Shown here: piece after piece, positions 1-64,000 of the stretch
Layout: every line of letters starts with the position of its first letter
How positions within the stretch are numbered: position 1 is the stretch's first letter
Origin: an uncultured Acidimicrobiaceae bacterium
Lineage (GTDB): Bacteria > Actinomycetota > Acidimicrobiia > Acidimicrobiales > Bog-793
Length of the DNA: 64,000 bases
Direction of reading: 5' to 3'
Assembly: GCA_963801185.1 (NCBI GenBank)
Contig: CAWDDW010000001.1
Location: forward strand, 112,928-176,927
Translations under genes and position numbers: made by a program
The notes under the pieces: generated by a model
What the model saw: the letters and a program-made list of their open reading frames with translations, nothing else
What the model was told of the DNA's origin: nothing
The model's database searches: none

Positions 1-1407
1 CAGCCGGTGGGCCGTGCGATCGAGGGCAGCCTCGCTGCGGGCCGAGAGGACGAGCAGCTGCTCCGTCAACCCGGGCTCGGCTGTGGGAATGGGAGGGGCT
101 TCTTCCACGATGACGTGCGCGTTGGTGCCGCCGACACCGAGCGAGGAGATTCCTGCCCGACGCGGGCCGTCGGCCGTCCACGGCGTCCCTTCGTCCGTGA
201 TTGTGAAGGGGCTCTTCTGGAGCTCGAGCAGCGTGCTCGGCGCGGTGAAGTTCGCGAGCGGGGGAAGCCAGCCATGGCGGAGGGCCTGCACCACCTTGAT
301 GAGGCTCGCGACGCCGGCCGCCGTGTCGAGATGCCCGATGTTGGGCTTAGTCGACACCAAACGGCAGAATCCCGTCTCGGCGGTGTCGGCGCGGAAGGCC
401 TCGGTGAGGGCGGTGAACTCGACGGGGTCCCCGACGGCGGTCCCGGTGCCGTGGGCTTCGAGCAGCGTGATGCTGCGCGCGTCGACACCGGCGACAGCGA
501 GCGCTTCTCGCACGACGTCGATGTGGCCGTCGACGCTCGGGGCGAGGTAACCGACCTTGCGTGCACCGTCGTTGTTGACGGCGCTGCCCCGGAGCAAGGC
601 CAGAATCGGGTCCCCGTCCCGGACGGCGTCATCCAACCGCCGGAGGGCGACCACGCCGACCCCACTCGTGAGCACCGTGCCGGCGGAGTTGACGTCGAAG
701 GCGTGACACCGGCCATCCGGGGCGAGGATCTCGCCATCGTGGTAGACGTAGCCGACTCCGTGAGGAACTTCGATCGTCGCGCCACCGGCGAGGGCGAGAT
801 CGCACTCCAAGGCGAGCAGGCTCTGAGCGGCAAGGTGCACCGCCACGAGCGAGGTCGAACAGGCCGTCTGCACATTGACGCTCGGCCCGCGCAGGTCGAG
901 GCGGTACGACACTCCGGTGGTGAGGAAATCCTTGTCATTGGCAGTATGGCGAAGGAGGAACCAGCCAAGGTCCCGCACGAGCTCGCCTCTCGTGAGCAGG
1001 TTGTGCACGAGGTAGGTGTTCATGCCGCAGCCCGCGAACACGCCGATTGACCCCGAGAACCGCTCTGGCACGTGGCCGGCCGACTCGAGGGCCTCCCATG
1101 CACACTGGTAGAAGTGGCGATGCTGGGGATCCATGACGGCCGCGTCGCGCGGTCCGATCCCGAAGAACTCAGCGTCGAAGCACTCCACGTCGTCGAGGAC
1201 ACCGGCACGCCGGACGTACAGCGGGTCGCTCAACGACAGTGGATCCACGCCGCGTGCCTCTAGCTCACCGGTGTCCAGATCGACCAGGCAGTCCTCACCT
1301 CGGGAGACTCGTCGCCACAGGGAGTCCGGGTCGGGCGCGCCCGGGAACCGCCCCGCCATGCCGACAATGGCGATCTCTGATCCGGTCAGCTCGCCCGTTG
1401 TGCTCAT
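1..1407 (-). CDS. Type I polyketide synthase, N-terminal ketosynthase (KS) domain; partial, gene continues beyond the left window edge
   Basis: Own minus-strand translation from ATG 1407-1405 gives MSTTGELTGSEIAIVGMAGRFPGAPD... KS motifs: VQTACSTSLVAVHLA (active-site Cys), EAHGTGT and KPNIGHL (His). The frame stays open to base 1, so it is absent from the ORF track. Track ORFs 7..1050(+) and 66..968(-) are shadows of it. ATGA start/stop overlap (1404-1407) with the upstream NRPS gene. Confidence 0.9.
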   Translation of the reverse strand, partial: MSTTGELTGSEIAIVGMAGRFPGAPDPDSLWRRVSRGEDCLVDLDTGELEARGVDPLSLSDPLYVRRAGVLDDVECFDAEFFGIGPRDAAVMDPQHRHFYQCAWEALESAGHVPERFSGSIGVFAGCGMNTYLVHNLLTRGELVRDLGWFLLRHTANDKDFLTTGVSYRLDLRGPSVNVQTACSTSLVAVHLAAQSLLALECDLALAGGATIEVPHGVGYVYHDGEILAPDGRCHAFDVNSAGTVLTSGVGVVALRRLDDAVRDGDPILALLRGSAVNNDGARKVGYLAPSVDGHIDVVREALAVAGVDARSITLLEAHGTGTAVGDPVEFTALTEAFRADTAETGFCRLVSTKPNIGHLDTAAGVASLIKVVQALRHGWLPPLANFTAPSTLLELQKSPFTITDEGTPWTADGPRRAGISSLGVGGTNAHVIVEEAPPIPTAEPGLTEQLLVLSARSEAALDRTAHRL

Positions 1408-4400
1408 GCTGGATCACCCCGCCGGCTGGTCAGGGCGGCTCGCCGTCGCGCTCCTCGGTCCGCTGCGTCCGCCGAGCTGAGCTGGGCATTGCCGTTTGTG
1501 CTGGGTTCGCCGGCCGAGCCCAGATTCGCCCCCGGCGCGAGCCAGAACACGATCTCAGCCAGGTGGGCTCCGAGCGTGCGAGCGGTCGGGTAGCGGAAAA
1601 TGTCAGTGAGAGCCAGCGGAGCCGCGGTCTGCTCACAGAGCTCCCGGAAGACCTTGACGGCCAGGAGCGAGTGCCCGCCTATGTCGAAGAAGTTGTCGTC
1701 GCGTCCCACGGAGCGCTCGAGGACTTCGGACCATGCGGCTGCCACAATGTCTTCTGCCGCCTGAGAGCTAGCGGTCGCCGTGCCACGGCCGCCAGTGCCC
1801 GGAGAAACACTTGCGGCGGGTGCTGGGACGGCGGCGTTCGTGCGATCGAGGCGGAGTCTCGGCGAGAGGGCTGCCCGGTCGATCTTGCCGTTCGGCGTCA
1901 GCGGGAAAGCCTCCACCACGACGATGCGCGACGGAACAATGGCCTCGGGCAGTGCGGACCTAGCATGCTCCCTGAGGGCCTCTGCCGAGATCGCCTCGCC
2001 GTCGCGGGTGACGACGTAGCCCTCGAGGAGCGTCGAGGCACCCGTCCCGACGGTTCGCGCGACCGCGCGGACAACCGCGGGGTGAGTTTCGAGGACAGCC
2101 TCGATCTCGCCCAGCTCGACACGGTGGCCACGGAGCTTGATCTGGTTGTCGATCCGGCCGTGGAAGTGGACGAGCCCATCGTCGTCGACCCTCGCCAGGT
2201 CGCCTGTGGCGTAGCAACGACCAAGCCCTGGCGGGGTGACGAAGCGAGCAGCAGTGAGGTCATCGCGCCCGAGATAGCCGCGGCTCACACCGGCGCCGCC
2301 GATGTGGAGCTCGCCGAGCACGCCGACGGGACACTGCACGCCCTTGGCATCAAGGACGTGCACTTTGGTGTTCGCGACGGGTCGTCCGATCGGTACCGGG
2401 CCGTCGTGGTCGGCGGGTATCTCGTGAACGAGTGACCAGATCGTGGTCTCGGTCGGGCCGTACATGTTCGTAATCCGTCCGGGCATGACGCGTCGCAGCT
2501 CGGCTGCCAGCGTCGAGGGCAATTCTTCGCCACCAACGAAGAGGTGCCGCAGCGGCGACAGGGCCGCCCGGTCGGCGGCGTCGGCCAGCAGCAGGGTCGC
2601 TAGCGACGGGGTGCACTGAAGATGGGTGACCTTGTGACGGGTGATGAGCGACGAGATCGACTCTGGCTCGGACTCGGTCCGTGAACCCGAGGCGGCGAAA
2701 CGTTCGCGCGCCATGTTCCTCAGCTCCGCGATGCGCTCGAATCCTGCCACCGCCCGATCGTGATCGACGCCGAAGTCGACGAGGCAGGCGATCTCGTCCA
2801 CTCCCGCAGTGACCATCTGTACCACCAGCTCCATCGCGTCCTCGGGGGAGCCGAACAGCCCGGCGGTGCCCAGGTAGCGGTCGGCGGCCGCGTCGAGCAG
2901 CTGATCGAGCTCGCTCGGTGAGAGCGACCGGAACACCTCGTCGGCGTCTGCACCGCCACCTCGTAGCGTGGGGAACGAGGACGCCATGTCCTTCAGGAGG
3001 GACGTTGCCGATGCAAGGTACGTCTTGAACGGCTCCCGGGCAGCGCCGTGAGCCGTTTCGCGATCCGCGTCGAGGTAGGTGTGCACCATCAAGGTGACCC
3101 GGCCCTCGCCCGAGTGTCCGGCAGCCTGCCTAGCAGCCCGATAGGAGGCGATCTTGGCCGTGAGTTGCTCGATCGATTGCCCGAGGAGGTGGGTGAGGAG
3201 GTTGCAGCCCAATCGACCCGCCAATTCGAACGACTCGGCGCTGCCCACGGTGGTCAACCAGAGCGGCACCTGGTCCTGCACGGGCCGGGGAAGCGTCTGG
3301 ACGTCGACGTCGCCCTTCGGGCCGGCGAACGCAACATGCTCGCCGGCCCACAGCCGTCGCACGAGCTGAATGTTTTCGACAAGACGGCTCTTGGAGTCGG
3401 CGTACGCGTCCGGATTGAGGACGAAGTCATTCGGCTGCCACCCAGAGGCCATGGCCATTCCGACCCGGCCATTCGACAGGTTGTCGACGACGGACCAGTC
3501 CTCTGTGACGGTGATCGGCGAGTGAAGCGGTAATACGACGCTGCCGGCGCGGATCGCCACCCGCTCGGTGATGGCGGCGATAGCCGCCCCGGTGATCGCC
3601 GGGTTGGGGTAGATGCCGCCGAAAGCGTGGAAGTGGCGCTCCGGCGTCCAGATCGCTTCGAATCCATTGCGGTCGGCAAAGCGAGCCCCGTCCATCAGCA
3701 GCCGATAGCCGACGTCACCGTCGGCCTCCGCGCTGGCGAAGTAGAAGAGGCTGAACGTGGGCCTCGACCCGGCCACCGAGCGACCTGGTGCCTCCACGAC
3801 GCCTTGGCGGGAGTCGCCTCGTACGACGACCTGGAAACCCCGGGTCAACGTCCAGAGGAGCTCGAGGATCGAGATGTCAAACGAGAGGCTCGTGACTGCG
3901 AGCCAGACCCCGGGTGGGTCGTGGCCGATCACCTCGTCCATCGCCGCGAAGAAGTTGATCACGTTGCGATGCTCGACCATCACCCCCTTCGGCCGACCCG
4001 TCGACCCCGAGGTGTAGATGACATAGGCGAGGTCCTCCGCTGTGGCTGGTGCTGCCGCGTCGCGTGCCGGCAGGCCGACCGCGAGCGGTGGTAGCTGGTC
4101 GCGAGGATCGACGACGGGGACGCCCGGTGGGAGCCACGATGCCGGCTGCGTAGCGATCACGGCGGCAAGTCCGGCGTCCGCGGCCATGAGACGGAGGCGT
4201 TCGGTCGGATATGCAGGATCGAGCGGGACATATGCGGCACCGCGCGCCAGCACAGCCAGCACTGCAGGTACGAGATGCTCGTCGCGGCCGAGGGCGATTC
4301 CGACGAGATCTCCGCGCCGGACTCCACGCGCAGCGAGGAGCCGGGCGAGCTTCTCGGTGCGGTTGCGGAGGTCCCCGTAGGTGAGCGTGGTGCCGCCTGC

Positions 4401-4862
4401 GGTGACGGCTGGCGCGTTCGGAGTCGCCGCAGCTTGCCGTGCGAAGGCCATGGCGACCGTGTCGCGCTCGTCGAAGTCTCGAGACGTGTCGTTCACCTTC
4501 TCGAAGATGTCGGCATCTGGCGGTCCGATGAGCGGTACACGCCAGACGGATTCGCCAACGCCGGTGGCGACGGCCGCGAGCACACCTCTCAGCTGTGCTG
4601 CGGCACGCTCCAGCGCCGCTTCCGACATTGACCCGGTCGCGGCGCTGAGCACAATGCCACTGTCAGCCACCTCGAGATGCAACGGAGTACTCGGCTCGGG
4701 CGTGACAGCTCGGCATCCGGAGAGCCCGCGTTCGTCGTCGATGGCCACGGCGCCTCGGATGAAACGCCCGCGGAGCTCCGGGTCACGAGCCACCAGGTCG
4801 GCGAGCCAGGGCCCGTCACCCATAGCTGCCTCGAGGGCAGTTCTAGCTGAGCGCACGGCCAC
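1404..4862 (-). CDS. NRPS-type module: adenylation domain interrupted by a luciferase-like monooxygenase, then a peptidyl carrier domain (A-LLM-PCP)
   Basis: 1152-aa ORF. Adenylation cores: LTYGDL, LAYVIYTSGSTGRPKG, FDISILE, NMYGPTETT, GELHIGGAGVSRGY, YATGDL, GRIDNQIKLRGHRVELGEIE, NGKIDR. Carrier motif FFDIGGHSLLAV lies near the C-terminus. No complete condensation or thioesterase domain was recognised. Confidence 0.9.
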   Translation of the reverse strand: MAVRSARTALEAAMGDGPWLADLVARDPELRGRFIRGAVAIDDERGLSGCRAVTPEPSTPLHLEVADSGIVLSAATGSMSEAALERAAAQLRGVLAAVATGVGESVWRVPLIGPPDADIFEKVNDTSRDFDERDTVAMAFARQAAATPNAPAVTAGGTTLTYGDLRNRTEKLARLLAARGVRRGDLVGIALGRDEHLVPAVLAVLARGAAYVPLDPAYPTERLRLMAADAGLAAVIATQPASWLPPGVPVVDPRDQLPPLAVGLPARDAAAPATAEDLAYVIYTSGSTGRPKGVMVEHRNVINFFAAMDEVIGHDPPGVWLAVTSLSFDISILELLWTLTRGFQVVVRGDSRQGVVEAPGRSVAGSRPTFSLFYFASAEADGDVGYRLLMDGARFADRNGFEAIWTPERHFHAFGGIYPNPAITGAAIAAITERVAIRAGSVVLPLHSPITVTEDWSVVDNLSNGRVGMAMASGWQPNDFVLNPDAYADSKSRLVENIQLVRRLWAGEHVAFAGPKGDVDVQTLPRPVQDQVPLWLTTVGSAESFELAGRLGCNLLTHLLGQSIEQLTAKIASYRAARQAAGHSGEGRVTLMVHTYLDADRETAHGAAREPFKTYLASATSLLKDMASSFPTLRGGGADADEVFRSLSPSELDQLLDAAADRYLGTAGLFGSPEDAMELVVQMVTAGVDEIACLVDFGVDHDRAVAGFERIAELRNMARERFAASGSRTESEPESISSLITRHKVTHLQCTPSLATLLLADAADRAALSPLRHLFVGGEELPSTLAAELRRVMPGRITNMYGPTETTIWSLVHEIPADHDGPVPIGRPVANTKVHVLDAKGVQCPVGVLGELHIGGAGVSRGYLGRDDLTAARFVTPPGLGRCYATGDLARVDDDGLVHFHGRIDNQIKLRGHRVELGEIEAVLETHPAVVRAVARTVGTGASTLLEGYVVTRDGEAISAEALREHARSALPEAIVPSRIVVVEAFPLTPNGKIDRAALSPRLRLDRTNAAVPAPAASVSPGTGGRGTATASSQAAEDIVAAAWSEVLERSVGRDDNFFDIGGHSLLAVKVFRELCEQTAAPLALTDIFRYPTARTLGAHLAEIVFWLAPGANLGSAGEPSTNGNAQLSSADAADRGARRRAALTSRRGDPA
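2709..3758 (-). other. Embedded luciferase-like (FMN-type) monooxygenase domain inside the adenylation domain
   Basis: About residues 369-718 of the 1152-aa product (FSLFYFASAEADG...WTPERHFHAFGGIYPNP...LVDFGVDHDR) lie between cores FDISILE (A4) and NMYGPTETT (A5). Boundaries are approximate. Confidence 0.75.
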
Positions 4863-4870
4863 TTCGAAAT

Positions 4871-6161
4871 TTAGTACTCGGGATCTTCCGGCAGCTCCAC
4901 GATCGCGATCGGGCGCCGGACCAGGGGGGCCGTAGCAGCCACGACCGCTAGCACCGGGGCATCTGCGACCTCCAGCGGCACGACAAGCGAGCCCGTCAAC
5001 CGTGCAACCCAGACCGCGGCGGCGGCGGCGATCTCCACCAAAGAGTGAGACTCCTCGGTGACGACAACCTGTCGTCGTCCCAGCGCTCCCAAGCCGGACA
5101 CGCTCCCGACCTCGACTACTGGTACGTGTCGCAGCCGACGCATGACGGAGGCCTCCGCTCGCGCCATGCTCGGGTCCTGATCCTCGAGGGCGGCGAGGAA
5201 CCGATCGGGAGGAGGATCCAAGACGGGCGCCACCGGGCCGTCGAGTTGGGCGAAGACGTCGTCGGCCGGGACAGGTACGCCGTTGGCATCGCTGAGGCCC
5301 TCAAGGAGGAGATCACCATCGGCCATGGTGATGGTCAGGCCCCTCTCACTCAGCGCGATCGCGCCCACCGGCGCGGCACTGTCAGAAGGGAGGCTGCGAG
5401 CAGCGCCGACGACCCAGAACCGTTTGCCTGCCACGAGCCGGACCGAACCCATGGGATTACGAATCCGAGCACCGAGGTCGAGGGCGCGAACCGCCCGCGC
5501 CATCTCCCTGGCCGTTCGGCGTCGATCGACGATCGTCTCGCTGCGGGGCCGGTCGTACCGTCCCCGGTAAAAGCGGGGGCGGTCGGGCTGCCGCGTGGTC
5601 ACAACCTCACCGCGAACGACGGCCGTTACGACAGCAGGAAACGACTCGAGGGCCGCGGCGAAGCACTTGGTGTTCAGCGAGTAGGCCGTCTCGTCCGCGC
5701 TCAGCTCTACCTCGGCAGTGGCCACGATGTCACCGGCGTCCACCTCTTCAGTTAGGAGGTGCCAAGTGACCGCATGGGTGACGGCGCCCGACAACAGCGC
5801 CCAACTCGTGACGTTCCGTCCCGCGAGGTCAGGTAGAGGACCGTCATGGAAGTTCAGCGCGAGCCTCGAAGCGTCGGAGGCTCTCGTCGGGGACGACCCG
5901 GAAATTACCGACGCTGAAGAGCAGTTCGGCCTCGAAGTGGCCGATAGCTGCCGCGAGACCCGCGGCCGGTGAGCGAACAGCTATGCCCCGAGCGGCGGCC
6001 CACGACGCGGCGGCTGGGTGGTCGGATATGACCCCGACGACCTCCAGCCCGCCGCTCAGCGCCAGGTCGGCGCACTCGAGCACGAGCGCGCGGTCGCCGA
6101 CGAAGACTGTCCTCCGCTTGCGGGATCGAATCACTACGGTCCCGGACCGGTTGCTCATCAA
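4871..6161 (-). pseudogene. Formyltransferase-like protein with C-terminal extension; frame broken near 5847-5875 (pseudogene or 1-nt sequence error)
   Basis: ORF 5844..6161 encodes the N-terminal half (...LLFSVGNFRVVPDESLRRFEAR). The catalytic core ALNFHDGPLPDLAGRNVTSWALLSGAVTHAVTWHLLTEEVDAGDIV (N-x-H ... D pattern) continues in the frame of ORF 4871..5794. Skipping one base after ...FEAR restores LNFHDGPLP. Only 8 nt separate its stop from the NRPS start. Confidence 0.7.
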
Positions 6162-6410
6162 CTACACCCCCGCGAGCACAGACCCTCGCACGATCCGCGT
6201 ATCACGACGTAAGGCTATCCGCCCGGGCAACACGAGGTTTCTGGCACCGCACCGATAAGAGGCGATCAGTCGCGAGTTCGACAACGCTCCCGCTCGGCTG
6301 CCATTGACAACAGTTCGCTGGCGACGCCTCAGGCAGCGCACCTTCTCGAACACTCTCGCCCATACCCCACAGTGCGCATCGACCTGGCCGAGCTTCCTCG
6401 GCAGCGCCTC

Positions 6411-8306
6411 TTACGGCCCTTCGGGCCACAAGTCGCTCTCGATCGTTGACAGTGTCTGCCCCGCGAACACCGACCGGCACCAGACTTCGGCCGACCAGAG
6501 TCGGACGCGCAACGCGCCCTGAGCAGACTCCAGGACATCTGCAAACTCACGGGTCGGGAAACCAAACACATCCCTGAATACGCCGTCGGACAAAAATAGG
6601 GGGTTCGCGGCGTCCTCGATCCACGCGCCAGCATCGAACATCATGCCGTAGATCTTCGGTCGGTGGGCGATCTTCCAAGGCAGCAGACCTCGAGCGACGT
6701 CGCGCAGGATGCCCTTGCTCCAAGGGCTCACCCTGAACTCGAGAGGCAGGTTCAGAGCGAGTTCGACGACACGAGGATCGAGAAACGGCACTCGTGCCTC
6801 GACGGAGACTTGCATCATATTCTTGTCCATGCGGCTCAACAGGTGCGAAAGGGTGAAGTCAAGGTCGCGCAACAGCTTCGTCTCGAGCGCAGCCCTCGGT
6901 CCAGCGTGGTGCATGTATGCGGACTCGATTTCCGCCTTGATTGCGTCGTCACCGGCTATCCCATCACCGGTTGTCTCGTCACCCGTAGGGCTGTTCGCAC
7001 CCGATCCGTTGCGGCCTCTCGGAATACGTACGGCGGCTAGCTTTTTCAGCCGCCTGTCTACCGCCCGGAGAGTAGCTAGTGGGTGTCCGAGCATGACCGG
7101 TTCCAGGGTGCGGATCGCCCGCTGGCTCGGCGACAAGAATGTGGCTAAGGGGACAGTTCGCCCGCCGATGTACCCGCCGAACAACTCGTCCGCCCCCTCC
7201 CCCGTCAGAAGGACCTTGATACCACGGCCACGGGCACGCTCGGCCATTTGCGATATGGTCACGGAGCTTGCAGTTGCCAACGGAGCGCCGAAGTGAAGAG
7301 TTGCTGCCACGAAGCCGCTCCTCCAGCCCGATTTCGTGACTTCGAACTGGTCAAGTTCGATTCCCAACGCGTCGGCTACGCGCTGCGCAGCTGGGCCTTC
7401 GTCGAAAGCCGGGTCGCCCTTGTACCTGGCCCCGAAGGCGACGAGATCACTCTTGACCTCCACGGCCAACACGGTGATGAGACTCGAGTCCACTCCGCCG
7501 GAGAGCAAGGTCCCCATCGGAACATCGCCGAGTAGAGCATCGTGGACGGCGGAGCGAAGAGTGCCCTCCAGCTCGGAGACGAGGGTCGAGCGGGTACTCG
7601 CTTGCAACTGCCTTTGGCGTTCCGCGTCTACATGGCTCGTGGCGGAGTCCCAGCGGTGGCTTGTGACCCGTGAAGAGTCGAGTGCGATCTCCAACCAGGT
7701 ACCCGGTGAGAGCCTGCGAATGCCGCTTAGAAGCGTGTCGTCTCCTGGATAGCACGACCAATCGAGGATGCTTCTCCAACCGTCCGTCCGCGCTGATGGT
7801 TTGATGCCGGCCGCCAACAGCGCATCGGGTTCGCTTGCGAACCAGATGGCATCATCCGCGCAGGCTATATACAGAGGCTTGATACCGAAACGGTCACGGG
7901 CCAGCAGCAGGCGCCCAGCCGTGAGGTCGAGCGCGGCGAACGCGAACTGACCGTTGAGACGCGGAAGCACACTTGGACCCCAATGGGCGAGCGCATGCAA
8001 GAGTGTGTCGGTGTCTCCGTCGGACACGAAGGACTCGCTGTCAAATTCACTGCGGATCGCCTTGTGGTTGAAGATCTCTCCATTGAATGAGAGCCACCAG
8101 GCTCCGCTGGGGTGACGCATCGGCTGGCGCGCTCGCTCGCTTACGTCGACGATCGCAAGGCGCGTATGGACAAGCCCGACGTTGTCGAGTATCTCCACGC
8201 CCGACCCGTCAGGACCACGATGCGTGAGGGCGTCACGCATCGCCGCGAGTCGCTCAGGCGAGGGGCTCTGGCCGCGAGGAACCACGCAGCCGCCGATACC
8301 GCACAT
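6411..8306 (-). CDS. Asparagine synthase (glutamine-hydrolysing) family amidotransferase
   Basis: 631-aa ORF. N-terminal MCGIGG supplies the Cys2 Ntn glutaminase nucleophile. PP-loop LLSGGVDSSLI is in the synthetase half. Confidence 0.9.
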   Translation of the reverse strand: MCGIGGCVVPRGQSPSPERLAAMRDALTHRGPDGSGVEILDNVGLVHTRLAIVDVSERARQPMRHPSGAWWLSFNGEIFNHKAIRSEFDSESFVSDGDTDTLLHALAHWGPSVLPRLNGQFAFAALDLTAGRLLLARDRFGIKPLYIACADDAIWFASEPDALLAAGIKPSARTDGWRSILDWSCYPGDDTLLSGIRRLSPGTWLEIALDSSRVTSHRWDSATSHVDAERQRQLQASTRSTLVSELEGTLRSAVHDALLGDVPMGTLLSGGVDSSLITVLAVEVKSDLVAFGARYKGDPAFDEGPAAQRVADALGIELDQFEVTKSGWRSGFVAATLHFGAPLATASSVTISQMAERARGRGIKVLLTGEGADELFGGYIGGRTVPLATFLSPSQRAIRTLEPVMLGHPLATLRAVDRRLKKLAAVRIPRGRNGSGANSPTGDETTGDGIAGDDAIKAEIESAYMHHAGPRAALETKLLRDLDFTLSHLLSRMDKNMMQVSVEARVPFLDPRVVELALNLPLEFRVSPWSKGILRDVARGLLPWKIAHRPKIYGMMFDAGAWIEDAANPLFLSDGVFRDVFGFPTREFADVLESAQGALRVRLWSAEVWCRSVFAGQTLSTIESDLWPEGP

Positions 8307-8398
8307 GGGTCGAGGATAGTGGAACCGTCACCCAGCCTGAGACAGGGTCACAACCCGCTCTCGGCCTATAAGCCCGGGCTGGCGGACGACTCCAAACC

Positions 8399-10054
8399 TC
8401 ATCGTGAGCGACGCTCGGTCACAAGCGGCGTCAGTCGTTCTGCCAGCGCTTCGCGCCCGCTGAAGCTCAGCATGTTGTGGTCGAGTTCGTCCATACGGAT
8501 CACCTGAAGGCGAGCGCCCTCGCCGCTTGAGCCAAGGACGGACAGTGCTCGCATGCCGTTCTCGCCGGCGGCGACGGAGAGGCTCTCGTGGTCCTCGGCA
8601 GACAGGATCAGCGTCGTGTCCACATGGCGGTCTGAGAGCCACGTGAGGAGCGCGACCGGATCCCCGCTTGCGGGTTCCTTGCTGCTCTCGTCCCCGGTGA
8701 GCCTGACGGTGTTCCAATAGATCTGGTTGACCAGATGAACGGTCTGCACGCCTAGGGTACCGGCGGCCATCGCTGCAACCCATGCACCGGAGCACAGGCC
8801 CACGAATGTGACGGCTTCGGGGGCGTCCGGTGATAGCTCCAGGGCCGCGCTCACCGCATCCTCGACGAACTCTGGTGCATAGAGCGATGGCCTCTCTGAC
8901 GCCGCCAGGCTGTCTCCGATGCCCCTCAAGTCGAAGCGCAGCGCTCGGATTCCTCGGCAAGCCCAGCTTCTGGCGAGCTCAACCCACTGGCGGGAAGGAC
9001 CGATGTGATGTTCGAAGAACGGGTTGAGGAATACCACAGTGAGGCGGCTTTCTCCGCCGGCCTCGGTGAGCATGCCGAAGAGCCGATTGGCTCCGATGCT
9101 GATCGCGCGCTCGACGACGGGGCGCTCGTCTGGGGTCTTCCCGACAACGGCGAAGGGGCGGTCGTCTGGCGCGAGCGAGTGAGCGTCTGTGGGCAAGGTG
9201 TCAGACAGAAAGGATGTGATGGTCCCGAGGGTGGCTTGACTGAAGACCGCGCCCGATGGCGCCGTCTCGAGAAGCTGTCGCTGGCCGGGCACTTCGAGAT
9301 GTGTGACGAGCGGGTTGGAGATCAACTGCTCGAGCAATGGGGTCGGGGCCTCATCGACCCGGGTGAGCACCATGGTGGGCATCGTCGTATCGATTTGGTC
9401 AGGTAGCTCAAGGGCCGTGAGCCGCGCTGATGTCTCGGGAGAAAAGCATGCTCCCGGTATCTCGGTCCAATCAGGAGGCGCCTGCGCACCGCCGATGGCG
9501 CGGACCGTCAGCCTTTGCAGGAGGTATTGCTCACGCAGAAAGGTCGATCCGCTCGCGCAAGGGTCCCACAGGACGAGCGCTTCGAATCGACCAAGCTCAC
9601 TGGCGACACGCGCTGCCAGCGTGGCTCCTATCCGCAACCCCAGCAGGGCGATTCGCTGCTCGCCGGCATCGCTGGCGAAGCGGATGGCGGCTTTGATGCT
9701 CCACAGCCACGACTCGATGAGGTCGGTGTACGTACCTTGGTCGCCAGAGTCGCCGGTTCCGCAGTAGTCGAAACGGAGCGCGGCGAAGCCGGCACCCGCG
9801 AGTTGGTCCGCCAAGGTTCGGAGCGCTTCATAGCTAGCGTCGTGCTCGCGGCCAACCGGCGGACAGATCACTATTGTGGCTCTGGTGTTCTCGTCGGGCG
9901 GTCGGTGAAGCCAGCCGAAAAGCGGCGTTCCTCGGTCTTCGAACCACGTCGGCACGGCGAGCCCTTGCATGGTTGTGGCCAGCCGCTGGGTGTTGAGCGG
10001 GAGTGGTTCGGTCAACGAGGGAGAGGCGATCGGAGATTCATCGGTGGCCCGCAT
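8399..10054 (-). CDS. Fused tandem alpha/beta-hydrolase-fold protein (two hydrolase-like halves)
   Basis: 551-aa ORF. Half 1: PLFGWLHRPP..IVICPPVGREH..LRFDYCGTGDSGD..LLGLRIGATLAA. Half 2: VVFLNPFFEHH..LRFDLRGIGDSLA..FVGLCSGAWVAA. The start is uncertain: ATG 10054 abuts the divergent PPTase start, and the internal ATG at 9970 (MQGLAVPTWF) is an alternative. Confidence 0.7.
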   Translation of the reverse strand: MRATDESPIASPSLTEPLPLNTQRLATTMQGLAVPTWFEDRGTPLFGWLHRPPDENTRATIVICPPVGREHDASYEALRTLADQLAGAGFAALRFDYCGTGDSGDQGTYTDLIESWLWSIKAAIRFASDAGEQRIALLGLRIGATLAARVASELGRFEALVLWDPCASGSTFLREQYLLQRLTVRAIGGAQAPPDWTEIPGACFSPETSARLTALELPDQIDTTMPTMVLTRVDEAPTPLLEQLISNPLVTHLEVPGQRQLLETAPSGAVFSQATLGTITSFLSDTLPTDAHSLAPDDRPFAVVGKTPDERPVVERAISIGANRLFGMLTEAGGESRLTVVFLNPFFEHHIGPSRQWVELARSWACRGIRALRFDLRGIGDSLAASERPSLYAPEFVEDAVSAALELSPDAPEAVTFVGLCSGAWVAAMAAGTLGVQTVHLVNQIYWNTVRLTGDESSKEPASGDPVALLTWLSDRHVDTTLILSAEDHESLSVAAGENGMRALSVLGSSGEGARLQVIRMDELDHNMLSFSGREALAERLTPLVTERRSR

Positions 10055-10784
10055 GACAACTTATGATCATCCCATGATGTTGGCGGAGCGGGTGAGCCCG
10101 AGGGTCGACCTTCGAGCCGGCGAAGTCCATGTCTTTATAGTAGGCGTCGATGAGTTTCCCGAACATCTCTCTCCGTTGTCAGAGCGGATCGATCCACCTT
10201 CGGGACGGCGCACAACGGATCCTCGTCACCGGGCGGTCGTTGCGGGCAACGTTGCCCTCCGCAGGATGATCTCTTCCGTCCTCGGCATGCCTGCCGAGCT
10301 CGTTCGGATCGATCGGACATGTCCCCATTGCGGTGACTGCCGGCACGGCAAACCTAAGGTGATCGACCCCGTGGCTGGCGAGCTCGACTACAGCATCTCG
10401 TACTCGGGTGCGCACGCGTTGGTCGCACTCGCTCGGGGTTGCCAGGTTGGCGTTGACATAGAAGCGGTAGGAGACGACGATCGCTTGTCGCGCTGGTGTT
10501 TCGCAGGAGAGGAGAGAGTGCTCCTCACAGGGCTGCACTCGCATGAGCGGCACGAGCAAACCGCTCGGTCGTGGGTCCGCAAAGAGTCGGTTGCCAAGGC
10601 GTGTGGCCTCGGGTTGTTCATGCCGATGAGCCGAATCGTGGCGACCGGCGACCGGTCCGGCTGGAAGTTGCCGTCGCGCGACTGGCAGGTGGTGGACATC
10701 GACGTCCCGACAGGTCACGTGGCAGCCGTGGCCTGTGACGACCCGGTGGCGTCGGTGACGATCAGCAAGTGGACGTGGACGTGA
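10053..10784 (+). CDS. 4'-phosphopantetheinyl transferase, Sfp type
   Basis: Track ORF 9969..10784. Motifs: HGKPKV, SISYSGAHALVA, VGVDIE, WVRKESVAKACG. ATG 10053 (MTTYDHP) or 10074/10077 is preferred over the track start. Confidence 0.8.
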   Translation: MTTYDHPMMLAERVSPRVDLRAGEVHVFIVGVDEFPEHLSPLSERIDPPSGRRTTDPRHRAVVAGNVALRRMISSVLGMPAELVRIDRTCPHCGDCRHGKPKVIDPVAGELDYSISYSGAHALVALARGCQVGVDIEAVGDDDRLSRWCFAGEERVLLTGLHSHERHEQTARSWVRKESVAKACGLGLFMPMSRIVATGDRSGWKLPSRDWQVVDIDVPTGHVAAVACDDPVASVTISKWTWT

Positions 10785-10802
10785 GGGACCGGAGCGGCTC
10801 GG

Positions 10803-11048
10803 ATGTCTGATAGAGATGCGATCCTGCAGCTTCTCTCTCAGGAGACCGAGCTCGACCCCGCGGCTTTCGGGGCGGAGTGGGCGCTCATAGATCTCGGCAT
10901 CTCATCATTCGCCGTGATGAAGCTCCTTGTGGCGCTCGAAACGCGCTTTGACATTGAGTTCTCCGACGAGCAGATGGAAGAGATCGTGAGTTCGCCGGTC
11001 TCGGAGCTGCCGACGGTCGTCGAGCGAGCGCTCGCCGCCAAGCCCTGA
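10803..11048 (+). CDS. Stand-alone acyl carrier protein (81 aa)
   Basis: Small acidic helical ORF with the carrier-protein attachment region LIDLGISSFAVMKLLVALE. It sits 18 nt after the PPTase and 3 nt before the ligase. Confidence 0.7.
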   Translation: MSDRDAILQLLSQETELDPAAFGAEWALIDLGISSFAVMKLLVALETRFDIEFSDEQMEEIVSSPVSELPTVVERALAAKP

Positions 11049-11051
11049 GGC

Positions 11052-12569
11052 ATGGACGTCCTCGAGCTCGTACTCGAGCAAGCCAGGGCTCACCCGGACC
11101 GACCCGCGGCGAAGGACCTCACGACCGATCTGAGCTTCGCCGAGCTCGCGGGCGCTGTCGCAAGGCTGGCTGCCGGGCTGTTCGAACATGGCGTGCGCGC
11201 GGGGGATCGTGTCGGCCTCCATTTGGCGAACTCTGTCGACTTCCTCGTGTCGACGCTTTCGTGCATGTGGGTGGGGGCGATCTTCGTGCCTCTCGCACAT
11301 GCAGATCCAGTCTCGAGGATCGAGGAGATCATCACCGATTCCGAACCGGCCGTGGTCCTCGCACTCCCCGGCTCTCGGGGCACAACGGCGACGGAGATTC
11401 CCTATGCAGGCCGTCCCGTGGCCTCACCCCACGCTCTCTCCCGGCCGGGCGCCGCGCCGCCGCCTGCCGCCAGCGAGGAGAGCCGCCCGGCGTACTGCAT
11501 CTACACCTCTGGCACGACCGGCTCTCCAAAGGGCGTGCTCATCGATCACAAGGCCTTCCTCGCTGCAGTTCTCTCCGCTGCTGAGATACTCGGTCTCGAC
11601 GATCGGACTCGGGCGCTGTGCGTGTCGCCGTTTCATTTCGATGGGTCGTACGGCACCTTGTTCCCTGTGCCCGTAACGGGCGGGTCCCTAGTGATACCGC
11701 GTCGGGAGTCGTTGATGCTGCCGCGGCTCTTCTTCAAGGTCGTCGCTGACGAGGTGGTCAACCATACGAGCCTCTCACCGACCTACCTTCGGCTCCTGCT
11801 CTCGAGCCCTCACCTGTCCGACCTCAATCGGACGTCACTCCGGACGATGGCGGTTGGCGGAGAGGCCCTCCTGCCCGCCGACCTCCTGGCATTGTGGGAC
11901 GCTGTCCCGAATCTGCGCGTCTTCAATCGGTACGGCCCCACGGAGACGACGATCGCCGTCACCACCCACGAGGTGACGGCGGAGATGGTCATGGACGGCG
12001 GCCTCGTTCCGATCGGTCGTCCGCACCCGGGCGTTCGCTTCCACATCCTCGACGCCGAAGGCCACGTCGTCGTAGGACCCCGCGAGGTGGGAGAGCTATA
12101 CATCGGCGGTTCGCAGCTAATGACCGGGTACTGGGGCGATCCGAACCTCACGGCGGAGGTGATGCGGACTGACGCAGTTCCCGGAGAGCTCTGCTACAGG
12201 ACTCGTGACCTCGTGTTCCGCGACGAAGCCGGTAGCTACTTCTATGTGGGCCGAGCCGACCGCGTGGTGAAGCGCAGCGGCGTGAGGATCTCGCTCGACG
12301 AGATGGCTGGAGCCTTGAGTAACCTTGATAGCGTCTCGGCGGCTCACTGCGTCAGCTACGACCGCTCCGGTGACCTCGCGATAGCGGCTTTCGTTGTGGC
12401 GACGACGGCTGTCAGTGCCCCGGAGCTTCGTCACGCGGCCCGGGAGATCCTTCCAGCGACAATGCTGCCAGACGTGATCGAAATCGTCGAAGGCCTCCCT
12501 CTGACCGGCTCGAACAAGGTCGATGAGAACATGCTGCTCGCGGCGGCCGGGCTCGGAGAGCGGGAGTAG
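11052..12569 (+). CDS. Stand-alone AMP-forming acyl-CoA/acyl-ACP ligase (ANL adenylating enzyme)
   Basis: 505-aa ORF. Motifs: AYCIYTSGTTGSPKGVLIDH, NRYGPTETT, GELYIGGSQLMTGY, YRTRDL, GRADRVVKRSGVRISLDEM, SNKVD. Confidence 0.9.
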   Translation: MDVLELVLEQARAHPDRPAAKDLTTDLSFAELAGAVARLAAGLFEHGVRAGDRVGLHLANSVDFLVSTLSCMWVGAIFVPLAHADPVSRIEEIITDSEPAVVLALPGSRGTTATEIPYAGRPVASPHALSRPGAAPPPAASEESRPAYCIYTSGTTGSPKGVLIDHKAFLAAVLSAAEILGLDDRTRALCVSPFHFDGSYGTLFPVPVTGGSLVIPRRESLMLPRLFFKVVADEVVNHTSLSPTYLRLLLSSPHLSDLNRTSLRTMAVGGEALLPADLLALWDAVPNLRVFNRYGPTETTIAVTTHEVTAEMVMDGGLVPIGRPHPGVRFHILDAEGHVVVGPREVGELYIGGSQLMTGYWGDPNLTAEVMRTDAVPGELCYRTRDLVFRDEAGSYFYVGRADRVVKRSGVRISLDEMAGALSNLDSVSAAHCVSYDRSGDLAIAAFVVATTAVSAPELRHAAREILPATMLPDVIEIVEGLPLTGSNKVDENMLLAAAGLGERE

Positions 12570-13209
12570 CCGACGTCGTCAGGGAGTTAAGCCGCCGCTG
12601 TGAGAGCATCCTCGTCAGCGCTTCGGCGTGAGCCCGGAGAGCCTGGACATCACACCGACGAGCCGGCCGGCCCAAATGGGAGCGAAGGCACCGGAAATGG
12701 GCTCGACCAGCGAGTTTGTAGCTGTTCGGGCGCATGGTGCTGTCGGTCGCGACGAGACCAGGCACCCTCTCGGCGGCTCGCTCTGGGGGTCCGCGCCTCG
12801 ACAGGATCGGGATGATACGTTCAGACCGATGTCGCCGCTCGACAGCCGCGATCCTTCCTGCCAAGCGTGGTCGACGACGCTCTGCCCGCATCCCGATGAG
12901 CCCGGCGGGTGCACCTGTCAAAGCTGCCTTGATGCGCCGATCCCGCAGCCCGCGGAGAGCGTCCGCTACGAGGAGAGCTGGCGTCCGCCCAGGTCGCGCG
13001 TCTGGCGCTTGCTCAAACCCCGATCTGATGCCTTTGCCAAGCAGATCGACGCATACCTCGATCTCTTAGCAGCGGAGTCTGCCCCGTTCAGCGGGCACCG
13101 CAGTCCCGAGGAGGCTGCGGAGCGACGTAGGAGCTGCGAGCGGGCCGGCGCTCGGCAGGTGCACAGAGTGAGCTGACGGCGGTCCCTCGCTCCGGGTGCC
13201 CCGGTCGCG

Positions 13210-14988
13210 TCATCCGAGCAGCTCATCGACACACCGCTGAGCGTCGAGGCATACGCGCATCCTGCTCTTCGGCGAGGGAAGGTAATGCGTGAAGTAGCGC
13301 ACGCCCTCGGTCAAGGCCCCGAGTATCCAGAGCCGTGGCTGGACCTGCCCACTGTGGTCGATCGGATGGAAGTCCTCGGAGAGCGCCACACTGCCGACCG
13401 GAGTCTCGCCGTACTTGAACTGCTGGAGCCGACCCTGCCGGTAGAGCTTCGTCAAGAGGGTCGACGAGGAGCGATGCAAAGTCGGATCTTCGAGATACCC
13501 CTGGATGAGCAGGTCGACCTGAGATGAGTAGGGGGTGTCGAGCTCCCTCGAGCGGATGGTCCGTCTTGCATGGGAAGTGGTCAGTCTCGGTCCTGGGCCG
13601 AAGGGGACTCTCACGACTCCAGCATCCATGAGCGCGAGCAGCTGCTGAGAGCGGACAGCGGGGGGTCCAGCCACCAGACGGCTCACTTTGCTCCGTATGT
13701 TGGAGTGGAAGTCGAGGTAGGACTCGAGCGAAAGCCCGCCGAACTCAATGACCGAGCGCATCGCGTCGCGTTGGAAGCGGAGAACCTCGTAAGCAGCCTT
13801 CACCGCACTGGAGGGTCCCTTGAGTGCCTCTTCCAGATCGGCTTCGATCATGGCGTACACACGGTCCTCGTAGTCCTTTGAGGAGACGAAACCCTCCTCG
13901 GGAGCGAAGAACTGACGGTTCGCGTCAAAGGAGCCGTAGCGTGCCGCGTACGGGGCGACGGCCGTCTCGAAGTCAGCGCCGATGGATGACTGCTCGAGGC
14001 GGGCGCGTACCTCCTTGGCAGCCTCAGGCCCAGCTACCAAAGAGGCGGAATGGATGTAGTACCGGGCCTGCATCTCGGCGAGAATGAGAGGTAGGAGCAT
14101 CGTTCTTACATCGACTTGGCCGGCGCCAGTTCGAATCGCTTTGACCGCCTCGGGGGTGCAGATGACTGGCGCGTATTCATCAGTCTCGTCAAGGGCTCCG
14201 ACGGCTTTGGCGCAGTAAGGAAAGCCGCTCCGGGAGAACAGATAAATGAGCGGCTCACGACCGCTCGCGTGATACCGAAGCCGATCGTTGCGCTCGGCAA
14301 ATGATCCGCCGTTGCCGAGCGTGAGCGCTGTGATCACATCGGTTGCCACGAGGCCCATGCCGACGACTCCGACGGAGGCCGTCGACGGGACACGTTCGAG
14401 GTAATTGGTAACCGGGTAGGGCCTCACGAGGTGTTCAGGATGATCGAGGTTCTCTGTGTGACCAGTTGTCAGCACGACGTGGTCCACGGCAATGACCTCG
14501 CCGTTGGCGAGCAACACGCGCTCGCTCCCGTCCGGTTGCCTCTCGATGTCGACCGCGAGGGCTCGGTGCTCGATGACCTCGAGGGACCACGGCGCCTCTT
14601 CCAAGAGAGTCTGGTAGAACCATTGGAGATAGGCGCCCATGACGCGCCTGGGCAGATAATCGTGCGGCGAGATCTCCCGTCCGGACGGCCCGACTCTGCA
14701 GTGGTCACCATTCCAGCGATAGCCAACCCGCCTTGCCCACTCATACAGGCCGATTCCGTAACGCGGCGGTGTTCCCTCGTAGCTCCAGGGGTAAAGCGAC
14801 AGCTGGCCGCACGGGGTGTTCAGCAGCAAGTAGTCCGGCTGATCCAACACGTACACACCTGGGCCGGCCGGACCAACCTCTATTACGTGGACGCGGGTGG
14901 CGTCGGGTCGAGTGCGCGCGGCATCGACAAGGCGCTCCAGCACGCACAAACCCCATGATCCGAGACCGACAAGAGCTACCTCTGTCAC
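13210..14988 (-). CDS. Large FAD/NAD(P)-binding domain protein (about 590 aa)
   Basis: Track ORF 13210..15135. The dinucleotide-binding stretch VALVGLGSWGLCVLERL follows directly after the internal GTG at 14988, which I take as the likelier start. A second Rossmann-like stretch is SVGVVGMGLVATDVI. The family call rests on fold pattern only. Confidence 0.6.
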   Translation of the reverse strand: MTEVALVGLGSWGLCVLERLVDAARTRPDATRVHVIEVGPAGPGVYVLDQPDYLLLNTPCGQLSLYPWSYEGTPPRYGIGLYEWARRVGYRWNGDHCRVGPSGREISPHDYLPRRVMGAYLQWFYQTLLEEAPWSLEVIEHRALAVDIERQPDGSERVLLANGEVIAVDHVVLTTGHTENLDHPEHLVRPYPVTNYLERVPSTASVGVVGMGLVATDVITALTLGNGGSFAERNDRLRYHASGREPLIYLFSRSGFPYCAKAVGALDETDEYAPVICTPEAVKAIRTGAGQVDVRTMLLPLILAEMQARYYIHSASLVAGPEAAKEVRARLEQSSIGADFETAVAPYAARYGSFDANRQFFAPEEGFVSSKDYEDRVYAMIEADLEEALKGPSSAVKAAYEVLRFQRDAMRSVIEFGGLSLESYLDFHSNIRSKVSRLVAGPPAVRSQQLLALMDAGVVRVPFGPGPRLTTSHARRTIRSRELDTPYSSQVDLLIQGYLEDPTLHRSSSTLLTKLYRQGRLQQFKYGETPVGSVALSEDFHPIDHSGQVQPRLWILGALTEGVRYFTHYLPSPKSRMRVCLDAQRCVDELLG

Positions 14989-15188
14989 GGCGCCCAACTG
15001 TCGGATCGAATAGTAGCTGCCCCCAGCCCCACCCCTACAAGCTACCGCGGCTGAGCCAACCCGTCGCACGCTGCTGGTTTGGCCTCCCTCGAGCGTCGAT
15101 TCCGAACAGGCGGCTCGGGGTTCCGGCCCCATCACGCCGGGCCGCGCTCGATTGAGACGGTAGTCGTAGCTCTCTATGCTGGTCTCGG

Positions 15189-15237
15189 GTCATCGACTTC
15201 GAGCAGCGGAGGTGTGTTATCCCAGTCGTCATCGACT
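15189..15237. repeat. 10-nt direct repeat GTCATCGACT (15189-15198 and 15228-15237) in the divergent intergenic region between the FAD protein gene and metA-like gene
   Basis: Read directly from the sequence. The two exact copies are 39 nt apart start-to-start and lie 70-120 nt upstream of GTG 15309. Confidence 0.5.
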
Positions 15238-15308
15238 CGCCGGATTCCGCGCCTTCCTCTGGGAGCGGGTCCCCGCGGAGCGCTCGTGGCCGCAGTACCG
15301 ATACCCCG

Positions 15309-16292
15309 GTGCTCGAGATCGCGCTAGTGAACAACATGCCGGATGGGGCTTTTGCTGAAACGGAGCGACAGTTCACGCGCTTGCTCGAGGACGCGTCCGA
15401 CGACCTCGAGTTGCGTGTGGGCCTCTACAGCCTGCCGGGGCTCCCGCGAAGCGAGGATACGGCTGGTTACATCTCGTCTCGCTACTACCCGCTCGAGCGA
15501 CTGTTTGGAATGCAGGCCGATGCCGTGATCGTGACGGGCACCGAGCCGCTCGCAGAGCACCTCACAGCCGAGCCGTACTGGGAGGCATTGACCGGTTTGA
15601 TCAACTGGGCGGCGGAATCCACCGTCTCTGCCGTCCTCTCGTGCTTGGCAGCCCATGCCGCCGTTCTGCTCTTCGACGGGATCGAGCGCGAGCCACTTGC
15701 CGAGAAGTGCTCCGGCGTCTTCTCTCACGAAGTGGTCACGTCGCACACGCTCGTCGAGGGGATGGCGGGCCCGATCTTCGTGCCGCACTCGCGGCTTAAC
15801 GACGTGCCCTACCGCTCGCTAAGTGAGCACGGTTATACGAGCTTCCTCAGTTCACACGAGCTCGACTGGACCGTGCTTGCACGAGAGCGCGGCAACTGTC
15901 TCTTCATGTTCGTCCAGGGCCACCCCGAGTACTCGACCTCGAGCCTATTGCGGGAGTACCGGCGCGATCTGCATCGGTTCATCCGAGGAGAACGTGACCA
16001 TTCTCCGCCCGTGCCGAGCAACTACCTCGATGAGGAAGGCGAGCGGTTGCTGCGGGAGTTCGCCGCGGCAACACGGACACAACCGGGGTCGGCCGACGTG
16101 ATGGAAAGGTTTCCTTTCGATCACGTCAGGCAGCACGTGGTAAATACCTGGCGGGCACCGGGCAAGCGATTGTACGCGAACTGGATCAAAGAAATCCTGC
16201 GTCGCAAGCATCACAGGAAAACAGGTCGCGTCAGTGCCGCGGGCGAGCAGCCGGTGAGCGAAGAACAAGGAACGAGGTCTGCTGGTGCGTGA
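15309..16292 (+). CDS. metA: Homoserine O-acyltransferase (MetA/HTS family), short N-terminus
   Basis: LEIALVNNMPDGAFAETERQFTRLL resembles the MetA ILNLMP...TE.QF.RLL region. Active-site Cys lies in VLSCLAAHAAV. The His/Glu motif is VQGHPEYS. GTG start with no obvious SD. Confidence 0.8.
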   Translation: MLEIALVNNMPDGAFAETERQFTRLLEDASDDLELRVGLYSLPGLPRSEDTAGYISSRYYPLERLFGMQADAVIVTGTEPLAEHLTAEPYWEALTGLINWAAESTVSAVLSCLAAHAAVLLFDGIEREPLAEKCSGVFSHEVVTSHTLVEGMAGPIFVPHSRLNDVPYRSLSEHGYTSFLSSHELDWTVLARERGNCLFMFVQGHPEYSTSSLLREYRRDLHRFIRGERDHSPPVPSNYLDEEGERLLREFAAATRTQPGSADVMERFPFDHVRQHVVNTWRAPGKRLYANWIKEILRRKHHRKTGRVSAAGEQPVSEEQGTRSAGA

Positions 16293-17580
16293 CGAGACGA
16301 TCGCCATCCACGGTGGCTACACACCGGACTCGACGAACGCCGTGGCCGTACCCATCTACCAGACCGTTGCCCATGAATTCGAAGACGCCGACCATGCTGC
16401 TGCGGTGTTCGACATGGACATCCCGGGCTTTCACTACAACAGGCTCAACAATCCGACGAACCAAGTCCTCGAGTCCCGCCTTGCTGCGCTCGAACGAGGC
16501 GTCGGGGCTCTGACCTTGAGTTCCGGAACGGCGGCTGTCCTCTACTCGGTCCAGAACATCGCCGAGATCGGGGACAACATCGTCTCGACTCCGCAGCTGT
16601 ACGGGACCACCTACACGATGTTCGTGCACATCTTGCCGAGCCAGGGACTCGAAGTCCGGTTGGCGGCGGACGACTCACCGGCCGCACTCGAGCCGCTCAT
16701 CGACACGCGCACCAAAGCGATCTTCTGCGAGAGCATCGGCAATCCTGCCGGCAACGTCGTGGACATTGAGGCTGTTGCCGCCCTCGCCCACAGCCACGGG
16801 ATCCCGCTCGTCGTCGACAACACGATCGCCACACCGATGATGCTCAAGCCGATCGAGCACGGTGCTGACATCGTCGTGCACTCCCTGACGAAGTTCATTG
16901 CGGGCCACGGTACGACGCTCGCCGGAGCCATCGTCGACAGCGGCAAGTTCCCCTGGGCGGAGCACCCGGACCGGTTCCCGATGTTCTCCCGGCCAGAGCC
17001 GTCCTTTCACGGAGTGGTGTACCCGGAGCGCTTCGGCGAGGCCGCCTATATCGTTCGCTGCAGGACGGTGGGCCTTCGGAACGCAGGGGCGACGCTGTCG
17101 CCCTTCAGCGCCTTTCTCGTGCTGCAGGGACTCGAGACCATGTCGGTGCGACTCGACCGCCACGAGGCCAACGCGCGGGCAGTTGCGGCGTACCTCGCCG
17201 CCGATCGGCGTGTCGCGTGGGTGGACTTTGCCGGCTTTGCCGAGCATCCCCATCACGAGCTAGCCCAGCGATACCTCAAAGGGCGTTGCTCCTCGCTCTT
17301 CACCTTCGGCGTGGTCGGCGGCTACGAGGCAGGGCTGAGGTTCTTCAACGCCGTGAAACTCTTCAAGCGCCTCGTGAACCTCGGCGATGCAAAGTCGCTC
17401 GTGAGCCATCCCGCCTCGACCACCCATAGACAGCTCACTCCCGACGACTTGCGGGTCGTCGGTGTTACACCGGACATGATCCGTCTGTCGGTGGGGATCG
17501 AGCATATCGACGACCTGATCGCAGACATCGACCAGGCGCTGGGCATCGCCTGCGCCGGCGATCCATCGCCGGAGACATGA
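16285..17580 (+). CDS. metY: O-acetyl/O-succinyl-homoserine sulfhydrylase family PLP enzyme (gamma-replacement; MetY-like)
   Basis: 431 aa. N-terminus IAIHGGYTPDSTNAVAVPIYQT. PLP-lysine motif HSLTKFIAGHG. 8-nt overlap with the metA-like gene. Confidence 0.85.
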   Translation: MRDETIAIHGGYTPDSTNAVAVPIYQTVAHEFEDADHAAAVFDMDIPGFHYNRLNNPTNQVLESRLAALERGVGALTLSSGTAAVLYSVQNIAEIGDNIVSTPQLYGTTYTMFVHILPSQGLEVRLAADDSPAALEPLIDTRTKAIFCESIGNPAGNVVDIEAVAALAHSHGIPLVVDNTIATPMMLKPIEHGADIVVHSLTKFIAGHGTTLAGAIVDSGKFPWAEHPDRFPMFSRPEPSFHGVVYPERFGEAAYIVRCRTVGLRNAGATLSPFSAFLVLQGLETMSVRLDRHEANARAVAAYLAADRRVAWVDFAGFAEHPHHELAQRYLKGRCSSLFTFGVVGGYEAGLRFFNAVKLFKRLVNLGDAKSLVSHPASTTHRQLTPDDLRVVGVTPDMIRLSVGIEHIDDLIADIDQALGIACAGDPSPET

Positions 17581-17659
17581 GCAGCGGAAAACCCGGACTT
17601 GCCGCAATTCGAAGCGGTACCATTTTCCGTGATCGGGTGAATGCCCAGTTGGAGGAGAT

Positions 17660-18073
17660 TTGGTGGATCGAGCGAGCCAGTGCGATGGCAACTACGGCCG
17701 CGGGCTATCGGTAGGTGTCGACATGATCTCTGTGTCGGAGGTGTCGGACGCGATCCGAGAGTTCGGCGATCTTTATGTCAACCGTGTGTTCACAAGCCAC
17801 GAGATCGACTGCTCGACCGGAGACGAGTTGGCGACGGCACGTCACTTCGCGGCTTGTTTTGCCGCGAAGGAGGCGACCATCAAGGTCCTCGGTGCGGACG
17901 GAGAGGTGCCCGGCTGGGGTTCGATAGAGGTGAAGCGCGAGGCGGGGGGACGTACGTCCCTTCGCTTGACCGGACTGGCCGCCGAGCTCGCTGAGCGCGC
18001 TCGACTCAAGACGTTCGCCGTGTCTATGACGCACCGGGGCGACCTGGCTGCAGCGGTGGTGATCGCAAGGTGA
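17660..18073 (+). CDS. acpS: Holo-[acyl-carrier-protein] synthase (AcpS-type PPTase)
   Basis: 137 aa. Motifs: LSVGVDMISVSEV, FAAKEATIKVLG, SMTHRGDLAAAVVIA. GGAGGAG lies 5-7 nt upstream of the TTG 17660 / GTG 17663 start. Confidence 0.8.
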   Translation: MVDRASQCDGNYGRGLSVGVDMISVSEVSDAIREFGDLYVNRVFTSHEIDCSTGDELATARHFAACFAAKEATIKVLGADGEVPGWGSIEVKREAGGRTSLRLTGLAAELAERARLKTFAVSMTHRGDLAAAVVIAR

Positions 18074-18363
18074 CCTCACTGGACGAGCAATCGATCAGCC
18101 AGGAGGTCCGCCGCGTTCTGGACCAGTACGGGCGGCTCTCGGTGCCGATGGCCGAACTCGCTGACTCCGACGAGCTTTACCGCGTGGGCATGACCTCTCA
18201 CGCGGCCGTCAGCGTCATGCTGGCGCTCGAGGCCGCGTTCAAGGTGCAGTTCCCCGATGCCATGCTGCGGCAGAACACCTTTTCGTCGGTGGACGCAATC
18301 GCGGCCGCTGTCGGCCTGCTGATCAAGTTCCAAACAGGCGATGGGCTTGACCCTCTTCCCTGA
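18070..18363 (+). CDS. Dedicated carrier protein (97 aa)
   Basis: Attachment region LYRVGMTSHAAVSVMLALE. GTGA overlap with acpS. Its 3' end overlaps the ligase start. Confidence 0.7.
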   Translation: MTSLDEQSISQEVRRVLDQYGRLSVPMAELADSDELYRVGMTSHAAVSVMLALEAAFKVQFPDAMLRQNTFSSVDAIAAAVGLLIKFQTGDGLDPLP

Positions 18364-19255
18364 GGACAACTTCAGGACGCAGCTCGTAGCTGCTGGTCTA
18401 CTCCTTCCGACGGACGTCGACGGGATATATCTCCGCTCTGGGGCGTTCGAGAGCGTTGTGCGAGCAATAGACGATCTCGTGAGTGCAGCCGGCGCCGACG
18501 AGGACGCACAGGTCTTGTATTTCCCGGTTGTGATGCCACGGATCGTCCTCGAGCAGTCCGAGTATGTGCGGGCGTTCCCGGATCTGGTGGGCTCGGTCAA
18601 CACATTCGAGGGTGACGACGCGCTGCACGCAGAGATCCTGCACCGCCTCGAGCGCGGAGAGAACTGGGCCGAGCTGTTCGAGCCCTCCGACGTTGTGCTC
18701 TGCTCCGCAGGTTGCCACCTGCTGTACCCGCTTTGTCGTGGGCGCTTGATCGAGCACGGTCGTCGCTTCGAGATCTTTGGTCAGTGCTTCCGTCACGAAC
18801 CGAGCCTCGACCCGGCGCGGATGCAGGCCTTCCGCATACACGAGTTCGTCTACGTCGGAGATGCCGAGGACGCCGTGGCGCATCGCGATACGTGGCTCGA
18901 GCGCGCGGCTCATCTGCTGGACGGCCTCGGGCTGACGGTCGAGGCCGTTCTCACGACCGACTCCTTCTTCGGCCGGGCGGGCAAGCTCCTCTCTGCCCGC
19001 CAACGAGCCGAGTCCCTCAAGCACGAGATCGTGACGTCCGTGCGGCCAGGAGAAGGTCCGATCTCCGTTGTCTCGTGCAACTGTCATCTCGACCACTTCG
19101 GCCGTGGATTCGGTATCGAGACGGCAGACGGAGCCGTCGCACATAGCGCGTGCGTGGGATTCGGGACCGAACGCATCACGCTCGCGCTGCTGGCGGCTCA
19201 CGGGCTCGACCGTGATCGCTGGCCCTCTTCCATCACATCCCAGCTGTGGCCGTGA
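18341..19255 (+). CDS. Amino acid:[carrier-protein] ligase, truncated class II aminoacyl-tRNA-synthetase homologue
   Basis: 304 aa, catalytic core only. Class II motif 2-like GQCFRHEPSLDPARMQAFRIHEFVYVG and motif 3-like GFGTERITLALLAAHG. Cys-rich segments CSAGCH and SCNCH. A carrier-protein gene lies immediately upstream, as in the described aa:CP ligases. Confidence 0.7.
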   Translation: MGLTLFPEDNFRTQLVAAGLLLPTDVDGIYLRSGAFESVVRAIDDLVSAAGADEDAQVLYFPVVMPRIVLEQSEYVRAFPDLVGSVNTFEGDDALHAEILHRLERGENWAELFEPSDVVLCSAGCHLLYPLCRGRLIEHGRRFEIFGQCFRHEPSLDPARMQAFRIHEFVYVGDAEDAVAHRDTWLERAAHLLDGLGLTVEAVLTTDSFFGRAGKLLSARQRAESLKHEIVTSVRPGEGPISVVSCNCHLDHFGRGFGIETADGAVAHSACVGFGTERITLALLAAHGLDRDRWPSSITSQLWP

Positions 19256-19328
19256 ATCAGAAGGGGTCCCTACGAAAGACCGGGCACCAGGTCCTTGACG
19301 GCCTCAGTGCCGATTTAGACGTGGGTTG

Positions 19329-19970
19329 TCAGAAGGGCGCCATGTCAATCGGCAAGGGGGAGTCCGAGCGGCCGCCGACCCAGGCGAGCAGGCGCGCCCG
19401 CTGGGCGAGGTCACCGATCCGACCGGGCAGCGCCTCGAGCACGTCCGCGAGTGCTCCGGCGACGAACTCCGCCGGCCAGTCCGACGACTCGTATCCGAGG
19501 CCGAGATCGACGTGGTGGAACTCGACCTCGCGCAGGCGGCGAGCCGGGAGGCTCGTGCACGGAGCGACTTGACCGCTCATGAGCGTCCAAGTGCCGGACC
19601 ATGTGCCGAGATCGGCGGCGGAAAAGGCGGTGTCGAGGCGCCGAGCCGTGGAACGGACGTCGTTCACGATCGAGGCAGACGAGCGGGCTGCGCCGGCCTC
19701 GATCTCTCCTGTCCGCTGTGGAGCGCCGCTGGCGTATTGCGATACCTGCTGACCCTCGCCTGCGGCTTCGAGGATCCGCACGAAGGAGTCAGCGTTGCGA
19801 GCGACGTGGGTGAGCACATGCGCAACGGTCCAGCCGGGGAGGCGGCTCGGACGCCTGACGACGACCTCGTCTACGACTTCGAGCCGCTCGAACAGTCGCT
19901 CGTGAGAGGCGCGGCATGCTGCCACCACGTCTGTGGGCGGCCTGCCGGGAACGGCCCCGTTGTCGGTCAT
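19329..19970 (-). CDS. Maleylpyruvate isomerase family mycothiol-dependent enzyme (DinB-like fold)
   Basis: 213 aa. N-terminal DinB-like segment RLPGWTVAHVLTHVARNAD. Size and layout are typical of the actinobacterial family. Confidence 0.7.
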   Translation of the reverse strand: MTDNGAVPGRPPTDVVAACRASHERLFERLEVVDEVVVRRPSRLPGWTVAHVLTHVARNADSFVRILEAAGEGQQVSQYASGAPQRTGEIEAGAARSSASIVNDVRSTARRLDTAFSAADLGTWSGTWTLMSGQVAPCTSLPARRLREVEFHHVDLGLGYESSDWPAEFVAGALADVLEALPGRIGDLAQRARLLAWVGGRSDSPLPIDMAPF

Positions 19971-20031
19971 GAGCGAGAGTTTCGCCGCGTCGCCGCCCGG
20001 GAGCCTGGTGATCCACCCGCCGACGGCTTGG

Positions 20032-21156
20032 TCACGCGATGTCCAGCATCCGCCCGAGCGCCACTCGTGCCTCCGAGGCGGTCGCCTGATCGACGGTGAT
20101 CCTGTTGCGCACCACTCCCTCTGCGAGCCCCTTGAGAACCCACGCGAGATGTGGCAGGTCGATGCGGGACATGGTCGAGCAAGGGCATACGAGCGGGTCG
20201 AGCGACAGGACCGTGCGATCGGTGTACTCGCGCGCCAAACGGTCGACTAGGTGGATCTCGGTCCCTACGGCGATGACCGAAGCGGGCTCGGCCGCGGCCA
20301 CCGCGCTGATAATGAAGTCGGTCGAACCGACCTGGTCGGCCAGCTCGACAACCTCGTGGGAGCACTCGGGATGAGCGATCACGATGCCGCCGGGATGCTC
20401 GTTCCGGAAGGCAGCGACATGAGCGGTCGAGAAACGCTGGTGCACCGAGCAGTGCCCCTTCCACAACAGGAGCGTCGACTCCTTGACGACGCGCTCCTCG
20501 AGGCCTCCGAGGGCAAAGTGGGGGTCGACCACCGCCATGTCAGCCGCGTCGTAACCGAGCTGGAAGCCGGTGTTGCGACCGAGATGCTGGTCGGGAAAGA
20601 AGAGGACCTTGTCACCGCGCCCGCCACGTACTTCGCTCGCACCATCGAGACCGAGGGCCCACCTGAGGATTGCCCGGGCGTTGGACGAGGTGCAGACGGC
20701 ACCTCCGTGGCGGCCGACGAACGCCTTCAGGGCCGCCGAGGAGTTCATGTATGTGACCGGCACGACGCGGTCGGTGTCGGTCACGACGGAGAGCTCTGCC
20801 CAGATCTGCTCGACCTGCTCCTCGTCGGCCATGTCGGCCATGGAGCAGCCGGCATTCAGGTCCGGCAGGAGCACCTGCTGGTGCTCAGCGGTGAGGATGT
20901 CGGCGGACTCGGCCATGAAGTGGACTCCGCAGAAGACGACGAATTCCGCGTCGTGCTGGTCAGCCGCGTAGCGAGAGAGGCCGAAGGAGTCCCCCCGGGC
21001 GTCGGCGAACCGGATGACCTCGGATCGTTGGTAGTGATGCCCGAGGATGACGAGTCGGGTTCCAAGGCGCGCCCTTGCGGCAGCGACCCGAGCTGCTAGC
21101 TCATCTGATGGCGCCCGTGTGTACTCGTCCGGTAGCCGTGTCTGGAGACGGAGCAT
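20032..21156 (-). CDS. nadA: Quinolinate synthase
   Basis: Motifs: LVILGHHYQRSEVIRFAD, VVFCGVHFMAESADIL, AGCSMADMA, WKGHCSVH, HPECSHEV. The track ORF extends to 21303. ATG 21156 (MLRLQTRLPDEY) aligns with Bacillus-type NadA N-termini and has GGGAG 6 nt upstream. Confidence 0.9.
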   Translation of the reverse strand: MLRLQTRLPDEYTRAPSDELAARVAAARARLGTRLVILGHHYQRSEVIRFADARGDSFGLSRYAADQHDAEFVVFCGVHFMAESADILTAEHQQVLLPDLNAGCSMADMADEEQVEQIWAELSVVTDTDRVVPVTYMNSSAALKAFVGRHGGAVCTSSNARAILRWALGLDGASEVRGGRGDKVLFFPDQHLGRNTGFQLGYDAADMAVVDPHFALGGLEERVVKESTLLLWKGHCSVHQRFSTAHVAAFRNEHPGGIVIAHPECSHEVVELADQVGSTDFIISAVAAAEPASVIAVGTEIHLVDRLAREYTDRTVLSLDPLVCPCSTMSRIDLPHLAWVLKGLAEGVVRNRITVDQATASEARVALGRMLDIA

Positions 21157-21280
21157 GGGACTCCCTGATGTACGCCTCGCTAAACGGCCGGCGGGGACAG
21201 CCTGGTCGCCCATCCGCGGGTTTGTCGGCCACGAAGCGGAATGCCCGCCGGGGTACCAGGCCGGCGTAGCCTCCACTGTA

Positions 21281-23218
21281 GTGCTCGAACGTCCCCAAGC
21301 CATCCCGGACGCACCGGGGTCCTACCAGTTCAAGGACTCGGACGGACGTGTCATCTACGTGGGCAAGGCTCGTTCGTTGCGGAGCCGCCTCTCGAACTAC
21401 TTCGCTGACCCGCGAACACTCCATCCGCGGACCGCTCAGATGATGGAGAGGGCGGCCTCGGTCGAGTGGATCGTCGTACAGAACGACGTCGAAGCGCTGA
21501 TGCTCAAGTTCAGCTTGATCAAGACGCACAGACCTCGCTTCAACGTCCGTCTCGTCGACGACAAGAGCTACCCCTACCTGGCCGTCACGGTGGGGGAGCC
21601 CTGGCCGAGGGCGACTGTCATGCGGGGAGCGAAGCGCAAGGATACGCGTTACTTCGGGCCGTACGCTCACGCGTACGCCATCCGCGAGACGCTCGACCTG
21701 CTCCTGCGGTCCTTCCCGATCCGGACCTGCTCAGACGCGAAGATGCGCAGGCACGAGCTCCTGGGCAAACCCTGCCTGATGCATCACATCGAACGGTGCG
21801 CGGCACCGTGTGTCGGGGCAATCGACCGGGAGCGGTATATGGAGCTGGTGGGGGAGTTGATGGCGTTTCTCGAGGGAGACACCAAGCCGATCGTGAGCCG
21901 CCTCGAGGCAGAGATGCGGGCGGCGGCCTCGGAGCTCGAGTTCGAGCGGGCCGCGAGGCTGCGCGACCGGCTCGCCTCGGTTCGCCTCGCGATCGAGCGC
22001 CAGCAGATGGTCACCGACACCCCGGAGAACCTGGACGTCATCGCGATCGCCGAGGACGAGCTCGTGGCGGCCGTCCAGGTCCTGCACATTCGGCGGGGCC
22101 GCGTTGTCGGCCGGCACGGGTTCGTTCTCGAAAAGGTCGAGCCGCTCACCGAGGGCCAGCTGATCGCCCGAATCCTCGAGCAGCACTACGCGGAGACGCC
22201 AATCGGGATCCCGAAGACGCTCCTCGTTCCGGTGCTGCCCGAGGAGGTCTCGACCTACGAGGAGTGGCTGTCGCGCACCCGCGGAGGCCCGGTATGGATC
22301 AGGGTGCCGCAGCGCGGGCGCAAGCGGGAGCTGCTCGAGATGGCGCGCCAGAACGCCGCCGAGCAGTTGAACCGCCACCGGCTGAGGCGCTCCTCGGACC
22401 TGACGAGCCGTGCCATCGCGATCGAACAGCTCCAAGAAGCGCTCGGGCTGAGCGAGGCGCCCCTGCGGATCGAGTGCTACGACATGAGCCACCTACAGGG
22501 GTCCGATTACGTGGGCTCAATGGTCGTGCTCGAGGACGGCTTGCCGAAGCGCTCGGACTACCGGCGCTTCAAGGTCTCGGCAGTTCAGGGGAACGACGAT
22601 TACGGCGCCATGCACGAAGTGCTCTCGCGGAGGCTCAACCATCTTCTCGTGACCGAGGGTCCGGGCGGTGGCCCCGCGGCAGAGGTGCCCGAGGACCTCG
22701 AGGAGATCGGTCGGCGCAGGCGGCGCGCCTCGCGGTTCGCGTACCCGCCGCAGTTGCTCCTCATCGACGGTGGCAAGGGTCAGCTGAACGTCGCGGTCAA
22801 CGTGCTCGACGAGCTAGGTCTGTCGGAGAAGGTGGCAGTCGCGTCGCTCGCGAAGCGACTCGAGGAGGTGTTCGTCCCGGGCCGCGCCGAGCCGATCGTC
22901 ATCGCGCGCGACTCCGAGGCGATCTACCTGCTGCAACAGGCCCGCGACGAGGCGCACCGGTTCGCAATCGGATTTCACCGGGAGCTGCGAGGAAAGCGGA
23001 TGACCCGCTCAGTACTCGACGGCGTGCCCGGGCTCGGCCCGACGAGGCGCAAGCGCCTACTCCGCGAGCTCGGGAGCGTGAAGGCCGTCCAGGCCGCCTC
23101 GGCTCAGGACTTGCGGGCCCTACCGTGGTTGCCCGAGAAGGTGGCAGACGCGGTATACGACCATCTCCATTCGAGTCGCCTCGGCCGGCTGCCGTCGCCA
23201 GGCAGCGCCACGTCGTGA
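21281..23218 (+). CDS. uvrC: Excinuclease ABC subunit C
   Basis: GIY-YIG start region IPDAPGSYQFKDSDGRVIYVGKARSLRSRL, UvrBC-interaction segment ELEFERAARLRD, C-terminal HhH region. Start taken as the in-frame GTG 21281 inside track ORF 21047..23218. Confidence 0.9.
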   Translation: MLERPQAIPDAPGSYQFKDSDGRVIYVGKARSLRSRLSNYFADPRTLHPRTAQMMERAASVEWIVVQNDVEALMLKFSLIKTHRPRFNVRLVDDKSYPYLAVTVGEPWPRATVMRGAKRKDTRYFGPYAHAYAIRETLDLLLRSFPIRTCSDAKMRRHELLGKPCLMHHIERCAAPCVGAIDRERYMELVGELMAFLEGDTKPIVSRLEAEMRAAASELEFERAARLRDRLASVRLAIERQQMVTDTPENLDVIAIAEDELVAAVQVLHIRRGRVVGRHGFVLEKVEPLTEGQLIARILEQHYAETPIGIPKTLLVPVLPEEVSTYEEWLSRTRGGPVWIRVPQRGRKRELLEMARQNAAEQLNRHRLRRSSDLTSRAIAIEQLQEALGLSEAPLRIECYDMSHLQGSDYVGSMVVLEDGLPKRSDYRRFKVSAVQGNDDYGAMHEVLSRRLNHLLVTEGPGGGPAAEVPEDLEEIGRRRRRASRFAYPPQLLLIDGGKGQLNVAVNVLDELGLSEKVAVASLAKRLEEVFVPGRAEPIVIARDSEAIYLLQQARDEAHRFAIGFHRELRGKRMTRSVLDGVPGLGPTRRKRLLRELGSVKAVQAASAQDLRALPWLPEKVADAVYDHLHSSRLGRLPSPGSATS

Positions 23219-24000
23219 CCGGCGTGGAGAGCCGAGGAGCCGAACCTGGGCCGCCCGCCACCGACTGGGACGCCATCGCGCCGTGGTGGCGGGAGACGTT
23301 CTCGAACGGTGCGGACCTCGAGTACGAGCTGCAGATCCTGCCAGTGGCGGCATCCCACCTTGCCGGGCGCGAGCGAATCCTCGACGTCGGGACCGGCGAG
23401 GGGCAGCTCGCGAGGCGGCTTGTCACCAACGTGCCCCCGCCCACGCTCGTAGCGGGCATCGATCCCTACTTCCGGCAGCTGGCGAACGCGCTGGAGCAGG
23501 GCGGGGGGCCCGTCTATGCGCAGGCACGCGGGGAGCAACTGCCGTTCCCGGCAGGCGCGTTCGACGGAGTCGTCTGCTGCCTTGTCATCGAGCATGCTGA
23601 CGATCCCGACGCCGTGCTGGCTGAGATGGTTCGCGTGCTCGCGCCGGGCGGCGTTCTCCTGCTGCTCATCAACCACCCGGTGGTGCAGGGCCCCGGCAGT
23701 GGTTTCGTCGACGACCGGGTGCTCGACGAGCGCTACTGGCGGATCGGGCCGTACCTCACCGAGCAGGTGGTGGTGGAGGAGGTCGACCCCGGCGTGCCGG
23801 TCCGTTTCTCCCACCGGCCCCTTTCGGGATACATCAACCCGTTGTGCGACGCAGGGCTCGTGCTCACGCGTCTCGAGGAGCCGGAGCCGCCGCTCGAGTT
23901 CCTGAGTGACTCGTACGACCTGTCGCTCGAGCGCGCGATGCCCCGCCTCTGCCTCATGTGCTTCGAACACCGTGTCCCGACCGCAGGGGTGGGACAATGA
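23215..24000 (+). CDS. Class I SAM-dependent methyltransferase
   Basis: Only the last ~261 codons of the artefactual 844-aa track ORF 21466..24000 look real. Motif I is ILDVGTGEGQL; post-I/II is VVCCLVIEHADDP..LAPGGVL. GTG 23215 overlaps the uvrC stop (GTGA). Confidence 0.75.
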   Translation: MTGVESRGAEPGPPATDWDAIAPWWRETFSNGADLEYELQILPVAASHLAGRERILDVGTGEGQLARRLVTNVPPPTLVAGIDPYFRQLANALEQGGGPVYAQARGEQLPFPAGAFDGVVCCLVIEHADDPDAVLAEMVRVLAPGGVLLLLINHPVVQGPGSGFVDDRVLDERYWRIGPYLTEQVVVEEVDPGVPVRFSHRPLSGYINPLCDAGLVLTRLEEPEPPLEFLSDSYDLSLERAMPRLCLMCFEHRVPTAGVGQ

Positions 24001-24007
24001 TCTGATC

Positions 24008-24865
24008 ATGGCGGAGTACCTGTTCTTGGTAGGAATGTCCGGTGCCGGCCGCTCGACGGCCGCGGCCACGCTCGAGGACCGCGACTGGTTCGTGATCGAC
24101 AACCTCCCGCCGGCGCTGCTCGGGAAGGTTGCCGAGCTAGCCAACCAGCCCGGATCGGAGTACGAGCGCCTCTGCCTCGTAGCGGGCAGGGGCGGTTACG
24201 AAGGGATCGCCGAGCTGCCGATCGCGATCGCGTCGCTGCGAGCATCGGGTGCACGAGTCAGGGTGCTGTACCTCGAGGCCCCGGACGACGTTCTCGTGCG
24301 CAGATACGAAGGGACGCGTAGGCGTCATCCGATCGAGACCGAGAGCGGCATCCTCGACGCTGTACGCCAGGAGCGGCTGCTTCTCGCCGGGTTGCGTGAT
24401 GACGCCGATCTCGTCCTCGACACCGGTGACCTCAACGTTCACCAGCTCCGCGACCGGATCATCGAGCTCGTGGAGGATGCTCAGCCAGGTGCCAGCATGG
24501 AGACGACGGTGGTCTCGTTCGGTTTCAAGCACGGGATACCGCTCGACGTGGACCTCGTGTTCGACTGCCGTTTCTTGCCCAACCCGCACTGGGTGCCCGA
24601 GCTCCGCCCGCTGACGGGCCTCGACGAGAAGGTGCGGGAGTACGTCATGGCCGCGCCGGAGACGACGCTTCTGCTCGATCGCCTCGAGAGCCTTTTCGAG
24701 CTGCTGCTGCCGGCGTACGCAAGGGAGGGCAAGTCCTACCTCTCGGTGGCGATCGGCTGCACCGGTGGGCACCACCGATCGGTGGTCCTGGCCGAGGAGA
24801 TGGGAAAGATGATGCGCCGCCACGGTTACGAGCCTTCGGTCCACCACCGGGACATCTCGCGTTGA
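24008..24865 (+). CDS. rapZ: RNase adapter / nucleotide-binding protein RapZ (YvcJ)
   Basis: MAEYLFLVGMSGAGRSTAAATLEDRDWFVIDNLP (Walker A) and the C-terminal CTGGHHRSV motif. ATG 24008 lies inside track ORF 23906..24865. Confidence 0.9.
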   Translation: MAEYLFLVGMSGAGRSTAAATLEDRDWFVIDNLPPALLGKVAELANQPGSEYERLCLVAGRGGYEGIAELPIAIASLRASGARVRVLYLEAPDDVLVRRYEGTRRRHPIETESGILDAVRQERLLLAGLRDDADLVLDTGDLNVHQLRDRIIELVEDAQPGASMETTVVSFGFKHGIPLDVDLVFDCRFLPNPHWVPELRPLTGLDEKVREYVMAAPETTLLLDRLESLFELLLPAYAREGKSYLSVAIGCTGGHHRSVVLAEEMGKMMRRHGYEPSVHHRDISR

Positions 24866-25776
24866 GCGGCGCAGGTCACAAGTCAGGGCCCCGGGTGGTC
24901 GCGATCGGCGGCGGCCACGGCGCAGCTCAGACCCTTAGGGCACTGAGGCGCTACGCGGGCGACATCACAGCCGTCATCTCCGTGGCTGACGACGGCGGCT
25001 CGAGTGGAAGGTTGCGGGAGGAGCTGGGAATACCCGCGCCCGGGGACCTACGGCGTTGCATCGGCGCGCTCTTGCCGGAGGGGTCGCCGTTCGTAGAGGC
25101 CTTGGAGCATCGCTTCGACTCCGGCGAGCTGGCCGGACATCCTTTCGGCAATTTGCTGATCGTCTCTCTCGCAGCGGCGAAAGGCGACTTCGCAGCAGGG
25201 GTCGCCGAGGCGGCTCGCTTGCTCGGCGCGGTCGGTCGAGTCCTCCCGGCAACTGTCGATCCGGTCGTGCTGAAGGGCTTCGGGGTCGGCGGAGAGGTTT
25301 CCGGCCAGGTGCAGATCAAGCGGCAGGGCGGGATCTCGCGGGTCGAAATCGTCCCGGCTGACGCGTCGCCGCCGCAGGAGGCTCTGGAGGCGCTGTGGGC
25401 GGCGGATCAGATCGTGATCGGCCCGGGCTCGTTGTTCACGAGCGTGCTGGCGGCAGCTGCTGTGCCGGCGTTGCGGGCGGCGATCGCCGAGAGCACGGCG
25501 CAGCGGGTCTACGTCTCGAACCTGCGCGAGCAGCGACCGGAGACCACGGGCTACGACGTGGCTGCCCACGTCCGGGCGCTCGTTGATCACGGCCTCGTGG
25601 TGGATGTTGTCCTCGCAGACGCGTCGGCTCTCAAGATCGGTGAGGTGCCCGGTGAGGTCGTCGTCGAGCTCGCTCATCTGGCAGGCCCCGACCTCGTAGC
25701 CCACGACCCCGAGCTGCTCGCTCGTGCCCTTTCGGCGCTGGCTCTTGCAGGAATGGGCTGCGCTGGGGAAAAGTGA
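24862..25776 (+). CDS. yvcK: YvcK/CuvA family (CofD-like) gluconeogenesis/cell-shape factor
   Basis: VVAIGGGHGAAQTLRAL..ITAVISVADDGGSSGRLR..PGDLRRC. TTGA overlap with rapZ. Confidence 0.85.
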   Translation: MSGAGHKSGPRVVAIGGGHGAAQTLRALRRYAGDITAVISVADDGGSSGRLREELGIPAPGDLRRCIGALLPEGSPFVEALEHRFDSGELAGHPFGNLLIVSLAAAKGDFAAGVAEAARLLGAVGRVLPATVDPVVLKGFGVGGEVSGQVQIKRQGGISRVEIVPADASPPQEALEALWAADQIVIGPGSLFTSVLAAAAVPALRAAIAESTAQRVYVSNLREQRPETTGYDVAAHVRALVDHGLVVDVVLADASALKIGEVPGEVVVELAHLAGPDLVAHDPELLARALSALALAGMGCAGEK

Positions 25777-25842
25777 CGGGGCCAAGGTAACAACCGGGGG
25801 CGTTCCGTCGCGTATCGGGGCGTACGCGAAAGAAGGGTGATA

Positions 25843-26895
25843 ATGGCCGTTCGTATCGGAATCAACGGATTCGGCAGGATCGGGCGCAACTTTCTACGGG
25901 CCCTGCTCGAGCGCGACGCCGATGATGAGCGTGCGGGGACGTCGGCTTCCGAGTCGATCGAGCTCGTGGCCGTCAACGACATCGTGCCGCGCGAGGCGAA
26001 CGCTCACCTCTTGCAGTACGACTCGACACATGGACGCCTCAGGGAGCAGGTCGAATTGACCGAGGCCGGTATTCGGGTCGGCAGGCGGGAAGTCGCCCTC
26101 TTGGCAGAAAAGGACCCGAAGGCGCTGCCGTGGGGCGAGCTCGGGATCGACGTCGTCATCGAGTCGACCGGGCGTTTCACCGCTCGTTCGGCTGCCATGT
26201 CCCATGTCGAGGCGGGCGCGCGTCGCGTCATCATCTCCGCGCCGGCCAAGGATGCAGATGCCACCTTCGTCGTGGGCGTGAACGACGACGAGTTCGAACC
26301 GGACTCTCACGTGATCGTCTCGAACGCCTCGTGCACGACCAACTGCCTCGTTCCGATGGTGAAAGTGCTGGAGGACGCCTTCGGGCTCCGCCAAGGGATC
26401 ATGACGACGGTTCACGCCTACACCAACGATCAGCAGCTACTCGATCTCGGCCGGGACAACCTCCGCCGGGCCCGTGCCGCTGCCGTCAACATCGTGCCCA
26501 CCTCGACCGGCGCCGCCCGGGCGACGAGCCTCGTGCTCGGCCAGATGGCCGGCCGGCTCGACGGCCTGTCACTGAGGGTGCCGGTCGTCGATGGATCGAT
26601 CACCGACCTGACGGCAGTGCTGAGTGACGGCGTGACCGTCGCTGACGTCAACCAGGCCTTCCGCCAGGCAGCGGAGTGTGCGCCGCTTTCCGGCGTGCTC
26701 GTCTACAGCGAGGCACAGATCGTCTCGAGCGACATCATCGGTACGTCGGCCTCTTGCACGTTCGACTCGACCCTCACGATCGCGATACCCATCGACGACG
26801 ACTCGACCCTCGTGAAAGTAATGGGTTGGTACGACAACGAGTGGGGCTATTCCCACCGGCTGATCGACCTGGCCGTGATCATCGGACGGGCGTGA
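25843..26895 (+). CDS. gap: Type I glyceraldehyde-3-phosphate dehydrogenase
   Basis: MAVRIGINGFGRIGRNF, active site SNASCTTNCL, WYDNEWGYS. GAAGGG lies about 7 nt upstream of ATG 25843; the track starts at GTG 25837. Confidence 0.95.
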   Translation: MAVRIGINGFGRIGRNFLRALLERDADDERAGTSASESIELVAVNDIVPREANAHLLQYDSTHGRLREQVELTEAGIRVGRREVALLAEKDPKALPWGELGIDVVIESTGRFTARSAAMSHVEAGARRVIISAPAKDADATFVVGVNDDEFEPDSHVIVSNASCTTNCLVPMVKVLEDAFGLRQGIMTTVHAYTNDQQLLDLGRDNLRRARAAAVNIVPTSTGAARATSLVLGQMAGRLDGLSLRVPVVDGSITDLTAVLSDGVTVADVNQAFRQAAECAPLSGVLVYSEAQIVSSDIIGTSASCTFDSTLTIAIPIDDDSTLVKVMGWYDNEWGYSHRLIDLAVIIGRA

Positions 26896-28115
26896 GCAGC
26901 AAACGACCAGCTGCCGGACCGCTTCCGGTCCTCGAGGATCTCGGTGATGTCGCGCGCAAGCGGGTTCTCGTCCGGCTCGACCTGAACGTCCCGCTGGCGG
27001 AGGGACCCGGCGGCACGCGAGTCGTCTCCGACGACTTCCGGATCAGGGCGGCATTGCCGACTCTGCGCTACCTGCTCGACGGCGGTGCTGTCGTGACTGT
27101 GGCGACGCACGTAGGACGACCGAAGGGGAAGGAGGATCCCCGGTACGCCGTCGCACCTGTGGCAGCGCGGCTGGCAGAATTGGGCGCGGCGGTACCAGTG
27201 ATGGAGAACCTGCGCTTCTCTCCCGGTGAGGAGGGCAATTCGCCGGAACTAGTCGCCGCGCTCGTCAAGGACCAGGACCTTTTCGTGAACGACGCGTTCG
27301 GCGTGATGCACCGGGCCCACGCGTCCGTCGTCGGACCACCGAAGTTCCTGCCGTCGGCGGCCGGCAGGCTCGTGGAGCGCGAGGTGGCGGCGCTCATGCC
27401 GTACCTCGCCGAACCGCCACAGCCCTTCGTCGTCGTCATCGGCGGGGCGAAGGTGGCCGACAAGCTTGGGTTGCTGCGGAGTCTCTCCGAGCGGGCCGAC
27501 CGGGTACTTGTCGGCGGTGGGATGGCGTTTACGTTCTTTCACTCTCTCGGGCACCCGACGGGGGACTCGATCCTCGATCGCAGTGCCCTCGAGGAGTGCC
27601 GCGACCTCATTTCGTCATCCTCGGTGCTAATGCTGCCGGTCGACATCGTCGGCGCCGCGCCCGGGCTCGAGCTCGCCCCGCGAGAGGTGAGCGGTGCGGA
27701 CGCTGTGGTCGATTCCCGCTCGGACGAGATCAAGGTGTTCGGTCAGGGCCTTCCAGACGGTTGGAGGGGCCTCGACATCGGGCCCGCCACTGCTGAGCTC
27801 TTCCGGGAGGTGATCGTCGCGGCGGGCGCAGTCATCTGGAACGGCCCTGTCGGGGTGTTCGAAGACCCGCGATTCGCCCGGGGGACGTTCGATGTCGCCT
27901 CGGCGGTCGCGGCTGCGCCGGGCATGACGCTCGTCGGGGGCGGCGACACGGTGGCGGCGCTCGATCGTTTCGGGCTCGAGGACCGCGTCGACCACATCTC
28001 GACCGGTGGTGGGGCCGCGCTCGAGCTGCTCGAGCACGGTGACCTTCCCGGACTGGCCGCGCTTCGCGACTCAGCTCGTGAGCGGGCCGGCGGCGGCTCG
28101 GGGTCGTCGCCGTGA
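26892..28115 (+). CDS. pgk: Phosphoglycerate kinase
   Basis: RVLVRLDLNVPL, HVGRPKG, NLRF, FVNDAFG, GGGMAFTF, WNGPVGVFE, GGGDT. GTG 26892 overlaps the gap stop (GTGA). The upstream part of track ORF 26676..28115 is out-of-frame gap sequence. Confidence 0.95.
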   Translation: MSSKRPAAGPLPVLEDLGDVARKRVLVRLDLNVPLAEGPGGTRVVSDDFRIRAALPTLRYLLDGGAVVTVATHVGRPKGKEDPRYAVAPVAARLAELGAAVPVMENLRFSPGEEGNSPELVAALVKDQDLFVNDAFGVMHRAHASVVGPPKFLPSAAGRLVEREVAALMPYLAEPPQPFVVVIGGAKVADKLGLLRSLSERADRVLVGGGMAFTFFHSLGHPTGDSILDRSALEECRDLISSSSVLMLPVDIVGAAPGLELAPREVSGADAVVDSRSDEIKVFGQGLPDGWRGLDIGPATAELFREVIVAAGAVIWNGPVGVFEDPRFARGTFDVASAVAAAPGMTLVGGGDTVAALDRFGLEDRVDHISTGGGAALELLEHGDLPGLAALRDSARERAGGGSGSSP

Positions 28116-28885
28116 GTGACCGGGAGCTGTTGATTAGCGGCAACTGGAAGATGAACCACACCCACTTCGAGGCCATCCAGTTCGTTCAGACTCTCGCCGC
28201 CCTGCTGCGAGCCAGACCCCTGAGGGCAGGCAGGATGCTGTCGGTGCACCCTTCCTTCCCGGCGCTCCGATCAGTGCAAACGGCGCTCGAGTCCGACGGC
28301 GTCCCGGTGGCGCTCGGTGCCCAGAACTGCCACGACGCGGAGAATGGCGCGTTTACCGGGGAAGTGAGCGCCGAGATGCTGGCAAAGCTCAACGTTTCCT
28401 ATGTGATAGTCGGTCACTCCGAGCGGCGGCAGCTCTTCGGCGAGACCGACGAAGCTGTCCGTGCCAAGGTCGACGCGGTGTTCCGCCATGCGATGATCCC
28501 GATCCTCTGTGTCGGCGAGACCCTCGCCGAGCGCGAGGCCGGCAATGCGCAATCGAAGGTCTCGATGCAGCTCGAGGCGTCGTTGAAGGGGCGATCACGA
28601 GCTGCGGTTGCCGAGCTCGTCGTCGCCTACGAGCCGATCTGGGCGATCGGGACCGGCAAGACGGCTTCGAGCGGAGACGCGGAGGAGATGGCCGCCTACA
28701 TCCGCACTGAGATATCGCATTTGGCCGGAGAGGAAGCCGCTGGCGCCGTGCGGGTGCAGTACGGCGGTTCGGTGAACCCCGAGAATGCCGGGGAGCTGAT
28801 GCGGTGTGCGGACGTCGACGGGCTCCTGGTCGGCGGGGCAAGCCTCAAGGCCGAGAGCCTCTTCGAGATCGCCCAGGCGCGCTGA
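28112..28885 (+). CDS. tpiA: Triose-phosphate isomerase
   Basis: LISGNWKMN, VIVGHSERR, VVAYEPIWAIGTGKTAS, YGGSVNPEN. GTGA overlap with pgk. Confidence 0.95.
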   Translation: MSDRELLISGNWKMNHTHFEAIQFVQTLAALLRARPLRAGRMLSVHPSFPALRSVQTALESDGVPVALGAQNCHDAENGAFTGEVSAEMLAKLNVSYVIVGHSERRQLFGETDEAVRAKVDAVFRHAMIPILCVGETLAEREAGNAQSKVSMQLEASLKGRSRAAVAELVVAYEPIWAIGTGKTASSGDAEEMAAYIRTEISHLAGEEAAGAVRVQYGGSVNPENAGELMRCADVDGLLVGGASLKAESLFEIAQAR

Positions 28886-29012
28886 GCGAGTGGCCGCGGC
28901 AAGGGTCGCGCAACGTCGCGACTGATGAGCCGCTTTGTCCCGGTGGTAGCGTCTAAGTCCGCCGAGGAGCGACGTGCTCGCTCTGTTGAATCCCTGAAGG
29001 AGGTCCCTGCCC

Positions 29013-29243
29013 GTGCTTACCGACGCCCTGGTGGTCGTCGACGTCGTCGCTGCTCTCGGGCTGATCGTCCTGATCCTCTTGCACAGCGGACGCGGTGGCG
29101 GTCTATCGGACATGTTCGGTGCCTCGGCGGGCTCGTCTGCGGCGGGATCGACAGTGGCCGAGCGCAACCTCGACCGGATCACGATCACGTTCGTCCTGGT
29201 CTTTGTCTTCGTGACGATCTCGCTCGCGCTGCGGTGGAGTTGA
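29013..29243 (+). CDS. secG: Preprotein translocase subunit SecG
   Basis: 76 aa with two TM segments and the central LHSGRGGGLSDMFG motif. GAAGGAGG lies 9 nt upstream of GTG 29013. Canonical position after tpiA. Confidence 0.85.
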   Translation: MLTDALVVVDVVAALGLIVLILLHSGRGGGLSDMFGASAGSSAAGSTVAERNLDRITITFVLVFVFVTISLALRWS

Positions 29244-31154
29244 GGCGGGGCATACCCGCTCGCTTCTCGCTCGCCCCGCTCTGCGTAGCGCTGGCAGCGG
29301 CTTTAGCCGTTGCGGGCTGCAGCGCTCCCGGCGGCAGTCCCGGCTCGGTGACCCAACCGACGTTGCCGGGGGGTGACCTCCTCGACACCAATGGGAGCGT
29401 CACCATCGGTGTGAGGTCGCTCCCGACGAACTTCAACCCGTCGACGCCGGCGGGCGACAATCGCATCACCCAGATGGTGATGGAGCAGGTGTGGCCGCAG
29501 CCGTTCGTGACCGACCCCAGCTTCACCGTCGAGACCTCCGGGTTGCTCGAGAGTGCCGAGGTGCAGAGCGTCTCGCCTCTGACGGTCGTCTACGTCATCA
29601 ACGCCGACGCCGTGTGGTCGGACGGGGTCCCGATCGGCGCCGCCGACTTCATCTATGCCTGGCACGAGCATCTGTCGGAGTCTGCCGCGTTGCCCGACTC
29701 CGGGTTGGTCGCCGGGTACCGCGACATAGCGTCCGTGGTGGGTTCCGACGGTGGCCGAACGGTCACGGTCACCTTCAGCCGGCCGTTCTCGCAGTGGCAG
29801 TCGCTGTTCGCCAACCTCGTGCCTGCTCACATCGCCGCGCGCTACGGCTGGTCCGCCGGGTTCGCACGCTTCTCCCGCGCACGCTTGATCTCGGGAGGTC
29901 CGTTCGAAGTGACCTCGTACTCGCCGGGACGCGAGCTTGTCTTGAGCAGGAACCCCCGGTACTGGGGCACCCCGGCCCATGTCGCTCACATCCGTTTCGT
30001 GGTCGAGCGCTCGGAGAGGGCTCTTGTCGCCGGGCTCCAGTCCGGCGCCCTCTCGGTCGCCGAGGTCAACGCGTCACAACCGCAGCTCGATGCGCTGGGC
30101 AACGCTGCGCTCGGGAGCACGAGCGGTGACTCTGTGCGAACCGATGGTCAACCCGAGCGGAGCTGCACATCCAGGACTCGCGTGGTCGGGCGCAACGTCG
30201 AGCGAGATCTGGCAGCTCTGCTTCAACTTCGAGGATCCGCTGACCTCGGAGATCGCGGTACGCCGCGGGATCGAGCACGGTCTTGACCGGAGCGAGATCG
30301 TGGCGGACTCAGAGGACTTGGTCCACCCTCGGATCCGTGTAGCGATCTCGCGCCTGACGCTCGCCGGAGAGAGCACGAGCCCGAGCTCGTCCGGTACCAG
30401 TCCCGTGATCCAGCAGGCTCCGGTGCTGTACGAACCGGCAGTCGCGCGGCATTTCTTCCGTTCCGCCGGCTACATGCCGGGGGAGGGGGGGTACCTTCGT
30501 CTGGACGGCATCGGTGGCCCGCTCACGGTCAGCCTGCTCGAGCCGAGCAACGACTGGCCCGTCGACCAGGCTGGTCAGGTGATCCAGGCGCAACTTCGGT
30601 CCATCGGCCTTACGGTTCGTATCCAGAAGCGCCCGCTAAGGAAGATGCTGTCGCGGCTGCTTCCCCGCGGCTCTTATCAACTCGCCTTGGCGCCGTTCGA
30701 GGTCTCGCCGACCGAGGCGACGGTGGCGCCGGAGTACAGCGATCCCGTGCTGCCGCCGCGGACCCCGTCCTCGGGTGCTCTCCGCTCGGGGCACCAGCGA
30801 TGGACTACAAAGGTGGAGCTCGGGACGGATCCTGGAGCGGTCGCAGCCGGCGCGGTGACTCGTGACATCTCCGGCGTGGAGGATCACGGCATCAACCGCC
30901 GCTTTGCACAGGCGCTGGGCGAGCTGAATCCTCCGGCTGCCACCACATATCTGCAAAAGGCCGAGGCAGTGATGTGGAATCAGGTCGTTACGATCCCGTT
31001 GTTCCAGCCTGGTTTCGACCTGGTCCGCTCAGTGCGCATCGACAACGTCAGCGAGAGCCCGACGTGGGCGGGCCTGATGTGGGACGCGGAGGATTGGGCG
31101 ATCTTGAAGCATCCCCCGAAGACGACGCCCTCAACGGCTCCTGGTGCGGGCTGA
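29234..31154 (+). pseudogene. ABC-transporter solute-binding lipoprotein (family 5, peptide/nickel type), frame-broken; no adjacent permease or ATPase genes
   Basis: Lipobox LAVAGC after VELRRGIPARFSLAPLCVALAAA. The N-terminal two-thirds are in the frame of ORF 28925..30286. The remainder (IWQLCFNFEDPLTSEIAVRRGIEHGLDRSEIV...) is in the frame of ORF 29979..31154. The join needs a +1 shift, most plausibly around 30100-30170. Confidence 0.7.
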
Positions 31155-31311
31155 CACCTCCCCGGGGCCTGGCGCAGGGGGGCGACCGGCGCTCGATCGC
31201 GCGTCCTTGCCTCGAGATGGAGGCGCGGGGGTGCGATTCGATGAGCGCAAGGGTGGCTGAGCGCTAAGGTACAAGGGCTCTGAGGGTCGAGGCCCTCGTG
31301 GTACCACTCAT

Positions 31312-31395
31312 GTCGGAGTGGCGGAATAGGCAGACGCGCTAGGTTGAGGGCCTAGTCCGGGCAACCGGGTGGGGGTTCAAGTCCCCCCTCCGACA
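31312..31395 (+). tRNA. tRNA-Leu (anticodon GAG)
   Basis: Hand-folded cloverleaf. Acceptor GTCGGAG/CTCCGAC plus discriminator A. D arm GCG-GAATAGGCAGA-CGC. Anticodon arm CTAGG-TTGAGGG-CCTAG. Long variable arm CCGG-GCAA-CCGG. T arm GGGGG-TTCAAGT-CCCCC. No encoded CCA. Confidence 0.9.
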
Positions 31396-31616
31396 CGATT
31401 TGGGACACGCGCCAGGTCGGCGGTTACCCGCACCTGGTGAGTGCGGTCGTCGTAGGTCAGCCGTAGCCCAAGCGCTGCGTACGCTGCGGATCTCTCCTCC
31501 GGTGTGGCTTCCTGGAGGATGCTGCTGATCCCGCCAAGCTCCTCGACCAGAGCGGCGATCTCGCCCGGCGTGAGCGTGGAGGGGGCAACCGTCGCAGCCA
31601 CTCGGGCTTTGCGCAT
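31377..31616 (-). pseudogene. C-terminal remnant of a recombinase (resembles tails of actinobacterial serine-recombinase-family proteins)
   Basis: 79-aa ORF LTPGEIAALVEELGGISSILQEATPEERSAAYAALGLRLTYDDRTHQVRV. There is no catalytic N-terminal part upstream. The stop codon lies inside the tRNA T-arm. Confidence 0.35.
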
Positions 31617-31619
31617 CTC

Positions 31620-32003
31620 GTGATGCGCTCCGCAGCTCCACGTTCGGGTTACTCCCTGCCGTCGCTCCGCGAGCGGATTTACGACGTCGATGGACGACTC
31701 GGCTTCCTCGTGTACACGACTGTCGGCGACATCGAGGGCACCATGGGCGGACTGGCTGCGCTTGGCCGACCTGGGCAGCTTGAGCCACTACTGGCGAGCG
31801 CGGTGAGCCTTGCCGATTGGTGCACCATAGATCCGGTCTGCATCGAGGCTGGGACTCCGCTCGCGCTCCCGGCTACCACCGCACCGGGGGCATGTCACCA
31901 CTGCCTGCTACTGCCCGAGACGTCCTGCGAACTGCGGAACCGAGGGTTGGATCGGGCCGTCGTTGTCGGAGCCCCTGAAGATCGATGTGGATTCTCCGAC
32001 TGA
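31620..32003 (+). pseudogene. C-terminal fragment of a DUF1998-like (Cys-rich Zn-binding, DrmB/MrfA-associated type) protein
   Basis: GFLVYTTVGDIEGTMGGLAAL...WCTIDPVC...GACHHCLLLPETSCELRNRGLDRAVV matches my memory of the C-terminal module of these helicase-associated defence proteins. The N-terminal several hundred residues are missing. Confidence 0.4.
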
Positions 32004-32214
32004 CGGGCACCTGCTACCGGCATCGTGAGGAACCGGCCCGTCAGAGAGGTTCAGCGCGAGAACGATCAACCCCATCGCGCCGAGCTTTCGCATCGTGGTC
32101 ATGATCCCATGAAGCGTTGTGGCCGGGCTCTCCGTACGACGACCAGCAGGGAACGGCGCGGCCGCGGCATCATTGCCACTGTGATCGCCGCACTTAGGGG
32201 TAGGTAGCGCCGTC

Positions 32215-34497
32215 GTGAGACTTGTCAGGCTGGAGACGGGAGCCTATGGGCCGCTGGCTCCGGCCACATTGCCGATGGACGGCCTGGTCGTGCTGTTCGG
32301 CGCGAACTCCGCGGGCAAGACCTTCGCTCTTGAACAGGTTGCTGACCTGATGGTCAACAGGTCGGGGCGGTGGGACGAATCGACCGAGGACCCTCACACA
32401 CCAACGGGAGCGCTGTACTTTCAGCTTGAGCACGTAGACGTGCCCGGCCACCCCGAAGCCGACCTTTATCACCAGCTGCTGACCCACCGGCAGTTCCGCG
32501 TCTCAACCGAGTCTGCCGGTCCGCCTCTTGAGCTGGATGAGGTTTGGCTCAGAGACATGGACACCAGGGAGGCGCTGACGGCGATCTTCGAGGCGTTAAT
32601 GCTCACGGGTCTTGTTGGCGAGATCGACGACGAGCGGATCAGCTTTGCCGAGTACTGCGTGCAGAGCACGCTCTTGCGATTCGACGGCTCCGAGGTGTGC
32701 TTGGCGGTTCCGCGACCCGGAGATGACGGGCTACTGCGCGCTATGGACAACCTCGCTGACTCCGGTGCTCTCGACGACCTGCTCGCGGACCTGGCTCGTA
32801 CGCTCCAGACGCAGGCCTGCGCCCCGCTGAAACAGATCGGCCAGCTGGTGGACCCCGCGAGGTTTTTCGCCGGGCTGCTGCGGGTCGTGTGGCTTGATCT
32901 CAATGTTGATTCGATCTATCCGGACGTCTGCCGCTACCTGGTCCAGATTCACAACCGGCTGTGGATCATCCGGAGGCAGCCTGGATTCCTGAGGCCTGTG
33001 TCACAGCTATTTCAGCCCCGAGGTTGGTTCCAACAAGCACCTCGCCCTCGCTCAGGTCCTTTCGAGATGGACCTGGATGAAGACTGGGGCATGGATGAAA
33101 TCGTGGGCGGTGACGATTGGATCGGGCTTCCCAGCTCCGTCCCGATCGTCGAACTGGTGCTCGGGGTCGATCATGACGTGTTGGTAGGCGGTGAATCATG
33201 GTTGGAGCAACGCCAATTCGGCGAAGAAGCGCAGGCAGTCCTCAACGAGTGGTTCCGCGTAAAGCCGCGCGTCGTCGACGTTGCCAGACGGATCAGCGAA
33301 CGGGCCACGGAGTTACTGCCGTCCTTCGTAGACGGACGCATTGACGTTGAGGTGCTTCCGCCTCACCTCTGGGTCGATCACCCGACTCGGGTGCGGATCA
33401 CACTCGACTCGGGAGGCAGAGAAGCCGATCTTGGCGTGATCGGCTCGGGCGTTGCGCGCTGGGTCGTGGCAGCAATCCGGATGGCGTGCCACGAACTCGC
33501 AAACGCCGACGTCGAGGTACTCAATCCAACGACGGGGAACCCAGTCGAGGACTATGACCGGGCACACGAGATCGTCAACGCCGCCCAAGCAGACCCGCTG
33601 GATGCCGAAGTAGTGAGGCTGAAGCCGAGTTGGCAACCCCCGCTCATCTTCATCGACGAGCCGGAGGCACACCTGCACCCTGCCGCGTTGAGATCGGTGG
33701 CTAGCTGGCTGTTGGACCAAGCCAAGCTCGGGACTGTAATGGTTGCGACCCACCATCCGACCCTGCTGAATGCGGTCCGCAGTCGCTCTCACGTTGTGCT
33801 CGTGAGTCGCCCAGCGACTGGCCAGTCGCGTCTCAGGGAAGTGACCGAAAGCCTGCACCTTGCGCTTCGAGGCGTCGCCCTCGAAACCGGGCTTTCGGCG
33901 GCAGACCTTCTACTGCTTACTCGTCTCGTTCTCTTCGTCGAGGGGCCGGGCGACGAGATGCTCCTGAACGGCATGTTCGGTGATGAACTGGACGAGGCTG
34001 GGGTGCTGATCATCCCGATCTTCGGGACGCACAATGCGGAGGCACTAGTTGACTCCCGGATCGTTAACGAGCTGGGACTTCCGATGGCCATCCTCACCGA
34101 CGACACGAGTCCGTCAAGGGTTGCATCGAATCGACCCGAGAGTCCCGAAGAGGAGGCGGTGCTGCGTCTGATCCGAGAGCTACGCCAGATTGGCGCACAT
34201 GCCGAAGTCTTCGGTCACTCCAAACGCGACATAGTCGGTCATCTCAACGAAGACGTCTGTCGCCAGCGCGCTCGCGACTTCCCCGGCTGGGAGACAGCGG
34301 CAAGAGAATGGCGGGCTGCGGGTCGGCTCGGCGACTTCAAGCGGTGGGTCGGCGACCGCTACGGACTTCGTCTCGACCGGTGGAGCATCTTCGAGTTGGC
34401 GAGGGACTGTGCCCTCCAGAACAAGCGGTCGAATTCGCTGCACCAGCGGGTGCGCGCTATCACTGCATACGCCGCGAAGGATTCGGCGCCGACGTAG
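32215..34497 (+). CDS. OLD-family ABC-type ATPase fused to a TOPRIM nuclease domain (defence-type nuclease)
   Basis: 760 aa. Walker A LFGANSAGKTF, signature-like VIGSGVARWV, Walker B LIFIDEPEAHLHP, H-loop VATHHPTLL. TOPRIM elements LVLFVEGPGDEMLL and MAILTDDTS. Confidence 0.7.
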   Translation: MRLVRLETGAYGPLAPATLPMDGLVVLFGANSAGKTFALEQVADLMVNRSGRWDESTEDPHTPTGALYFQLEHVDVPGHPEADLYHQLLTHRQFRVSTESAGPPLELDEVWLRDMDTREALTAIFEALMLTGLVGEIDDERISFAEYCVQSTLLRFDGSEVCLAVPRPGDDGLLRAMDNLADSGALDDLLADLARTLQTQACAPLKQIGQLVDPARFFAGLLRVVWLDLNVDSIYPDVCRYLVQIHNRLWIIRRQPGFLRPVSQLFQPRGWFQQAPRPRSGPFEMDLDEDWGMDEIVGGDDWIGLPSSVPIVELVLGVDHDVLVGGESWLEQRQFGEEAQAVLNEWFRVKPRVVDVARRISERATELLPSFVDGRIDVEVLPPHLWVDHPTRVRITLDSGGREADLGVIGSGVARWVVAAIRMACHELANADVEVLNPTTGNPVEDYDRAHEIVNAAQADPLDAEVVRLKPSWQPPLIFIDEPEAHLHPAALRSVASWLLDQAKLGTVMVATHHPTLLNAVRSRSHVVLVSRPATGQSRLREVTESLHLALRGVALETGLSAADLLLLTRLVLFVEGPGDEMLLNGMFGDELDEAGVLIIPIFGTHNAEALVDSRIVNELGLPMAILTDDTSPSRVASNRPESPEEEAVLRLIRELRQIGAHAEVFGHSKRDIVGHLNEDVCRQRARDFPGWETAAREWRAAGRLGDFKRWVGDRYGLRLDRWSIFELARDCALQNKRSNSLHQRVRAITAYAAKDSAPT

Positions 34498-34582
34498 CGA
34501 CCCCCTCGTCCGTTCAGGGACTTGCGGCGCAAGCTGGCAACACGGGCGCCTCTCATGGCCGGACATTGATGCCGAGCGCGCC

Positions 34583-35659
34583 CTAGGCAGAGAGCGAATC
34601 TCTCACCCACTGCGAGTTCGTCGTGAGCACCCCGCTCAGTGCGGGTCGTTCCTTCCCACTCACCCCGCCAATGGCAACGAGACGCTCCTGGCTGCCCTTT
34701 CGCAGGAAGGCGCACCACAACGGACTGTAGGTGAGCTGGGAGGTCTCCGAGGCAAGGCTTCGGAGCGGCAGCTGGACACCGAGCTGGGTCAAGCTAGCCG
34801 CGTGCCTTTGCTTAGCTGCATCAGTGGTCACTGACCGGTAGCGCTCGACGCGAGCGAGCAGACCGTCTCGGATTTTCGCGTCGGTGAGACGAGGTCGTAC
34901 ATGTGCCCGCCCAACGTCAATTGGCACGAGGTTCGGCGGCTGTTCGCTCTTGTCCAAGTAAGTGCCTGCGAGAGCTTCGTAACGATTCCAGCTGCGGGTC
35001 ACCCTCGGTACCTGCCGGAAGCCCTGGACGCGGGTGATACCGAGCTGCAACACCCACACAGGCAGCCAGATGGGGCCGAACCAGATCACCTCCTCCCGAC
35101 CAATGCCGAGTGTGCCCCGTGCGATGCGCTCGACCAGCTGGCGCGCAGCCACACCATCTGTGGCGAAGGGACTGCCTAGCGCTTGGACCTGAGCAGCGGC
35201 GAATCTCACGTCGTTGACAGGCACTTGGCCGAGCCGGGCCGTGAGTTCTTCCGGACCCCATAGCTCGATGTTGGCCTGTCCGGCCACCTGAGCAGCCTGG
35301 GCGGTCCAGCCAGAGAGCGCCGCAATGATCCCCTTGGCGGCTCCCAGGTCAGCGAGGACGCCAGCAAGCTTGTAGATGACGTCTTTGTCGATGGGCGCTT
35401 TCCACGCTTTGCATTCCACGACCAGCCGGAAGGTCGTCAACCCATCAGACTTGTCTCCGACCACGTCCAGCTCGTGACGAGCGCCTGACCTCCCCTCGAC
35501 CATGACGTTGCAGCGGACCGCGTAGCCATGCTGGGTCAGGAACGCGCCGATCTGCTGCTCCAGTGCCCGTCCGCGGTCTTGAGTCGTGGTCACCTGCCCC
35601 CCAGTTGCCATCGCGATCATATGCGCTGAGGTCGGACGCGGACGGAGACACGGATGCAC
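34583..35659 (-). CDS. Mrr-like PD-(D/E)xK restriction endonuclease domain protein with uncharacterised ~220-aa C-terminal region
   Basis: N-terminal GARHELDVVGD...FRLVVECKAWKAPIDKDVIYKL. Alternative starts at 35620 or 35611 (MIAMATGG). Confidence 0.6.
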   Translation of the reverse strand: MHPCLRPRPTSAHMIAMATGGQVTTTQDRGRALEQQIGAFLTQHGYAVRCNVMVEGRSGARHELDVVGDKSDGLTTFRLVVECKAWKAPIDKDVIYKLAGVLADLGAAKGIIAALSGWTAQAAQVAGQANIELWGPEELTARLGQVPVNDVRFAAAQVQALGSPFATDGVAARQLVERIARGTLGIGREEVIWFGPIWLPVWVLQLGITRVQGFRQVPRVTRSWNRYEALAGTYLDKSEQPPNLVPIDVGRAHVRPRLTDAKIRDGLLARVERYRSVTTDAAKQRHAASLTQLGVQLPLRSLASETSQLTYSPLWCAFLRKGSQERLVAIGGVSGKERPALSGVLTTNSQWVRDSLSA

Positions 35660-35910
35660 GCCGAACGTCGCGGTGATCGACCGCGATGCAGCGAACGGGC
35701 TTCGCCGGTTGGGCGGGGCTACGGGACCAGTTGCGCCCGCTCGTCGAGCCGATGGTCGAGCGAGTGATGGCGGCGGACAGAGAGATGTGGAAACGGCTGG
35801 CCGTCGAGGAGGGGCGTTGATAGCTCAGTCGTAGGGAGCAGCCGTCGCGCGTTGCCTACCTGGTCACCCGGCATCCGCGCCTCCCGAGAGGAGTCCCTTA
35901 CTAGGCCAAC

Positions 35911-36303
35911 CTAGACCGATGCGGCTTTCAGCGCCCGCGGGAACAGGAGCGCCGCAAGGACGATTACGCCAAGCGCTAGCGCCCCTGCTGCCCGCTGGTT
36001 CTGCGACTGCATGTTCGCTGCGAGAGTCAGGCCGTCTACGAGCAGCTCCTCGTCTTGGCGGTAGAAGGGCGGGCTTACCGCTTCGACCGCCTCAGTGAAG
36101 AACTCGCCCTCGGGAGTGCCGAGCCAAGTTCCCAGACCAAGTGCTCGGTACTCGGCTGAGGCGAGCAGCTGCTGTGCCAGCTCTTGCTTCGAGGGTCGTT
36201 GTGCTGGCAGCGACCGACCGTAAGACGGCACCCCACCCCACCTCCTCGGGAAGGTGATGTGCCGATTGAGGAAGGCAGTGAGCCTCTGTTGCTTGTCGTC
36301 CAT
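35911..36303 (-). CDS. Hypothetical C-terminally membrane-anchored protein (131 aa)
   Basis: ATG 36303 (MDDKQQRL...) is preceded by AAAGGA 8 nt upstream. Hydrophobic tail AAGALALGVIVLAALLF. The upstream part of track ORF 35911..36582 looks non-coding. Confidence 0.45.
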   Translation of the reverse strand: MDDKQQRLTAFLNRHITFPRRWGGVPSYGRSLPAQRPSKQELAQQLLASAEYRALGLGTWLGTPEGEFFTEAVEAVSPPFYRQDEELLVDGLTLAANMQSQNQRAAGALALGVIVLAALLFPRALKAASV

Positions 36304-36438
36304 CGCATGTCCTTTCGCAGGTGAGCGAACTTCGTTACGGATGATGATGTCTGCCGAGCGCCTGGATTGCGCAACTGTGCCGAATTTCGATGGGGCGTCT
36401 ACAGGACAGCGAACACCCGCGTCGTAACCTCTAGGAGC

Positions 36439-36672
36439 ATGAGGCGCATTAGCGACGCACTGCGAAACCTCGTGGCCGAGGCAAACGCTCGCGGGGCGAC
36501 GATTCGCGGGCATGGGTTGAAGCCGTCTCAGGTGTCTAACTGGCAGGATCGCTCGATCATCGCGCCCGAGGCGTGGGATCACCCCGGACGACCGATACCG
36601 GACGCGCTTCGAGCATGTTCAACTCCCGCTGTACGTCGTCGTCGAGCCGGACGGAGGCTGCGCGTGCCATGA
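36439..36672 (+). CDS. Possible small HTH (XRE-like) protein
   Basis: MRRISDALRNLVAEANARGATIRGHGLKPSQVSNWQDRS resembles an HTH. The Arg-rich tail and the very short SD spacing make it doubtful. Confidence 0.25.
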   Translation: MRRISDALRNLVAEANARGATIRGHGLKPSQVSNWQDRSIIAPEAWDHPGRPIPDALRACSTPAVRRRRAGRRLRVP

Positions 36673-36850
36673 GGGAGGTGTATCTGAAGCTGTCATACAG
36701 GTCGCCCGCTACGCGAGAGCTGCGAAGGCGCTCTGGGTCGTGCGGACCGAACTCCACCACGTTGCGCGGTCTTAAGAGTTCTCAGAGTGCCAAAAAGGGC
36801 TTTTTCGGTCACGGCAGAGGCCCGGGACTTGCCATTGGATACAAGCTGCG

Positions 36851-38449
36851 ATGAAATGCGGGCACCCGGGTGGCTGCACCGAGTCACAGGAAGACGGATC
36901 GATGCGTGTACAACAAGCGAAGCCTTTGGGACCGGCCTTGCTACCGACGCCGCCTTCCGATGAGGAGCGGGTCCTCTACGTCCGGCGCGAGATCTGGATC
37001 CTGCTCGTCGCCCTCGCGGCCGCCTTCGCTTGTCTCACCTATGGGTTCGTCCGAGCGTGCTTGATCACCGGGTGGTACGACGTGTTCCTCGCCTATTGGG
37101 CATTCGTCACCGTGTCTTTCATCATCTCCGTGCCCGTGAACTTCTTCGCCAAGGACTTCGACCTTCGTGGCCACGACGAGCTCGTCGCCACCTGGTCGCC
37201 GGCAATCTATCCGAGCGTCGACATATGGCTGCCGATCTGCGGCGAGGCGACGGAAGTTCTGCGGAACACATGGGAACACGTCGCACGCCTCTCATATCCT
37301 GGCGAACTGAAGGTCTACTGTCTCGACGACGTCGGCGTTCCCGAATGCGAGGCCATGGCGGCGGAGTTCGGCTTCGCCTACCTAAGCCGCCCTGACAAGG
37401 GGTGGATGAAGAAGTCGGGCAACCTGCACTACGCCTACCGGCACAGCTCTGGGGAGTTGATTGCTCTCTTCGATGCCGACTTCTGTCCGAGGCCTGGCTT
37501 CCTCCTCGAGCTGGTGCCGTATCTCGACCGAGACCCGTCCGTCGGCATCGTCCAGTCGGCACAGTACTTCCGAGTAGACCGTGTCCAGAACTGGATCGAG
37601 CGAGGTGCGTCACAGGTGCAGGAGTTCTTCTACCGCGTGTGCCAGTCGTCGCGTGGCAAGAAGGGGGGCGCCATCTGCTGCGGGACGAACGCGGTATACC
37701 GCAGAGCCGCGCTCGATCAGAACGGCGGGATGACGGTGATCGCGCAGGGAGAGGACATGCGGACCGGTTTCGATCTTGCGCAACTCGGCTGGAGCCTGCT
37801 GTATCTTCCGCTCAACCTTGCCATGGGACTGAGCCCTTCGGAGATGTCGTCATACTTCAAACAGCAATACCGCTGGTGCAGCGGATCACTGAGGCTCGTC
37901 GCGGAGCGAGAGTTCTGGGAGTCACGCCTGTCACCGGAGTCGAAGCTCTGCTACATAGCGGGGTTCAACTACTACCTCCAGGCAGGGCTCTACAACTTCG
38001 TCCTGCCCATGCTGATCGTCTCGCTGCTCGTCTTCTTCCCACACCAGTTCAGGGCGATCGACTACGTGTTCATCCTGCCGGCGATCCTGGTGATGACCAT
38101 CGGGTACCCGCTGTGGCACAAGTGTAAGTTCGGTCCGGCAGCCTGGTCGATCCGCATTGTCCAACAGTGGACCTATGTCTTTGCGGCGATGGATTTCCTT
38201 CGCGAGATGACCATCCCATGGGACGCGACAGGAGCCAGGGGAGGCTCGGTTGGTTCAACGGCGCGTTATCGGCAGTTCCGGTGTTCGGTCATCGGGTGGA
38301 ACGGGCTCGTGAGCCTGGCGTGGGTCACCTTGTCCGTGTGGCGGCTCAGCACCGGCGACTGGACGAGCTTCGTCTTCGTGACGACCATGGGCATGTTCTG
38401 GCTCGTGACGACGTCTCGGGTCATCTACAGCTTCAGATGGTCGGAGTGA
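36851..38449 (+). CDS. Family 2 glycosyltransferase, processive cellulose-synthase-like
   Basis: VDIWLPICGE, YCLDDVG, ALFDADFCPRP, GTNAVYRRAAL, QQYRWCSGS (QxxRW), with flanking TM segments. ATG 36902 is an alternative start. Confidence 0.85.
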   Translation: MKCGHPGGCTESQEDGSMRVQQAKPLGPALLPTPPSDEERVLYVRREIWILLVALAAAFACLTYGFVRACLITGWYDVFLAYWAFVTVSFIISVPVNFFAKDFDLRGHDELVATWSPAIYPSVDIWLPICGEATEVLRNTWEHVARLSYPGELKVYCLDDVGVPECEAMAAEFGFAYLSRPDKGWMKKSGNLHYAYRHSSGELIALFDADFCPRPGFLLELVPYLDRDPSVGIVQSAQYFRVDRVQNWIERGASQVQEFFYRVCQSSRGKKGGAICCGTNAVYRRAALDQNGGMTVIAQGEDMRTGFDLAQLGWSLLYLPLNLAMGLSPSEMSSYFKQQYRWCSGSLRLVAEREFWESRLSPESKLCYIAGFNYYLQAGLYNFVLPMLIVSLLVFFPHQFRAIDYVFILPAILVMTIGYPLWHKCKFGPAAWSIRIVQQWTYVFAAMDFLREMTIPWDATGARGGSVGSTARYRQFRCSVIGWNGLVSLAWVTLSVWRLSTGDWTSFVFVTTMGMFWLVTTSRVIYSFRWSE

Positions 38450-38462
38450 ACTGGTCGGTTCG

Positions 38463-40160
38463 ATGACCGAGGGTCCTCGTGTCGTCGGCGACACCGTACC
38501 GGTGGGGGCACGGAGGCTGTATCTGGAGATTGGCCCAAGAGTGAGCACGCGAGCGGTCGCCGTCCTGCGGGCCCACGGTGTGCTGATCGCCATACTCGTG
38601 ATTCAGGCCGGCTTGACTCTCCGCCTTTCCAATACCGCGTTCAACGACGAGGCCACCTATCTGAACGCTGGCAACGCGGTGCTGGCACACCTTCTGCACG
38701 GAACGCCGCTTGCCGACTATGCGGCGAGCTTCTCGGGCGCGCCATTCATCTACCCACCGATCGCGGCGCTCGTCGCCCGGCTCGGCGGGCTGTGGGCCGT
38801 GCGCGCCCTCAGCGCCGCGTTCATGCTCGCGGCGACCGGTTTCGTCTTCGGGTTCGGCCGCCGGCAGTTCAACTGGACGGTGGGCATCGTGGCCGCGGCC
38901 ACGTTCAGCGTGGCTGCTTCGACGCTGTTCCTCGGCAACTTGGCGACCTACGACGCGATGGCGGTTGGCTTGTTGTCGTTCGCGCTCTGGCTCTTGCCGG
39001 TGGCGATCGGCGCGACCGGATGGAGATCGTGGGGGGCGGTCGCCGGCTCGGGGATGGTCGCGGCCCTCGCCGGCGTGACGAAGTATGCCGCCCTCCTCTA
39101 CCTCCCAGGGCTGATCGCAGTGGCCTTTCTCACGGCCGTGGCCAAGATGGGAGCGCTGCGTTCGACCACTCGGGTCCTTGTACCGATGGTTCTCGGGTCG
39201 CTCGGTCTGCTCGGCGCAGCTGTCTGGCTGGCACCGAGCCTTCTCCAAGGGCTTCACAGCTCGACGACGGCTCGCGCTCTTGGGACTACGCCGGAGTCGA
39301 CCATCGTCGCCCAAGCCGCCCTCTACATCGGCGGCATGCTGATCGTCGCGTTCGCCGCTGTAGTTGGCGAGGCTCTCGCCGAGGTGCCGCTCAGCCGGTG
39401 GGTGCTCGGGGTTGTGCTCGCGCTGAGCGGCCTGCTCGCGCCCATCTATCAGATGTACCTGCACACCAACGTGTCGTTACAGAAGCACGCCGGTTACGGC
39501 CTCCTTTTCGTCGCGCCGATGGTGGGTGTCGCGACATGGCGCGCGATGGTGCATTGGCGAAGGCGGATGCTCGTCCCGTTCGTCGGGCTGCTGCTCGTGT
39601 TCATCTCGCTCGGGGCGAACACGTCCGAGACTCTTTTCGATCAGTGGCCCAACACTACGAGCCTCATCCATTCGCTCGCACCGATGGTACGGCGCGGTCA
39701 TGAGGTCTACCTCGTCGAGGAGGCCTCGGTGCCGCAGTATTACTTCGGCTCGAGGATCGATTCGGACCAGTGGGTGAGCACGTACTTCTTCACGTACGAG
39801 AAGCCGGCGACCGGCGCCGATGCTCGACCTAGGATGCAAGGAGCACTTGCCTATAAGGCGGCAATCGCGGACTCGTACTTCGCGGTCATCGCACTCAGCA
39901 ACGGTCCGACGAAGCTGCTCGACGTCACGCTCGAGCGAGCAATCCGGGCGAACCGGGACTACAAGCTCGTCGCGCGCGTGCCCTACCTGACGTCGTTCGG
40001 ATACGGCCGTTGGAAGGTTTGGGAGCGCGTGGCACCGGCGGTCACGCCTCGCGCTCGTCTCGACGGCTCGCCCTGGTCACAGGCGCTAACACCGGACGTC
40101 GGGCCTCCGCCAGCTCGCCGATCTACTCCTGTGCCGTGCGCGGCCGGGCCTCGGCCGTAG
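38463..40160 (+). CDS. Polytopic membrane protein, GT39/ArnT-like glycosyltransferase fold
   Basis: 565 aa with about 10 hydrophobic segments. N-terminal loop motif NTAFNDEATYLNAG. Soluble C-terminal domain. Confidence 0.65.
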   Translation: MTEGPRVVGDTVPVGARRLYLEIGPRVSTRAVAVLRAHGVLIAILVIQAGLTLRLSNTAFNDEATYLNAGNAVLAHLLHGTPLADYAASFSGAPFIYPPIAALVARLGGLWAVRALSAAFMLAATGFVFGFGRRQFNWTVGIVAAATFSVAASTLFLGNLATYDAMAVGLLSFALWLLPVAIGATGWRSWGAVAGSGMVAALAGVTKYAALLYLPGLIAVAFLTAVAKMGALRSTTRVLVPMVLGSLGLLGAAVWLAPSLLQGLHSSTTARALGTTPESTIVAQAALYIGGMLIVAFAAVVGEALAEVPLSRWVLGVVLALSGLLAPIYQMYLHTNVSLQKHAGYGLLFVAPMVGVATWRAMVHWRRRMLVPFVGLLLVFISLGANTSETLFDQWPNTTSLIHSLAPMVRRGHEVYLVEEASVPQYYFGSRIDSDQWVSTYFFTYEKPATGADARPRMQGALAYKAAIADSYFAVIALSNGPTKLLDVTLERAIRANRDYKLVARVPYLTSFGYGRWKVWERVAPAVTPRARLDGSPWSQALTPDVGPPPARRSTPVPCAAGPRP

Positions 40161-40162
40161 GC

Positions 40163-41257
40163 TCAGGGTCCGGTGATGTCGGCGCCCGCCTCGTGGAAGT
40201 ACGTGCGCAACAGCTCAGCGGAACGTGGGAACGAGGAGATCTCGTAGCGTGTGCCACCGGTCTGGTCGAAGTTGAACCACAGCTGGGCCTTGACGAGCGG
40301 GTGCTCGTGCATCCAGCGCCAGAACTTGGATACGAGCACCGTCGAGTCGCCTGACCCTGGGTCACTGAGGGCCCACTCTGAGACCATTACCGGCTTGTCA
40401 CGGCTGGCTGCGAAGGTGTACTCGGCATCGAGCGCATCTGGCCCGTGCTGCATGAACTTCCAGCTAGCCGAAGCGAGGTACGCGTCGATACCGACCCAGC
40501 CGACATACGCGTTACCTGGATACCAAGCGCTGAGGGGATAGCGCTGCGGATGGTTCACTTCGTACATCGTCGGACACCACACGAAGGTCACGTTCGGAGC
40601 CGTGCGGAAGAGCTTCACCGTACGGCGCCACGCCGCCACGTACTCGGTCGGGCTGTTCCCCGGGCGGGTCTTTCCGCCCTGGGTCTCGGCCGACCACGGA
40701 TACCAGTGACCGTTGAACTCCCAGTCCAGCCGGATGAAGAGTGGGCGTCCGTATCGGCGGGCTTCGTTCGCGACCCGACGGATGTACCCGTCGTACGATC
40801 CGTCAGCGATCGACTCGAGCGTGCCGTTACCCGGGAAGTCCCAGGTGAGCATCGCGGTGTCTCCAACCGTTCTGATGTGGGAGAGGATGCCTCCGAAGTC
40901 CTGGTTGGGGCTAGTGAACAGGTCCCAGATCGCCACGTGCCTGAGTCCTGTCGAGTGGAGGAAGCCCGAGTAGGAGGGCCCTGTCTCAGTCGACGAGACG
41001 CCGACGTAAGTCTCGCCCGGCCCCGGCTCGAAGGTCGGCAGGGCGTGCTGGACGACCGTCGATGCCACCTGTCTCGGCTGACCATGTGAACGTGGTCCGT
41101 GGGAGCTGGCTAAGGCGGCGTGCACCGGCAGATCGCGTGCAGCGGCGGGACCGGCGACGATGAATGCAACCGCTGCCACCAGGATGGCGAGGACGCTCGA
41201 CAGCTGTCCGACGACCGAGATCGTTGTCCGCCTGGTCCCGCGAAACCCGCGTCCCAT
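40163..41257 (-). CDS. Glycoside hydrolase family 26-like (beta-mannanase-type) with N-terminal membrane anchor or signal
   Basis: FIRLDWEFNGHWYPWS (GH26-type W.E.NG.W..W), AWYPGNAYVGWVGIDAY, and N-terminal hydrophobic VLAILVAAVAFIVAGPAAA. Confidence 0.75.
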   Translation of the reverse strand: MGRGFRGTRRTTISVVGQLSSVLAILVAAVAFIVAGPAAARDLPVHAALASSHGPRSHGQPRQVASTVVQHALPTFEPGPGETYVGVSSTETGPSYSGFLHSTGLRHVAIWDLFTSPNQDFGGILSHIRTVGDTAMLTWDFPGNGTLESIADGSYDGYIRRVANEARRYGRPLFIRLDWEFNGHWYPWSAETQGGKTRPGNSPTEYVAAWRRTVKLFRTAPNVTFVWCPTMYEVNHPQRYPLSAWYPGNAYVGWVGIDAYLASASWKFMQHGPDALDAEYTFAASRDKPVMVSEWALSDPGSGDSTVLVSKFWRWMHEHPLVKAQLWFNFDQTGGTRYEISSFPRSAELLRTYFHEAGADITGP

Positions 41258-41440
41258 GGGGCTCAGTATGGCAGGTTTCGAGCGAAATTGCGACTCTCCG
41301 CGGTGAGGTGACCACTATCTGCGACATTCACGGTCGGACCGGCACGTGCGCGTGGCAGACTGCGTCTTGTAGCCGTTAGGCGCGCGACCACAGTGCGCCT
41401 GTCCCATTCGCTCTTCAACCGTCGTGCCCTGGAGGTCACC

Positions 41441-42928
41441 ATGCAGCCAAGACGGTCCTCGTCAAGAGTGCGGTTAGTCGTCCTTTCCACCTTGCTCGTC
41501 GCCGTCGTGAGCCTCGTCACTGTCTTCGTCGTCGGCCGAGGGGGTGCCTCCGCCAGCCGAGCACGCCCACCCAGCGAGCCGCTGGGCGTTGGCGCGGATG
41601 CGGTGAAGACACAACTGCTGACGACCTTCCTCGCGAACTTCGGAAGGACGAGCTACGAATCCGACAGCGCGCTCACGACGACGGACGTGGCCTTCTTGAA
41701 GCAGCAGTGGGCGATCAACGGGAAGTCGGCCATCTCGGCCGAGCCCGCTGTCTACGAGAACGTCGTCTACTGGGGCAACTGGGGCGGCTATGAGACTGCC
41801 ACGAACGCCTCGACCGGCAAGCAACTGTGGCAGGACTATCTCGGTCGCACAGTCGGCCAGCCACATCACAACTGCCAGCCGGATCGCGTGGGCGTGGCGA
41901 GCTCAGCCTCCGTGGCGAAGGTGGACGGCGCGTTGCGGATAATCGTCGGGACCGGTGCGGGCGGCGTCGCGTCGATCGACGCCTCGAACGGCAAGATCGA
42001 GTGGGACACTCGTATCGCGCCGAAGATCGGTGGCTTCGTGTGGAGCTCGCCCACCGTCTTCGACGGTTCCGTGTACATAGGCGTCGCCTCTTTGGGCGAT
42101 TGTCCCCTCGTCCCCGGCAAGATGGTGAAGCTGAATGCGAAGACCGGGGCGATCGAGCACGAGTTCACCTCCGCCGTGCCGAAGAATTGCAGCGGTGACA
42201 CCATGTGGTCGTCGCCCGCGATCGATGTGCATCTGAAGGCCCTGTTCATCACAACCGGGAACTCGAACACGAGCAGGGGGAAGAACTGCTACACGAAGGA
42301 CAACGACGCGATTCTGAAGCTGTCGGCGACGACTCTTGCACTCGAGAGCCGGTGGCGGATACCGCGCGGCCTCGAGTTCCTGGACGCGGACTTCGGGGCC
42401 TCCCCGACTTTGTTCAACGCGCACATCGGCCGGCGGACGGTCGCCCTCGTGGGTGCCACGAGCAAGGACGGTGTCTTCTACGCGCTCCGGCGGGACGACT
42501 TCGCGGCGGGACCGGTGTGGACGCTTCGAGTATCAATAAAGGGCGACTGTCCTAACTGCGGAGCAGGGTCCATCGCGTCCGCTGCTTACGACGGCAGCAG
42601 TCTCTACCTCGCGGGTGGGCAGACCACCATCAGGGGCAAGCACTGCGAAGGAAGCCTCCGGAGCGTCGACCCGTCGAACGGTAAAGAGATCTGGGCTGAT
42701 TGCCTCTTCGATCCTGTGCTCGCCGCGCCAACCGTCGTCCACGGCGTCGTCTTCGTGGTCTACGGTCCGGAGCTCAACGCAATCGACACCGCAGACGGGA
42801 CGAAGCTCTTCAAGTACTTCGATCCGGTCGAAAAGGCCGACCTATGGGGGACGGTGACAGTCTCGGGATCGTGGATCTACTTTGGTGGCATGGACAATCG
42901 GCTGAGGTCGTTCTCGATCGTCGACTGA
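41441..42928 (+). CDS. PQQ-like beta-propeller repeat protein, N-terminally anchored
   Basis: Repeated ..VY.G..dG.l.A.d..tGk..W motifs (e.g. ATNASTGKQLWQ, IDASNGKIEWD, LNAKTGAIEHE, VDPSNGKEIWA). GGAGG lies 6 nt upstream of ATG 41441. The track ORF starts at 41393. Confidence 0.75.
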   Translation: MQPRRSSSRVRLVVLSTLLVAVVSLVTVFVVGRGGASASRARPPSEPLGVGADAVKTQLLTTFLANFGRTSYESDSALTTTDVAFLKQQWAINGKSAISAEPAVYENVVYWGNWGGYETATNASTGKQLWQDYLGRTVGQPHHNCQPDRVGVASSASVAKVDGALRIIVGTGAGGVASIDASNGKIEWDTRIAPKIGGFVWSSPTVFDGSVYIGVASLGDCPLVPGKMVKLNAKTGAIEHEFTSAVPKNCSGDTMWSSPAIDVHLKALFITTGNSNTSRGKNCYTKDNDAILKLSATTLALESRWRIPRGLEFLDADFGASPTLFNAHIGRRTVALVGATSKDGVFYALRRDDFAAGPVWTLRVSIKGDCPNCGAGSIASAAYDGSSLYLAGGQTTIRGKHCEGSLRSVDPSNGKEIWADCLFDPVLAAPTVVHGVVFVVYGPELNAIDTADGTKLFKYFDPVEKADLWGTVTVSGSWIYFGGMDNRLRSFSIVD

Positions 42929-42957
42929 ATCGACAGAGCGACGCCCCTCGGGGCCAC

Positions 42958-43508
42958 CTACCGGGCCGTCGTACTGACGCTGCTCGGTGGAGTCGGCGTC
43001 TTCTGGATCTTCCAGCTCTTGCCGTTCCACTGCGGCAAGAGGCGGTGCAGGTTGTTGACGACACGCACGACACGGCGGACAGCTCGGGGTCAGTGCCGTT
43101 CGTGGGATCGGTGGTGGTCTCGACCTTCCAGGTCTTGCCGTTCCACTGCGCGGCCAAGCTCACGTACTCGCTCGTCGCGAAGTAGGTGCCGACGGCGGTG
43201 CAGCTCCTCGCCGACGCGCACGACACGCCGGACAGGCCGAAGTCCATGCCGCCGGACACGGCGGATGTCGCGTCCATCTTCCAGGTCTTGCCGTTCCACT
43301 TCACCGTCAGCGCCACCGACTTGCCGGCGGCGTCGATCGACGAGCCGACTGCCATGCAGAATCTCGGGCCGCGGCAGGAGACGCCCGCGAGCTTGCCGTT
43401 CGGCACATTGGCGGCCGTCACGTGCAAGTGAGCCCGGCCAGCGCCTCCGCCGGCGGCCATGGCGGGACTTGCCGACGCGCAGGCGGCCACAAGTAGGAGC
43501 ACCAGCAC
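42958..43508 (-). pseudogene. Secreted/lipoprotein with ~50-aa Cys repeats (L.GVSC....C.AVG...WNGKTWK); last repeat shortened and out of frame
   Basis: Track ORF 42810..43508 becomes Arg-rich nonsense after CVSSTTCTA. The -1 frame reads LLPQWNGKSWKIQKTPTPPSSVSTTAR and stops at 42958. Lipobox LLVAAC is present. An upstream ATG at 43549 is in another frame. Confidence 0.55.
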
Positions 43509-43669
43509 TGCAGGCCTTCCGACGAAGAGGTGTCGTCGGGCGAGGGCATCGCAACCTTCGTCTATGTTGTTGTCGCGATACGGTCGTCATGCAGCAACGC
43601 TCCCTCGACGGTCACCCGGTTGCCTTGGCCTAGCCTGCCAGCTGAACCCATCGCAAGGAGGCAGCCCAG

Positions 43670-44701
43670 GTGACCCTGTCCAATGTGGCCGATCCTGTCG
43701 ACTTCGAGACTTACGGCGACTACGCGCCTCCCGCATCGGGGGTGCCGCGCTCTGACGCGTGGTCGCCCTCCGAGCGCGACCCGGCCGCCTTCGAGCGGCC
43801 GAAGTACCGGTTTCAAGGTCGGGTCACGGCTGACGGTTCGAGCGGCTACCCGGCGGAGACCGGGCGCTACCACCTCTACATCTCGTGGGCGTGTCCGTGG
43901 GCGCACCGGAGCGCGATCGTGCGTGCCCTCGTAGGGATCGAGGACGCCGTCTCGCTGTCCGCCGTCGACCCAGTCCGCGACGGCCGTGGGTGGGCGTTCC
44001 GGGAAGGCCCGGGGTTCGGCCCCGACCCGGTGAACGGCTTTCGTTTCTTAAAGGAGGCGTACCTCGCGACTGACCCCGAGTACGACGGCCACGTCTCGGT
44101 CCCGTTGCTGTGGGACAAGCAGACCTCGCGGATAGTGAGCAACAACTTCCCCGACATCAGCCTCGACCTCGGCTCGGAGTTCAGGCCATGGGCAAAGTCG
44201 CGGCTCGACTTGTACCCGCTGGCTCTCCGCGCCGAGATGGACGTTCTCAACGAGCAGATCTACGAGACTGTCAACGACGGGGTGTACCGCACCGGCTTCG
44301 CTGGCTCCCAGGCGCAGTACGAGCGCAACGTCGGGCGCGTCTTCGAGACCCTCGATCAGCTCAAGGAACGCCTCGCCACGACAAGGTATCTCTTCGGCGA
44401 CGAGATCACCGAGAGCGACGTTCGGCTCTGGGTGACCCTCGCCCGTTTCGACAGCGTCTACTACTCCCATTTCAAGGTGAACCTCCGCCGGGTCAGCGAT
44501 TACCCGTCGCTGTGGGGCTACGCCCGGGACCTGTACCAGCATCCGGCTTTCTCCGCGACGACGAGGTTCGACCACATCAAGCGCCACTACTACGTCACCC
44601 ACGGCCGTCTGAACCCGTCCCGCATCGTCCCGGCCGGTCCGCTGCTCGACTGGGGCGCGCCGACGGACCGGTCGCGGTCGGCTCGCGGAGCTACACGCTG
44701 A
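43670..44701 (+). CDS. yqjG: Glutathionyl-hydroquinone reductase (Xi-class GST, YqjG family)
   Basis: GRYHLYISWACPWAHRSAIVRAL (CPWAHR active site). AAGGAGG lies 8 nt upstream of GTG 43670. Confidence 0.9.
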   Translation: MTLSNVADPVDFETYGDYAPPASGVPRSDAWSPSERDPAAFERPKYRFQGRVTADGSSGYPAETGRYHLYISWACPWAHRSAIVRALVGIEDAVSLSAVDPVRDGRGWAFREGPGFGPDPVNGFRFLKEAYLATDPEYDGHVSVPLLWDKQTSRIVSNNFPDISLDLGSEFRPWAKSRLDLYPLALRAEMDVLNEQIYETVNDGVYRTGFAGSQAQYERNVGRVFETLDQLKERLATTRYLFGDEITESDVRLWVTLARFDSVYYSHFKVNLRRVSDYPSLWGYARDLYQHPAFSATTRFDHIKRHYYVTHGRLNPSRIVPAGPLLDWGAPTDRSRSARGATR

Positions 44702-44752
44702 AGGTGACTTCGTAGCTCGTGACGTCACGGTCGCCGAGGCGGCCCGCCGAGA

Positions 44753-45673
44753 TCATCCGTCGTAGAAGAGAGGCGGGTGCAGCCCGATCAGCGTGCGTTC
44801 CCTCGGGCTGCTTGCGCGGGCGACGGCCTCGGCGGACAGCTGATTGGCATCCGAGGTCGGCCGCAGCCGCTGGGCAAGGTCGCGCCGCCCGTAGTGGCAT
44901 TGGAGAAAGTAGCGGCCGGGGTCACCGACCCCGGAGGAAAGACGACGGTGCCAGACGTCGGACACGAAGAGGCCCACGTCACCAGCTGCGAGCAGCAATG
45001 GCACTGCGCTGTGATCCTCCCAGGTGAGCCCGTCGTCGCTCAGCCGGTCGGGCGGCGGGGACTGGCCAGAGGTGTGGCTGCCGGGGATCACCGCCGTCGG
45101 ACCGGCCTCGATCGGGCACTCCTGGAGCATGATGTGAGCGGCCACAGCGAACACCGGGTACGGGATCCGGGCGTCCCAGCGCACGCCGGGCGGGCGGGGC
45201 ACGTGCGGACCGCTGTCGATGTGCCAGAAGCGACCTCCGTGGCTGGATTCCTCGGGCGGCTGGCGCCACGCAGTGTTCGCGATGACGTGGCAGTCCTCAC
45301 CCAGCAGCGGCTCGATCACGGTCAGAATGGCGGGATTGGCGACCGCGCTCTGGCAGACCTCGCTGCGATTGAGCATCTCGTAGCGAAACGGCAACCAGTG
45401 CTCCGCCGGCCGTGCCTTGCCGCGGACGTCGGGGGGGAACTCCTCGAACACGCGATCGATGTCGGCGCGGAGAGCCGACACCTGTTCAGCATCGAAGACA
45501 CCGGGCAGCACGGCGAATCCATGTTCCTCGAGTTGCCTGCTCTCCTCTGGCACCGATTCGGTCCGGAGACTCAGGTACAGGTTACGGGTGATCACACCAG
45601 CATTTTGGCGCGAATCGGGGCGCCTCGGCGTCGCCGCCCGCGAACCTGCCACGACGCGATACAACTGTCCCAC
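44753..45673 (-). CDS. Phytanoyl-CoA dioxygenase (PhyH) family Fe(II)/2-oxoglutarate oxygenase
   Basis: HGFAVLPGVFD, WHIDSGPH, VIPGSHTSG, HRR. GTG 45673 nearly touches the divergent ATG 45675. The internal GTG 45595 is an alternative start. Confidence 0.8.
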   Translation of the reverse strand: MGQLYRVVAGSRAATPRRPDSRQNAGVITRNLYLSLRTESVPEESRQLEEHGFAVLPGVFDAEQVSALRADIDRVFEEFPPDVRGKARPAEHWLPFRYEMLNRSEVCQSAVANPAILTVIEPLLGEDCHVIANTAWRQPPEESSHGGRFWHIDSGPHVPRPPGVRWDARIPYPVFAVAAHIMLQECPIEAGPTAVIPGSHTSGQSPPPDRLSDDGLTWEDHSAVPLLLAAGDVGLFVSDVWHRRLSSGVGDPGRYFLQCHYGRRDLAQRLRPTSDANQLSAEAVARASSPRERTLIGLHPPLFYDG

Positions 45674-45674
45674 G

Positions 45675-47143
45675 ATGGCCGAGCCTCCTACGTCTTCTCG
45701 CGATCAGGGAGATCCGCGCGACCCGCTCGGGCTCGCGTCAGATGCTCCACTGCTCAACGCGTACCTCCGCGCCCTCGATCGGCGAGCGTCCGGCGAGCAC
45801 TCCTTCACCACACCGGGCCACAAGGGCTCGACGGAGCTCACCGGGGTTGTCGTCAGCGGGGACTTCCCGAGCTCGGGCGGGCTCGACACGGTCAAGTTCA
45901 AGTACGGATGGCTGGCGCAGGCGGAGCGCCTGGCGGCGGAGTGCTTTGGCGCGGACGTCTGCCGTTTCTCCGTCGGCGGTTCGACGCATGGCAACCAGAC
46001 CTTCGCTCTCGCCGCCGCGAGGCCGGGAGACGAAGTCGTCGTGTCCCGGATGTTGCACCGCTCGATGCTGCTCGGCCTCGTGCTCGCGGGCTTGACCCCG
46101 GTCTGGGTGCATCCTGACGTGGACCTCAGCACTGGTCTGCCCCGGGGCATCCCACCCGGAGCGGTCCGCTCGGCTCTCGAGGACCACCCGGCCGCCGCCG
46201 CCGTCTTTCTCGTCGAGCCGTCCTACGTCGGGACGTTCTCAGACATCGAGGAGCATGCTCGCATCGCGCACGAAGCGGGCGTGCCGCTCATCATCGATGC
46301 TGCCTGGGCGGCGCATTTCGGTTTTCATCCCGACTTGCCCCCGCACACGCTCGGAGCCGGGGCGGACGCGATGGTGACGAGTGCCCACAAGGTCCTACCG
46401 GCCTACACCCAGGCTGCATTGGTGCTCGCCAGGACGGAGCGGCTCGACGGCGCTCGGATCGAGCGTGCGTTCGAAGCGACCCACACCACGAGCCCGGCTG
46501 GCGCCATTCTGGCGAGCACCGACGCAGCACGGGCGCTCATGCAACATCACGGCGAGCGCCTCGTGAGCCGCATGCTCGACATCGTCTCCCAGGCGAGAGA
46601 GCGGCTGATCAAGGTGGACGGCCTTCGCGTTCTCGCCGGTCCCGGAGTCGATCCCGCCAAGCTCGTCGTCGCGCTGGCGGGCACCGGCGCGCACGGGGTG
46701 GAGATCGAGGCCGACCTAATTGATGCGGGGTTGCCTGTCGAGATGGCCGATCGCGACACGATCGTCGCCTTGGTGACCGTCGCCGACCGCCCGAAGGACG
46801 TCGAACGGTTACCGCCGAGCTGACAGCGTCCGTCGGCAGGAGGCGTGGAGTACCGCGTGCCCTCCACGCGGCAGCGGGCTGGATCGTCGAGCCGCAGATG
46901 GTCGTGCCGCCGAGGGAGGCGTTCTTCGGGCGCTCCGAGAGGGTGCCCATCGACCACGTCGCAGGTCGCGTCAGCGCGGAGCTCGTGGCTCTCTATCCCC
47001 CCGGTGTACCGGTGCTCGCCCCGGTCAGCGTGACGACCGAGGCGCTTCGAACGCTCGCCGACGCACGGTCCGACGGCGTGCGGATCGCCTACGCTGCCGA
47101 CCCGACTCTGGCGACTTTGCAGGTGCTCGTCGACGATGCCTGA
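45675..47143 (+). pseudogene. Orn/Lys/Arg decarboxylase family PLP enzyme (SpeA/YaaO-like), frame-broken before the C-terminal domain
   Basis: Major domain from ATG 45675 (TTPGHKG, SVGGSTHGNQ, TSAHKVLPAYTQAA) stops at 46823. The C-terminal domain (PPREAFFGRSERVPIDHVAGRVSAELVALYPPGVPVL) is in the frame of ORF 46898..47143, which is open back to ~46811. One missing base near 46806-46811 would join ...DVER to (V/L)TAELTASV. Confidence 0.75.
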
Positions 47144-47260
47144 CGCTCGACCGGGAGGCTGTCACGAGCGATGAGGTTCAACCACATTGGAAACCCGACG
47201 GGCAGCTCGTTCGAAGGCGCGCTCTCCGCTGGCGCGCGGTGCCCGCTCTAACGCTGGCCT

Positions 47261-48022
47261 CTAGCTGGACTGGGCAGTCGTGTTCCGGACGTGGTCGTCG
47301 AGCTCCGCAGTCATCTCGGAGTCCTCGGGGCCGCTCTCGTGGAAACCGCCGCTCGCGCCCAACTCGTCCGCCTCGTTGAAGGCCGCCTCGAACGCTTCCG
47401 TCGCACGTGACATCGCCGCGTCGTGGTCGTGCAAGGCGGTCTGCAAGTGCTCGGCACGGGCTTGCGAGGCCTCTGCCACGGCATCTCCGTACGCGCTCAC
47501 CGCATCTCTCAAGTTGGATGCTCGCTCGACGCCTGCCCGATAGATCGACTCGGCTCTCAAGGCGCCTGCCCTCTTGATGGCTTGCGCCCTCTCGGTCGCG
47601 CTGTCCGCTGCCACCTCGGCGGCCCGGAGCGCCTCCTCGTGAGCTCGCTGAGCGGCAGCAAGTTCCTCCTGATATGCCTGCTCGACTCCGCGTGCCGCTA
47701 CGGTCTCGGCTCTCTGCAGGGCAGTGCCGTACCGCTCCTCGGCAGCACGCGATGCTGCAGCACGAGCAGCTTCAGCTTCTCGCAGCTGCTCGTCGTGGCG
47801 CTGTGTGAGCTCTTTCAGCGCCTCGGCCCGCGCCACTGTGGCCGACCGAATGATGTTCGCTCGGTCCACCGTCGCCTTGCGAACGAGGCGAGCTCGAGCG
47901 AGTTCGGCGCTTGCCACCTCCTCGGCAGCAAGGAGCGCCTCGTCGCGCGCCTGCTCGGCAGCTCGCATCGCCTCGTCCTCCGCCTGAGCCCCCGTCTCCA
48001 GCCGTATGACGTTGCTCTTCAT
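47261..48022 (-). CDS. Ala/Glu/Arg-rich helical repeat protein with acidic tail (253 aa)
   Basis: ATG 48022 (MKSNVIRLE) has GAAGGAGGAG 5 nt upstream. Degenerate ~11-residue A...A..Y/A periodicity. The N-terminal 80 codons of track ORF 47261..48262 are probably untranslated. Confidence 0.6.
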   Translation of the reverse strand: MKSNVIRLETGAQAEDEAMRAAEQARDEALLAAEEVASAELARARLVRKATVDRANIIRSATVARAEALKELTQRHDEQLREAEAARAAASRAAEERYGTALQRAETVAARGVEQAYQEELAAAQRAHEEALRAAEVAADSATERAQAIKRAGALRAESIYRAGVERASNLRDAVSAYGDAVAEASQARAEHLQTALHDHDAAMSRATEAFEAAFNEADELGASGGFHESGPEDSEMTAELDDHVRNTTAQSS

Positions 48023-48301
48023 GTCGCTCCTCCTTCGAGGCGTCAGGCTTCCCTCGGACAAGCCTGGCCCTGATGACATCGCCCTGCCGGCACCATCTGA
48101 GCGCTTCGGAGCGTCAGATGCAAGGCGCTCCTTTGGAATCTCCTTGTCTGCACCCAGCCTGAGATTGTCGTCTGGGGCGTGGCCCTGCTGGGCGCGAGCC
48201 GGACAAGGGCTACCGGGGGTTGTGAGCAGGTAGAGGTCCGTGAGCGCCATCGCGCTCGCCACTATCAGGAGCGCGCGGGAGGCCAGGTCGGCACCGTCCA
48301 G

Positions 48302-48335
48302 TCTCTTTCTCTTTCTCTTTCTCTTTCTCTTTCTC
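48302..48335. repeat. Hexanucleotide microsatellite (CTCTTT)5, pure pyrimidine tract on the + strand
   Basis: Read directly: tctctttctctttctctttctctttctctttctc. It is intergenic, about 280 nt upstream of the 48022 start (minus strand) and about 310 nt upstream of the 48647 ORF. Confidence 0.95.
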
Positions 48336-48646
48336 GGGCAAACAGGTCAATTAGTGCGACAACGTGTCTACCCATGGTCGGCGCGTTTGCGTCCAGTCCC
48401 GCAGCAGCGGTGATTCGTCATGGGCACAGGACGTGAGACCTGGAGGGCGCACCTTCTCCGTGAAGGGCAAAGGCGCGGCGAGGATCATGAAGGGCAGAGC
48501 GGCAGCGATGGAGTGGGAGGCCAAGAAGGTGACGAGGCTGGAGGACTCGAGGTGCGACCGGGAACACGGGATAGAGCAGCATGAAGGATTAGATTGACAA
48601 TCAATGACCCGAAGCGGCCTTTGAGTGGCCGGGAAACGGAGGGCTG

Positions 48647-48883
48647 ATGGTGTCGCTCCTCTTCGCAGTCCTTTTCGCAGGGTGGTTGTCCCCTGGAATG
48701 CGTGCGCATGAGGACGAGTTCCGCCAGGCGTGGGTGGCTCGCTTTGGGGAGAACCCCCACGGTCCGACTCCGCCTCCCGGAACGTACAAGGCTTGGTACA
48801 AGCAGTGGAAGAAGACGCAGATCGCGCCGACCGAGTACCTCGCGGTGCTGCAACAAGGACCTCCTGGGAGCCACCTCGTCTGA
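48647..48883 (+). CDS. Small hypothetical membrane protein (78 aa)
   Basis: GGAGGG lies 5 nt upstream of the ATG. N-terminal hydrophobic MVSLLFAVLFAGWL. Natural-looking composition and GC-rich third positions. Confidence 0.45.
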   Translation: MVSLLFAVLFAGWLSPGMRAHEDEFRQAWVARFGENPHGPTPPPGTYKAWYKQWKKTQIAPTEYLAVLQQGPPGSHLV

Positions 48884-48920
48884 GCCGAGACTCTGACGTG
48901 CTGAGGTGGGCCTTTTCGAG

Positions 48921-49547
48921 CTAGGAACTCCGACCGTTCAAACTCGACATGGCGTGCTCGATGAGTATGTCGCCCTCGGCCATCGAGTCGAGGTCCGTAC
49001 CGTTGGTGGCGGTCGTCTGGTTCTCTGATTCCCGAGCCGCTATCGCTCCAGCGAGCCCGAGGTCGTCGAGACTGTCGTCATCCGATGGCTCTAGGAAGTG
49101 CTGAACGTTCTGGACCGCGTTGCGATATGTCGCCAGCGCTCCCTCGACGGCAGCCTCGTACACCGTACGGGCGTCCTGGAGCTCGGTGGAGTAGGCGTCG
49201 CGGGCTGCGGAGATGGCTTCGTTGTACTCGTTCCGCACCCTCTCGGAGGTCTCGTGGTACTTCGCTCGAGCGCTCGCGACCCCGTCTCGTCGGTTCTTCG
49301 AGCCGGTCTCGTTGATCTCTTGCTTGTAGGTCGACCACGCCTCGTCGATGGCTTCGGCGTGGGCTGCCGCCGCATCGGCCTGCTTGGTCGCCAGAAGTTT
49401 GCTACCCGACTCGAGTGACTCTTCATAGGCGCTCTGAACCTCCTCCACCGTGACCCGGAACTCCTCCCAGGTCTCGTGGATCCCGCTCAGATACTCGTTA
49501 CGGGCCTCGTGGTCCGCTGCTGCCGAACTTCCCGCTTCCGTATACAC
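48921..49547 (-). CDS. Helical repeat protein with acidic tail (208 aa), compositionally related to 47261..48022
   Basis: GAAAGGA lies 9 nt upstream of GTG 49547. Repeated A..(D/E)AY...(L/V) segments, e.g. AISAARDAYSTELQDARTVYEAAVEGALATYRNAV. Confidence 0.55.
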   Translation of the reverse strand: MYTEAGSSAAADHEARNEYLSGIHETWEEFRVTVEEVQSAYEESLESGSKLLATKQADAAAAHAEAIDEAWSTYKQEINETGSKNRRDGVASARAKYHETSERVRNEYNEAISAARDAYSTELQDARTVYEAAVEGALATYRNAVQNVQHFLEPSDDDSLDDLGLAGAIAARESENQTTATNGTDLDSMAEGDILIEHAMSSLNGRSS

Positions 49548-49740
49548 GTGTCCTGTCCTTTCGACTTGGAGCGGGGGCTGTGATCAGCTCGTCGGCGCAC
49601 CGTCGGGGGCAGTCGCTTGATATCTCATCGGTCTACTCAGCGCGAAACTTGAGCCTGATTTCACAAGTGCCTCGACGGTTCACCGACGGTGTGCCACTGA
49701 CACGGTATGCGACCGCAGCTCCTTGCCGATCCCGCCCTCG

Positions 49741-51258
49741 TCAAGGCGCCGGGAAGAAGTCGCTCGAGGACCGATCGACCTTCGTGAGTGTGGACGCGTC
49801 GCAGGTCGCGGCCGCGACGTTGCGGTTCACGAAGAAGTACACACCGGGTTTGCTCGCGAGCCCGAGGACCGGCGCCGGCTGGTTGGCTGTGAGGTCGAGG
49901 ACTCCCCAGCAGTCACGGGTCTCAGCCGTAAAGGCCGTCATGGTCACAGAGGAGCCACCGGTCCCCACTTCGACGCTGACCGTGTCAGCCGACGTGGAAG
50001 GGGCGTTCGTGACGAAGCCCAAACCGGTGTCCAGGTTGTAGATCGAATTCGGCGACGAACGGTTCAGCAGGTCCGCGAACGAACGGTTGTTGATGACATA
50101 CGACGTGCGTGCTCCCGTCAGCGCCGTCTCGAGATTGGACTGGGCAACGGTGACGCTGTCGGCTGTCGCGTTGGTGCCTCCGTTCTCGAACCAGTGAACG
50201 AAGGACCGGATCTCGTCCACCGTGATCATCCTCGGAGCGCTCGGTGGCGAGACGCCGATGCTCGGGTGGGTTATGCCGACGGTGACCGTTGCTCTGTCGT
50301 AAGAGACCGCGACCTTGATCAAGGAGCCGTTCTCGATCCACATCTTGATGGGGATGGAAAGGCTGGCCGGGATCCGGTCGATCGCCTTGCGCAGCCTCGG
50401 GACGAGTTGCTGCGCCGATGGGGCCGACTTTTCCACCTGGGTCTCGAGGTCGGCGACCAAGGTGCTGAGGAAGTTCCTGACAGGCAGCGACACCGAGTAC
50501 TCGGTAACGCCACCCTGCGACCCGACCACGTGGGTGCTCTGCCATGCATCCCAAGCCTGGGCGAAGGACAGAGTGAAAGCCGAGCGCAAGCGATCGATAT
50601 CGGCGGTCGAGGTCGTGGTGTGAACGCCGTGTTCCCTCGCGTACTGCTCGAGCAGGCTCTCGTTCAAGCCGATCCAGTTCCCTTCCACCAACGAGTGGAG
50701 AAACTCGAGCGCCGGATGCCGCCGAGCGGCCCGGTTCAACGTCGACGCCAGCGTCGGACCGGAACCGGCGCCTTTCACGAGGTGATCGATTCCGGTCGCG
50801 TTCAACCGGAGGTAGAACGCCCCGTTCGCCACCATGAAGTCGCCGAGGTCGGTGCTGCCGTACAGGACCGAGACCTCGATGTCGTTCGTGGCCCCTTGCT
50901 CGGCGACCGGTCCGCCCGCCGGGTTCGTGAGCATGACGACTATCGAGTAGATCGAGAGCCCGTTAGGCCCCTGACCAGTGCCTGCCTGGCCCGAGCCGCT
51001 GACGCTCGCTGAGACGGCAAAGCGCACCGTCGGTTGCGCGAACACGCCCGACACGGCGGCCGACACGGTCTGCGCCTGGCCCATCTCGAGAGGCACGATG
51101 ACGATCGCGGCTGTAACTGCGAGTAGGCCGGCAATCGCAACCGTGAGCCGGCGGTGTCGCTTTCGCGCCGGGCGCTCGGTGCCGAGAATCAACTCATCGT
51201 GCGCGAAGTCGGACACCGGCACTGGTGCCGGAGTCGCCGACGGGTCGAAATCAGTCAT
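49741..51258 (-). CDS. Single-pass membrane-anchored extracytoplasmic protein, unknown function
   Basis: ATG 51258 (MTDFDPSAT); the track ORF extends to 51381. TM segment LTVAIAGLLAVTAAIVIVPL. The C-terminal ~130 aa have two Cys (CWGV...ATCD) and a pilin-like feel; this is not verified. Confidence 0.55.
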   Translation of the reverse strand: MTDFDPSATPAPVPVSDFAHDELILGTERPARKRHRRLTVAIAGLLAVTAAIVIVPLEMGQAQTVSAAVSGVFAQPTVRFAVSASVSGSGQAGTGQGPNGLSIYSIVVMLTNPAGGPVAEQGATNDIEVSVLYGSTDLGDFMVANGAFYLRLNATGIDHLVKGAGSGPTLASTLNRAARRHPALEFLHSLVEGNWIGLNESLLEQYAREHGVHTTTSTADIDRLRSAFTLSFAQAWDAWQSTHVVGSQGGVTEYSVSLPVRNFLSTLVADLETQVEKSAPSAQQLVPRLRKAIDRIPASLSIPIKMWIENGSLIKVAVSYDRATVTVGITHPSIGVSPPSAPRMITVDEIRSFVHWFENGGTNATADSVTVAQSNLETALTGARTSYVINNRSFADLLNRSSPNSIYNLDTGLGFVTNAPSTSADTVSVEVGTGGSSVTMTAFTAETRDCWGVLDLTANQPAPVLGLASKPGVYFFVNRNVAAATCDASTLTKVDRSSSDFFPAP

Positions 51259-51374
51259 GGTGTCTGCCCCCACATGGCCAGCCGGTCTGGGTTGGCCGTG
51301 TGCTCCATGATCTGACGATTTGTTGGTCGGATTCCCGCCAGCAGTGCAAAGCAGGGTCGTCAAGCCTGGACGGT

Positions 51375-51864
51375 GTGACACCGACCTTTGAGGTCAGACC
51401 GATCGAGCCCGGGGTTCTTCAGCAATTGCGCGAGCGCGACGACGCTGGCCGTCGGCCGGCCCTTGTCGTCGACCATGACGGGGGCAGCCCTCTTCGTTGC
51501 TGCCTCCGGCTCAGCCGACCGGGCGAGGAAGTCGCGCTGGTGTCCTACGCGCCGCTTCGCCGCTGGGCTGCCGAGGCCGGCGCGGACCCCGGCGCCTACG
51601 ACGAAGTGGGGCCGGTCTTCATTCATCGAGAACCGTGTCCGGGCCTTCAGCAGGAGGGTTATCCAGAAGAGCTCCGCCGCGCCCGGCGCGTTTTCAGGTG
51701 CTACTCGAGCTTCCGGGCAGATCGTGTGTGGGCGACCGGTGGAGCCAGGGGACCGAGCCGAAGAGGTGATCGAGGAGTTGCTCGCGCTGCCTGACACAGC
51801 GGTGGTGCATGTGCGCGCTCTCGAGTTCGGCTGCTTCACGTTCGAAGTGAGACGGGTGTCCTGA
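51375..51864 (+). pseudogene. DUF1203 family protein, frame-broken
   Basis: GSPLRCCLRLSRPGEEVALVSYAP...YDEVGPVFIH...RRVFRCYSS is in the frame of ORF 51225..51794, starting at GTG 51375. It continues as GQIVCGRPVEPGDRAEEVIEELLALPDTAVVHVRALEFGCFTFEVRR in the frame of ORF 51388..51864. One extra base lies near 51705-51716. Confidence 0.6.
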
Positions 51865-51879
51865 CCGTAAGCTTCGGTC

Positions 51880-52799
51880 ATGAACGACTCTCACGTGATG
51901 ACGCTGCGAGATGGTCGGGACTTGGCCTGGCTCGAGGTGGGGGAGCCGGCTGGCGTGCCGGTGTTCGCGTTCCATGGGACGCCCGGGTCGAGGCTGGGAC
52001 TGACAATGGACGAGGCTCTGGTCGCCGCCGCCGGCGCACGGTTGATCTGTCCAGATCGTCCCGGGTACGGCCTGAGCTCTACCAGCCGGGCAGGCGCCTT
52101 GTGGACTGGCCAGGCGACGTCTCAGCGCTTGCCGACCACCTCGGTATCGAGCGATTCGCCGTGATGGGCGTCTCCGGTGGCGGCCCGCACTCGGCGGTCT
52201 GCGCCGCACTACTGGGCGACCGCGTGACGACGGCAGCCATTGTGAGCGGGGTCGGCCCGCTGTCTGACCCGGCAGCCATCGAGGGGATGATGCGGGTCAA
52301 CCGGGTGCTAACGGGGCTGTCCAGACGGAGCCCACTGCTCGTGCGGGGGATTCTTGCTCCGCAGACGGTCGTGGCGCGGCGGTGGCCGGACAAGGCGATC
52401 GACTTCCTCATGCGGCAGTTGCCCGCCCCCGACGTGGAAGTGCTGCAGAGGCCCGAGGTGCGTGCCCTCTTCGCGTCGGAGGTCGCCAAGGCATCGCGGA
52501 CGACGTCGAAGGCCTCCGCCCAGGACTTCGAACTCTTCTGTCACGATTGGGGCTTCGCCTTGTCTGGGATCTCTGTCCCTGTGCATCTTTGGCAGGGGGA
52601 TGCTGACGTGAACGTGCCGGCGAGCCACGCCCGTCTTCAGCACGAGGCAATCCCCGGCTCGGTGCTCCACGAGTGCCCGGGCGAGGGCCACCTCTTGGTC
52701 TTCGGCCACCTGAGTGAGATCCTCGAAGTACTGGCCGTACCGGTGAACCAGCCGGCACGCAGCCGCAGGCCTAGGGCTAAGCCGCAGGGCCAGACCTAA
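51880..52799 (+). pseudogene. Alpha/beta hydrolase, frame-broken
   Basis: VPVFAFHGTPGSRL...LICPDRPGYGLS (ORF 51880..52164) continues as QPGRRLVDWPGDVSALADHLGIERFAVMGVSGGGPH...GDADVNVP...GEGHL (frame of ORF 52101..52799). One missing base lies near 52075-52090. Confidence 0.75.
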
Positions 52800-54220
52800 G
52801 GAGTGGCCATCCTCTCGGTGCGTTCAGTCTCACCGCGCGACACCGGCAGACCTGCCGCCTCCCAAGCGGAGTAGCCGCCGAGGACGTCTGAGACATCGGG
52901 AAAGCCTGCGTCGATCAAGACGCTGGCCGCCACTTGGGAGCGGGACCCACTGGCACAGTAGACGACCACGGGGCGCGTCCGGTCGAGTGTCCCGAGCGAG
53001 GACACGAGGACGGCCAGGGGGAGCTCGTGGGCGCCAGGCAGCGTGCCGCTCGCCGTCTCACCCGCGCCGCGGACGTCGACGATCTGGAGCCCGGGATCGG
53101 CCTCTTGCAGTGTGGCCAGCTTCTCGATCGTGAGCCGAGAGCTGGTCTCGACCAGGTCGGGTCGGGAGGCGAACACCTCCGCGAGCCCGTCGAGCTGACC
53201 GACGACCCGGTCGTAGCCGACGCGACCGAGACGGATCTTGGCCTCGGCCGCGACCGCCGGATCGCCCACGAGCACGACATTGCGTTCAGGGGACAGCACG
53301 TCGCCTGCCCACTCGGCGAATCGGCCCTGCAGCCCGATGTTCACCGCACCCCGGAGGTGACCGGCAGCAAAGTCGCCTGGCTCGCGGGCGTCGAGCAGAA
53401 CGGCGCCGGCGTCACGCTGCACCAGGACCTCTTCGATGTCGAAGAGAGGTGGAGCCTCTTCGTCAAGCAGCGGGTGGAGCTCGCGGTTCTGCTGCGCGTC
53501 GAACTCGAAGTAGTGAGGCCGCGCGGGCTGCCCCTCTGTGATCGCGACGACGAACTCGGCCTCGTCCATCGCTTGGAGCGCGTAGTTGACGAGTCGCTGC
53601 TCGCCGAGTGTCGAGCTCGTCTCACTCGACAACTGCTTGCCGCACGACGAGCCCGCCCCGTGGGCGGGAAAGATGCGTGTTGAGTCGGGAAGTGGTAGCA
53701 GCTTGTCGTAAAGCGACCGGTACAACCGCCGCGCCAGGGCCTCCGCTGACAGGCCAGCCCCTGCCGAGGCCAAGAGGTCGGGGCGCCCGACGTCGCCTAC
53801 GAACAGAGTGTCGCCGGTCAGCACCCCGTAGGGCACTTCGTCTGCGTCGTGCTCGTAGATGACGATGCAGATCGACTCGGGCGTGTGCCCCGGGGTGGCG
53901 AGTATCTCGAGAGTGACCTCGCCGAGCGACAGCCGCTGGCCGTCCGCCAAAGGCTCGATGGGGAACTCGACGTCGGCCTCCTCCCCGTAGGAGATCACAG
54001 CTCCGGTTCGCGCGGCGAGCTCGAGATGGCCGCTGAGGAAGTCGGCGTGCACATGGGTCTCGATCACCCTCTCGATCACGAGCCCGCGGTCGGCCGCCTC
54101 GTCGACGTAGAGGCCAACGTCGCGTCTGGGGTCGACCACGACCGCCCGACCCGTCGTCTCGTCTCCTATGACGTAGGACGCATGAGAGAGGCAGGCCAAG
54201 TAGTGCTGTGTGAGGATCAC
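52796..54220 (-). CDS. MBL-fold hydrolase (persulfide-dioxygenase-like) fused to rhodanese domains
   Basis: SHASYVIGD, ETHVHADFLSG, TPGHTPES, then rhodanese domains with VVYCASGSRS. GTG 54220 (VILTQHYL) has GAGG 8 nt upstream. ATG 54250 is an alternative. The track start 54490 is Arg/Pro-rich and unlikely. Confidence 0.85.
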   Translation of the reverse strand: MILTQHYLACLSHASYVIGDETTGRAVVVDPRRDVGLYVDEAADRGLVIERVIETHVHADFLSGHLELAARTGAVISYGEEADVEFPIEPLADGQRLSLGEVTLEILATPGHTPESICIVIYEHDADEVPYGVLTGDTLFVGDVGRPDLLASAGAGLSAEALARRLYRSLYDKLLPLPDSTRIFPAHGAGSSCGKQLSSETSSTLGEQRLVNYALQAMDEAEFVVAITEGQPARPHYFEFDAQQNRELHPLLDEEAPPLFDIEEVLVQRDAGAVLLDAREPGDFAAGHLRGAVNIGLQGRFAEWAGDVLSPERNVVLVGDPAVAAEAKIRLGRVGYDRVVGQLDGLAEVFASRPDLVETSSRLTIEKLATLQEADPGLQIVDVRGAGETASGTLPGAHELPLAVLVSSLGTLDRTRPVVVYCASGSRSQVAASVLIDAGFPDVSDVLGGYSAWEAAGLPVSRGETERTERMATP

Positions 54221-54312
54221 TCGACACCTCGCGCTCGGAGTCGGTTGCATTGTCGCGCCGAACCGGACCTCGAGACGAGCGATTCGTGGTGGGCCGACCC
54301 TCGCGCAAGACT

Positions 54313-55022
54313 GTGAGCGTGCCCGACGACGATCTGCTCGCCGAGCAGAAGGCGTTCTACCGCCGGCGCGCTCCCGAGTACGACCAGTGGTGGCAGCGCC
54401 GCGGCCCGTATGACCGCGGCCCCGAGGTCGAGGCGCAGTGGCAGGCGCAGGTCGACGTCGTGGCGGGAGAGCTGGCGGCGTTCGGAGCAAGGGGAGACGT
54501 GCTCGAGTTGGCGGGCGGCACCGGATGGTGGACCGAACGGCTGGCCGCGACTTCGACGACGTTGACAGTGGTCGACTCTTCGCCGGAGGCGCTCGAGATC
54601 AACCGCGAACGCGTAGGGCGTCGCGACGTCGAGTACATCACGGCGGACTTGTTCACCTGGGAGCCGGCGGGCTCATACGACGTCGTCTTCTTCTCCTTTT
54701 GGCTCTCGCACGTGCCTCGCCAGAGGGTCGCCGGCTTCTTCGAGTTCGTCGCGTCATGCCTGAGGGAGGATGGACGGGCCTTTCTGATCGACAACAGGAC
54801 CGATCCGTTTCCTGAGCACCGAGATCCCCACGTGCTCGACGCCCGCGACGATGTTCAGCGGCGCAGTCTCAGCGACGGCTCCGAGCACCGCGTCGTGAAG
54901 GTCATGTACGAGCCGGACGACCTGGCCCAGCTGCTCTCGGGGCTCGGGTGGGAGGCGGAGGTGGGGGAACGCGTTGGCTTGTCTACGGATCTGCGCAAAG
55001 GGCGGCTACGAGGGCACTTTGA
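54313..55022 (+). pseudogene. Class I SAM-dependent methyltransferase, frame-broken at a G5 run
   Basis: VLELAGGTGWWT (motif I) and VVFFSFWLSHVP. After ...LGWEAEVG the track ORF (54250..56385) runs on antisense to the next gene. Adding one G to GGGGG (54963-54967) gives GTRWLVYGSAQRAATRAL and a stop at 55020-55022. Confidence 0.65.
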
Positions 55023-56295
55023 CGCCGAGCATCGTGCTGACAATCTTCGCGATGGCGTCCGCCAACACGACGCTTCCGGCTTGGTTGAGGTGGACGCCGT
55101 CGAGGCGCACCGGTGTGAGCTGTCCATCGATGACGAGACTGCCGGCGTAGCTCCCGCCCGGCCCGTTCAGGACGGTCCCCGGATTGAAGAACACGACGCC
55201 AGGGATCTTCGCCGCCTCCTCGGCAAAGATTGCGTCGATCACCCTCATGTACGAATTGAGCGAAGGACTCTGCATGGCGGGCTCGCCGATCCAGAGCACC
55301 TTGCATCCCTCGTCGACGAGCGACCTCATCGTGTCGCCGACCGTCGTCGCGTAGGTGCTGTCCCAGAGCGCGCTCCCGACCGGCTGGTACCGGCCGTTGA
55401 CGACGATCGCTTGGCCGTCGTTCGCGCTGCCCATCCAGATCACGAGTCTCGGTCGCCGCGCCGCTGCGACGGCAAGGAGGTGCTGTGGCCAGTCGAAGAA
55501 GTCCCCGCGGACGAGCCCGGTGCCCACCTGGTACTCCGCCAGGGTGCGGGTGGTCGTCCGGTTCTCGTGGTACGCCCACCATGCCCACTCGGGCCCGGCA
55601 GCTGTGGAATCGCCGGCGAAGTAGATGGGTGGGCCCGGCGGGCCGAGCGGCACGGGCGGCAGCTCCTTTGCGGGAGGTCCGTTCGCGAGCACGTCGTGCC
55701 CCAGTGCTACGAGCTGGGCGGTGTGGAGCGAGCTGAAGTCACCGGGCATCTGAAAGAGCAGCCAATACGAGGTCGAGCCTTCCGTGAAGTACAGGTAGCG
55801 ATTGTTGGCGATGATCGCTCGCTGGCCGAGGCCGTCAACTGTCACGAGCGTGTCGACGTACTGGGTGGCGGTGTCGAACGAGACGTTCGGCATGACCTCG
55901 AGCGCAAGAAGCGAATCCTCTCCCACCAACCACTGGCAGTACGGGAACGTCGGAGTGGCCGGCCCGACCGGCCCGCCGAACTCCTTGAAGATCTCCGTCC
56001 GCGTGAGCAGCTTGCACGCGACGCGTGGCGCCTGCGCGCCGAGCGAGCCGTCGTCGATGCGCTTTGGTCGCTCCGGCCGCGGGCGGGAGCGCCGGCGCGA
56101 GACGGTGGTGCTGGCCGCCGAGGAGGTAGGTGCAGCGGAGGAGGGCTCGCCAGTCGGCGCCAACTTCGAGCACGAGGCCGCCGTCGCGTGGCAGCGACCA
56201 CTACTGCTGGTCGGTCTCGGCGCTGCTATCCAGGCGACCGTCAACGCCGCACCAGCGAGCGCGATGGCCACGACCACTCCGAGCGCGCGTCTCAC
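55006..56295 (-). CDS. Secreted or anchored SGNH/GDSL-type hydrolase with N-terminal accessory domain
   Basis: N-terminal hydrophobic VVVAIALAGAALTVAWI. SGNH blocks IYFAGDSTA, WMGSANDG, DGVHLN. Confidence 0.65.
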   Translation of the reverse strand: MRRALGVVVAIALAGAALTVAWIAAPRPTSSSGRCHATAASCSKLAPTGEPSSAAPTSSAASTTVSRRRSRPRPERPKRIDDGSLGAQAPRVACKLLTRTEIFKEFGGPVGPATPTFPYCQWLVGEDSLLALEVMPNVSFDTATQYVDTLVTVDGLGQRAIIANNRYLYFTEGSTSYWLLFQMPGDFSSLHTAQLVALGHDVLANGPPAKELPPVPLGPPGPPIYFAGDSTAAGPEWAWWAYHENRTTTRTLAEYQVGTGLVRGDFFDWPQHLLAVAAARRPRLVIWMGSANDGQAIVVNGRYQPVGSALWDSTYATTVGDTMRSLVDEGCKVLWIGEPAMQSPSLNSYMRVIDAIFAEEAAKIPGVVFFNPGTVLNGPGGSYAGSLVIDGQLTPVRLDGVHLNQAGSVVLADAIAKIVSTMLGVKVPS

Positions 56296-56368
56296 GAGTG
56301 TCAGACGCTGCTCGGCGTCAGAACGTTGCAGGGAATCCGGCGAGTCACCGGCCTAGCGGTGATCATGG

Positions 56369-57919
56369 GTGGACGGTCATGTTAGGTGCACAATGTTGTC
56401 CATGCGAACAGACCGCCAGCGGGTGACGAGCAGGCTTTCGAGGCGACAGTGGGTCGGGGCACGCCTCGCCATAGGAGCGACGATGGTCGTCATGGTCGCG
56501 GCGTGCTCCACCGGCGGAGCGGCAGCGCAAGGGGCGTCGACCTCGTCGACTCCGAAATCGTCGACGTCGTCGTCGGCCGCGAATGGCTCGGGCAGCTCCA
56601 GCAGCTCGACGGTGCCCGCCGCCTCTGCCAACGACTCGTCCGACTGGACCGTCTACCACCGCTACGTCAGCGGCTCGGGCAGAGGTCCTGCCGGTTTGAA
56701 GCTCTCCCCGCTCAAGTCCTCCTGGAACTCGCCGACGCTCGACGGGCAGCTTTACGGCGAGCCGCTCGTGTGGGGCAAGGACGTGTACGTGGCGACGGAG
56801 AGCGACACCGTCTACGCCCTGTCGGCATCGAAGGGCAAGATCTTGTGGCACCACCACCTGGGCACTCCCGTACCCTCGAGTGACCTCCCATGCGGCAACA
56901 TCTCCCCGACTGTCGGGATCACCTCCACTCCGGTCATCGACACTGCCCGCAAGGAGATCTTCGTCGTCGCCGACGAACTGGTGCGTGGCAAAGCCCATCA
57001 CGAGTTCTACGGCCTGAACGCGACGACGGGAGCTGTCGAACTCAGCCAGGGCGCCGACCCGGCCGGCGCGGACACGCTCGCCATCTTGCAGCGGGCGTCG
57101 CTCACGCTCGACGGGACGAATGTCGTCTTCGGATTTGGCGGCAATTACGGTGATTGCTCGACCTATCACGGCTGGGTCGAGTCCGTGCCGGTGATTGGGG
57201 GGAAGGCTCGTTTCTACAAGGTGGACCCGAAGTCGGGAGAGACCCAGGGTGCGATCTGGATGGGCGGCGGTGCGCCCGTGGTGAACACCGCCGGCGACGT
57301 TTGGGTTGCGGCCGGCAACGGCTCGGTCTCTTCGCCATCGGGACCATACGACTACAGCGACTCTGTGCTGGAGCTGTCGCCGTCGATGAAATTGCTGCAG
57401 TACTTCGCTCCTTCTGACTGGTACTACGACAACGGCCACGACCTCGATCTCGGCTCGTCGGTTCCGGCGGTGCTCTCGAACGGCCTCGTCGTACAGGCGG
57501 GCAAGTCGCAGACCGCCTACCTGCTGAAGGCCTCCTCGCTGGGTGGCATCGGTGGCCAGGTGGACGAACTGACCGGGATCTGCGGCAACGATGTCGACGG
57601 GGGAGTGGCGTTCTCGGGCAGCACCGTCTACCTGCCCTGCGAGAGCGGGGTGATGGCCGTCTCGACTGACGCCAAGACCCGCAAGATGAGAGTGCTATGG
57701 CAGACGGAGACCGGGGCGGGAGGACCACCCATCCTTGCCGGCGGGTTCGTCTGGACGATCTCGGGCGGCACGCTTTTCGCACTCAACCCAAAGACGGGAG
57801 ACGCCGTCCACCAGCTCTCGATCGGCAACAGTGCCACCGATTTCCCGACCCCGTCGGTCGGAGACGGGCTGCTGTTCGCGACCTCGGCCACGCAAGTGCA
57901 CGCCTTCGCCGGTCCGTGA
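56369..57919 (+). CDS. PQQ-like beta-propeller repeat lipoprotein (paralogue-like of 41441..42928)
   Basis: Lipobox MVVMVAACS. Repeats such as SASKGKILWH, LNATTGAVE, LNPKTGDAVHQ. Confidence 0.75.
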   Translation: MDGHVRCTMLSMRTDRQRVTSRLSRRQWVGARLAIGATMVVMVAACSTGGAAAQGASTSSTPKSSTSSSAANGSGSSSSSTVPAASANDSSDWTVYHRYVSGSGRGPAGLKLSPLKSSWNSPTLDGQLYGEPLVWGKDVYVATESDTVYALSASKGKILWHHHLGTPVPSSDLPCGNISPTVGITSTPVIDTARKEIFVVADELVRGKAHHEFYGLNATTGAVELSQGADPAGADTLAILQRASLTLDGTNVVFGFGGNYGDCSTYHGWVESVPVIGGKARFYKVDPKSGETQGAIWMGGGAPVVNTAGDVWVAAGNGSVSSPSGPYDYSDSVLELSPSMKLLQYFAPSDWYYDNGHDLDLGSSVPAVLSNGLVVQAGKSQTAYLLKASSLGGIGGQVDELTGICGNDVDGGVAFSGSTVYLPCESGVMAVSTDAKTRKMRVLWQTETGAGGPPILAGGFVWTISGGTLFALNPKTGDAVHQLSIGNSATDFPTPSVGDGLLFATSATQVHAFAGP

Positions 57920-57941
57920 CCGGCGAAGGCCCCCCTGCGGA

Positions 57942-58685
57942 TCACACCTCGAAGTCGCCCGACTCAGTCGGGTCCCAATCGGCGTCAGCCTCGGTAGCCC
58001 TCGCGCCGGGCCAGCCCGCGTGCCGAGCACGTCCCCGGCCCCTGGCCTGCCCTGGTCCGTGCTCCGCGCTCCCCTCGGGGACGAGTGCCGACAGCCGATT
58101 CCGAAGGTCGCCGAGGAGCGTGAGTATCTCCGCCCTTTGCTCCTCGGTGCCGTGTCGCGCTGCCCAGACGAGCTGGACGAAAGTGTCCCGAGCGGCGATC
58201 TTCAGCTGGAGTCGCGACTCGCCGAAACCATCTGACACCTGATCCCAGGGAGCCCTCGACCCCTGGGTGCGTTCGAACTCGGCCTGCCCGGCCTCGGTGA
58301 GCTCGAAGACCCGCTTGCCCTCCGGCGCGTCGCTGACGACGAGTCCTTCGTCCTCCAGCAGTTGCAGCGTCGGGTAGACCGAGCCGGGGCTCGGCCTCCA
58401 TGCCCCTCCGGTCCGAGTCGACAGCTCCTGGATCATCTGATACCCGTGCATCGGAGCTCCACCCGTGGCCTTTTGTTCGGCCAGCAATGCGAGGATGGCG
58501 GCTCGCACGTTTCCCCTGGCAGCGCGGTGCATCCCACCACCGCGGCTCGGACCGCGCCTTGCGCGACGGCTCGCCGGACCGCCAAGCCCCATACCACCAG
58601 CTCCTCCGCGGCCGCGCCCTCGCGGCCCCACCACTCCTAGATCATCGTGCTGGTGCTCCCACTTGTGCATTCGTTCGATATCCAT
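57942..58685 (-). CDS. PadR family transcriptional regulator with Gly/Arg-rich N-terminus
   Basis: ILALLAEQ...PMHGYQMIQELSTRTGGAWRPSPGSVYPTLQLLEDEGLV. ATG 58685 (MDIERMHKW) has AAGGAG upstream. The track ORF extends to 58790. Confidence 0.85.
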   Translation of the reverse strand: MDIERMHKWEHQHDDLGVVGPRGRGRGGAGGMGLGGPASRRARRGPSRGGGMHRAARGNVRAAILALLAEQKATGGAPMHGYQMIQELSTRTGGAWRPSPGSVYPTLQLLEDEGLVVSDAPEGKRVFELTEAGQAEFERTQGSRAPWDQVSDGFGESRLQLKIAARDTFVQLVWAARHGTEEQRAEILTLLGDLRNRLSALVPEGSAEHGPGQARGRGRARHAGWPGARATEADADWDPTESGDFEV

Positions 58686-58709
58686 CTCACTTCTTCTCCT
58701 TGTGCGAGT

Positions 58710-58739
58710 TAACGATATGTCGCTAGTAACGATATATCG
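58710..58739. promoter_or_regulatory. Candidate operator: direct repeat TAACGATAT (58710-58718, 58727-58735), the second copy within the perfect palindrome CGATATATCG (58730-58739)
   Basis: Read directly. It is an AT-rich patch in the divergent PadR/peptidase intergenic region, 25-55 nt upstream of the PadR ATG. Confidence 0.35.
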
Positions 58740-58865
58740 GTGAGAACAAAAATGCAAGCGATCCGTCTTTCCAGGACAAACCCATGACAAAGCCGCTGCC
58801 AGTGCGTACGATCCGCATCACTGACCGCTCTCGTGAGGTCCGGTCGCTGCCCCGTGGAGGTTTAG

Positions 58866-61800
58866 ATGCGCTCGTTCAAGTTGAAGACGTGGCTCATGGT
58901 TGGCGTCGCGCCGAGCCTCGCGATCGCCATCGCTGTTCCGGCGACCGCGGGAAGCGTTGCTTCAGCGCAGGCTCTCACTGCAAGGGCCTCGGCCCGCCTG
59001 AGCGGCCCGCCGAGGACAGTGATCGTGATACTCCGCGATCAGAACCAGGGTGTGGCAGCCAGAGCCGCCAGCCAGCTCGACGCCGTTCGTGCCGAGCAGA
59101 GGCCCATCATTGCCCAGCTCCGCGCCTCTGGCGCCAGGGACATCTCGTCCACGAGCGTCCTCAACACGGTGATCGCCAAGGTCTCTGCACGGGAAGAGGC
59201 GGCGCTCGAGGCCAACCCCGCCGTGGCGAAGGTCATACCGAACTCGCTGATCCCGGGTCCGACTCCACTCACGGCGGCCTCGGAGGCCGGCCTCGGTGGC
59301 GTCTCCTCGAAGGCAGGTGGCGCCGTCCCGAGGACGCCGCCGACCCCGGCATGTGGGACCGCTACGGATCCTGAGCTCGACCCGGAGGCCCTGGCGAACA
59401 TCAACGCCACGCCGGCGCAACTCGGCTCCGACGACGGTGCGGGCGTGACGGTCGCATTCCTAGCCGATGGCGTCGACCCGACCAATCCCGACTTCCAGCG
59501 CAACGCGGCCTTCGCGTCATCCGGGTCCACGACAGGCTCGCCCGTCATGCAGTACAAGGACTTCTCGACCGACGGACCGAACGCGGCCACCGCGGGTGGT
59601 GAGGCCTTTGGCGACGCGAGCTCGATCGCTGCTCAGGGGAACAACGTCTACGACCTCGCAGGGTTCGTCAACCCGTCACACTCACTGCCGACCATCTGCG
59701 ACATCAAGATCGTCGGAGCGGCCCCTGGCGCCAACCTCTTGGGGCTCAAGGTCTTTGCCCAGAACAACGACACCACGACGTCCGGGTTCATTCAGGCGAT
59801 CGACTACGCCGTCAAGCACGGGGCCAAGGTGATCAACGAGTCCTTCGGTGGCAACAACTTCCCTGACACGGCTCAAGACGCAGTCCGTGCCGCCGACGAG
59901 GCGGCCTTCGCCGCAGGCGTGACGGTGGTCGCGAGCTCAGGCGACGCCGGTGTCACGAGCACGATCGGTTCGCCTTCCACGGATCCCGACGTCATCAGCG
60001 TCGGCGCCACGACCACGTTCCGCGCTTACCAGCAGCTGGCCTACGGTGGCATCAACTACCCGGGCGCCAATGGGCAATACGTCGACAACAACATCTCGAG
60101 CCTGTCATCTGGCGGTTACAACCAGTCTGGGAGCACCGTCGACCTGGTCGCTCCCGGAGACCTCAACTGGGCGCTTTGCGACGCCAGCGACACGTACTCC
60201 GACTGCACGAGCGACGCCGGAACGACATCGTCCGAGCCCGCCACGGACATCGAGCTGTTCGGTGGGACGAGCGAGTCGTCTCCGCTCACGGCTGCTGCTG
60301 CCGCAGACGTCATCCAGGCTTACGCCTCGACTCACCATGGCACGGATCCGTCGCCTTCACTCGTGAAGCAGATCCTCATGAGCACCGCCACGGACATCGC
60401 TGCGCCGGCAGATCAGCAGGGCGCCGGGTTGTTGAACGTCCTCGCGGCGGTGAAGGAGGCCAAGTCGATCGATGGCGCGAGCGGCACGCCGAGCGGCGGG
60501 TTGCTCGTGAGCCCGAACCAGGTCAACGTGCAACAGGCTCCCGGTGCGTCGACGACCAAGACGATCACCGTGCAGAACACCGGATCGAGCACCGTTTCGG
60601 TCTCGGTGTCGAGCCGGAACCTCACCGACAAGGTCGCGCACCACTCGGGTTCTTTCTGCATGCAGCCGAGCACCACGCCCACGACTGCGTGTCCTGCCAA
60701 CACCGGGAGCTTCCCGATCTGGAGCGGGGTGACCGAGAACTACCAGGCCGAGACGTTCACCGTGCCATCCACCACAGGTGTGTCCCGCCTCGATTTCTCG
60801 GCGGACTACACGTACTCGGGACAGACCTCGCTCCTTCACTTCGCGCTGTTCGAGCCCGATGGGACGTACGCGGGGTACTCGCTGCCACAGGGTCTCGGCG
60901 ACTTCGGAGACGTCGAGGTGGCCAATCCGCCCGCTGGAACGTGGACGGCCGTCTTCTTCACGGAGCAGAACGGCGCGACCTCAGGTGGGGTCGGGACTAG
61001 CGGCACCGTGCAGTGGAACGCCGCTACGTACCAGTACGCCGCAGCCGGCAAGGTCAGCTCGAGCACACTCGACATCGCAGCCGGAAAGAGCAAGACCGTC
61101 ACGATCACTGTGACCAGCCCGAAGTCGGCTGGTGACACTCAGCAGTCGGTCGTGCTGAGCACCACGGGCGCCGGTACGACAACCATCCCCGTGACGATCC
61201 GGACGATGATCCCGATCACGAAGAAGGGCGGGACCTTCAGCGGAGTGCTGACCGGTGGGAACGGCCGTGGGGGCGCACCGGCACAGGAGAACACCTACGC
61301 GTTCGACGTGCCGAAGGGCGAGAGCGATCTCGACGCAAGTGTGACGTTGTCGACTGACCCGAGTGACGAGCTGATCGCCTACCTCGTCGATCCCGACGGG
61401 CAGACCGTCGGCTACTCGAGCAACGTCACGACCGACAACTTCGGGACGCCGGTATCGACCCCGTGGGTGAGCCTGTACCACGCCGCCCCCATGGCGGGCC
61501 AGTGGGAGCTGATCCTCGACTGGCTCAACCCGGTGAGCGGGCTGGAGCTGAGCGAGCCCTTCAGCGGCGCGATCCGCTTCAATCAGGTCAGCGTGACCGG
61601 CACGCTGCCCAACAGCTCCTCGACCTCGCTGAGCCAGCACAAGAGCCACACGTTCACCGTCACAGTCAACAACACGGGCGTCTCGCCGGAGTCGTTCTTC
61701 GTCGACGCTCGCTTGCCGAGTACCGAGACGGTCAGCCTTTTAGACCAGAATGCCAGTGGCCCCGCGACCGACATGAGCCTGCCGCTGCCGGCGGGTCTCA

Positions 61801-62360
61801 GTTTCCCCTACTACTTCGTGCCAACGGACACGACTCAGCTTCAAGCGAGCATCGCGGGAAGCGTGCCGGTCAGCTTCGACATGGAGTACTTCCCGGGTGA
61901 CCCCGACGTGTCGCCGGCGGTCAAGACATCGGGAACGTCGGGTAGCTCCAAGGGGGACAAGGCGAGCGTCACCTTCTCCGAAGCAGAGGTCAGCCCAGGG
62001 TTCTGGACGATGAACCCGGACGAGATCGGGCCGTACGGGTCAAGTGGTGCACCAGCGGCCACGGCGAGCGAGGCGATGAAGGCCGTCACTCGAGCCTTCG
62101 ACCCGACCGTGGCATCGTCGACCGGAGACATGTGGTCCTTCTTCAACGGACTGTCGAGCAGCTTCGCGCCGGTCTACGTCCCGTCTGGTGACAGCGCGAC
62201 CATCACGATTGCGATCACGCCCACCGCCAAAGTGGGCGCGAAGGTATCGGGCACGCTCTTTGTCGACGATTACACCATCGCCTCGTTCGTCACCGGCACG
62301 GATCTCCCCAACGGCGACCAGTTGGCGGCCATTCCGTACAGCTACACGGTGTCCAAGTAG
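58866..62360 (+). CDS. Large secreted clan SB (S8/S53) serine peptidase with propeptide and long C-terminal beta-rich extension
   Basis: Signal peptide MRSFKLKTWLMVGVAPSLAIAIAVPATAGSVASAQA and an I9-like propeptide. Motifs: VTVAFLADGVDPTNPDF, GGEAFGDASS, VVASSGDAG, GGTSESSPLTAAAAA. GGAGG lies 6 nt upstream. Confidence 0.85.
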   Translation: MRSFKLKTWLMVGVAPSLAIAIAVPATAGSVASAQALTARASARLSGPPRTVIVILRDQNQGVAARAASQLDAVRAEQRPIIAQLRASGARDISSTSVLNTVIAKVSAREEAALEANPAVAKVIPNSLIPGPTPLTAASEAGLGGVSSKAGGAVPRTPPTPACGTATDPELDPEALANINATPAQLGSDDGAGVTVAFLADGVDPTNPDFQRNAAFASSGSTTGSPVMQYKDFSTDGPNAATAGGEAFGDASSIAAQGNNVYDLAGFVNPSHSLPTICDIKIVGAAPGANLLGLKVFAQNNDTTTSGFIQAIDYAVKHGAKVINESFGGNNFPDTAQDAVRAADEAAFAAGVTVVASSGDAGVTSTIGSPSTDPDVISVGATTTFRAYQQLAYGGINYPGANGQYVDNNISSLSSGGYNQSGSTVDLVAPGDLNWALCDASDTYSDCTSDAGTTSSEPATDIELFGGTSESSPLTAAAAADVIQAYASTHHGTDPSPSLVKQILMSTATDIAAPADQQGAGLLNVLAAVKEAKSIDGASGTPSGGLLVSPNQVNVQQAPGASTTKTITVQNTGSSTVSVSVSSRNLTDKVAHHSGSFCMQPSTTPTTACPANTGSFPIWSGVTENYQAETFTVPSTTGVSRLDFSADYTYSGQTSLLHFALFEPDGTYAGYSLPQGLGDFGDVEVANPPAGTWTAVFFTEQNGATSGGVGTSGTVQWNAATYQYAAAGKVSSSTLDIAAGKSKTVTITVTSPKSAGDTQQSVVLSTTGAGTTTIPVTIRTMIPITKKGGTFSGVLTGGNGRGGAPAQENTYAFDVPKGESDLDASVTLSTDPSDELIAYLVDPDGQTVGYSSNVTTDNFGTPVSTPWVSLYHAAPMAGQWELILDWLNPVSGLELSEPFSGAIRFNQVSVTGTLPNSSSTSLSQHKSHTFTVTVNNTGVSPESFFVDARLPSTETVSLLDQNASGPATDMSLPLPAGLSFPYYFVPTDTTQLQASIAGSVPVSFDMEYFPGDPDVSPAVKTSGTSGSSKGDKASVTFSEAEVSPGFWTMNPDEIGPYGSSGAPAATASEAMKAVTRAFDPTVASSTGDMWSFFNGLSSSFAPVYVPSGDSATITIAITPTAKVGAKVSGTLFVDDYTIASFVTGTDLPNGDQLAAIPYSYTVSK

Positions 62361-62365
62361 TCGGT

Positions 62366-62398
62366 GCTCCGCCGTCCCCTGTCGGGGGACGGCGGAGC
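62366..62398 (+). terminator. Strong GC-rich hairpin directly after the peptidase stop (14-bp perfect stem, 5-nt loop, no U-tract)
   Basis: GCTCCGCCGTCCCC-tgtcg-GGGGACGGCGGAGC, read directly, starting 6 nt after TAG 62358-62360. Confidence 0.6.
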
Positions 62399-62529
62399 CC
62401 GCACATCGGGTAGAACCGACATATGAGCACGAGACCAACCAGCTGTGGCCCGGCCGGCTCGGAGCGCGGCCGCGTTCGTGCTCGGCTGTCGCAGACCTGC
62501 ACGGCGACCGACGGGGACCGCTGATCGCC

Positions 62530-63429
62530 GTGCCGGCCGACGAGAGCACGCTTCGTGTCGTGGCGGTTCCCTACGACAGCGGCTACCGCGACCTCCGTCA
62601 GGGCCTCGGCCCGGCGAGCCTCATCGCGCACTGGCAGGCGTACCCCGGAGATCAACTCGAGCATCTCGAGATCAGCTGGGTCGAGTCGGCGAACGAGTTC
62701 CCGACCGAGGTGGCGACAACCTTCGAGCTGACGAGGCTGGTAGCTCTCGAGGTGCAGTCGGCACTCGAGGCGGGGTGCTTCCCACTCGTGCTAGCGGGGA
62801 ATTGCAACACGAGCGTGATCGGTGGGGTTGCCGGCCTAGGCCTGTCGGATCCGCGCCGCGACATCGGAGTGGTCTGCTTCGACGCCCATGGTGACTTCAA
62901 CACCCCAGAGACCGATCCGGGCGGATTCCTCGACGGGCAAGGTTTGGCGATCGTCACAGGCCGGTGTTGGCAGGGTCCGGTCGCCAAGGTGCCGGGGTTC
63001 GCCCCGGTCAAGGAACGCTCGGTCCTTCTCATCGGGGCGCACGACTTCGACGCGGACGAGAGCGTCGCGATCGAGAGATCCGGGATCACACTTATCACGC
63101 CGAGCAGGATCTCCCACGACGGCGTAGAGGTCGCTCTCGGCGAGGCCCTCGCTGCGCTTGCACGGCGGGTCAGGCGGGTCTACTTGCACATCGACCTCGA
63201 TGTGATCGATGCGGGTTTTGGGCGGGCGAACTCGTACGCGTCGGTCGGGGGCTTGCAACCCGATCAGCTGTTCGCGGCCGCTCGTAGCGTGATCGACCAC
63301 CTGCCGGTTGTCGCCGCGGGCATCGCGGCGTACGACCCCACCGCAGACGAGACAGGGCGGATACGGGCGGCCGCCATGCAAGTGTTGGACCTGCTCAGGG
63401 CCGCTCCTCGGTCTCGGTCTACGCCCTGA
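62530..63429 (+). CDS. Arginase/agmatinase/formiminoglutamase family protein (variant first metal motif)
   Basis: VCFDAHGDFNTP and YLHIDLDVIDAG. GTG 62530 (VPADESTLRVVAVPYDSG) is chosen inside track ORF 62188..63429, which otherwise overlaps the peptidase gene. Confidence 0.75.
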   Translation: MPADESTLRVVAVPYDSGYRDLRQGLGPASLIAHWQAYPGDQLEHLEISWVESANEFPTEVATTFELTRLVALEVQSALEAGCFPLVLAGNCNTSVIGGVAGLGLSDPRRDIGVVCFDAHGDFNTPETDPGGFLDGQGLAIVTGRCWQGPVAKVPGFAPVKERSVLLIGAHDFDADESVAIERSGITLITPSRISHDGVEVALGEALAALARRVRRVYLHIDLDVIDAGFGRANSYASVGGLQPDQLFAAARSVIDHLPVVAAGIAAYDPTADETGRIRAAAMQVLDLLRAAPRSRSTP

Positions 63430-63530
63430 AGCGCCGCCGCCGGCTCGCCAGGCAACCACGAGATCGGTCTCCGCCGTCGCCGCCGTGACCTCGAACGTGG
63501 GTGGGCGATCACAACTACGCTCGACGTCAA

Positions 63531-64000
63531 ATGAGGCGACGCCCCTTGCGAGCGCGGAGTCGGAGCCGCCGTGGCCTCGTCCTCGACGCGTGCTTGGCGG
63601 CCGTCGTATTCGTCGTCAACTCGCTCAGCCCGACGCCGCAGGTGGGCGACTCGCGGCTCTCTGTCGTGACAGCGTGGCAGTTCCTCCACCACTTCAACTT
63701 CCACCTCGAGGACTATCCCTCGGTCACGCGGCTCTCCAACCACTACGACGTGGTCAGGCACGGCGGCCATCTGCTGCCGTTCTTCCCGTGGCCGACGATG
63801 CTGTTCGCGATCCCCGCCGACCTTCTCTATGCGCTGGCCGGGCACAATCCGGCGCTCGTCTCCATCAGCAACCCGAACCACACCTGGCTGCTCGAGGTCC
63901 CGACCGCTAGCGCCCTCGTCGCGATCACCGCCGTGTTGATCAGGCGGATCGTGAGCGCGCTCGAGGGGTCCTGGGGCCGGCCGGCGGTGGCCATGGCGGC
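63531..64000 (+). CDS. Membrane protein, 5' part only (runs off the right edge); possibly a GT39/ArnT-like glycosyltransferase
   Basis: Own translation from ATG 63531: MRRRPLRARSRSRRGLVLDACLAAVVFVVNSLSPTPQVGDSRLSVVTAWQFLHH...LLPFFPWPTMLFAIPADLLYAL. Open to the window end, so it is absent from the track. GTG 63501 is an alternative start. Confidence 0.5.
   Translation, partial: MRRRPLRARSRSRRGLVLDACLAAVVFVVNSLSPTPQVGDSRLSVVTAWQFLHHFNFHLEDYPSVTRLSNHYDVVRHGGHLLPFFPWPTMLFAIPADLLYALAGHNPALVSISNPNHTWLLEVPTASALVAITAVLIRRIVSALEGSWGRPAVAMA

Follow-up and report, generated by a model that had tools for sequence, protein, structure and literature searches.

[quoted passage not shown] CmaE and SyrC adopt the alpha/beta fold and have a Cys in the active site, while D-cycloserine (DcsA/E/D/G) and rhizobitoxine (RtxA) are made by the combination of an O-acyl-(homo)serine with an oxygen or nitrogen nucleophile through a PLP replacement enzyme. 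A domains of the MtaG/MelG type carry an embedded monooxygenase, and the PEP-CTERM-associated gene set is, also according to its family descriptions, an EPS-locus cassette of unknown function. The shuttling of aminoacyl groups between carriers of different proteins by CmaE and SyrC is a known mechanism (PMC8748450), OzmO and CongA are formylglycine loading modules of the order F-A(Gly)-PCP (PMC4504003), and PDB 8CP2 is an L-aspartate N-hydroxylase of the CreE/FzmM family (PMC10404684). According to a 2022 review, the biological role of aa:CP ligases, founding members included, has been unknown since 2010.

The window analysed in the present study is a stretch of 64,000 nucleotides, of which the leftmost 19 kb form the region of interest; the host is an uncultured Acidimicrobiales bacterium represented by a MAG. 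An earlier note on this DNA had divided the region into three units (i to iii) and put them forward as a candidate for one composite, previously undescribed system. We distinguish two modules: module 1 is a three-gene cassette (unit i) that occupies window positions 1-6158 and continues into off-window DNA, and module 2 (8399-19255) comprises units ii and iii. Our preferred reading, which we regard as an evenly balanced call, is that self-sufficient carrier-protein modules with the roles proposed below make up the region as a mosaic, and that it is not one assembly line.

Gene content of the region

Families were assigned from Pfam and NCBIfam profile matches of the window proteins (Table 1). 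All genes named in the earlier note were recovered at or near the positions it gave and its family calls were upheld by both resources; its tally of three carriers, adenylating enzymes of three different families and two PPTase types was likewise right. A third PPTase (226 aa, Sfp-type) is located just past the left window edge, after the PKS. An alternative ORF for the AcpS-type PPTase (17641-17994) was rejected since it gave no Pfam match, the AcpS ORF being the one listed. Homologues suggest that the tandem hydrolase starts at Met31 (about 9964), the longest ORF of the Sfp-type PPTase begins at 9969, and the true start of the MetA-like protein is probably a non-ATG codon, ATC 15219, following a GGAGG at 15208-15212. 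The housekeeping genes nadA, uvrC, gap and pgk are found directly to the right of the region.

Table 1 Features of the 19-kb region, with positions in the window
Feature	Position	Strand	Basis and remarks
KS, 5' part of single-module type I PKS	1..1407	-	Pfam KS domains; runs off left edge
F-A(LLM/MOx insert)-PCP loading module	1404..6158	-	Pfam, NCBIfam, other assemblies
A domain interrupted by TIGR04020 luciferase-like monooxygenase, then PCP	1404-4862	-	Pfam/NCBIfam
Formyltransferase pieces	4871-5794 and 5844-6161	-	Pfam/NCBIfam
AsnB-type glutamine amidotransferase	6411..8306	-	TIGR01536, 359.7 bits vs cutoff 267
Tandem alpha/beta-hydrolase, two halves	8399..10054	-	Pfam; hydr2_PEP-like + hydr1_PEP-like, both below NCBIfam cutoff
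Sfp-type PPTase of ACP81/A505 module	10053..10784	+	PF01648; HetI-like in NCBIfam
81-aa acyl carrier protein ACP81	10803..11048	+	PF00550
Stand-alone adenylating enzyme A505	11052..12569	+	Pfam, NCBIfam; follows ACP81 after a 3-nt gap
Class B flavin N-hydroxylase homologue, FAD/NAD(P) protein	13210..15135	-	PF13454; divergent from metA-like operon
MetA-like homoserine O-acyltransferase (HTS)	15309..16292	+	PF04204; NF003776, 340.4 bits vs cutoff 358
MetY-like PLP gamma-replacement enzyme (O-acylhomoserine sulfhydrylase family)	16285..17580	+	PF01053; TIGR01326, 579.5 bits vs cutoff 495
AcpS-type PPTase, 136 aa	17663..18073	+	PF01648, 51.8 bits; stop overlaps CP97 start
97-aa carrier CP97, aa:CP-ligase type	18070..18363	+	NF005480, 91.4 bits vs cutoff 72
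Amino acid:[carrier protein] ligase, 304 aa	18341..19255	+	NF005479, 377.7 bits vs cutoff 357

The loading module and PKS cassette

Four independent assemblies, otherwise 99.95% identical to the window, encode F-A(LLM)-PCP as a single ORF of 1583 aa, which is split in the window by three 1-nt insertions at 4867, 4877 and 5864. The formyltransferase, taken in the earlier note for a gene of its own, is a domain of this protein (Formyl_trans_N, residues 68-176) with an N/H/D-type motif. The A-domain code, DILQFGMIWK, closely resembles that for glycine, the LLM is inserted after position 238 of 384 of the AMP-binding profile, and the PCP contains GGHSL. The KS is ATGA-coupled to this F-A(Gly)-PCP protein directly upstream. 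On a JGI contig of the same species the full PKS is 2081 aa in length, with the domain order KS-AT-KR-DH-ACP-TE, and the 226-aa PPTase is the next gene. With the PKS followed off-window by its own Sfp PPTase, every carrier is matched with a loader and a PPTase of its own, and three self-sufficient units of this kind fit better than three loaders of one assembly line. We propose that glycine would be loaded by the A domain, N-formylated and, through the embedded luciferase-like monooxygenase, possibly oxidised, after which the lone PKS module would extend the starter and release the product, the Sfp PPTase being dedicated to this cassette.

The same combination of F-A(LLM)-PCP, a PKS of ~2100 aa and a PPTase was found at three other loci (P0242, L178 and L179), none of which carries module 2 genes. 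Among 165 related loci used for synteny, KS was present in none and AsnB in one, which marks unit i as a cassette that can be separated from the rest. The proposal of a single composite system held for units ii and iii and did not extend to unit i: the synteny check across related loci that the note had called for found units ii and iii recurring jointly in other genomes, and not the whole block. AsnB is also absent from the three homologous F-A-PCP loci, and elsewhere it is conserved with none of the three carrier-protein modules; the protein begins MCGI, with Cys2 present.

The genes for the hydrolase, AsnB, F-A-PCP and the PKS all point the same way, separated by only 92 and about 250 nt. 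Module 1 is possibly co-transcribed with part of module 2, which counts against the mosaic reading. These short gaps and the contiguity of the genes favour one integrated pathway, in which the three carriers would feed a single hybrid peptide-polyketide, the hydrolase would shuttle an aminoacyl group from ACP81 or CP97 to the NRPS-PKS, and AsnB would amidate the product; aminoacyl shuttling of the CmaE/SyrC type provides a precedent (PMC8748450). We nevertheless consider such a pathway unlikely, given that the modules are paired in no related locus, that the homologous cassettes lack module 2 genes, that every carrier has a PPTase of its own, and that Pfam detected no condensation domain to take a second amino acid in the window region or the full PKS.

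Recurrent linkage within module 2

Alignments place Arg141 at the nucleophile elbow in the N-terminal half of the tandem hydrolase; this half also lacks the His, and is therefore predicted to be catalytically dead. The C-terminal half presents a Cys-His site consisting of C421, in the elbow G-L-C421-S-G, and H526, which is placed after the last strand in the AF2 model (pLDDT 90). A Foldseek search with the hydrolase model returned only single-domain hydrolases, with thioesterases among the matches. Close homologues of the fused hydrolase (40-55% identity) are all divergent from orthologues of ACP81 and A505; the ACP81 orthologues (37-51% identity) occur in a like layout in L096-L102, and L101 has an Sfp homologue at the equivalent position. 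The A505 specificity code, DGGSAGRIAK, is conserved in the L096, L098 and L102 orthologues and, to our knowledge, matches no described code.

The ligase of unit iii aligned to the Bll0957 structures (PDB 3MEY and 4H2W) with E values of 2e-59 to about 1e-60, and, across the C-terminal core, to methanogen-type SerRS at no better than E=3.5e-12. Judged by its sequence, it consists of the catalytic core of a class II aaRS (atypical SerRS) and lacks the tRNA-binding domain. A total of 1798 homologues were found. C125, E153 and C271, invariant in 14 homologues, align with the Cys/Glu/Cys of Bll0957, and we take them to be the active-site zinc ligands; the position that presumably selects between Gly and Ala is Ala281 in Bll0957 and Gly273 in the window ligase. 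In 80 loci fetched via the ligase, a CP97 homologue is present in 75, an AcpS-type PPTase in 59, and a tandem hydrolase within 10 kb in 39. In the window, the genes for the MetA-like protein, the MetY-like protein (overlapping by 8 nt), AcpS, CP97 and the ligase form an operon-like series of overlapping or abutting neighbours, CP97 overlapping the ligase start. A505, an ANL enzyme, would charge ACP81 and the aaRS-like ligase would charge CP97, each carrier being primed by its own PPTase.

The FAD protein shares the class B flavin monooxygenase fold of PDB 8CP2, which it matched with E=4e-51 and 35% identity over 541 positions. In that structure aspartate is bound by Arg13, Arg276, Arg416, Arg577 and Asn413, and a sulfate-site cluster is formed by Arg266, Arg409 and Arg412 (PMC10404684). 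The catalytic Asn62 is kept (N106), as are Arg409, Arg412 and Arg416, while Arg13, Arg266, Arg276 and Asn413 are replaced by W61, K310, E320 and D457, respectively, and Arg577 lies beyond the aligned stretch. These substitutions characterise an L-aspartate N-hydroxylase homologue whose substrate pocket is changed, and no nitrosuccinate lyase of the CreD/FzmL type was found among the annotated genes of window positions 1-24 kb, L096 or L097. The MetA-like protein retains the Cys and the H-x-E, and the MetY-like protein has an intact PLP lysine (SxTK).

Together, these three genes form an obligate trio, which is complete in all 21 loci uncut by a contig end (25 loci have any member) in several gene orders. 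Usually linked to carriers and the hydrolase, the trio recurs beside a tandem hydrolase, small carriers and either an aa:CP ligase or an A505 orthologue. Four of the five informative loci with an A505 orthologue (L096, L097, L098 and L144) have the hydrolase, ACP81 and A505 orthologues adjoining the FAD protein, MetA, MetY and a carrier. This recurrence identifies units ii and iii as one recurrent, uncharacterised system. Two of these loci (L097 and L144) combine a CP97-type carrier with an A505-type loader and have no ligase; the loader is therefore exchangeable. In ligase loci, the trio (17 loci) and an acyl-CoA-dehydrogenase (ACAD)/DUF1839 pair (64 loci) show no overlap, which suggests alternative tailoring sets.

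This linkage bears on the possibility, raised in the earlier note, that metA and metY are plain housekeeping neighbours, which is contradicted by the FAD N-hydroxylase homologue in 21/21 uncut loci. A wider version, a chance juxtaposition of methionine genes, a housekeeping asparagine synthetase and unrelated carrier systems, is very improbable: although the MetY-like protein and AsnB pass the TIGR01326 and TIGR01536 cutoffs and housekeeping genes follow directly on the right, the trio is linked in varied orders in many species beside carriers, hydrolase and loaders, the genes from metA-like to the ligase are arranged as one operon, neither a SAM riboswitch nor any other Rfam match was found upstream of that operon, and the MetA-like protein scores too low for its equivalog model and diverges at the N-terminus. 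The MetY-like protein, which at 66-88% identity is more conserved than any other member of the set, exceeds the cutoff for the OAH-sulfhydrylase subfamily and scores 631 against 790 with its best NCBIfam equivalog; it could simply be homocysteine-forming, which counts against our preferred reading.

For module 2 we infer that the trio would yield a non-proteinogenic amino acid derived from homoserine, the O-acyl group most likely being exchanged for an N-oxygenated nucleophile by gamma-replacement. An ATP-grasp partner is found in 17 of 24 trio loci and is absent from the window, which also counts against the preferred reading. The aminoacyl group might then be moved from a carrier thioester onto Cys421 and handed to a second carrier or a final acceptor, most likely a glycan precursor. 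The glycan context is uneven across the family. In the window's own genome, module 1 is bordered on its left by GHMP kinase, NTP-transferase, epimerase and GT4 genes, and two of the three module 1 homologues (L178 and L179) have glycan flanks, being situated within Wzx/Wzz/WecG/GT loci. Among 98 immediate neighbours of bare tandem hydrolases there are 12 genes of GT1 families, seven of GT2 families, four GDP-mannose dehydratases, three Polysacc_synt_3, two Polysacc_synt and one Bac_transf. Glycan genes thus dominate these flanks and not those of the 15 trio-containing loci, in which only four GT1 genes were found among 89 neighbours, making the glycan link strong for the hydrolase family in general and weak for the trio subtype. 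Inside 8.4-19.3 kb, neither a membrane transferase nor a flippase was found.

Two fates of the product can be weighed against these counts. Somewhat unlikely in our view is that units ii and iii make a free small molecule unrelated to glycans, an antimetabolite or metallophore of the N-O or N-hydroxy amino-acid type, comparable in chemistry to D-cycloserine or rhizobitoxine and freed by the hydrolase as a thioesterase or cyclase. The N-hydroxylase, O-acyltransferase, PLP replacement enzyme and, in 17 of 24 loci, ATP-grasp mirror Dcs logic, GTs are not enriched beside the trio, and the Foldseek matches of the hydrolase include thioesterases, all of which suit such a product. Set against it are the glycan loci in which the hydrolase family otherwise sits, the sugar-nucleotide and GT genes adjoining the region, the lack of any exporter or resistance gene within 8.4-19.3 kb, and the two carriers and the hydrolase half predicted to be dead, which a thioesterase role does not explain. 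Quite unlikely, as a complete scheme, is the alternative that the trio, joined by an ATP-grasp in the majority of sister loci, derives from homoserine an amino acid with an N-O linkage or an N-hydroxyl group, which is carried by ACP81 or CP97 and installed on a cell-surface glycan by the Cys-type hydrolase. If true, it would give aaRS-like aa:CP ligases their first biological role, and Actinomycetota would have a new system for decorating glycans with aminoacyl groups, whose mechanism would parallel that of the uncharacterised PEP-CTERM-associated cassette known from Proteobacteria.

Comparison with described systems

The earlier note could match the region to no characterised pathway, and none was found here; the 2022 review still gives the role of aa:CP ligases as unknown. 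Module 1 resembles OzmO and CongA in its F domain, glycine-type A code and PCP directly upstream of a KS, and resembles MtaG and MelG in its interrupted A domain, but differs from both in joining formylglycine loading and an embedded monooxygenase in one module. In contrast to OzmO/CongA, its PKS is a single module with a TE, and two of its three homologue loci are glycan loci. No OzmP/CongE-type PP-loop cyclodehydratase is conserved with the loading module in the window, P0242, L178 and L179; the sole PP-loop-containing neighbour is the full AsnB with its GATase domain, missing from the three homologous cassettes.

In module 2, the charging of a small carrier by a stand-alone ANL enzyme recalls DltA/DltC D-alanylation, which serves cell-envelope polymer decoration, and DltA models are among the top full-length NCBIfam matches of A505; however, DltB and DltD are absent, the A505 code is different and the partners appear cytosolic. 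Compared by description only, the hydrolase shares with CmaE and SyrC a Cys (C421) in a G-x-C-x-G elbow and a locus with two carriers, but it is a tandem protein whose N-terminal half is predicted to be dead, whereas CmaE and SyrC act within NRPS pathways. The trio recalls Dcs and RtxA logic in its gene set (O-acyltransferase, PLP replacement enzyme, N-hydroxylating enzyme and, in 17/24 sister loci, ATP-grasp). It differs from Dcs in having HTS and MetY instead of DcsE and DcsD, a flavin instead of a haem hydroxylase, carrier proteins, and no ATP-grasp in the window. Unlike the L-aspartate N-hydroxylases, the FAD protein has MetA-like and MetY-like proteins as obligate partners.

The exosortase A (PEP-CTERM) set of hydr1_PEP, hydr2_PEP, ligase_PEP_1 and the XrtA-system amidotransferase (TIGR03100, TIGR03101, TIGR03098 and TIGR03108) supplies the best or near-best NCBIfam matches of the hydrolase halves, A505 and AsnB, at scores all far below the cutoffs (113.2 vs 202.75, 74.3 vs 168.45, 185.7 vs 592.35 and 255.7 vs 816.9), and no exosortase is present among the annotated genes of the 64-kb window plus flanks. 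In contrast to that set, the region encodes the two hydrolases as one fused protein, belongs to an actinomycete and additionally has an aaRS-like ligase and the N-hydroxylase/MetA/MetY trio. The window ligase itself is like Bll0957, Bll6282 and Atu2573 in its truncated atypical-SerRS core, its passing of the NCBIfam equivalog cutoff and its adjacent dedicated carrier. It differs in belonging to a clade partnered by the N-hydroxylase/MetA/MetY trio, whereas most ligase loci (64 of 101) have the acyl-CoA-dehydrogenase/DUF1839 pair in that place.

Gene content and assembly quality

ORF listing together with Pfam and NCBIfam scans recovered all of the genes named in the earlier note (see table). 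The genes for the MetA-like and MetY-like proteins, AcpS, the carrier CP97 and the ligase form a tightly packed plus-strand operon. The ligase scores 377.7 and CP97 scores 91.4, above the equivalog cutoffs curated by NCBI (357 and 72, respectively), and the ligase matches the Bll0957 crystal structures with an E value of about 1e-60. To the right of the ligase lie genes for an MDMPI_N protein, nadA, uvrC, rapZ, a CofD-like gene, gap, pgk, tpi and secG, and we therefore place the end of the locus at ~19.3 kb.

Features of the locus, with the evidence used to assign them
Feature	Position	Strand	Evidence
KS, runs off left edge	1-1407	minus	Pfam/NCBIfam
A domain interrupted by MupA/Atu3671-type luciferase-like monooxygenase (LLM), then PCP	1404-4862	minus	Pfam/NCBIfam
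Formyltransferase pieces	4871-5794 and 5844-6161	minus	Pfam/NCBIfam
AsnB-type amidotransferase	6411-8306	minus	Pfam/NCBIfam
Tandem alpha/beta-hydrolase, two halves, 551 aa	8399-10054	minus	Pfam/NCBIfam
Sfp-type PPTase	10053-10784	plus	Pfam/NCBIfam
ACP81, 81-aa ACP	10803-11048	plus	Pfam/NCBIfam
A505, stand-alone adenylating enzyme, 505 aa	11052-12569	plus	Pfam/NCBIfam
FAD/NAD(P) protein, PF13454, divergent from metA-like operon	13210-15135	minus	Pfam
MetA-like	15309-16292	plus	Pfam/NCBIfam
MetY-like	16285-17580	plus	Pfam/NCBIfam
AcpS-type PPTase	17663-18073	plus	Pfam/NCBIfam
CP97, 97-aa carrier	18070-18363	plus	NCBIfam
Amino acid:[carrier protein] ligase, 304 aa	18341-19255	plus	NCBIfam, PDB

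A 640-nt gap (12570-13210) separates A505 from the FAD gene and contains a 159-aa ORF (12697-13176), which is called by some gene callers only and has no family match. In the sister loci L096 and L097 an ATP-grasp gene separates A505 from the genes for the FAD, MetA-like and MetY-like proteins, accompanied in L096 by a second hydrolase; no remnant of either was found in 12570-13210 of the window. Rfam gave no hit in 1-24 kb (E<=1), and thus no riboswitch of the SAM or any other type ahead of the metA-like gene, and a promoter and terminator scan of 5.8-19.6 kb gave counts no higher than those of shuffled sequences.

Exact-protein look-ups assign the region to an uncultured Acidimicrobiales bacterium. 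The window is 99.95% identical to four independent assemblies, namely a JGI contig of 153.9 kb, GCA_052143955.1, a second JGI contig and a Logan contig. Four single extra bases in the window (4867, 4877, 5864 and 19985) are missing from all four assemblies, the first three of them falling within the formyltransferase/A-domain region. The six substitutions (3247, 7471, 8748, 15747, 20133 and 21506) are all transitions, five G>A and one C>T; four of the G>A changes share the context C-[G>A]-C-G and look like a systematic long-read or methylation-related basecalling error. Because the other assemblies encode one 1583-aa protein with Formyl_trans_N, AMP-binding, LLM, AMP-binding and PCP in that order, the formyltransferase and A-PCP genes, described earlier as a pair, are parts of one fused gene that has been split. 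A cluster look-up gave the same gene as 1139-aa and 307-aa pieces on the 1.365-Mb source contig of the window, a split most likely caused by assembly error. The nadA ORF is 423 aa in the window versus 374 aa in the other assemblies, probably due to the insertion at 19985. With gene-breaking single-base errors in the source assembly, ORF-based reading of this contig calls for caution.

Two features beyond the locus were also recorded. The housekeeping block (23906-29000; 14874-20544 in the related locus L001) comprises uvrC, a methyltransferase gene, rapZ, the CofD-like gene (yvcK), gap, pgk, tpi and secG, and in the window it lacks whiA between the CofD-like gene and gap, the place of whiA in the usual actinobacterial order. 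The region 32215-35659, where G+C is lower (0.62-0.64), encodes a 760-aa OLD-family nuclease (AAA_21 + TOPRIM) and, adjoining it, an Mrr-type restriction endonuclease; together they look like a small defence island.

The formyltransferase and PKS cassette

Unit i, the left-hand part of the locus with a formyltransferase (F), A(LLM) and PCP followed by a PKS, is a self-contained, separate and conserved cassette. The 10 kb beyond the F-A-PCP stop, examined via the protein-cluster member P0361, encode a PKS of 2081 aa with the order KS-AT-KR-DH-ACP-TE and, directly after it and outside the window, a 226-aa Sfp-type PPTase (4PPT_N + ACPS). Genes for a GHMP kinase, a nucleotidyltransferase, an epimerase/dehydratase and a GT4 glycosyltransferase follow on the opposite strand. 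The A-domain specificity code, anchored on the A4/A5 motifs with GrsA as the reference sequence, reads DILQFGMIWK and is close to the glycine code, DILQLGLIWK. The F domain retains N-x-H and the Asp motif, the PCP carries GGHSL, and the F-A(LLM)-PCP architecture is common to about 18 protein clusters.

We looked at homologues in three loci, namely P0242 (56% identity), L178 (Roseovarius sp. LXJ103) and L179. F-A(LLM)-PCP occurs with a PKS of about 2140 aa in all three and with an adjacent Sfp PPTase in two; genes of units ii or iii are found in none, and neither is AsnB. An oxazole reading, with AsnB as an OzmP/CongE-like PP-loop cyclodehydratase, was rejected on account of this last absence. 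The cassette F-A(Gly, MOx)-PCP + KS-AT-KR-DH-ACP-TE + PPTase, MOx being the monooxygenase insert, is conserved from Acidimicrobiales to Roseovarius. Both L178 and L179 lie within polysaccharide loci (WecG, GT2, GT4, Wzx-type Polysacc_synt, Wzz, Bac_transf, Poly_export and Wzy_C). Immediately left of the PKS of the window there are likewise sugar-nucleotide genes and a GT4 gene. Glycan genes at two of the three homologue loci and in the window's own flank point to a small acyl substituent or anchor that has so far gone unrecognised.

Linkage of units ii and iii across related loci

A total of 165 related loci were obtained, 80 via the ligase from a genome collection, 80 via the double hydrolase from metagenomes and a few by exact look-up, and all window proteins were scored against them by tblastn. 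Units ii and iii (8399-19255) are one recurrent undescribed system that contains a member of the amino acid:carrier protein ligase family. The FAD protein, an N-hydroxylase homologue, forms an obligate trio with the MetA-like and MetY-like proteins: the set is complete in 21 of the 25 loci with any member, the other four being cut by contig ends, and with respect to the ligase or hydrolase its gene order takes at least four forms (e.g. L016, L054, L079, L097, L143, L144). The homologues nearest to the window hydrolase, with identities of 40-55% (L096, L097, L098, L099, L101, L102), are all divergent from ACP81 orthologues, and also from an A505 orthologue wherever the sequence reaches (L099 is too short); their layout is that of the window.

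The earlier note had joined all three units in one composite, with the linkage of the sub-loci in related genomes as a check. That linkage holds for units ii and iii, since the trio and a CP97-type carrier adjoin the hydrolase/ACP81/A505 set in four of five informative loci (L096, L097, L098, L144), and fails for unit i, since KS is found in none of the 165 loci and AsnB in one. In sister species (L014-L019, L104-L121) MetA and MetY are followed by AcpS, the ligase, the tandem hydrolase and the carrier, in that order. Among the 80 ligase-fetched loci, a tandem hydrolase lies within 10 kb in 39, a CP97-type carrier is present in 75 and AcpS in 59. Across 101 ligase loci, an acyl-CoA-dehydrogenase-like gene was found in 64, DUF1839 in 62 and the trio in 17, with no co-occurrence of the trio with either of the former; the two groups look like alternative tailoring sets of ligase cassettes. 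L097 and L144 combine a CP97-type carrier with an A505-type loader and lack the ligase; the loader is thus swappable, in that the place of the ligase can be taken by an ordinary ANL enzyme.

The majority cassette (L020-L092; e.g. L095 7868-11883) consists of AcpS, carrier, acyl-CoA-dehydrogenase-like gene, ligase and DUF1839, is hosted by Acidimicrobiia, Rhodococcus and Gordonia, and is often accompanied, at a distance of 1-4 kb, by a tandem hydrolase of about 570 aa.

Predicted enzyme functions, glycan context and proposed mechanism

The sole PDB relative of the FAD protein (E=4e-51, 35% identity over 541 positions) is 8CP2, the L-aspartate N-hydroxylase of Streptomyces sp. V2 (PMC10404684). 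The catalytic Asn62 is retained, as are Arg409, Arg412 and Arg416, and Arg13, Arg266, Arg276 and Asn413 are changed to W, K, E and D, respectively. Because the aspartate pocket is altered and no nitrosuccinate lyase partner was found among the neighbouring genes, we rejected a nitrosuccinate/ANS pathway, and we read the protein as a putative amino-acid N-oxygenase for a different, less acidic substrate.

The MetA-like protein retains Cys and H-x-E, scores just below the equivalog cutoff and has a divergent N-terminus. Its frame is open upstream of the first ATG/GTG/TTG (15192-15309) and includes V-I-P-V-V-I-D, resembling the canonical MetA N-terminus; GGAGG (15208-15212) precedes an ATC at 15219, and the NCBI product is 366 aa from the ATC at 15192. 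To judge from the sequence, the gene probably starts at a non-ATG, non-canonical codon after GGAGG. The MetY-like protein retains the PLP lysine and exceeds the OAH-sulfhydrylase subfamily cutoff.

The A505 specificity code is DGGSAGRIAK (five small residues and an Arg); three orthologues share it exactly and a fourth almost so. We know of no specificity code equal to it; our guess is a large, possibly acidic substrate. In the AF2 model of the tandem hydrolase (pLDDT 90.2, pTM 0.91), the N half has a nearly invariant Arg141 at the nucleophile elbow and no His after the last strand, and the C half has a G-L-C421-S-G elbow and an invariant H526 after the last strand. Foldseek returned generic single-domain lipases, esterases and thioesterases only, and no two-domain relative. 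The second tandem-hydrolase paralogue in L096 (6242-8053, 603 aa) shares 39% identity with the window protein. Its N half likewise carries Arg where the nucleophile would be, and no Cys motif turned up when its C half was screened for a simple G-x-[S/C/R]-x-G pattern. The best matches of the window hydrolase halves are hydr2_PEP and hydr1_PEP, which form a hydrolase pair in the exosortase A EPS cassette; the ligase and amidotransferase of that cassette are matched by A505 and AsnB. Membership of this PEP-CTERM cassette was rejected, as all four score under the cutoffs.

A Pfam census covered neighbours within 4 kb of the tandem hydrolases at 21 loci with no detectable ligase, carrier or trio. 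The 98 neighbours included GT1 families (12), GT2 families (7), GDP-mannose dehydratase (4), epimerase (3), Polysacc_synt_3 and Polysacc_synt (3 and 2, two counts that may overlap) and Bac_transf (1). Glycosyltransferase enrichment was seen around these bare loci and not around 15 trio loci, where GT1 accounted for 4 of 89 neighbours, flanks were heterogeneous and some low-GC3 genes were missed by the gene picker. Database gene calls place GT, Wzy or WecG neighbours at L093, L094, L096 and L097. The window has genes for a GT2, a PMT_2-type membrane glycosyltransferase and a GH26 together at 36851-41257 and, beyond them, for an Orn/Lys/Arg decarboxylase-family PLP enzyme (45417-46823); these may be part of the same envelope-glycan theme.

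Amino acid:carrier protein ligases have been known since 2010 to load amino acids onto carrier proteins, and a 2022 review still treats their cellular purpose as a question (PMC9437257); our literature search found nothing relevant on later functional work on them, or on TIGR04020/TIGR0310x. The present locus and its roughly 165 relatives provide concrete, testable hypotheses for that purpose, with two exclusive tailoring flavours, a Cys-type tandem hydrolase in about half of the ligase-fetched loci, and an ANL enzyme in place of the ligase. As previously suggested, no match was found among described pathways for units ii and iii or for unit i. We interpret units ii and iii as a putative carrier-protein-dependent amino-acid tailoring and transfer system.

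From the homologies, motifs and linkages observed, we infer substrates, chemistry and an acceptor as follows. Unit i would produce a short N-formyl-glycine-primed ketide, which the TE would release or transfer. In units ii and iii, the trio would yield a homoserine-derived amino acid: the MetA-like enzyme would put on an O-acyl group, and in the MetY-like enzyme a nucleophile that the N-hydroxylase generates, or that is related to it, would displace this group. If true, such a gamma-replacement, with an N-oxygenated compound as the nucleophile, would offer a new way of making N-O amino acids. A505 and the ligase would charge ACP81 and CP97, and Cys421 of the hydrolase would take the aminoacyl group and hand it on, most probably to a glycan precursor as acceptor. 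The trio scheme resembles the generally known logic of D-cycloserine and rhizobitoxine. The role proposed for the hydrolase is comparable to that of CmaE and SyrC, which pass aminoacyl groups between carriers (PMC8748450), and to Dlt-type systems for envelope polymers.

Follow-up and report, generated by a model that had tools for sequence, protein, structure and literature searches.

The minus strand at the start of the window, the 64,000-nucleotide stretch of DNA from an uncultured Acidimicrobiaceae bacterium analysed here, probably carries a two-gene orphan cassette in which one glycine loader is translationally coupled to a reducing PKS module, and for which we propose a formylglycine-oxidising mechanism. 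The loader consists of a formyltransferase domain (F), the C-terminal lobe of a condensation domain (C-lobe), an adenylation (A) domain split by a luciferase-like monooxygenase (LLM) and a peptidyl carrier domain (PCP). The features on which this reading is built are the following:

1404..6158, minus strand: whole NRPS loader gene, F, C-lobe, A(LLM) and PCP; 1547 aa in the intact sister assembly
5267..6158, minus strand: F domain, catalytic and C-terminal subdomains, aa 1-297; Formyl_trans_N and ArnA matches
4461..5152, minus strand: condensation-domain remnant, C-terminal lobe only; profile of 31 homologues
3816..4445, minus strand: N-terminal part of the A domain, cores A1-A4, up to FDISILE; Pfam AMP-binding
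2718..3755, minus strand: LLM, FMN monooxygenase between A4 and A5; TIGR04020, 6KET
1884..2678, minus strand: C-terminal part of the A domain, A5-A10, NMYGPTETT to PNGKIDR; TIGR01733, AMP-binding_C
1560..1745, minus strand: peptidyl carrier domain with the GGHSL serine; PP-binding, 1.6e-11
1404..1407, minus strand: ATGA, NRPS stop overlapping the PKS start
1..1407, minus strand: first 469 aa of the PKS (KS and linker); the gene exits the window and runs to C1:108088 on the contig

The minus-strand ORF at 1404-4862 (1152 aa) encodes an A domain split by the LLM between cores A4 and A5, followed by the PCP. In this ORF Pfam places positions 1-238 of the AMP-binding profile at residues 140-349, Bac_luciferase at 384-690, AMP-binding_C at 919-993 and PP-binding at 1040-1101, while NCBIfam TIGR04020, the MupA/Atu3671 family of natural-product LLMs, matches residues 370-715 over 341 of its 341 positions with 452.8 bits, above its curated cut-off of 244.45 bits. 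Since this match is flanked by A-domain matches at 140-349 and at 729-934, the latter being the remaining part of the domain recovered by TIGR01733, the HMM coordinates put the LLM inside the A domain. The preliminary description had drawn the LLM at about 2709-3758, between FDISILE (A4) and NMYGPTETT (A5), and had raised the possibility that alignment would move it out of the A domain; the HMM boundaries (2718-3755) leave it where it was drawn, and the insertion point is, as was also claimed, that of MtaG and MelG (a4/a5; PMC10204066). The solved PuwE monooxygenase domain 6KET matches the LLM over its entire length (E 4.6e-92), and the window genome contains no other LLM of TIGR04020 level.

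Upstream of the A domain, Formyl_trans_N matches the F domain (7.8e-14), the formyltransferase domain of ArnA matches loader aa 49-297 (E 2.4e-12), and the catalytic triad N102, H104 and D140 is invariant in 47 of 47 homologues. The 270-aa spacer gave no match in a single-sequence Pfam scan, and the C-lobe became visible only with a 31-sequence profile, which matches NRPS C domains at chain positions ~195-470 (Txo2, 1.8e-25; Txo1, 2.3e-24; EntF, 7.7e-14). No match in the loader covers the N-lobe of the C domain, the normal carrier of HHxxxDG, and the C-lobe is predicted to be catalytically empty. The PCP serine is invariant in 47 of 47 homologues and no TE follows it, the TE sitting instead at the end of the PKS, so that the reported lack of a complete C domain and of a TE in the ORF holds. 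No additional tailoring domains were found in the four longer family members examined for them.

The ten-residue code of the A domain, read by anchoring its motifs to the GrsA numbering, is DILQFGMIWK, of the glycine type, and across 47 family members it reads DILQxGM(I/V)WK with nine positions near-invariant. Because this is a glycine code, the substrate of the loader becomes assignable, glycine being the predicted one, where it had been left unassigned before. The D-I-L positions had already been seen as glycine-like; the positions beside NMYGPTE had been judged otherwise, and this judgement has to be reversed, as the residues there (M, I and W) are also glycine-type. An alignment with LgrA A2 was uninformative as a cross-check of the code because its pocket residues differ.

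The ATGA coupling to a gene that starts with a KS, also part of the preliminary description, is present at 1404-1407, and the same four-nucleotide overlap is found in Actinomarinicola tropica and seven further loci (at least nine in all), with short gaps in most of the other family loci. The earlier view that the module passes its product on to a KS instead of closing an assembly line is supported, and the coupling is conserved. The PKS is a single KS-AT-KR-DH-ACP-TE module with the KS Cys-His-His intact and an AT GHSLG motif, it is collinear with the intact 2012-aa PKS of A. tropica over residues 1-1993, and an Sfp-type PPTase lies directly downstream (C1:107414-108094). The order of KR before DH is unusual. 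Furthermore, the KS Cys/His/His, AT GHSxG, DH His and ACP Ser, as well as the NADPH-binding motif and K/S/Y of the KR and the Ser/Asp/His of the TE, are kept in at least 90% of 29 homologues. For the extender we infer a malonyl-type unit; the AT motif, AAAHS in A. tropica, is atypical when compared with HAFH or YASH.

In the mechanism that we propose, the A domain would load glycine onto the PCP, the F domain would N-formylate the bound glycine from N10-formyl-THF, and the LLM would hydroxylate the C-alpha of the tethered formylglycine with O2 and FMNH2 from an unlinked flavin reductase; a flavin reductase gene was sought, with none in the locus and two elsewhere in the window genome. The KS would then accept the formyl-hydroxyglycyl starter, or the glyoxylyl thioester left after formamide loss, and the PKS would add one malonyl-type unit, which KR and DH would convert into a 2-enoyl C4 chain to be released by the TE as 4-formamido-4-hydroxybut-2-enoate or a derivative. 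The thioester passed to the KS is most likely N-formylated because the intact loader starts with an F domain whose triad is invariant; of the oxidised aminoacyl thioester first suggested as a PKS starter, the feeding of the KS is thus retained and the free, un-tailored starter is given up. Hydroxylation at C-alpha is what has been described for the flavin monooxygenase domains of glycine modules (PMC10204066, PMC11342130). N-hydroxylation by the LLM, leading to a hadacidin-like N-formyl-N-hydroxyglycine, was given low weight, since the assigned functions found for such domains are hydroxylations alpha to the thioester (PMC10204066, PMC4219810).

The reaction could also go further: in MtaG/MelG, the hydroxylated glycine is cleaved at its N-C-alpha bond, and glyoxylate stays on the carrier (PMC10204066, PMC11342130). 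Here the carbinolamide would collapse, formamide would be lost, and the glyoxylyl-S-PCP starter would give 4-oxobut-2-enoate after one extension. The insertion point and the glycine specificity are those of MtaG/MelG, and N-formyl would be the smallest N-acyl mimic of their peptidyl-glycine substrate; against this, an alpha-hydroxyglycine is proposed to be kept and extended in solanimycin (PMC10204066), and a dedicated F domain would seem wasteful if its formamide were just discarded, so that we consider cleavage rather unlikely. The sequence does not discriminate the nitrogen-retaining outcome from the formamide-losing one. As for the product of the preferred formylglycine-oxidising pathway, which would probably be linked to a sugar or cell-surface polymer or have one as its destination, we put forward as a tentative possibility a new building block, an N-formyl-alpha-hydroxy (or alpha-oxo) C4 enoic acid made from glycine and one malonate and glycosylated or placed on a surface polysaccharide.

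NRPS and PKS are conserved together in many phyla, with cultured carriers in A. tropica (CP045851) and Phaeobacter inhibens (Inhi_1974). More than 100 homologues of ~1550 aa share a common Pfam set with the intact loader, and in a one-genome-per-species collection at least 512 matched stretches encode a relative, with carriers in Acidimicrobiia, Planctomycetota, Gemmatimonadota, Acidobacteriota, Chloroflexota, Myxococcota, Gamma- and Alphaproteobacteria. In most loci with room for it, the PKS follows the NRPS immediately downstream, and across 80 loci only the NRPS and PKS families are conserved (63 and 52 loci, respectively), the next-best family reaching 8. Genes for WecG, GT4, GT2, Bac_transf, PPTase and hydrolases recur nearby, often within sets of sugar-polymer genes. 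At the window locus the PPTase directly follows the PKS and there is no glycosyltransferase within the operon; a GT4 gene lies ~3.5 kb away on the other strand, and heptose genes are nearby, also on the opposite strand. A search of 24 genomes of the same family and 16 of the same order found no copy of the cassette, which is thus accessory in this lineage.

The loader is read in three frames in the window, as three ORFs, and its integrity was assessed with a sister assembly, the MAG GCA_052143955.1, to whose locus the window was aligned pairwise over 14.6 kb (99.95% identity, 3 gaps). The 1547-aa loader protein of the sister assembly matches 97% of the window ORF protein at 100% identity, and the three gaps correspond to the following extra bases:

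5864, minus strand: extra G relative to the sister assembly, frame shift inside the F domain; pairwise alignment
4877, minus strand: extra G relative to the sister assembly; pairwise alignment
4869, minus strand: extra T in a T run relative to the sister assembly; pairwise alignment

Insertions 4877 and 4869 together produce an apparent stop and the GTG start at 4862, and the coordinate arithmetic closes exactly with the three extra bases. The ORF 1404-4862 therefore exists as first reported; it is not the complete gene, since its boundary at 4862 is an artefact of 1-bp insertions and the loader extends upstream across the three of them to 6158. Decay of the KS gene had been named beforehand as a finding that would speak against the reading, and the window genome does contain three frameshifts in the PKS, outside the window (C1 ~112583, 111895 and 110245). 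The gene is nevertheless collinear with the A. tropica PKS, with zero residues lost at the three frame changes. In a survey by blastp of conserved proteins against six-frame segments of the window genome, 23 of 84 long conserved genes, a dnaE2-like gene among them, were split across frames, about one event per 4-5 kb, a rate in agreement with the 3 indels found along the 14.6 kb compared with the sister assembly. Because about one quarter of the long conserved genes are split likewise in this genome, we read the three loader insertions and the three PKS frameshifts as probable assembly errors rather than decay.

A truly decayed cluster, with six real mutations and the A(LLM)-PCP ORF as a pseudogene fragment, would fit the accessory status of the cassette, the six frame breaks in ~10.8 kb, somewhat above the ~2.3 expected from the genome-wide rate, and the fact that all three indels of the 14.6-kb comparison lie in the loader gene alone. 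We nevertheless hold it to be improbable: the NRPS gene is intact in a nearly identical assembly, about one quarter of the long conserved genes, the dnaE2-like one included, are broken in the same way, premature stops arise solely through frame changes with no residues lost at any junction, and the catalytic motifs are all intact. Much less credible still is the bare A(LLM)-PCP module of the preliminary description, standing alone with no N-terminal tailoring domain and handing an oxidised free aminoacyl thioester to the KS. The window ORF does open with GTG just after a stop, but that stop stems from the two insertions that the sister assembly lacks, and the opening 135 residues of the ORF form the end of the C-lobe, not the start of a domain. 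The code is that of glycine, F is fused in the same protein in most of the best 120 homologues, and all full-length homologues begin, like the sister-assembly protein, with an F domain and a condensation C-lobe. As unlikely is an oxazole starter, in which formylglycine would be extended once and cyclodehydrated by the product of the AsnB-like gene directly upstream of the loader, acting as an OzmP/CongE-type cyclodehydratase:

6411-8306: AsnB-like gene with an Asn_synthase PP-loop domain

The cyclodehydratases of the oxazole pathways belong to the ATP-pyrophosphatases and carry an SGGxDS loop (PMC5764310), and the oxazolomycin, conglobatin and phthoxazolin pathways also place a KS after F-A(Gly)-PCP; however, the AsnB-like gene contains a glutamine amidotransferase domain typical of AsnB, known oxazole loaders lack an LLM, and the PKS here adds KR, DH and TE instead. 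The cyclodehydratase role was rejected because the gene is not conserved with the cassette (2 weak matches in 80 loci), and no cyclodehydratase of the OzmP/CongE/PtxD type is conserved with it in those loci.

The preferred formylglycine-oxidising pathway is small (two genes and a PPTase) and extremely widespread, occurring in about one quarter of the sampled Rhodobacteraceae, and Roseobacter genome papers have listed the cluster as orphan since 2007 (PMC4337385, PMC5014874). In the literature searched we found no product, transcript or enzyme assay for any family member, the Roseobacter cluster included, and no study of a loader with F, half a C domain and an A domain split by an oxygenase; a full-text search found no paper on the interrupted-domain architecture of LLM, adenylation and formyltransferase, and a 2020 survey of interrupted A domains leaves oxygenase inserts unmentioned. 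Solving the pathway would show what an A-embedded oxygenase does outside chain release, and, given the frequent position of the cassette among glycan genes, could bring to light a so far overlooked way of modifying bacterial surface polymers. If the proposed building block is true, there would be an NRPS-PKS-derived glycan substituent in hundreds of species of many phyla, and the F and LLM loader would be the first starter module built to supply a PKS with oxidised formylglycine or with a glyoxylyl unit. In addition, the assembly of the window genome is full of single-base indels, so that its ORF boundaries and apparent pseudogenes should not be taken at face value.

Among known systems, the PuwE monooxygenase domain of the puwainaphycin pathway (PDB 6KET) is the closest solved structure to the LLM; it has been assigned the alpha-hydroxylation of a carrier-bound chain (PMC4219810), but its substrate is a 3-amino fatty acyl chain and, rather than interrupting an A domain, it is flanked by an aminotransferase-containing PKS module and an NRPS module. 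MtaG and MelG (C-A(MOx)-PCP-TE) share with the loader a glycine A domain interrupted between a4 and a5 by a flavin (luciferase-like) monooxygenase (PMC10204066), which acts at C-alpha on the carrier-bound glycyl unit (PMC10204066, PMC11342130). They differ in a full C domain that takes a long acyl chain and in a TE within the module, with release of a terminal amide ending the line, whereas the loader described here would start one, with an F domain, half a C domain and no TE, and feeds a KS. The MtaG/MelG-type features present are thus the a4/a5 insert and the glycine A domain, a complete C domain and a same-module TE being absent.

The logic of the module had been described as different from that of MtaG and MelG, and two precedents for it can be cited. 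PtxE (phthoxazolin), OzmO (oxazolomycin) and CongA (conglobatin) are one-module F-A(Gly)-PCP loaders, as here, whose formylglycyl-S-PCP is handed to a KS and extended with malonate (PMC5764310), and two of their features, an N-terminal F domain with Asn/His/Asp and a loader followed by a KS, are present in the cassette. However, their A domains are described without an insert, the adjacent OzmP, CongE or PtxD makes the oxazole and a long multimodular PKS follows, in contrast to the LLM insert, C-lobe spacer, single KR-DH-TE module and lack of a conserved cyclodehydratase seen here. In SolF (solanimycin), likewise a glycine module with a flavin monooxygenase, the alpha-hydroxyglycine is proposed to be kept and extended rather than cleaved (PMC10204066), although the oxygenase lies between a8 and a9, and the module has a full C domain and stands in the middle of a long NRPS/PKS line.

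A counterpart of the whole cassette is the conserved orphan cluster of PKS, glycosyltransferase, NRPS and PPTase genes in marine Roseobacter bacteria, reported by Martens et al. 2007 as cited in PMC4337385 and PMC5014874. The LLM was found in 21 of 81 Rhodobacteraceae genomes sampled, 20 of them with it in an open frame of ~1500-1700 aa. A Rhodobacteraceae locus has the order PKS-GT2-NRPS-PPTase, which agrees with that published for the orphan cluster (PMC5014874, PMC4337385), with the glycosyltransferase inside the operon, whereas the order here is NRPS-PKS-PPTase in an Acidimicrobiales host; both proteins share their Pfam sets and domain content with those of the window cassette, one relative (L033) aligns over its full length at ~40% identity, the PPTase is adjacent and glycosyltransferases are nearby. 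In our reading, the cassette is a member of a widespread orphan two-gene family, the same as the conserved Roseobacter NRPS/PKS/glycosyltransferase/PPTase cluster.

Nearly all of the best matches of P0001, the 1152-aa protein of the ORF 1404-4862, in a large protein collection were 1500-1620 aa long and carried Formyl_trans_N plus the domains of P0001. The top match, at 100% identity, was P0003 (1547 aa), encoded in another assembly, GCA_052143955.1, on contig JBKQRP010000040.1; this contig breaks off within the PCP region. Over 14.6 kb aligned, the window and this sister contig are 99.95% identical, with 4 substitutions and 3 gaps, each gap being one additional window base (5864, 4877 and 4869). 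Once these three bases are taken out, the ORFs 5844-6161, 4871-5794 and 1404-4862 join in one frame with exact coordinate arithmetic, and the loader gene therefore spans 1404-6158. The ORF 1404-4862 is thus part of a gene only, and both the GTG start codon (4862) and the stop directly ahead of it are artefacts of the insertions at 4877 and 4869. All four substitutions (approximate window positions 15747, 8748, 7471 and 3247) fall on base three of a CGCG, with C in the sister stretch (L010) and T in the window; either base-calling errors linked to methylation or deamination of methylated CGCG sites could explain them.

Features of the loader
P0003 1-297: formyltransferase, F (Pfam, 7.8e-14)
P0003 571-780 and 1160-1424: adenylation (A) domain, in two parts
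P0003 801-1146: luciferase-like monooxygenase (LLM) interrupting the A domain
P0003 1471-1532: PCP, with invariant Ser
Window 1404-4862, minus strand: ORF of P0001, 1152 aa
Window 2718-3755, minus strand: LLM, between FDISILE (A4) and NMYGPTETT (A5)
P0001 140-349: AMP-binding, profile positions 1-238 (Pfam)
P0001 370-715: TIGR04020, natural-product LLM (NCBIfam)
P0001 384-690: Bac_luciferase (Pfam)
P0001 729-934: rest of the amino-acid adenylation model (NCBIfam)
P0001 919-993: AMP-binding_C (Pfam)
P0001 1040-1101: PP-binding (Pfam)

The F domain was also matched by the formyltransferase domain of ArnA, C-terminal subdomain included (E 2.4e-12), and its Asn102, His104 and Asp140 (P0003 numbering) are invariant in 47/47 family members. 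A Pfam scan of P0003 residues ~336-565 as a single sequence gave no match; a 31-homologue profile of this region matched NRPS condensation domains (Txo2, 1.8e-25; Txo1, 2.3e-24; McyB, 1.2e-23; EntF, 7.7e-14) at chain positions ~195-470. The region is the C-terminal lobe only of a condensation domain, and because the matches end short of the N-lobe, where the HHxxxDG motif of condensation domains is normally located, the N-lobe is absent from the loader. The first 135 residues of the ORF 1404-4862 are the tail end of this remnant. The preliminary description was thus right to see no recognisable complete C domain. Its placement of the LLM between A4 and A5 is likewise borne out, since the Pfam and NCBIfam coordinates put adenylation parts on both sides. 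The TIGR04020 match covers 341/341 profile positions (452.8 bits; cut-off 244) and is the only one of this grade across the genome; furthermore, the PuwE monooxygenase domain, whose structure is solved (6KET), aligns with the LLM end to end (E 4.6e-92). The pocket residues, anchored on FDISILE, VTHLQCTPS, HLFVGGEE, NMYGPTETTIW and PNGKIDR and assigned by GrsA numbering, are D I L Q F G M I W K. Of these ten positions, eight do not vary among 47 homologues; position 330 is I or V and position 299 F/M/Y/L/C, and 8 homologues have DILQLGMIWK exactly. DILQFGMIWK is the classical glycine code, and the initial view that the residues by NMYGPTE were not glycine-like was wrong.

At 1404-1407 (ATGA) the stop of the ORF 1404-4862 does overlap the ATG start codon of the following gene, and that gene opens with a KS, as first described, with Cys/His/His intact. 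An Sfp-type PPTase follows this PKS in the window genome.

Partner PKS
G000 (window genome) C1:108088-114334: partner PKS
L011:14578-20616 and homologues: partner PKS, with KR ahead of DH

The intact PKS of Actinomarinicola tropica (2012 aa) reads KS-AT-KR-DH-ACP-TE, an unusual order with KR ahead of DH. Among 29 PKS homologues, the KS Cys/His/His, AT GHSxG, KR NADPH-binding motif and K/S/Y, DH His, ACP Ser and TE Ser/Asp/His are conserved at 90% or more. The AT specificity motif is AAAHS in A. tropica, against the usual HAFH or YASH, and only HS is conserved family-wide, so that malonate is not secure as the extender unit.

The domains, motifs, specificity code, gene coupling and conservation are established from sequence, and the chemistry is proposed by analogy. 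In the F-A(Gly)-PCP loaders PtxE, OzmO and CongA, F makes formylglycyl-S-PCP, which the KS extends with malonate (PMC5764310). C-alpha hydroxylation is the role of flavin monooxygenase domains in glycine modules; in MtaG/MelG the carbinolamide breaks to a terminal amide and carrier-bound glyoxylate, and in solanimycin the alpha-hydroxyglycine is proposed to be retained and then extended (PMC10204066, PMC11342130). The PuwE Ox domain, the closest solved relative of the LLM, was assigned alpha-hydroxylation (PMC4219810). From these analogies we infer a reaction order in which glycine would be loaded and then N-formylated, the loaded unit hydroxylated at C-alpha, and the KS would condense it with a malonyl-type unit, followed by KR, DH and then TE release, giving a 4-formamido-4-hydroxybut-2-enoyl unit; either of two flavin reductases unlinked to the cassette would supply the FMNH2. 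The main chemical alternative, in which formamide is lost and the KS extends a glyoxylyl starter to give 4-oxobut-2-enoate, seems to us rather unlikely.

Screening one genome per species found at least 512 stretches encoding a relative. Full-length relatives among the matches listed came from Acidimicrobiia, Planctomycetota, Gemmatimonadota, Acidobacteriota, Chloroflexota, Myxococcota, Ignavibacteria, Rhodothermales, and Gamma- and Alphaproteobacteria. The cassette was missing from all 40 searched relatives of the window genome and is therefore accessory and patchy. When all ORFs of 81 loci were clustered, only the loader family (63 loci) and the PKS family (52) were widely shared, the next reaching 8 loci. 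The PKS usually lies directly downstream of the loader; at least 9 loci have an ATGA overlap between the two, and in the others of this arrangement a few to ~130 nt separate them. It is upstream on the same strand in L034 and L070, on the opposite strand in L023, and absent within 10 kb in ~9 loci. The full-length F-A(LLM)-PCP genes of L021, L022, L037, L042, L054, L063 and L068 lack a PKS within 10 kb in both directions and adjoin glycosyltransferases, alpha/beta hydrolases, a PhyH dioxygenase or an acyl-CoA-ligase-like gene; the loader may thus also have partners of another kind, or pair with a PKS whose gene lies at another site. Genes for WecG/TagA, GT4, GT2, initiating sugar transferases, PPTases and alpha/beta hydrolases recur as neighbours; in the window, a GT4/heptose/GHMP-kinase block flanks the cassette on one side and a ligase/ACP/hydrolase/AsnB cassette on the other. 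The AsnB-type amidotransferase gene (6411-8306, minus strand, PP-loop SGGVDS) precedes the loader by 250 bp in the same orientation; at other loci it does not accompany the cassette, and it seems to be part of the neighbouring ligase/ACP/double-hydrolase set.

The LLM was also found in 21/81 sampled Rhodobacteraceae genomes, within an open frame of ~1500-1700 aa in 20 of the 21. In L112 (G042:C1:3876001-3896000, a Rhodobacteraceae locus) the order is PKS, GT2, F-A(LLM)-PCP and PPTase, and PKS and GT2, like NRPS and PPTase, overlap by 4 nt. Downstream of these four genes comes a Wzz-like chain-length determinant, which again links the cassette to polysaccharide assembly. This cluster is described as conserved in 28/57 Roseobacter genomes (PMC4337385) and its product was stated as unknown (PMC5014874, PMC4337385); our literature search found no later paper naming the product and none on the F/half-C/A(LLM) architecture. 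Given the glycan gene context, we speculate that the acid might become glycosylated or be passed on to a sugar polymer.

The window lies at G000:C1:112928-176927, and the PKS, running beyond it, is in four pieces in alternating frames, collinear with A. tropica PKS residues 1-572, 574-803, 804-1355 and 1359-1993, with no residues lost at the junctions. As a background for such frame breaks, 128 long high-GC3 ORFs (400 kb of a same-family genome, G005) were compared with all six-frame segments of the window genome; 84 had an orthologue-like match, and 23 of these, including a few antisense duplicates, were split across adjacent segments in different frames. This is ~1 event per 4-5 kb of coding sequence and equals the rate in the comparison with the sister assembly (3 indels in 14.6 kb). 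Both rpoB and rpoC are unbroken, a dnaE2-like gene is split in two and another gene is in five pieces (examples of split genes are C1:1048799-1052639, C3:1966826-1968426 and C3:978422-981215). In addition, the genome has 3 contigs yet an estimated completeness of 85.6%, which fits an indel-rich long-read assembly. Because the PKS is collinear, about a quarter of long conserved genes are split genome-wide and the sister-assembly indel rate is equal, we read the six frame breaks of the NRPS-PKS pair as probable assembly errors; real decay, favoured by the count of six breaks in 10.8 kb against 2.3 expected, is unlikely. The assembly appears to carry about one single-base indel per 4-5 kb, and given this rate its frameshifted genes and odd ORF boundaries need read-level confirmation.

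Overall, the observation in the preliminary description, a split A domain with an ATGA-coupled KS gene, stands, while its interpretation is only partly supported. Far from a one-off, the find is the actinobacterial version of an orphan cassette that is widespread, here broken up, in all probability, by errors of assembly. The biology of the cassette is testable in cultured carriers, the window itself adding little more than one further member. With respect to characterised systems, the loader shares an A-embedded oxygenase with MtaG and its formylating nature with OzmO/CongA, and the novelty is the combination of the two; it feeds a single reducing PKS module.

Follow-up and report, generated by a model that had tools for sequence, protein, structure and literature searches.

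Positions 1404–19255 of the window (the whole stretch of 64,000 nucleotides that was analysed) are best read as a carrier-protein-based aminoacyl-transfer cluster around a fused alpha/beta hydrolase of hydr2/hydr1 type, which is related and functionally analogous to the exosortase-A-associated ligase/ACP/hydrolase set without being a member of it; this reading, taken as a whole, is one to which we give an even chance. The host, in which a preliminary description had recognised a high-GC Gram-positive-type genome, is an Acidimicrobiales MAG of the phylum Actinomycetota, and the five genes which that description had placed at 6411–12569 match our ORF list. The cassette is, however, larger than was described: an overlooked second loading system at 17660–19255 (AcpS-type transferase, carrier and aaRS-like ligase) and a conserved trio at 13210–17580 (flavin N-hydroxylase, HTS and MetY-like enzyme) also belong to it. 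The features are as follows:

1404–4862, minus strand: NRPS module, A(monooxygenase)-PCP (TIGR04020, 452.8 bits; AA-adenyl-dom, 408.3 bits)
4871–6161, minus strand: formyltransferase-like gene in two pieces, frame broken
6411–8306, minus strand: AsnB-type amidotransferase, 631 aa
8399–10054, minus strand: fused double hydrolase, 551 aa as the longest possible ORF
9969–10784, plus strand: Sfp/HetI-type phosphopantetheinyl transferase (PPTase), 271 aa (Pfam ACPS, 41.4 bits; HetI model, 48.4 bits)
10803–11048, plus strand: carrier protein ACP1, 81 aa (PP-binding, 34.5 bits)
11052–12569, plus strand: stand-alone NRPS-type A domain (ligase), 505 aa
13210–15135, minus strand: flavin N-hydroxylase-like protein (NAD_binding_9)
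15309–16292, plus strand: homoserine O-acyltransferase, MetA/HTS family (MetA model, 340.4 bits against a cutoff of 358)
16285–17580, plus strand: MetY-like PLP enzyme (TIGR01326, 579.5 bits, cutoff 495.1)
17660–18073, plus strand: AcpS-type holo-carrier-protein synthase (TIGR00556, 66.7 bits, cutoff 45.35)
18070–18363, plus strand: carrier protein ACP2 (NF005480, 91.4 bits, cutoff 72)
18341–19255, plus strand: amino acid--[acyl-carrier-protein] ligase, aaRS-like (NF005479, 377.7 bits, cutoff 357)

The assignment of the carrier-loading parts rests on models above curated cutoffs or on close structural homologues. ACP2 belongs to the aminoacyl-carrier-protein family that partners aaRS-like ligases and matches PDB 4h2w_C and Atu2571 at 57 bits, while the ligase itself, a truncated seryl-tRNA-synthetase homologue, matches the Bll0957 structures at 205–212 bits; characterised homologues load their carrier with glycine or alanine. 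The AcpS-type synthase is the second PPTase of the cluster, besides the dedicated Sfp-type enzyme that had been correctly recognised before. ACP1 carries a DLGISS phosphopantetheine attachment site, and the ligase that follows it scores 254 bits with the Pfam AMP-binding model, 314.3 with AA-adenyl-dom (cutoff 317.4), 220 with DltA and 186 with ligase_PEP_1. Its best PDB match is the A domain of LgrA module 2 (319 bits), and its hand-derived code, DGGSAGRIAK, has Asp235 present and Arg at position 322.

In the NRPS module, the A domain is split by a MupA/Atu3671-type luciferase-like monooxygenase and followed by a PCP, and the hand-derived code DILQFGMIWK lies near that of glycine. A scan of 1404–4862 with Pfam and NCBIfam models detected no condensation, thioesterase or PKS domain, so that the neighbour once described as an NRPS-PKS keeps the first half of that name and loses the second. 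The adjacent formyltransferase-like gene (N-terminal part at 5844–6161, C-terminal part at 4871–5794, frame broken near 5794–5850) represents a pseudogene or else an error of assembly. AsnB (Asn_synthase and GATase_7; asn_synth_AEB, 359.7 bits against a cutoff of 267.1) is of the glutamine-dependent type, with an N-terminal MCGI nucleophile and an SGGVDSS PP-loop, and lies 92 bp downstream of the hydrolase gene on the same strand. Within the trio, the FAD/NAD(P)-binding protein at 13210–15135 shows full-length homology to L-aspartate N-hydroxylase of the CreE/FzmM type (PMC10404684), with 177.5 bits and an E-value of 4e-51 against PDB 8cp2, and the MetY-like enzyme is of the O-acetylhomoserine sulfhydrylase/aminocarboxypropyltransferase type.

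The hydrolase consists of two Pfam-recognisable halves (Hydrolase_4, residues 57–170; Abhydrolase_6, residues 340–455), and its AF2 model has a pLDDT of 87.4 and a pTM of 0.90; we found no solved structure with two such domains. The fusion noted earlier stands, and the length of 551 aa is that of the longest possible ORF; the database copy has 538 aa and starts 13 codons downstream. Translation probably begins at 10015 or 9970, and alignment with homologues suggests that it may be Met29; the PPTase likewise probably starts later than its ORF, near 10053 rather than 9969, and with these later starts the divergent pair could lie without overlap. The nucleophile elbow carries Arg in the N half (GLRIG, residues 139–143 of the 551-aa ORF) and Cys in the C half (GLCSG, residues 419–423), the latter half having an invariant Asp-His close to the C terminus. 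An alignment of 22 homologues shows no variation at Cys408 and His513 and at least 90% conservation of Arg128 and Asp512. GxRxG, GxCxG and DH are all kept in four of the five proteobacterial and Tsukamurella proteins checked; GxRxG was not found in the Tsukamurella protein.

The main conserved partner of this hydrolase, missed by the preliminary description, is the aaRS-like carrier-protein ligase. Fused hydrolases of this family were counted in no fewer than 569 species genomes from different phyla. Among 80 related genome loci, 38 have this ligase less than 10 kb from the hydrolase; of the 56 with full flanks, 26 (46%) do, about 17 of them with the ligase directly upstream on the same strand. 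By a rough estimate, a gene with about one copy per genome would be found so near by chance in well under 1% of loci. The two genes are 8 kb apart in the window. An operon made up of ACP, an acyl-CoA-dehydrogenase-like gene, the ligase, (DUF1839, GH2) and the hydrolase was seen repeatedly: in Acidimicrobiia, Nocardioides, Gemmatimonadota, Acidobacteriota, Myxococcales and Azospirillum. When the two hit lists for plasmids and chromids were compared by hand, the hydrolase was present in at least 35 of the 60 listed records with the ligase. Three kinds of loading enzyme were seen beside such hydrolases: the aaRS-like ligase, an NRPS A domain (the window, and L001 and L006 as its nearest homologous loci) and, in Variovorax, complete NRPS genes together with a PPTase. 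In about half of the related loci neither a ligase nor a carrier gene was seen within 10 kb, and the hydrolase may therefore use another donor there. AsnB is a different matter, with a homologue within 10 kb of the hydrolase in one of the 80 loci and none in the other 79.

The relatives also share an exopolysaccharide (EPS) context. Glycosyltransferases are the commonest Pfam families among 112 immediate neighbours of the hydrolase gene, and EPS loci surround it in Rhodococcus, Mycolicibacterium, B. gladioli and B. cenocepacia. In Tsukamurella, the EPS locus contains only PPTase, ACP, ligase and hydrolase amid glycosyltransferases and a flippase. In the window itself, the ORF domain scan revealed no glycan or EPS genes adjoining the cluster, the closest being at 36851–41257, past housekeeping and defence genes.

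These observations suggest a scheme in which the two PPTases would prime the carrier proteins, the aaRS-like ligase would charge its cognate carrier ACP2, the stand-alone A domain would load the neighbouring ACP1 with an alpha-amino acid, probably a non-standard one supplied by the N-hydroxylase/HTS/MetY-like trio, and the A(monooxygenase)-PCP module would load what its code predicts to be glycine. The invariant Cys of the C half, together with the C-terminal His, is predicted to take the aminoacyl group from the aminoacyl-S-carrier as a thioester and then to hand it to an acceptor nucleophile. In the N half, Arg replaces the nucleophile, which argues against a serine or cysteine hydrolase, and this half may contribute docking or substrate binding. 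The position of the gene amid glycosyltransferase, flippase and polymerase genes points to a cytoplasmic exopolysaccharide intermediate as the probable acceptor in most relatives; in the window, where adjacent glycan genes were not seen, this role may fall to another amino acid bound to a carrier. The AsnB-type enzyme, a local add-on outside the conserved system, probably converts a free carboxylate to an amide. We infer the aminoacyl-transfer role of the hydrolase family from its residues and gene neighbourhood.

Some room is left for the natural-product option of the preliminary description, here as an NRPS-like small-molecule pathway with no link to polysaccharide, a possible but on balance unlikely explanation in which the hydrolase would shuttle or condense carrier-bound amino acids, in the manner of the Cys-dependent aminoacyltransferases SyrC and CmaE, or release the product, and AsnB and the monooxygenase-containing glycine module would tailor it. 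The hydrolase, AsnB, formyltransferase-like and A(monooxygenase)-PCP genes run head to tail on one strand, glycan genes are not adjacent, and there are three carrier-loading enzymes, with no condensation or thioesterase domain detected on the NRPS module, so that some other enzyme must form and release bonds. In Variovorax, moreover, a split hydrolase pair directly follows two NRPS genes and a PPTase. Nevertheless, that same block leads straight into an EPS export and synthesis locus, the A-ACP-hydrolase arrangement of L001 and L006 adjoins glycosyltransferases and a Wzy-type gene, and the hydrolase of relatives usually lies within or beside glycosyltransferase, flippase and polymerase genes.

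Less probable still is that the protein is an ordinary hydrolase, either a type II thioesterase that clears wrongly loaded carriers or else an esterase or quality-control enzyme for polysaccharide, in which case its place beside ligases would reflect nothing mechanistic other than housekeeping. The fold is generic for alpha/beta hydrolases, with esterases, lipases and thioesterases as the closest solved structures, many loci have no ligase within 10 kb, and a quality-control role was proposed by Fazli et al. for Bcam1334 of B. cenocepacia (PMC3584217). Against this, one half lacks a nucleophile and the other has an invariant Cys in place of Ser; the two-domain architecture is kept across phyla. 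In the minimal Tsukamurella locus, a hydrolase that was the sole consumer of aminoacyl-ACP would create a futile cycle, and no N-terminal hydrophobic signal or membrane segment was seen when the alignment was read by eye, which argues against action on a secreted polymer.

We consider it very improbable that the resemblance to the exosortase A set exists only at the level of broad families, as the preliminary description had allowed, with a coincidental gene order. All four family-specific models, the check that the description had itself proposed, scored below their cutoffs: hydr2_PEP (113.2 against 202.75) and hydr1_PEP (74.3 against 168.45) on the hydrolase, ligase_PEP_1 (185.7 against 592.35) on the A-domain ligase and eps_aminotran_1 (255.7 against 816.9) on AsnB. 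The cassette is thus no member of that set. None of the AMP-binding, PP-binding, hydrolase and AsnB gene types is rare, and since the ligase fits better as an NRPS A domain and AsnB passes a generic model, the likeness of these two to the exosortase set is indeed a broad-family one. For the hydrolase this explanation is contradicted, while it still holds for AsnB. The two PEP models are the best NCBIfam matches of the hydrolase by more than 14 orders of magnitude in E-value (1.5e-32 and 9.4e-21, against 5.9e-07 for the best other hydrolase model), and hydr2_PEP followed by hydr1_PEP ranked top in every relative tested, from Actinomycetota and Proteobacteria and including the Variovorax split pair. 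The N half matches hydr2_PEP best and the C half is weakly hydr1_PEP-like; the latter is a near tie (40.3 bits against 38.2 for hydr2_PEP), so that the hydr1 assignment leans largely on the Cys. In a substitution scan with two sequence backgrounds, hydr2_PEP favoured Arg at the elbow by 3–4 bits over Ser, Cys or Ala, and hydr1_PEP favoured Cys by 6–7 bits over Ser, Arg or Ala, an indirect view of the true exosortase families that comes from model scores rather than family sequences. Because these preferred residues are those of its two halves, the relationship of the hydrolase to the hydr2_PEP/hydr1_PEP pair, as judged from sequence, is specific and not generic. The A-ACP-hydrolase order also recurs in L001, L006 and L014, and the frequency of nearby ligases far exceeds the roughly estimated chance level. 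The preliminary interpretation is therefore supported in part, in its hydrolase link and not in its ligase and AsnB links.

The weakest explanation, a true XrtA/PEP-CTERM accessory set that reached an actinobacterium and had its hydrolases fused, draws on the similar parts list, the best-matching PEP models and the common Arg and Cys, but is largely refuted by the four models far under their cutoffs. Further points against it are a ligase that is an NRPS A domain, an AsnB not kept in related loci, a widespread fused family whose partner is the aaRS-like ligase, the lack of exosortase or PEP-CTERM tails among scanned ORFs and in a crude tail-motif search of the window (as the preliminary description had also reported), and the sole decarboxylase of the window (45417–46823, Pfam OKR_DC_1), which is of a different family and 33 kb away.

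Compared with known systems, the cluster shares with the exosortase A set a paralogous alpha/beta hydrolase pair with one Arg and one Cys elbow (as indicated by model scores), a co-occurring adenylate-forming ligase and, in relatives, the EPS context. The XrtA set includes a decarboxylase and, according to family descriptions, a carrier protein. In the window, by contrast, the hydrolases are fused, hydr2 then hydr1, and score under the family cutoffs; an NRPS A domain and an aaRS-like ligase take the place of ligase_PEP_1, AsnB is generic, the host is an actinobacterium, and no exosortase, PEP-CTERM protein or associated decarboxylase was found. The reference families themselves, TIGR03100 (hydr1_PEP), TIGR03101 (hydr2_PEP), TIGR03098 (ligase_PEP_1) and TIGR03108 (eps_aminotran_1), are uncharacterised "hypothetical equivalog" families of proteobacterial EPS loci.

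As in the Dlt pathway (DltA-DltC-DltB-DltD), which D-alanylates teichoic acids, a stand-alone adenylating enzyme would load an amino acid onto a dedicated small carrier, from which the aminoacyl group would pass to a cell-surface glycopolymer. However, the window ligase reaches 220 bits with the DltA model against a cutoff of 560, no MBOAT (DltB) or DltD was seen in the window, and the proposed transferase is a soluble Cys double alpha/beta hydrolase, so that transfer would be cytoplasmic. By description (fold, Cys and transfer from a carrier), the hydrolase resembles SyrC and CmaE of syringomycin and coronamic acid biosynthesis, which are single-domain alpha/beta-hydrolase-fold aminoacyltransferases of NRPS pathways that use an active-site Cys to move an aminoacyl group from one carrier-protein thioester to another acceptor; we know of no Arg-elbow partner domain in either.

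The B. cenocepacia match lies in a cluster with the composition of the Bep exopolysaccharide cluster (Bcam1330–Bcam1341) and is probably Bcam1334 itself, annotated as a TIGR03100-like hydrolase in a locus with Wza, Wzc, flippase and glycosyltransferases (PMC3584217). The aaRS-like ligase of Burkholderia lies 13–21 kb from the hydrolase and is not adjacent. The closest counterparts of the second loading system are the amino acid:[carrier protein] ligases Bll0957 and Bll6282 of Bradyrhizobium and Atu2573, with its carrier Atu2571, of Agrobacterium (Mocibob et al. 2010 and 2013): the window ligase and carrier pass curated models and match solved structures. The window differs in adding an NRPS A domain with its own carrier, an Sfp-type PPTase and AsnB, and, compared with ligase loci of Azospirillum, Acidimicrobiia and Gemmatimonadota, in being without acyl-CoA-dehydrogenase-like, DUF1839 and GH2 genes. 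A different protein, Atu2574, which by gene position appears to be of the DUF1839 family, was proposed as the transferase of the aaRS-like system by Iyer and Aravind (2010; PMC2922099), whose note makes no mention of an alpha/beta hydrolase. A 2022 review (PMC9437257) described the biological role of these ligases as unknown; in many relatives the aaRS-like ligase is directly upstream of the fused hydrolase, and the occurrence of hydrolase relatives beside aminoacyl-carrier ligases and EPS genes in many phyla suggests a purpose for them.

The preliminary description had placed five genes at 6411–12569 and likened them to the accessory set of exosortase A loci, next to an NRPS-PKS. ORF calling and family models recovered all five open reading frames with the broad families described, but the neighbour proved to be a single NRPS module without PKS domains, and further genes at 13210–19255, including a second carrier-loading system, had been overlooked.

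Genes of the cluster (window positions, strand, identification and its basis)
1404–4862, minus: NRPS module, an A domain split by a MupA/Atu3671-type luciferase-like monooxygenase, followed by a PCP (domain models)
6411–8306, minus: glutamine-dependent asparagine-synthase-type enzyme, AsnB (family models)
8399–10054, minus: double hydrolase with two alpha/beta-hydrolase halves (family models)
9969–10784, plus: Sfp/HetI-type phosphopantetheinyl transferase (family models)
10803–11048, plus: carrier protein ACP1, 81 aa (family models)
11052–12569, plus: AMP-binding enzyme, the stand-alone A domain (family models)
13210–15135, minus: full-length homologue of L-aspartate N-hydroxylase (structure-database sequence match and literature)
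15309–17580, plus: MetA-type homoserine O-acyltransferase and MetY-type PLP enzyme (family models)
17660–18073, plus: AcpS-type phosphopantetheinyl transferase (family model)
18070–18363, plus: second carrier protein, ACP2 (NF005480, 91.4 bits, cutoff 72)
18341–19255, plus: amino acid--[acyl-carrier-protein] ligase (NF005479, 377.7 bits, cutoff 357)

By family models and gene calls, the window encodes three enzymes that would load carriers, the three carriers themselves and two enzymes for priming them. The ACP2 and ligase genes share 23 bp at the start of the latter; the ACP2 product matches a solved aminoacyl carrier protein (4h2w_C) as well as Atu2571, and the ligase, a truncated seryl-tRNA-synthetase homologue (aaRS-like ligase), is homologous to the Bll0957 structures (PDB 3mey and 4h2w, 205–212 bits). 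AsnB exceeds the cutoff of asn_synth_AEB (TIGR01536, 359.7 bits against 267.1) and carries both the N-terminal Cys nucleophile (MCGI) and the PP-loop (SGGVDSS). A look-up of the exact sequence of the double hydrolase gave no match; a 538-aa database protein from an Acidimicrobiales MAG is ~100% identical to it, with a different start codon and at least one residue difference.

Beyond the proteins covered by the named models, the exosortase A (XrtA) set presumably also includes a carrier protein and a decarboxylase. Scored against the family-specific TIGRFAM models, every cassette protein fell below the relevant cutoff. The double hydrolase reached 113.2 bits as a whole, and 78.0 with its N half alone, on hydr2_PEP (TIGR03101, cutoff 202.75), which was still its top match, and 74.3 bits as a whole on hydr1_PEP (TIGR03100, cutoff 168.45). 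The stand-alone A domain reached 185.7 bits on ligase_PEP_1 (TIGR03098, cutoff 592.35), and AsnB 255.7 bits on eps_aminotran_1 (TIGR03108, cutoff 816.9), in a match confined to its first 380 residues. Since all four exosortase-A-specific models are well under their curated cutoffs, membership of the cassette in the set is not supported. As the preliminary description had stated, no exosortase gene was seen in the ORFs scanned across the 64-kb window, nor were PEP-CTERM-like tails. Literature searches on the XrtA accessory genes returned almost nothing, and the 2006 PEP-CTERM paper leaves them unmentioned. AsnB was also considered as a conserved component of the system and rejected, a homologue being present in one of 80 related genome loci and absent from the other 79.

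The alternative that the resemblance lies solely at the level of broad families holds for part of the cassette: for AsnB and the stand-alone A domain the likeness to the XrtA set is generic. It fails for the hydrolase. Among NCBIfam models, hydr2_PEP (E = 1.5e-32) and hydr1_PEP (E = 9.4e-21) ranked far ahead of the next family (E = 5.9e-07), and the same two models came top for all relatives tested, from Actinomycetota, Azospirillum and Burkholderia gladioli to a split pair in Variovorax. In an alignment of 22 homologues, the usual alpha/beta-hydrolase nucleophile of the N half is replaced by an Arg (G-L-R-x-G) that is at least 90% conserved. In the C half, the nucleophile position is occupied by an invariant Cys (G-L-C-S-G), His513 is also invariant and, just before it, Asp512 is at least 90% conserved. 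The N half thus has no nucleophile, and the C half has a conserved Cys and His. Five proteobacterial and Tsukamurella proteins were checked for these motifs and four kept them; GxRxG was not found in the Tsukamurella protein.

To place these residues in the exosortase-associated families, point variants of both halves were scored on the two models.

Scores of elbow variants (bits, for Arg, Cys, Ser and Ala at the nucleophile position)
N half on hydr2_PEP: 78.0, 74.1, 74.8, 74.6
C half on hydr2_PEP: 42.1, 38.2, 38.9, 38.7
C half on hydr1_PEP: 33.3, 40.3, 34.2, 34.4
N half on hydr1_PEP: 37.6, 44.7, 38.7, 38.9

On both backgrounds, hydr2_PEP preferred Arg and hydr1_PEP preferred Cys, the residues found in the window protein (GLRIG and GLCSG, respectively). 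These model preferences indicate that the exosortase-associated pair probably shares the Arg/Cys arrangement, and an arrangement common to both argues for a specific relationship, the double hydrolase being, by all appearances, a fused relative of that pair. The C half alone scores almost equally on the two models (40.3 bits on hydr1_PEP vs 38.2 on hydr2_PEP), and it is assigned to hydr1 mainly because of its Cys and its better-scoring relatives. The observation made in the preliminary description was therefore confirmed with corrections, and its interpretation is partly supported: the hydrolase resembles the XrtA set specifically, the stand-alone A domain and AsnB do so generically, and membership is not supported.

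The AlphaFold model of the double hydrolase is confident and compact (pLDDT 87.4, pTM 0.90). A structure search found no solved structure with this two-domain architecture, its matches being generic single-domain esterases, lipases and thioesterases only, which gave no pointer to function. When plasmids were searched by tblastn, neither the fused protein nor the Variovorax hydr2-like protein matched anything but hydrolases with generic names, and the search with the Variovorax hydr1-like protein listed 120 stand-alone homologues of Comamonadaceae type, none named as exosortase-associated. In Variovorax paradoxus (L010, 11998–13753), the hydr2-like and hydr1-like halves are separate genes with an 8-bp overlap, and stand-alone hydr1-like proteins of ~310 aa (P0121–P0240) are abundant in Variovorax and other Comamonadaceae, so that both fused and split forms occur outside the exosortase-labelled families. 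One metagenomic relative (L001) carries two paralogous fused hydr2/hydr1-type hydrolases of 603 and 520 aa (6242–8053 and 10001–11563), one of which comes after an ATP-grasp gene. Family members P0001, P0082 and P0107 owe their database name, 'serine aminopeptidase domain-containing protein', to Pfam Hydrolase_4; the name is misleading, as neither half has Ser at the nucleophile position.

Fused-hydrolase relatives were found by pattern scan in at least 569 species genomes. We fetched 80 related loci, 56 of them with full flanks, and scored them by tblastn with the window proteins; the closest to the window were from Acidimicrobiia. An aaRS-like ligase lay within 10 kb of the hydrolase in 38 of the 80 loci (26 of the 56 with full flanks), usually with an ACP2-type carrier and often with AcpS, and in ~17 loci it was the gene immediately upstream, with the same orientation as the hydrolase. 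A recurrent operon, consisting of an ACP, an acyl-CoA-dehydrogenase-like gene, the ligase, (DUF1839, GH2) and the hydrolase, was seen in Acidimicrobiia, Nocardioides, Gemmatimonadota, Acidobacteriota, Myxococcales and Azospirillum, with shorter forms in Rhodococcus and others. Plasmids and chromids served as an independent collection: there, a hand comparison of two match lists placed the hydrolase 3.4–22 kb from the ligase in at least 35 of the 60 ligase-bearing records listed. Homologues of the aaRS-like ligase on 21 Streptomyces and 11 Bacillus plasmid records were not among the hydrolase-bearing records, so the link between ligase and hydrolase is frequent and not obligatory; these homologues may serve different pathways.

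The divergent placement of A domain and carrier relative to the hydrolase was repeated in L001, L006 and L014, the nearest homologous loci, and in the first two of these it was accompanied by the N-hydroxylase/homoserine O-acyltransferase/MetY-like trio. This trio, whose N-hydroxylase is CreE-like (window 13210–17580), accompanies the double hydrolase in many Acidimicrobiia loci (L001, L006, L008, L017, L024, L031, L042, L056 and L057), and an ATP-grasp enzyme is often present as well; a nitrosuccinate-lyase partner was not seen. D-cycloserine biosynthesis combines an O-acyltransferase, a PLP replacement enzyme and an N-hydroxy nucleophile, and by analogy with this logic we speculate that the trio may make an unusual amino acid.

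The substrates of the two A domains can be approached through their specificity codes, both derived by hand and less certain for that reason. The stand-alone A domain scored 314.3 bits on the NRPS model AA-adenyl-dom (TIGR01733), higher than on ligase_PEP_1 and 3 bits under the cutoff of 317.4, and contains the motifs FD..., NRYGPTE and GSNK. Its best PDB match was the second A domain of LgrA, which we take to be glycine-specific; the code of the window protein, DGGSAGRIAK, does not fit the glycine code, and glycine was therefore not assigned. With Asp235 (alpha-amino-acid), Arg322 and small pocket residues, this code may point to a long acidic substrate. For the monooxygenase-interrupted A domain the code was DILQFGMIWK, in which 8 of the 10 positions are those of the glycine code, and the monooxygenase insert matched TIGR04020 at 453 bits. 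The window module (1404–4862) thereby resembles the glycine-hydroxylating terminal modules of the myxothiazol and melithiazol synthetases, but domain models detected neither a condensation nor a thioesterase domain on it. They detected no PKS domain either. Ending 9 bp from the NRPS start is a broken formyltransferase-like gene (4871–6161, minus strand), with an N-terminal ORF at 5844–6161, a C-terminal ORF at 4871–5794 and a frame break near 5794–5850, and the two genes may represent a degraded or mis-assembled F-A-PCP initiation module.

The hydrolase genes are linked to glycan genes as well as to carrier-loading systems. In the 112 genes directly flanking the hydrolase, glycosyltransferases were the commonest recognisable families (15 GT1/GT4 and 8 GT2); GH2, flippases and one priming transferase were represented too. 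Wzx/Wzy-type exopolysaccharide (EPS) clusters enclose the gene in Rhodococcus, Mycolicibacterium and B. gladioli, and the B. cenocepacia hydrolase locus, which has the same composition, is probably the Bep cluster, in which Bcam1334 has been annotated as a TIGR03100-like hydrolase of unknown role (PMC3584217). In the Tsukamurella EPS locus, the glycosyltransferases and a flippase are accompanied by no more than a PPTase, a carrier, the aaRS-like ligase and the hydrolase, and in Variovorax the split pair follows two NRPS genes and a PPTase, immediately before an EPS export/synthesis locus. No glycan genes adjoin the cassette in the window. A glycan group at 36851–41257 (GT2, a PMT_2-type membrane glycosyltransferase and a GH26-like hydrolase) lies ~17 kb away, separated from the cassette by housekeeping and defence genes.

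Among the intervening genes, an OLD-family ATPase/TOPRIM nuclease gene (32215–34497) adjoins a gene with an Mrr-type restriction endonuclease domain (34583–35659), in what looks like a small defence island (32215–35659) just past the rapZ-yvcK-gap-pgk-tpiA core block. A family-5 solute-binding protein (28925–31154) is divided between two overlapping ORFs in different frames (28925–30286 and 29979–31154), which suggests a frameshift or an assembly error.

The double hydrolase is part of a system that is widespread and uncharacterised, with ties to EPS loci and to the aminoacylation of carrier proteins. We propose that the Cys of its C half would accept an aminoacyl group from an aminoacyl-S-carrier protein and then hand it to an acceptor; the Arg-elbow half would take no part in catalysis and would serve for docking or substrate binding. 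In most relatives, a cytoplasmic polysaccharide intermediate would be the acceptor; neither a signal peptide nor a membrane segment was seen in the double hydrolase when the homologue alignment was read by eye. In the window, the group may pass to another amino acid bound to a carrier. Our broader reading is tentative, and taken jointly its parts are somewhat doubtful: the double hydrolase could be the missing downstream enzyme of the aaRS-like ligases, passing glycyl, alanyl or other aminoacyl groups from their carriers to exopolysaccharide intermediates, and the XrtA ligase/ACP/hydrolase set, the aaRS-like ligase operons and the NRPS-type cassette could be three versions of one widespread glycan-aminoacylation machine, differing mainly in a non-orthologously replaced loading enzyme.

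One architecture, in which a domain with an Arg pseudo-nucleophile is joined to one with a Cys nucleophile, ties together three gene sets that have been bioinformatic or biochemical orphans for 15 to 20 years: the XrtA hydrolase/ligase/carrier genes, the aaRS-like ligases and the Bcam1334-like EPS hydrolases. It yields a testable hypothesis, in which a carrier protein gives up its aminoacyl group to a glycan or other acceptor, and makes the role of the aaRS-like carrier-protein ligases, still listed as unknown in a 2022 review (PMC9437257), directly testable; the system is present in tractable organisms (Rhodococcus, Tsukamurella, Azospirillum and Burkholderia). For the aaRS-like system, Iyer and Aravind (2010) proposed attachment of an amino acid to a surface sugar, with Atu2574 as the transferase (PMC2922099). 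Judging by gene position, Atu2574 probably belongs to the DUF1839 family, and the double hydrolase adds a second transferase candidate with wider linkage, at least in Actinomycetota.

If the hypothesis is true, it would describe a cytoplasmic, Dlt-like route for adding amino acids to surface polysaccharides, and the widespread 'serine aminopeptidase domain-containing protein' misannotation would be corrected. The Dlt pathway is among the closest functional analogues of the proposed mechanism; the systems differ in that the stand-alone A domain reached 220.5 bits on the DltA model, against a cutoff of 559.85, and neither DltB (MBOAT) nor DltD families were present among the scanned window ORFs. 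Alongside Dlt stand SyrC and CmaE, Cys-dependent aminoacyltransferases of the alpha/beta-hydrolase type, whose chemistry may be similar; in the double hydrolase, an alpha/beta-hydrolase fold and an invariant Cys and His are present.
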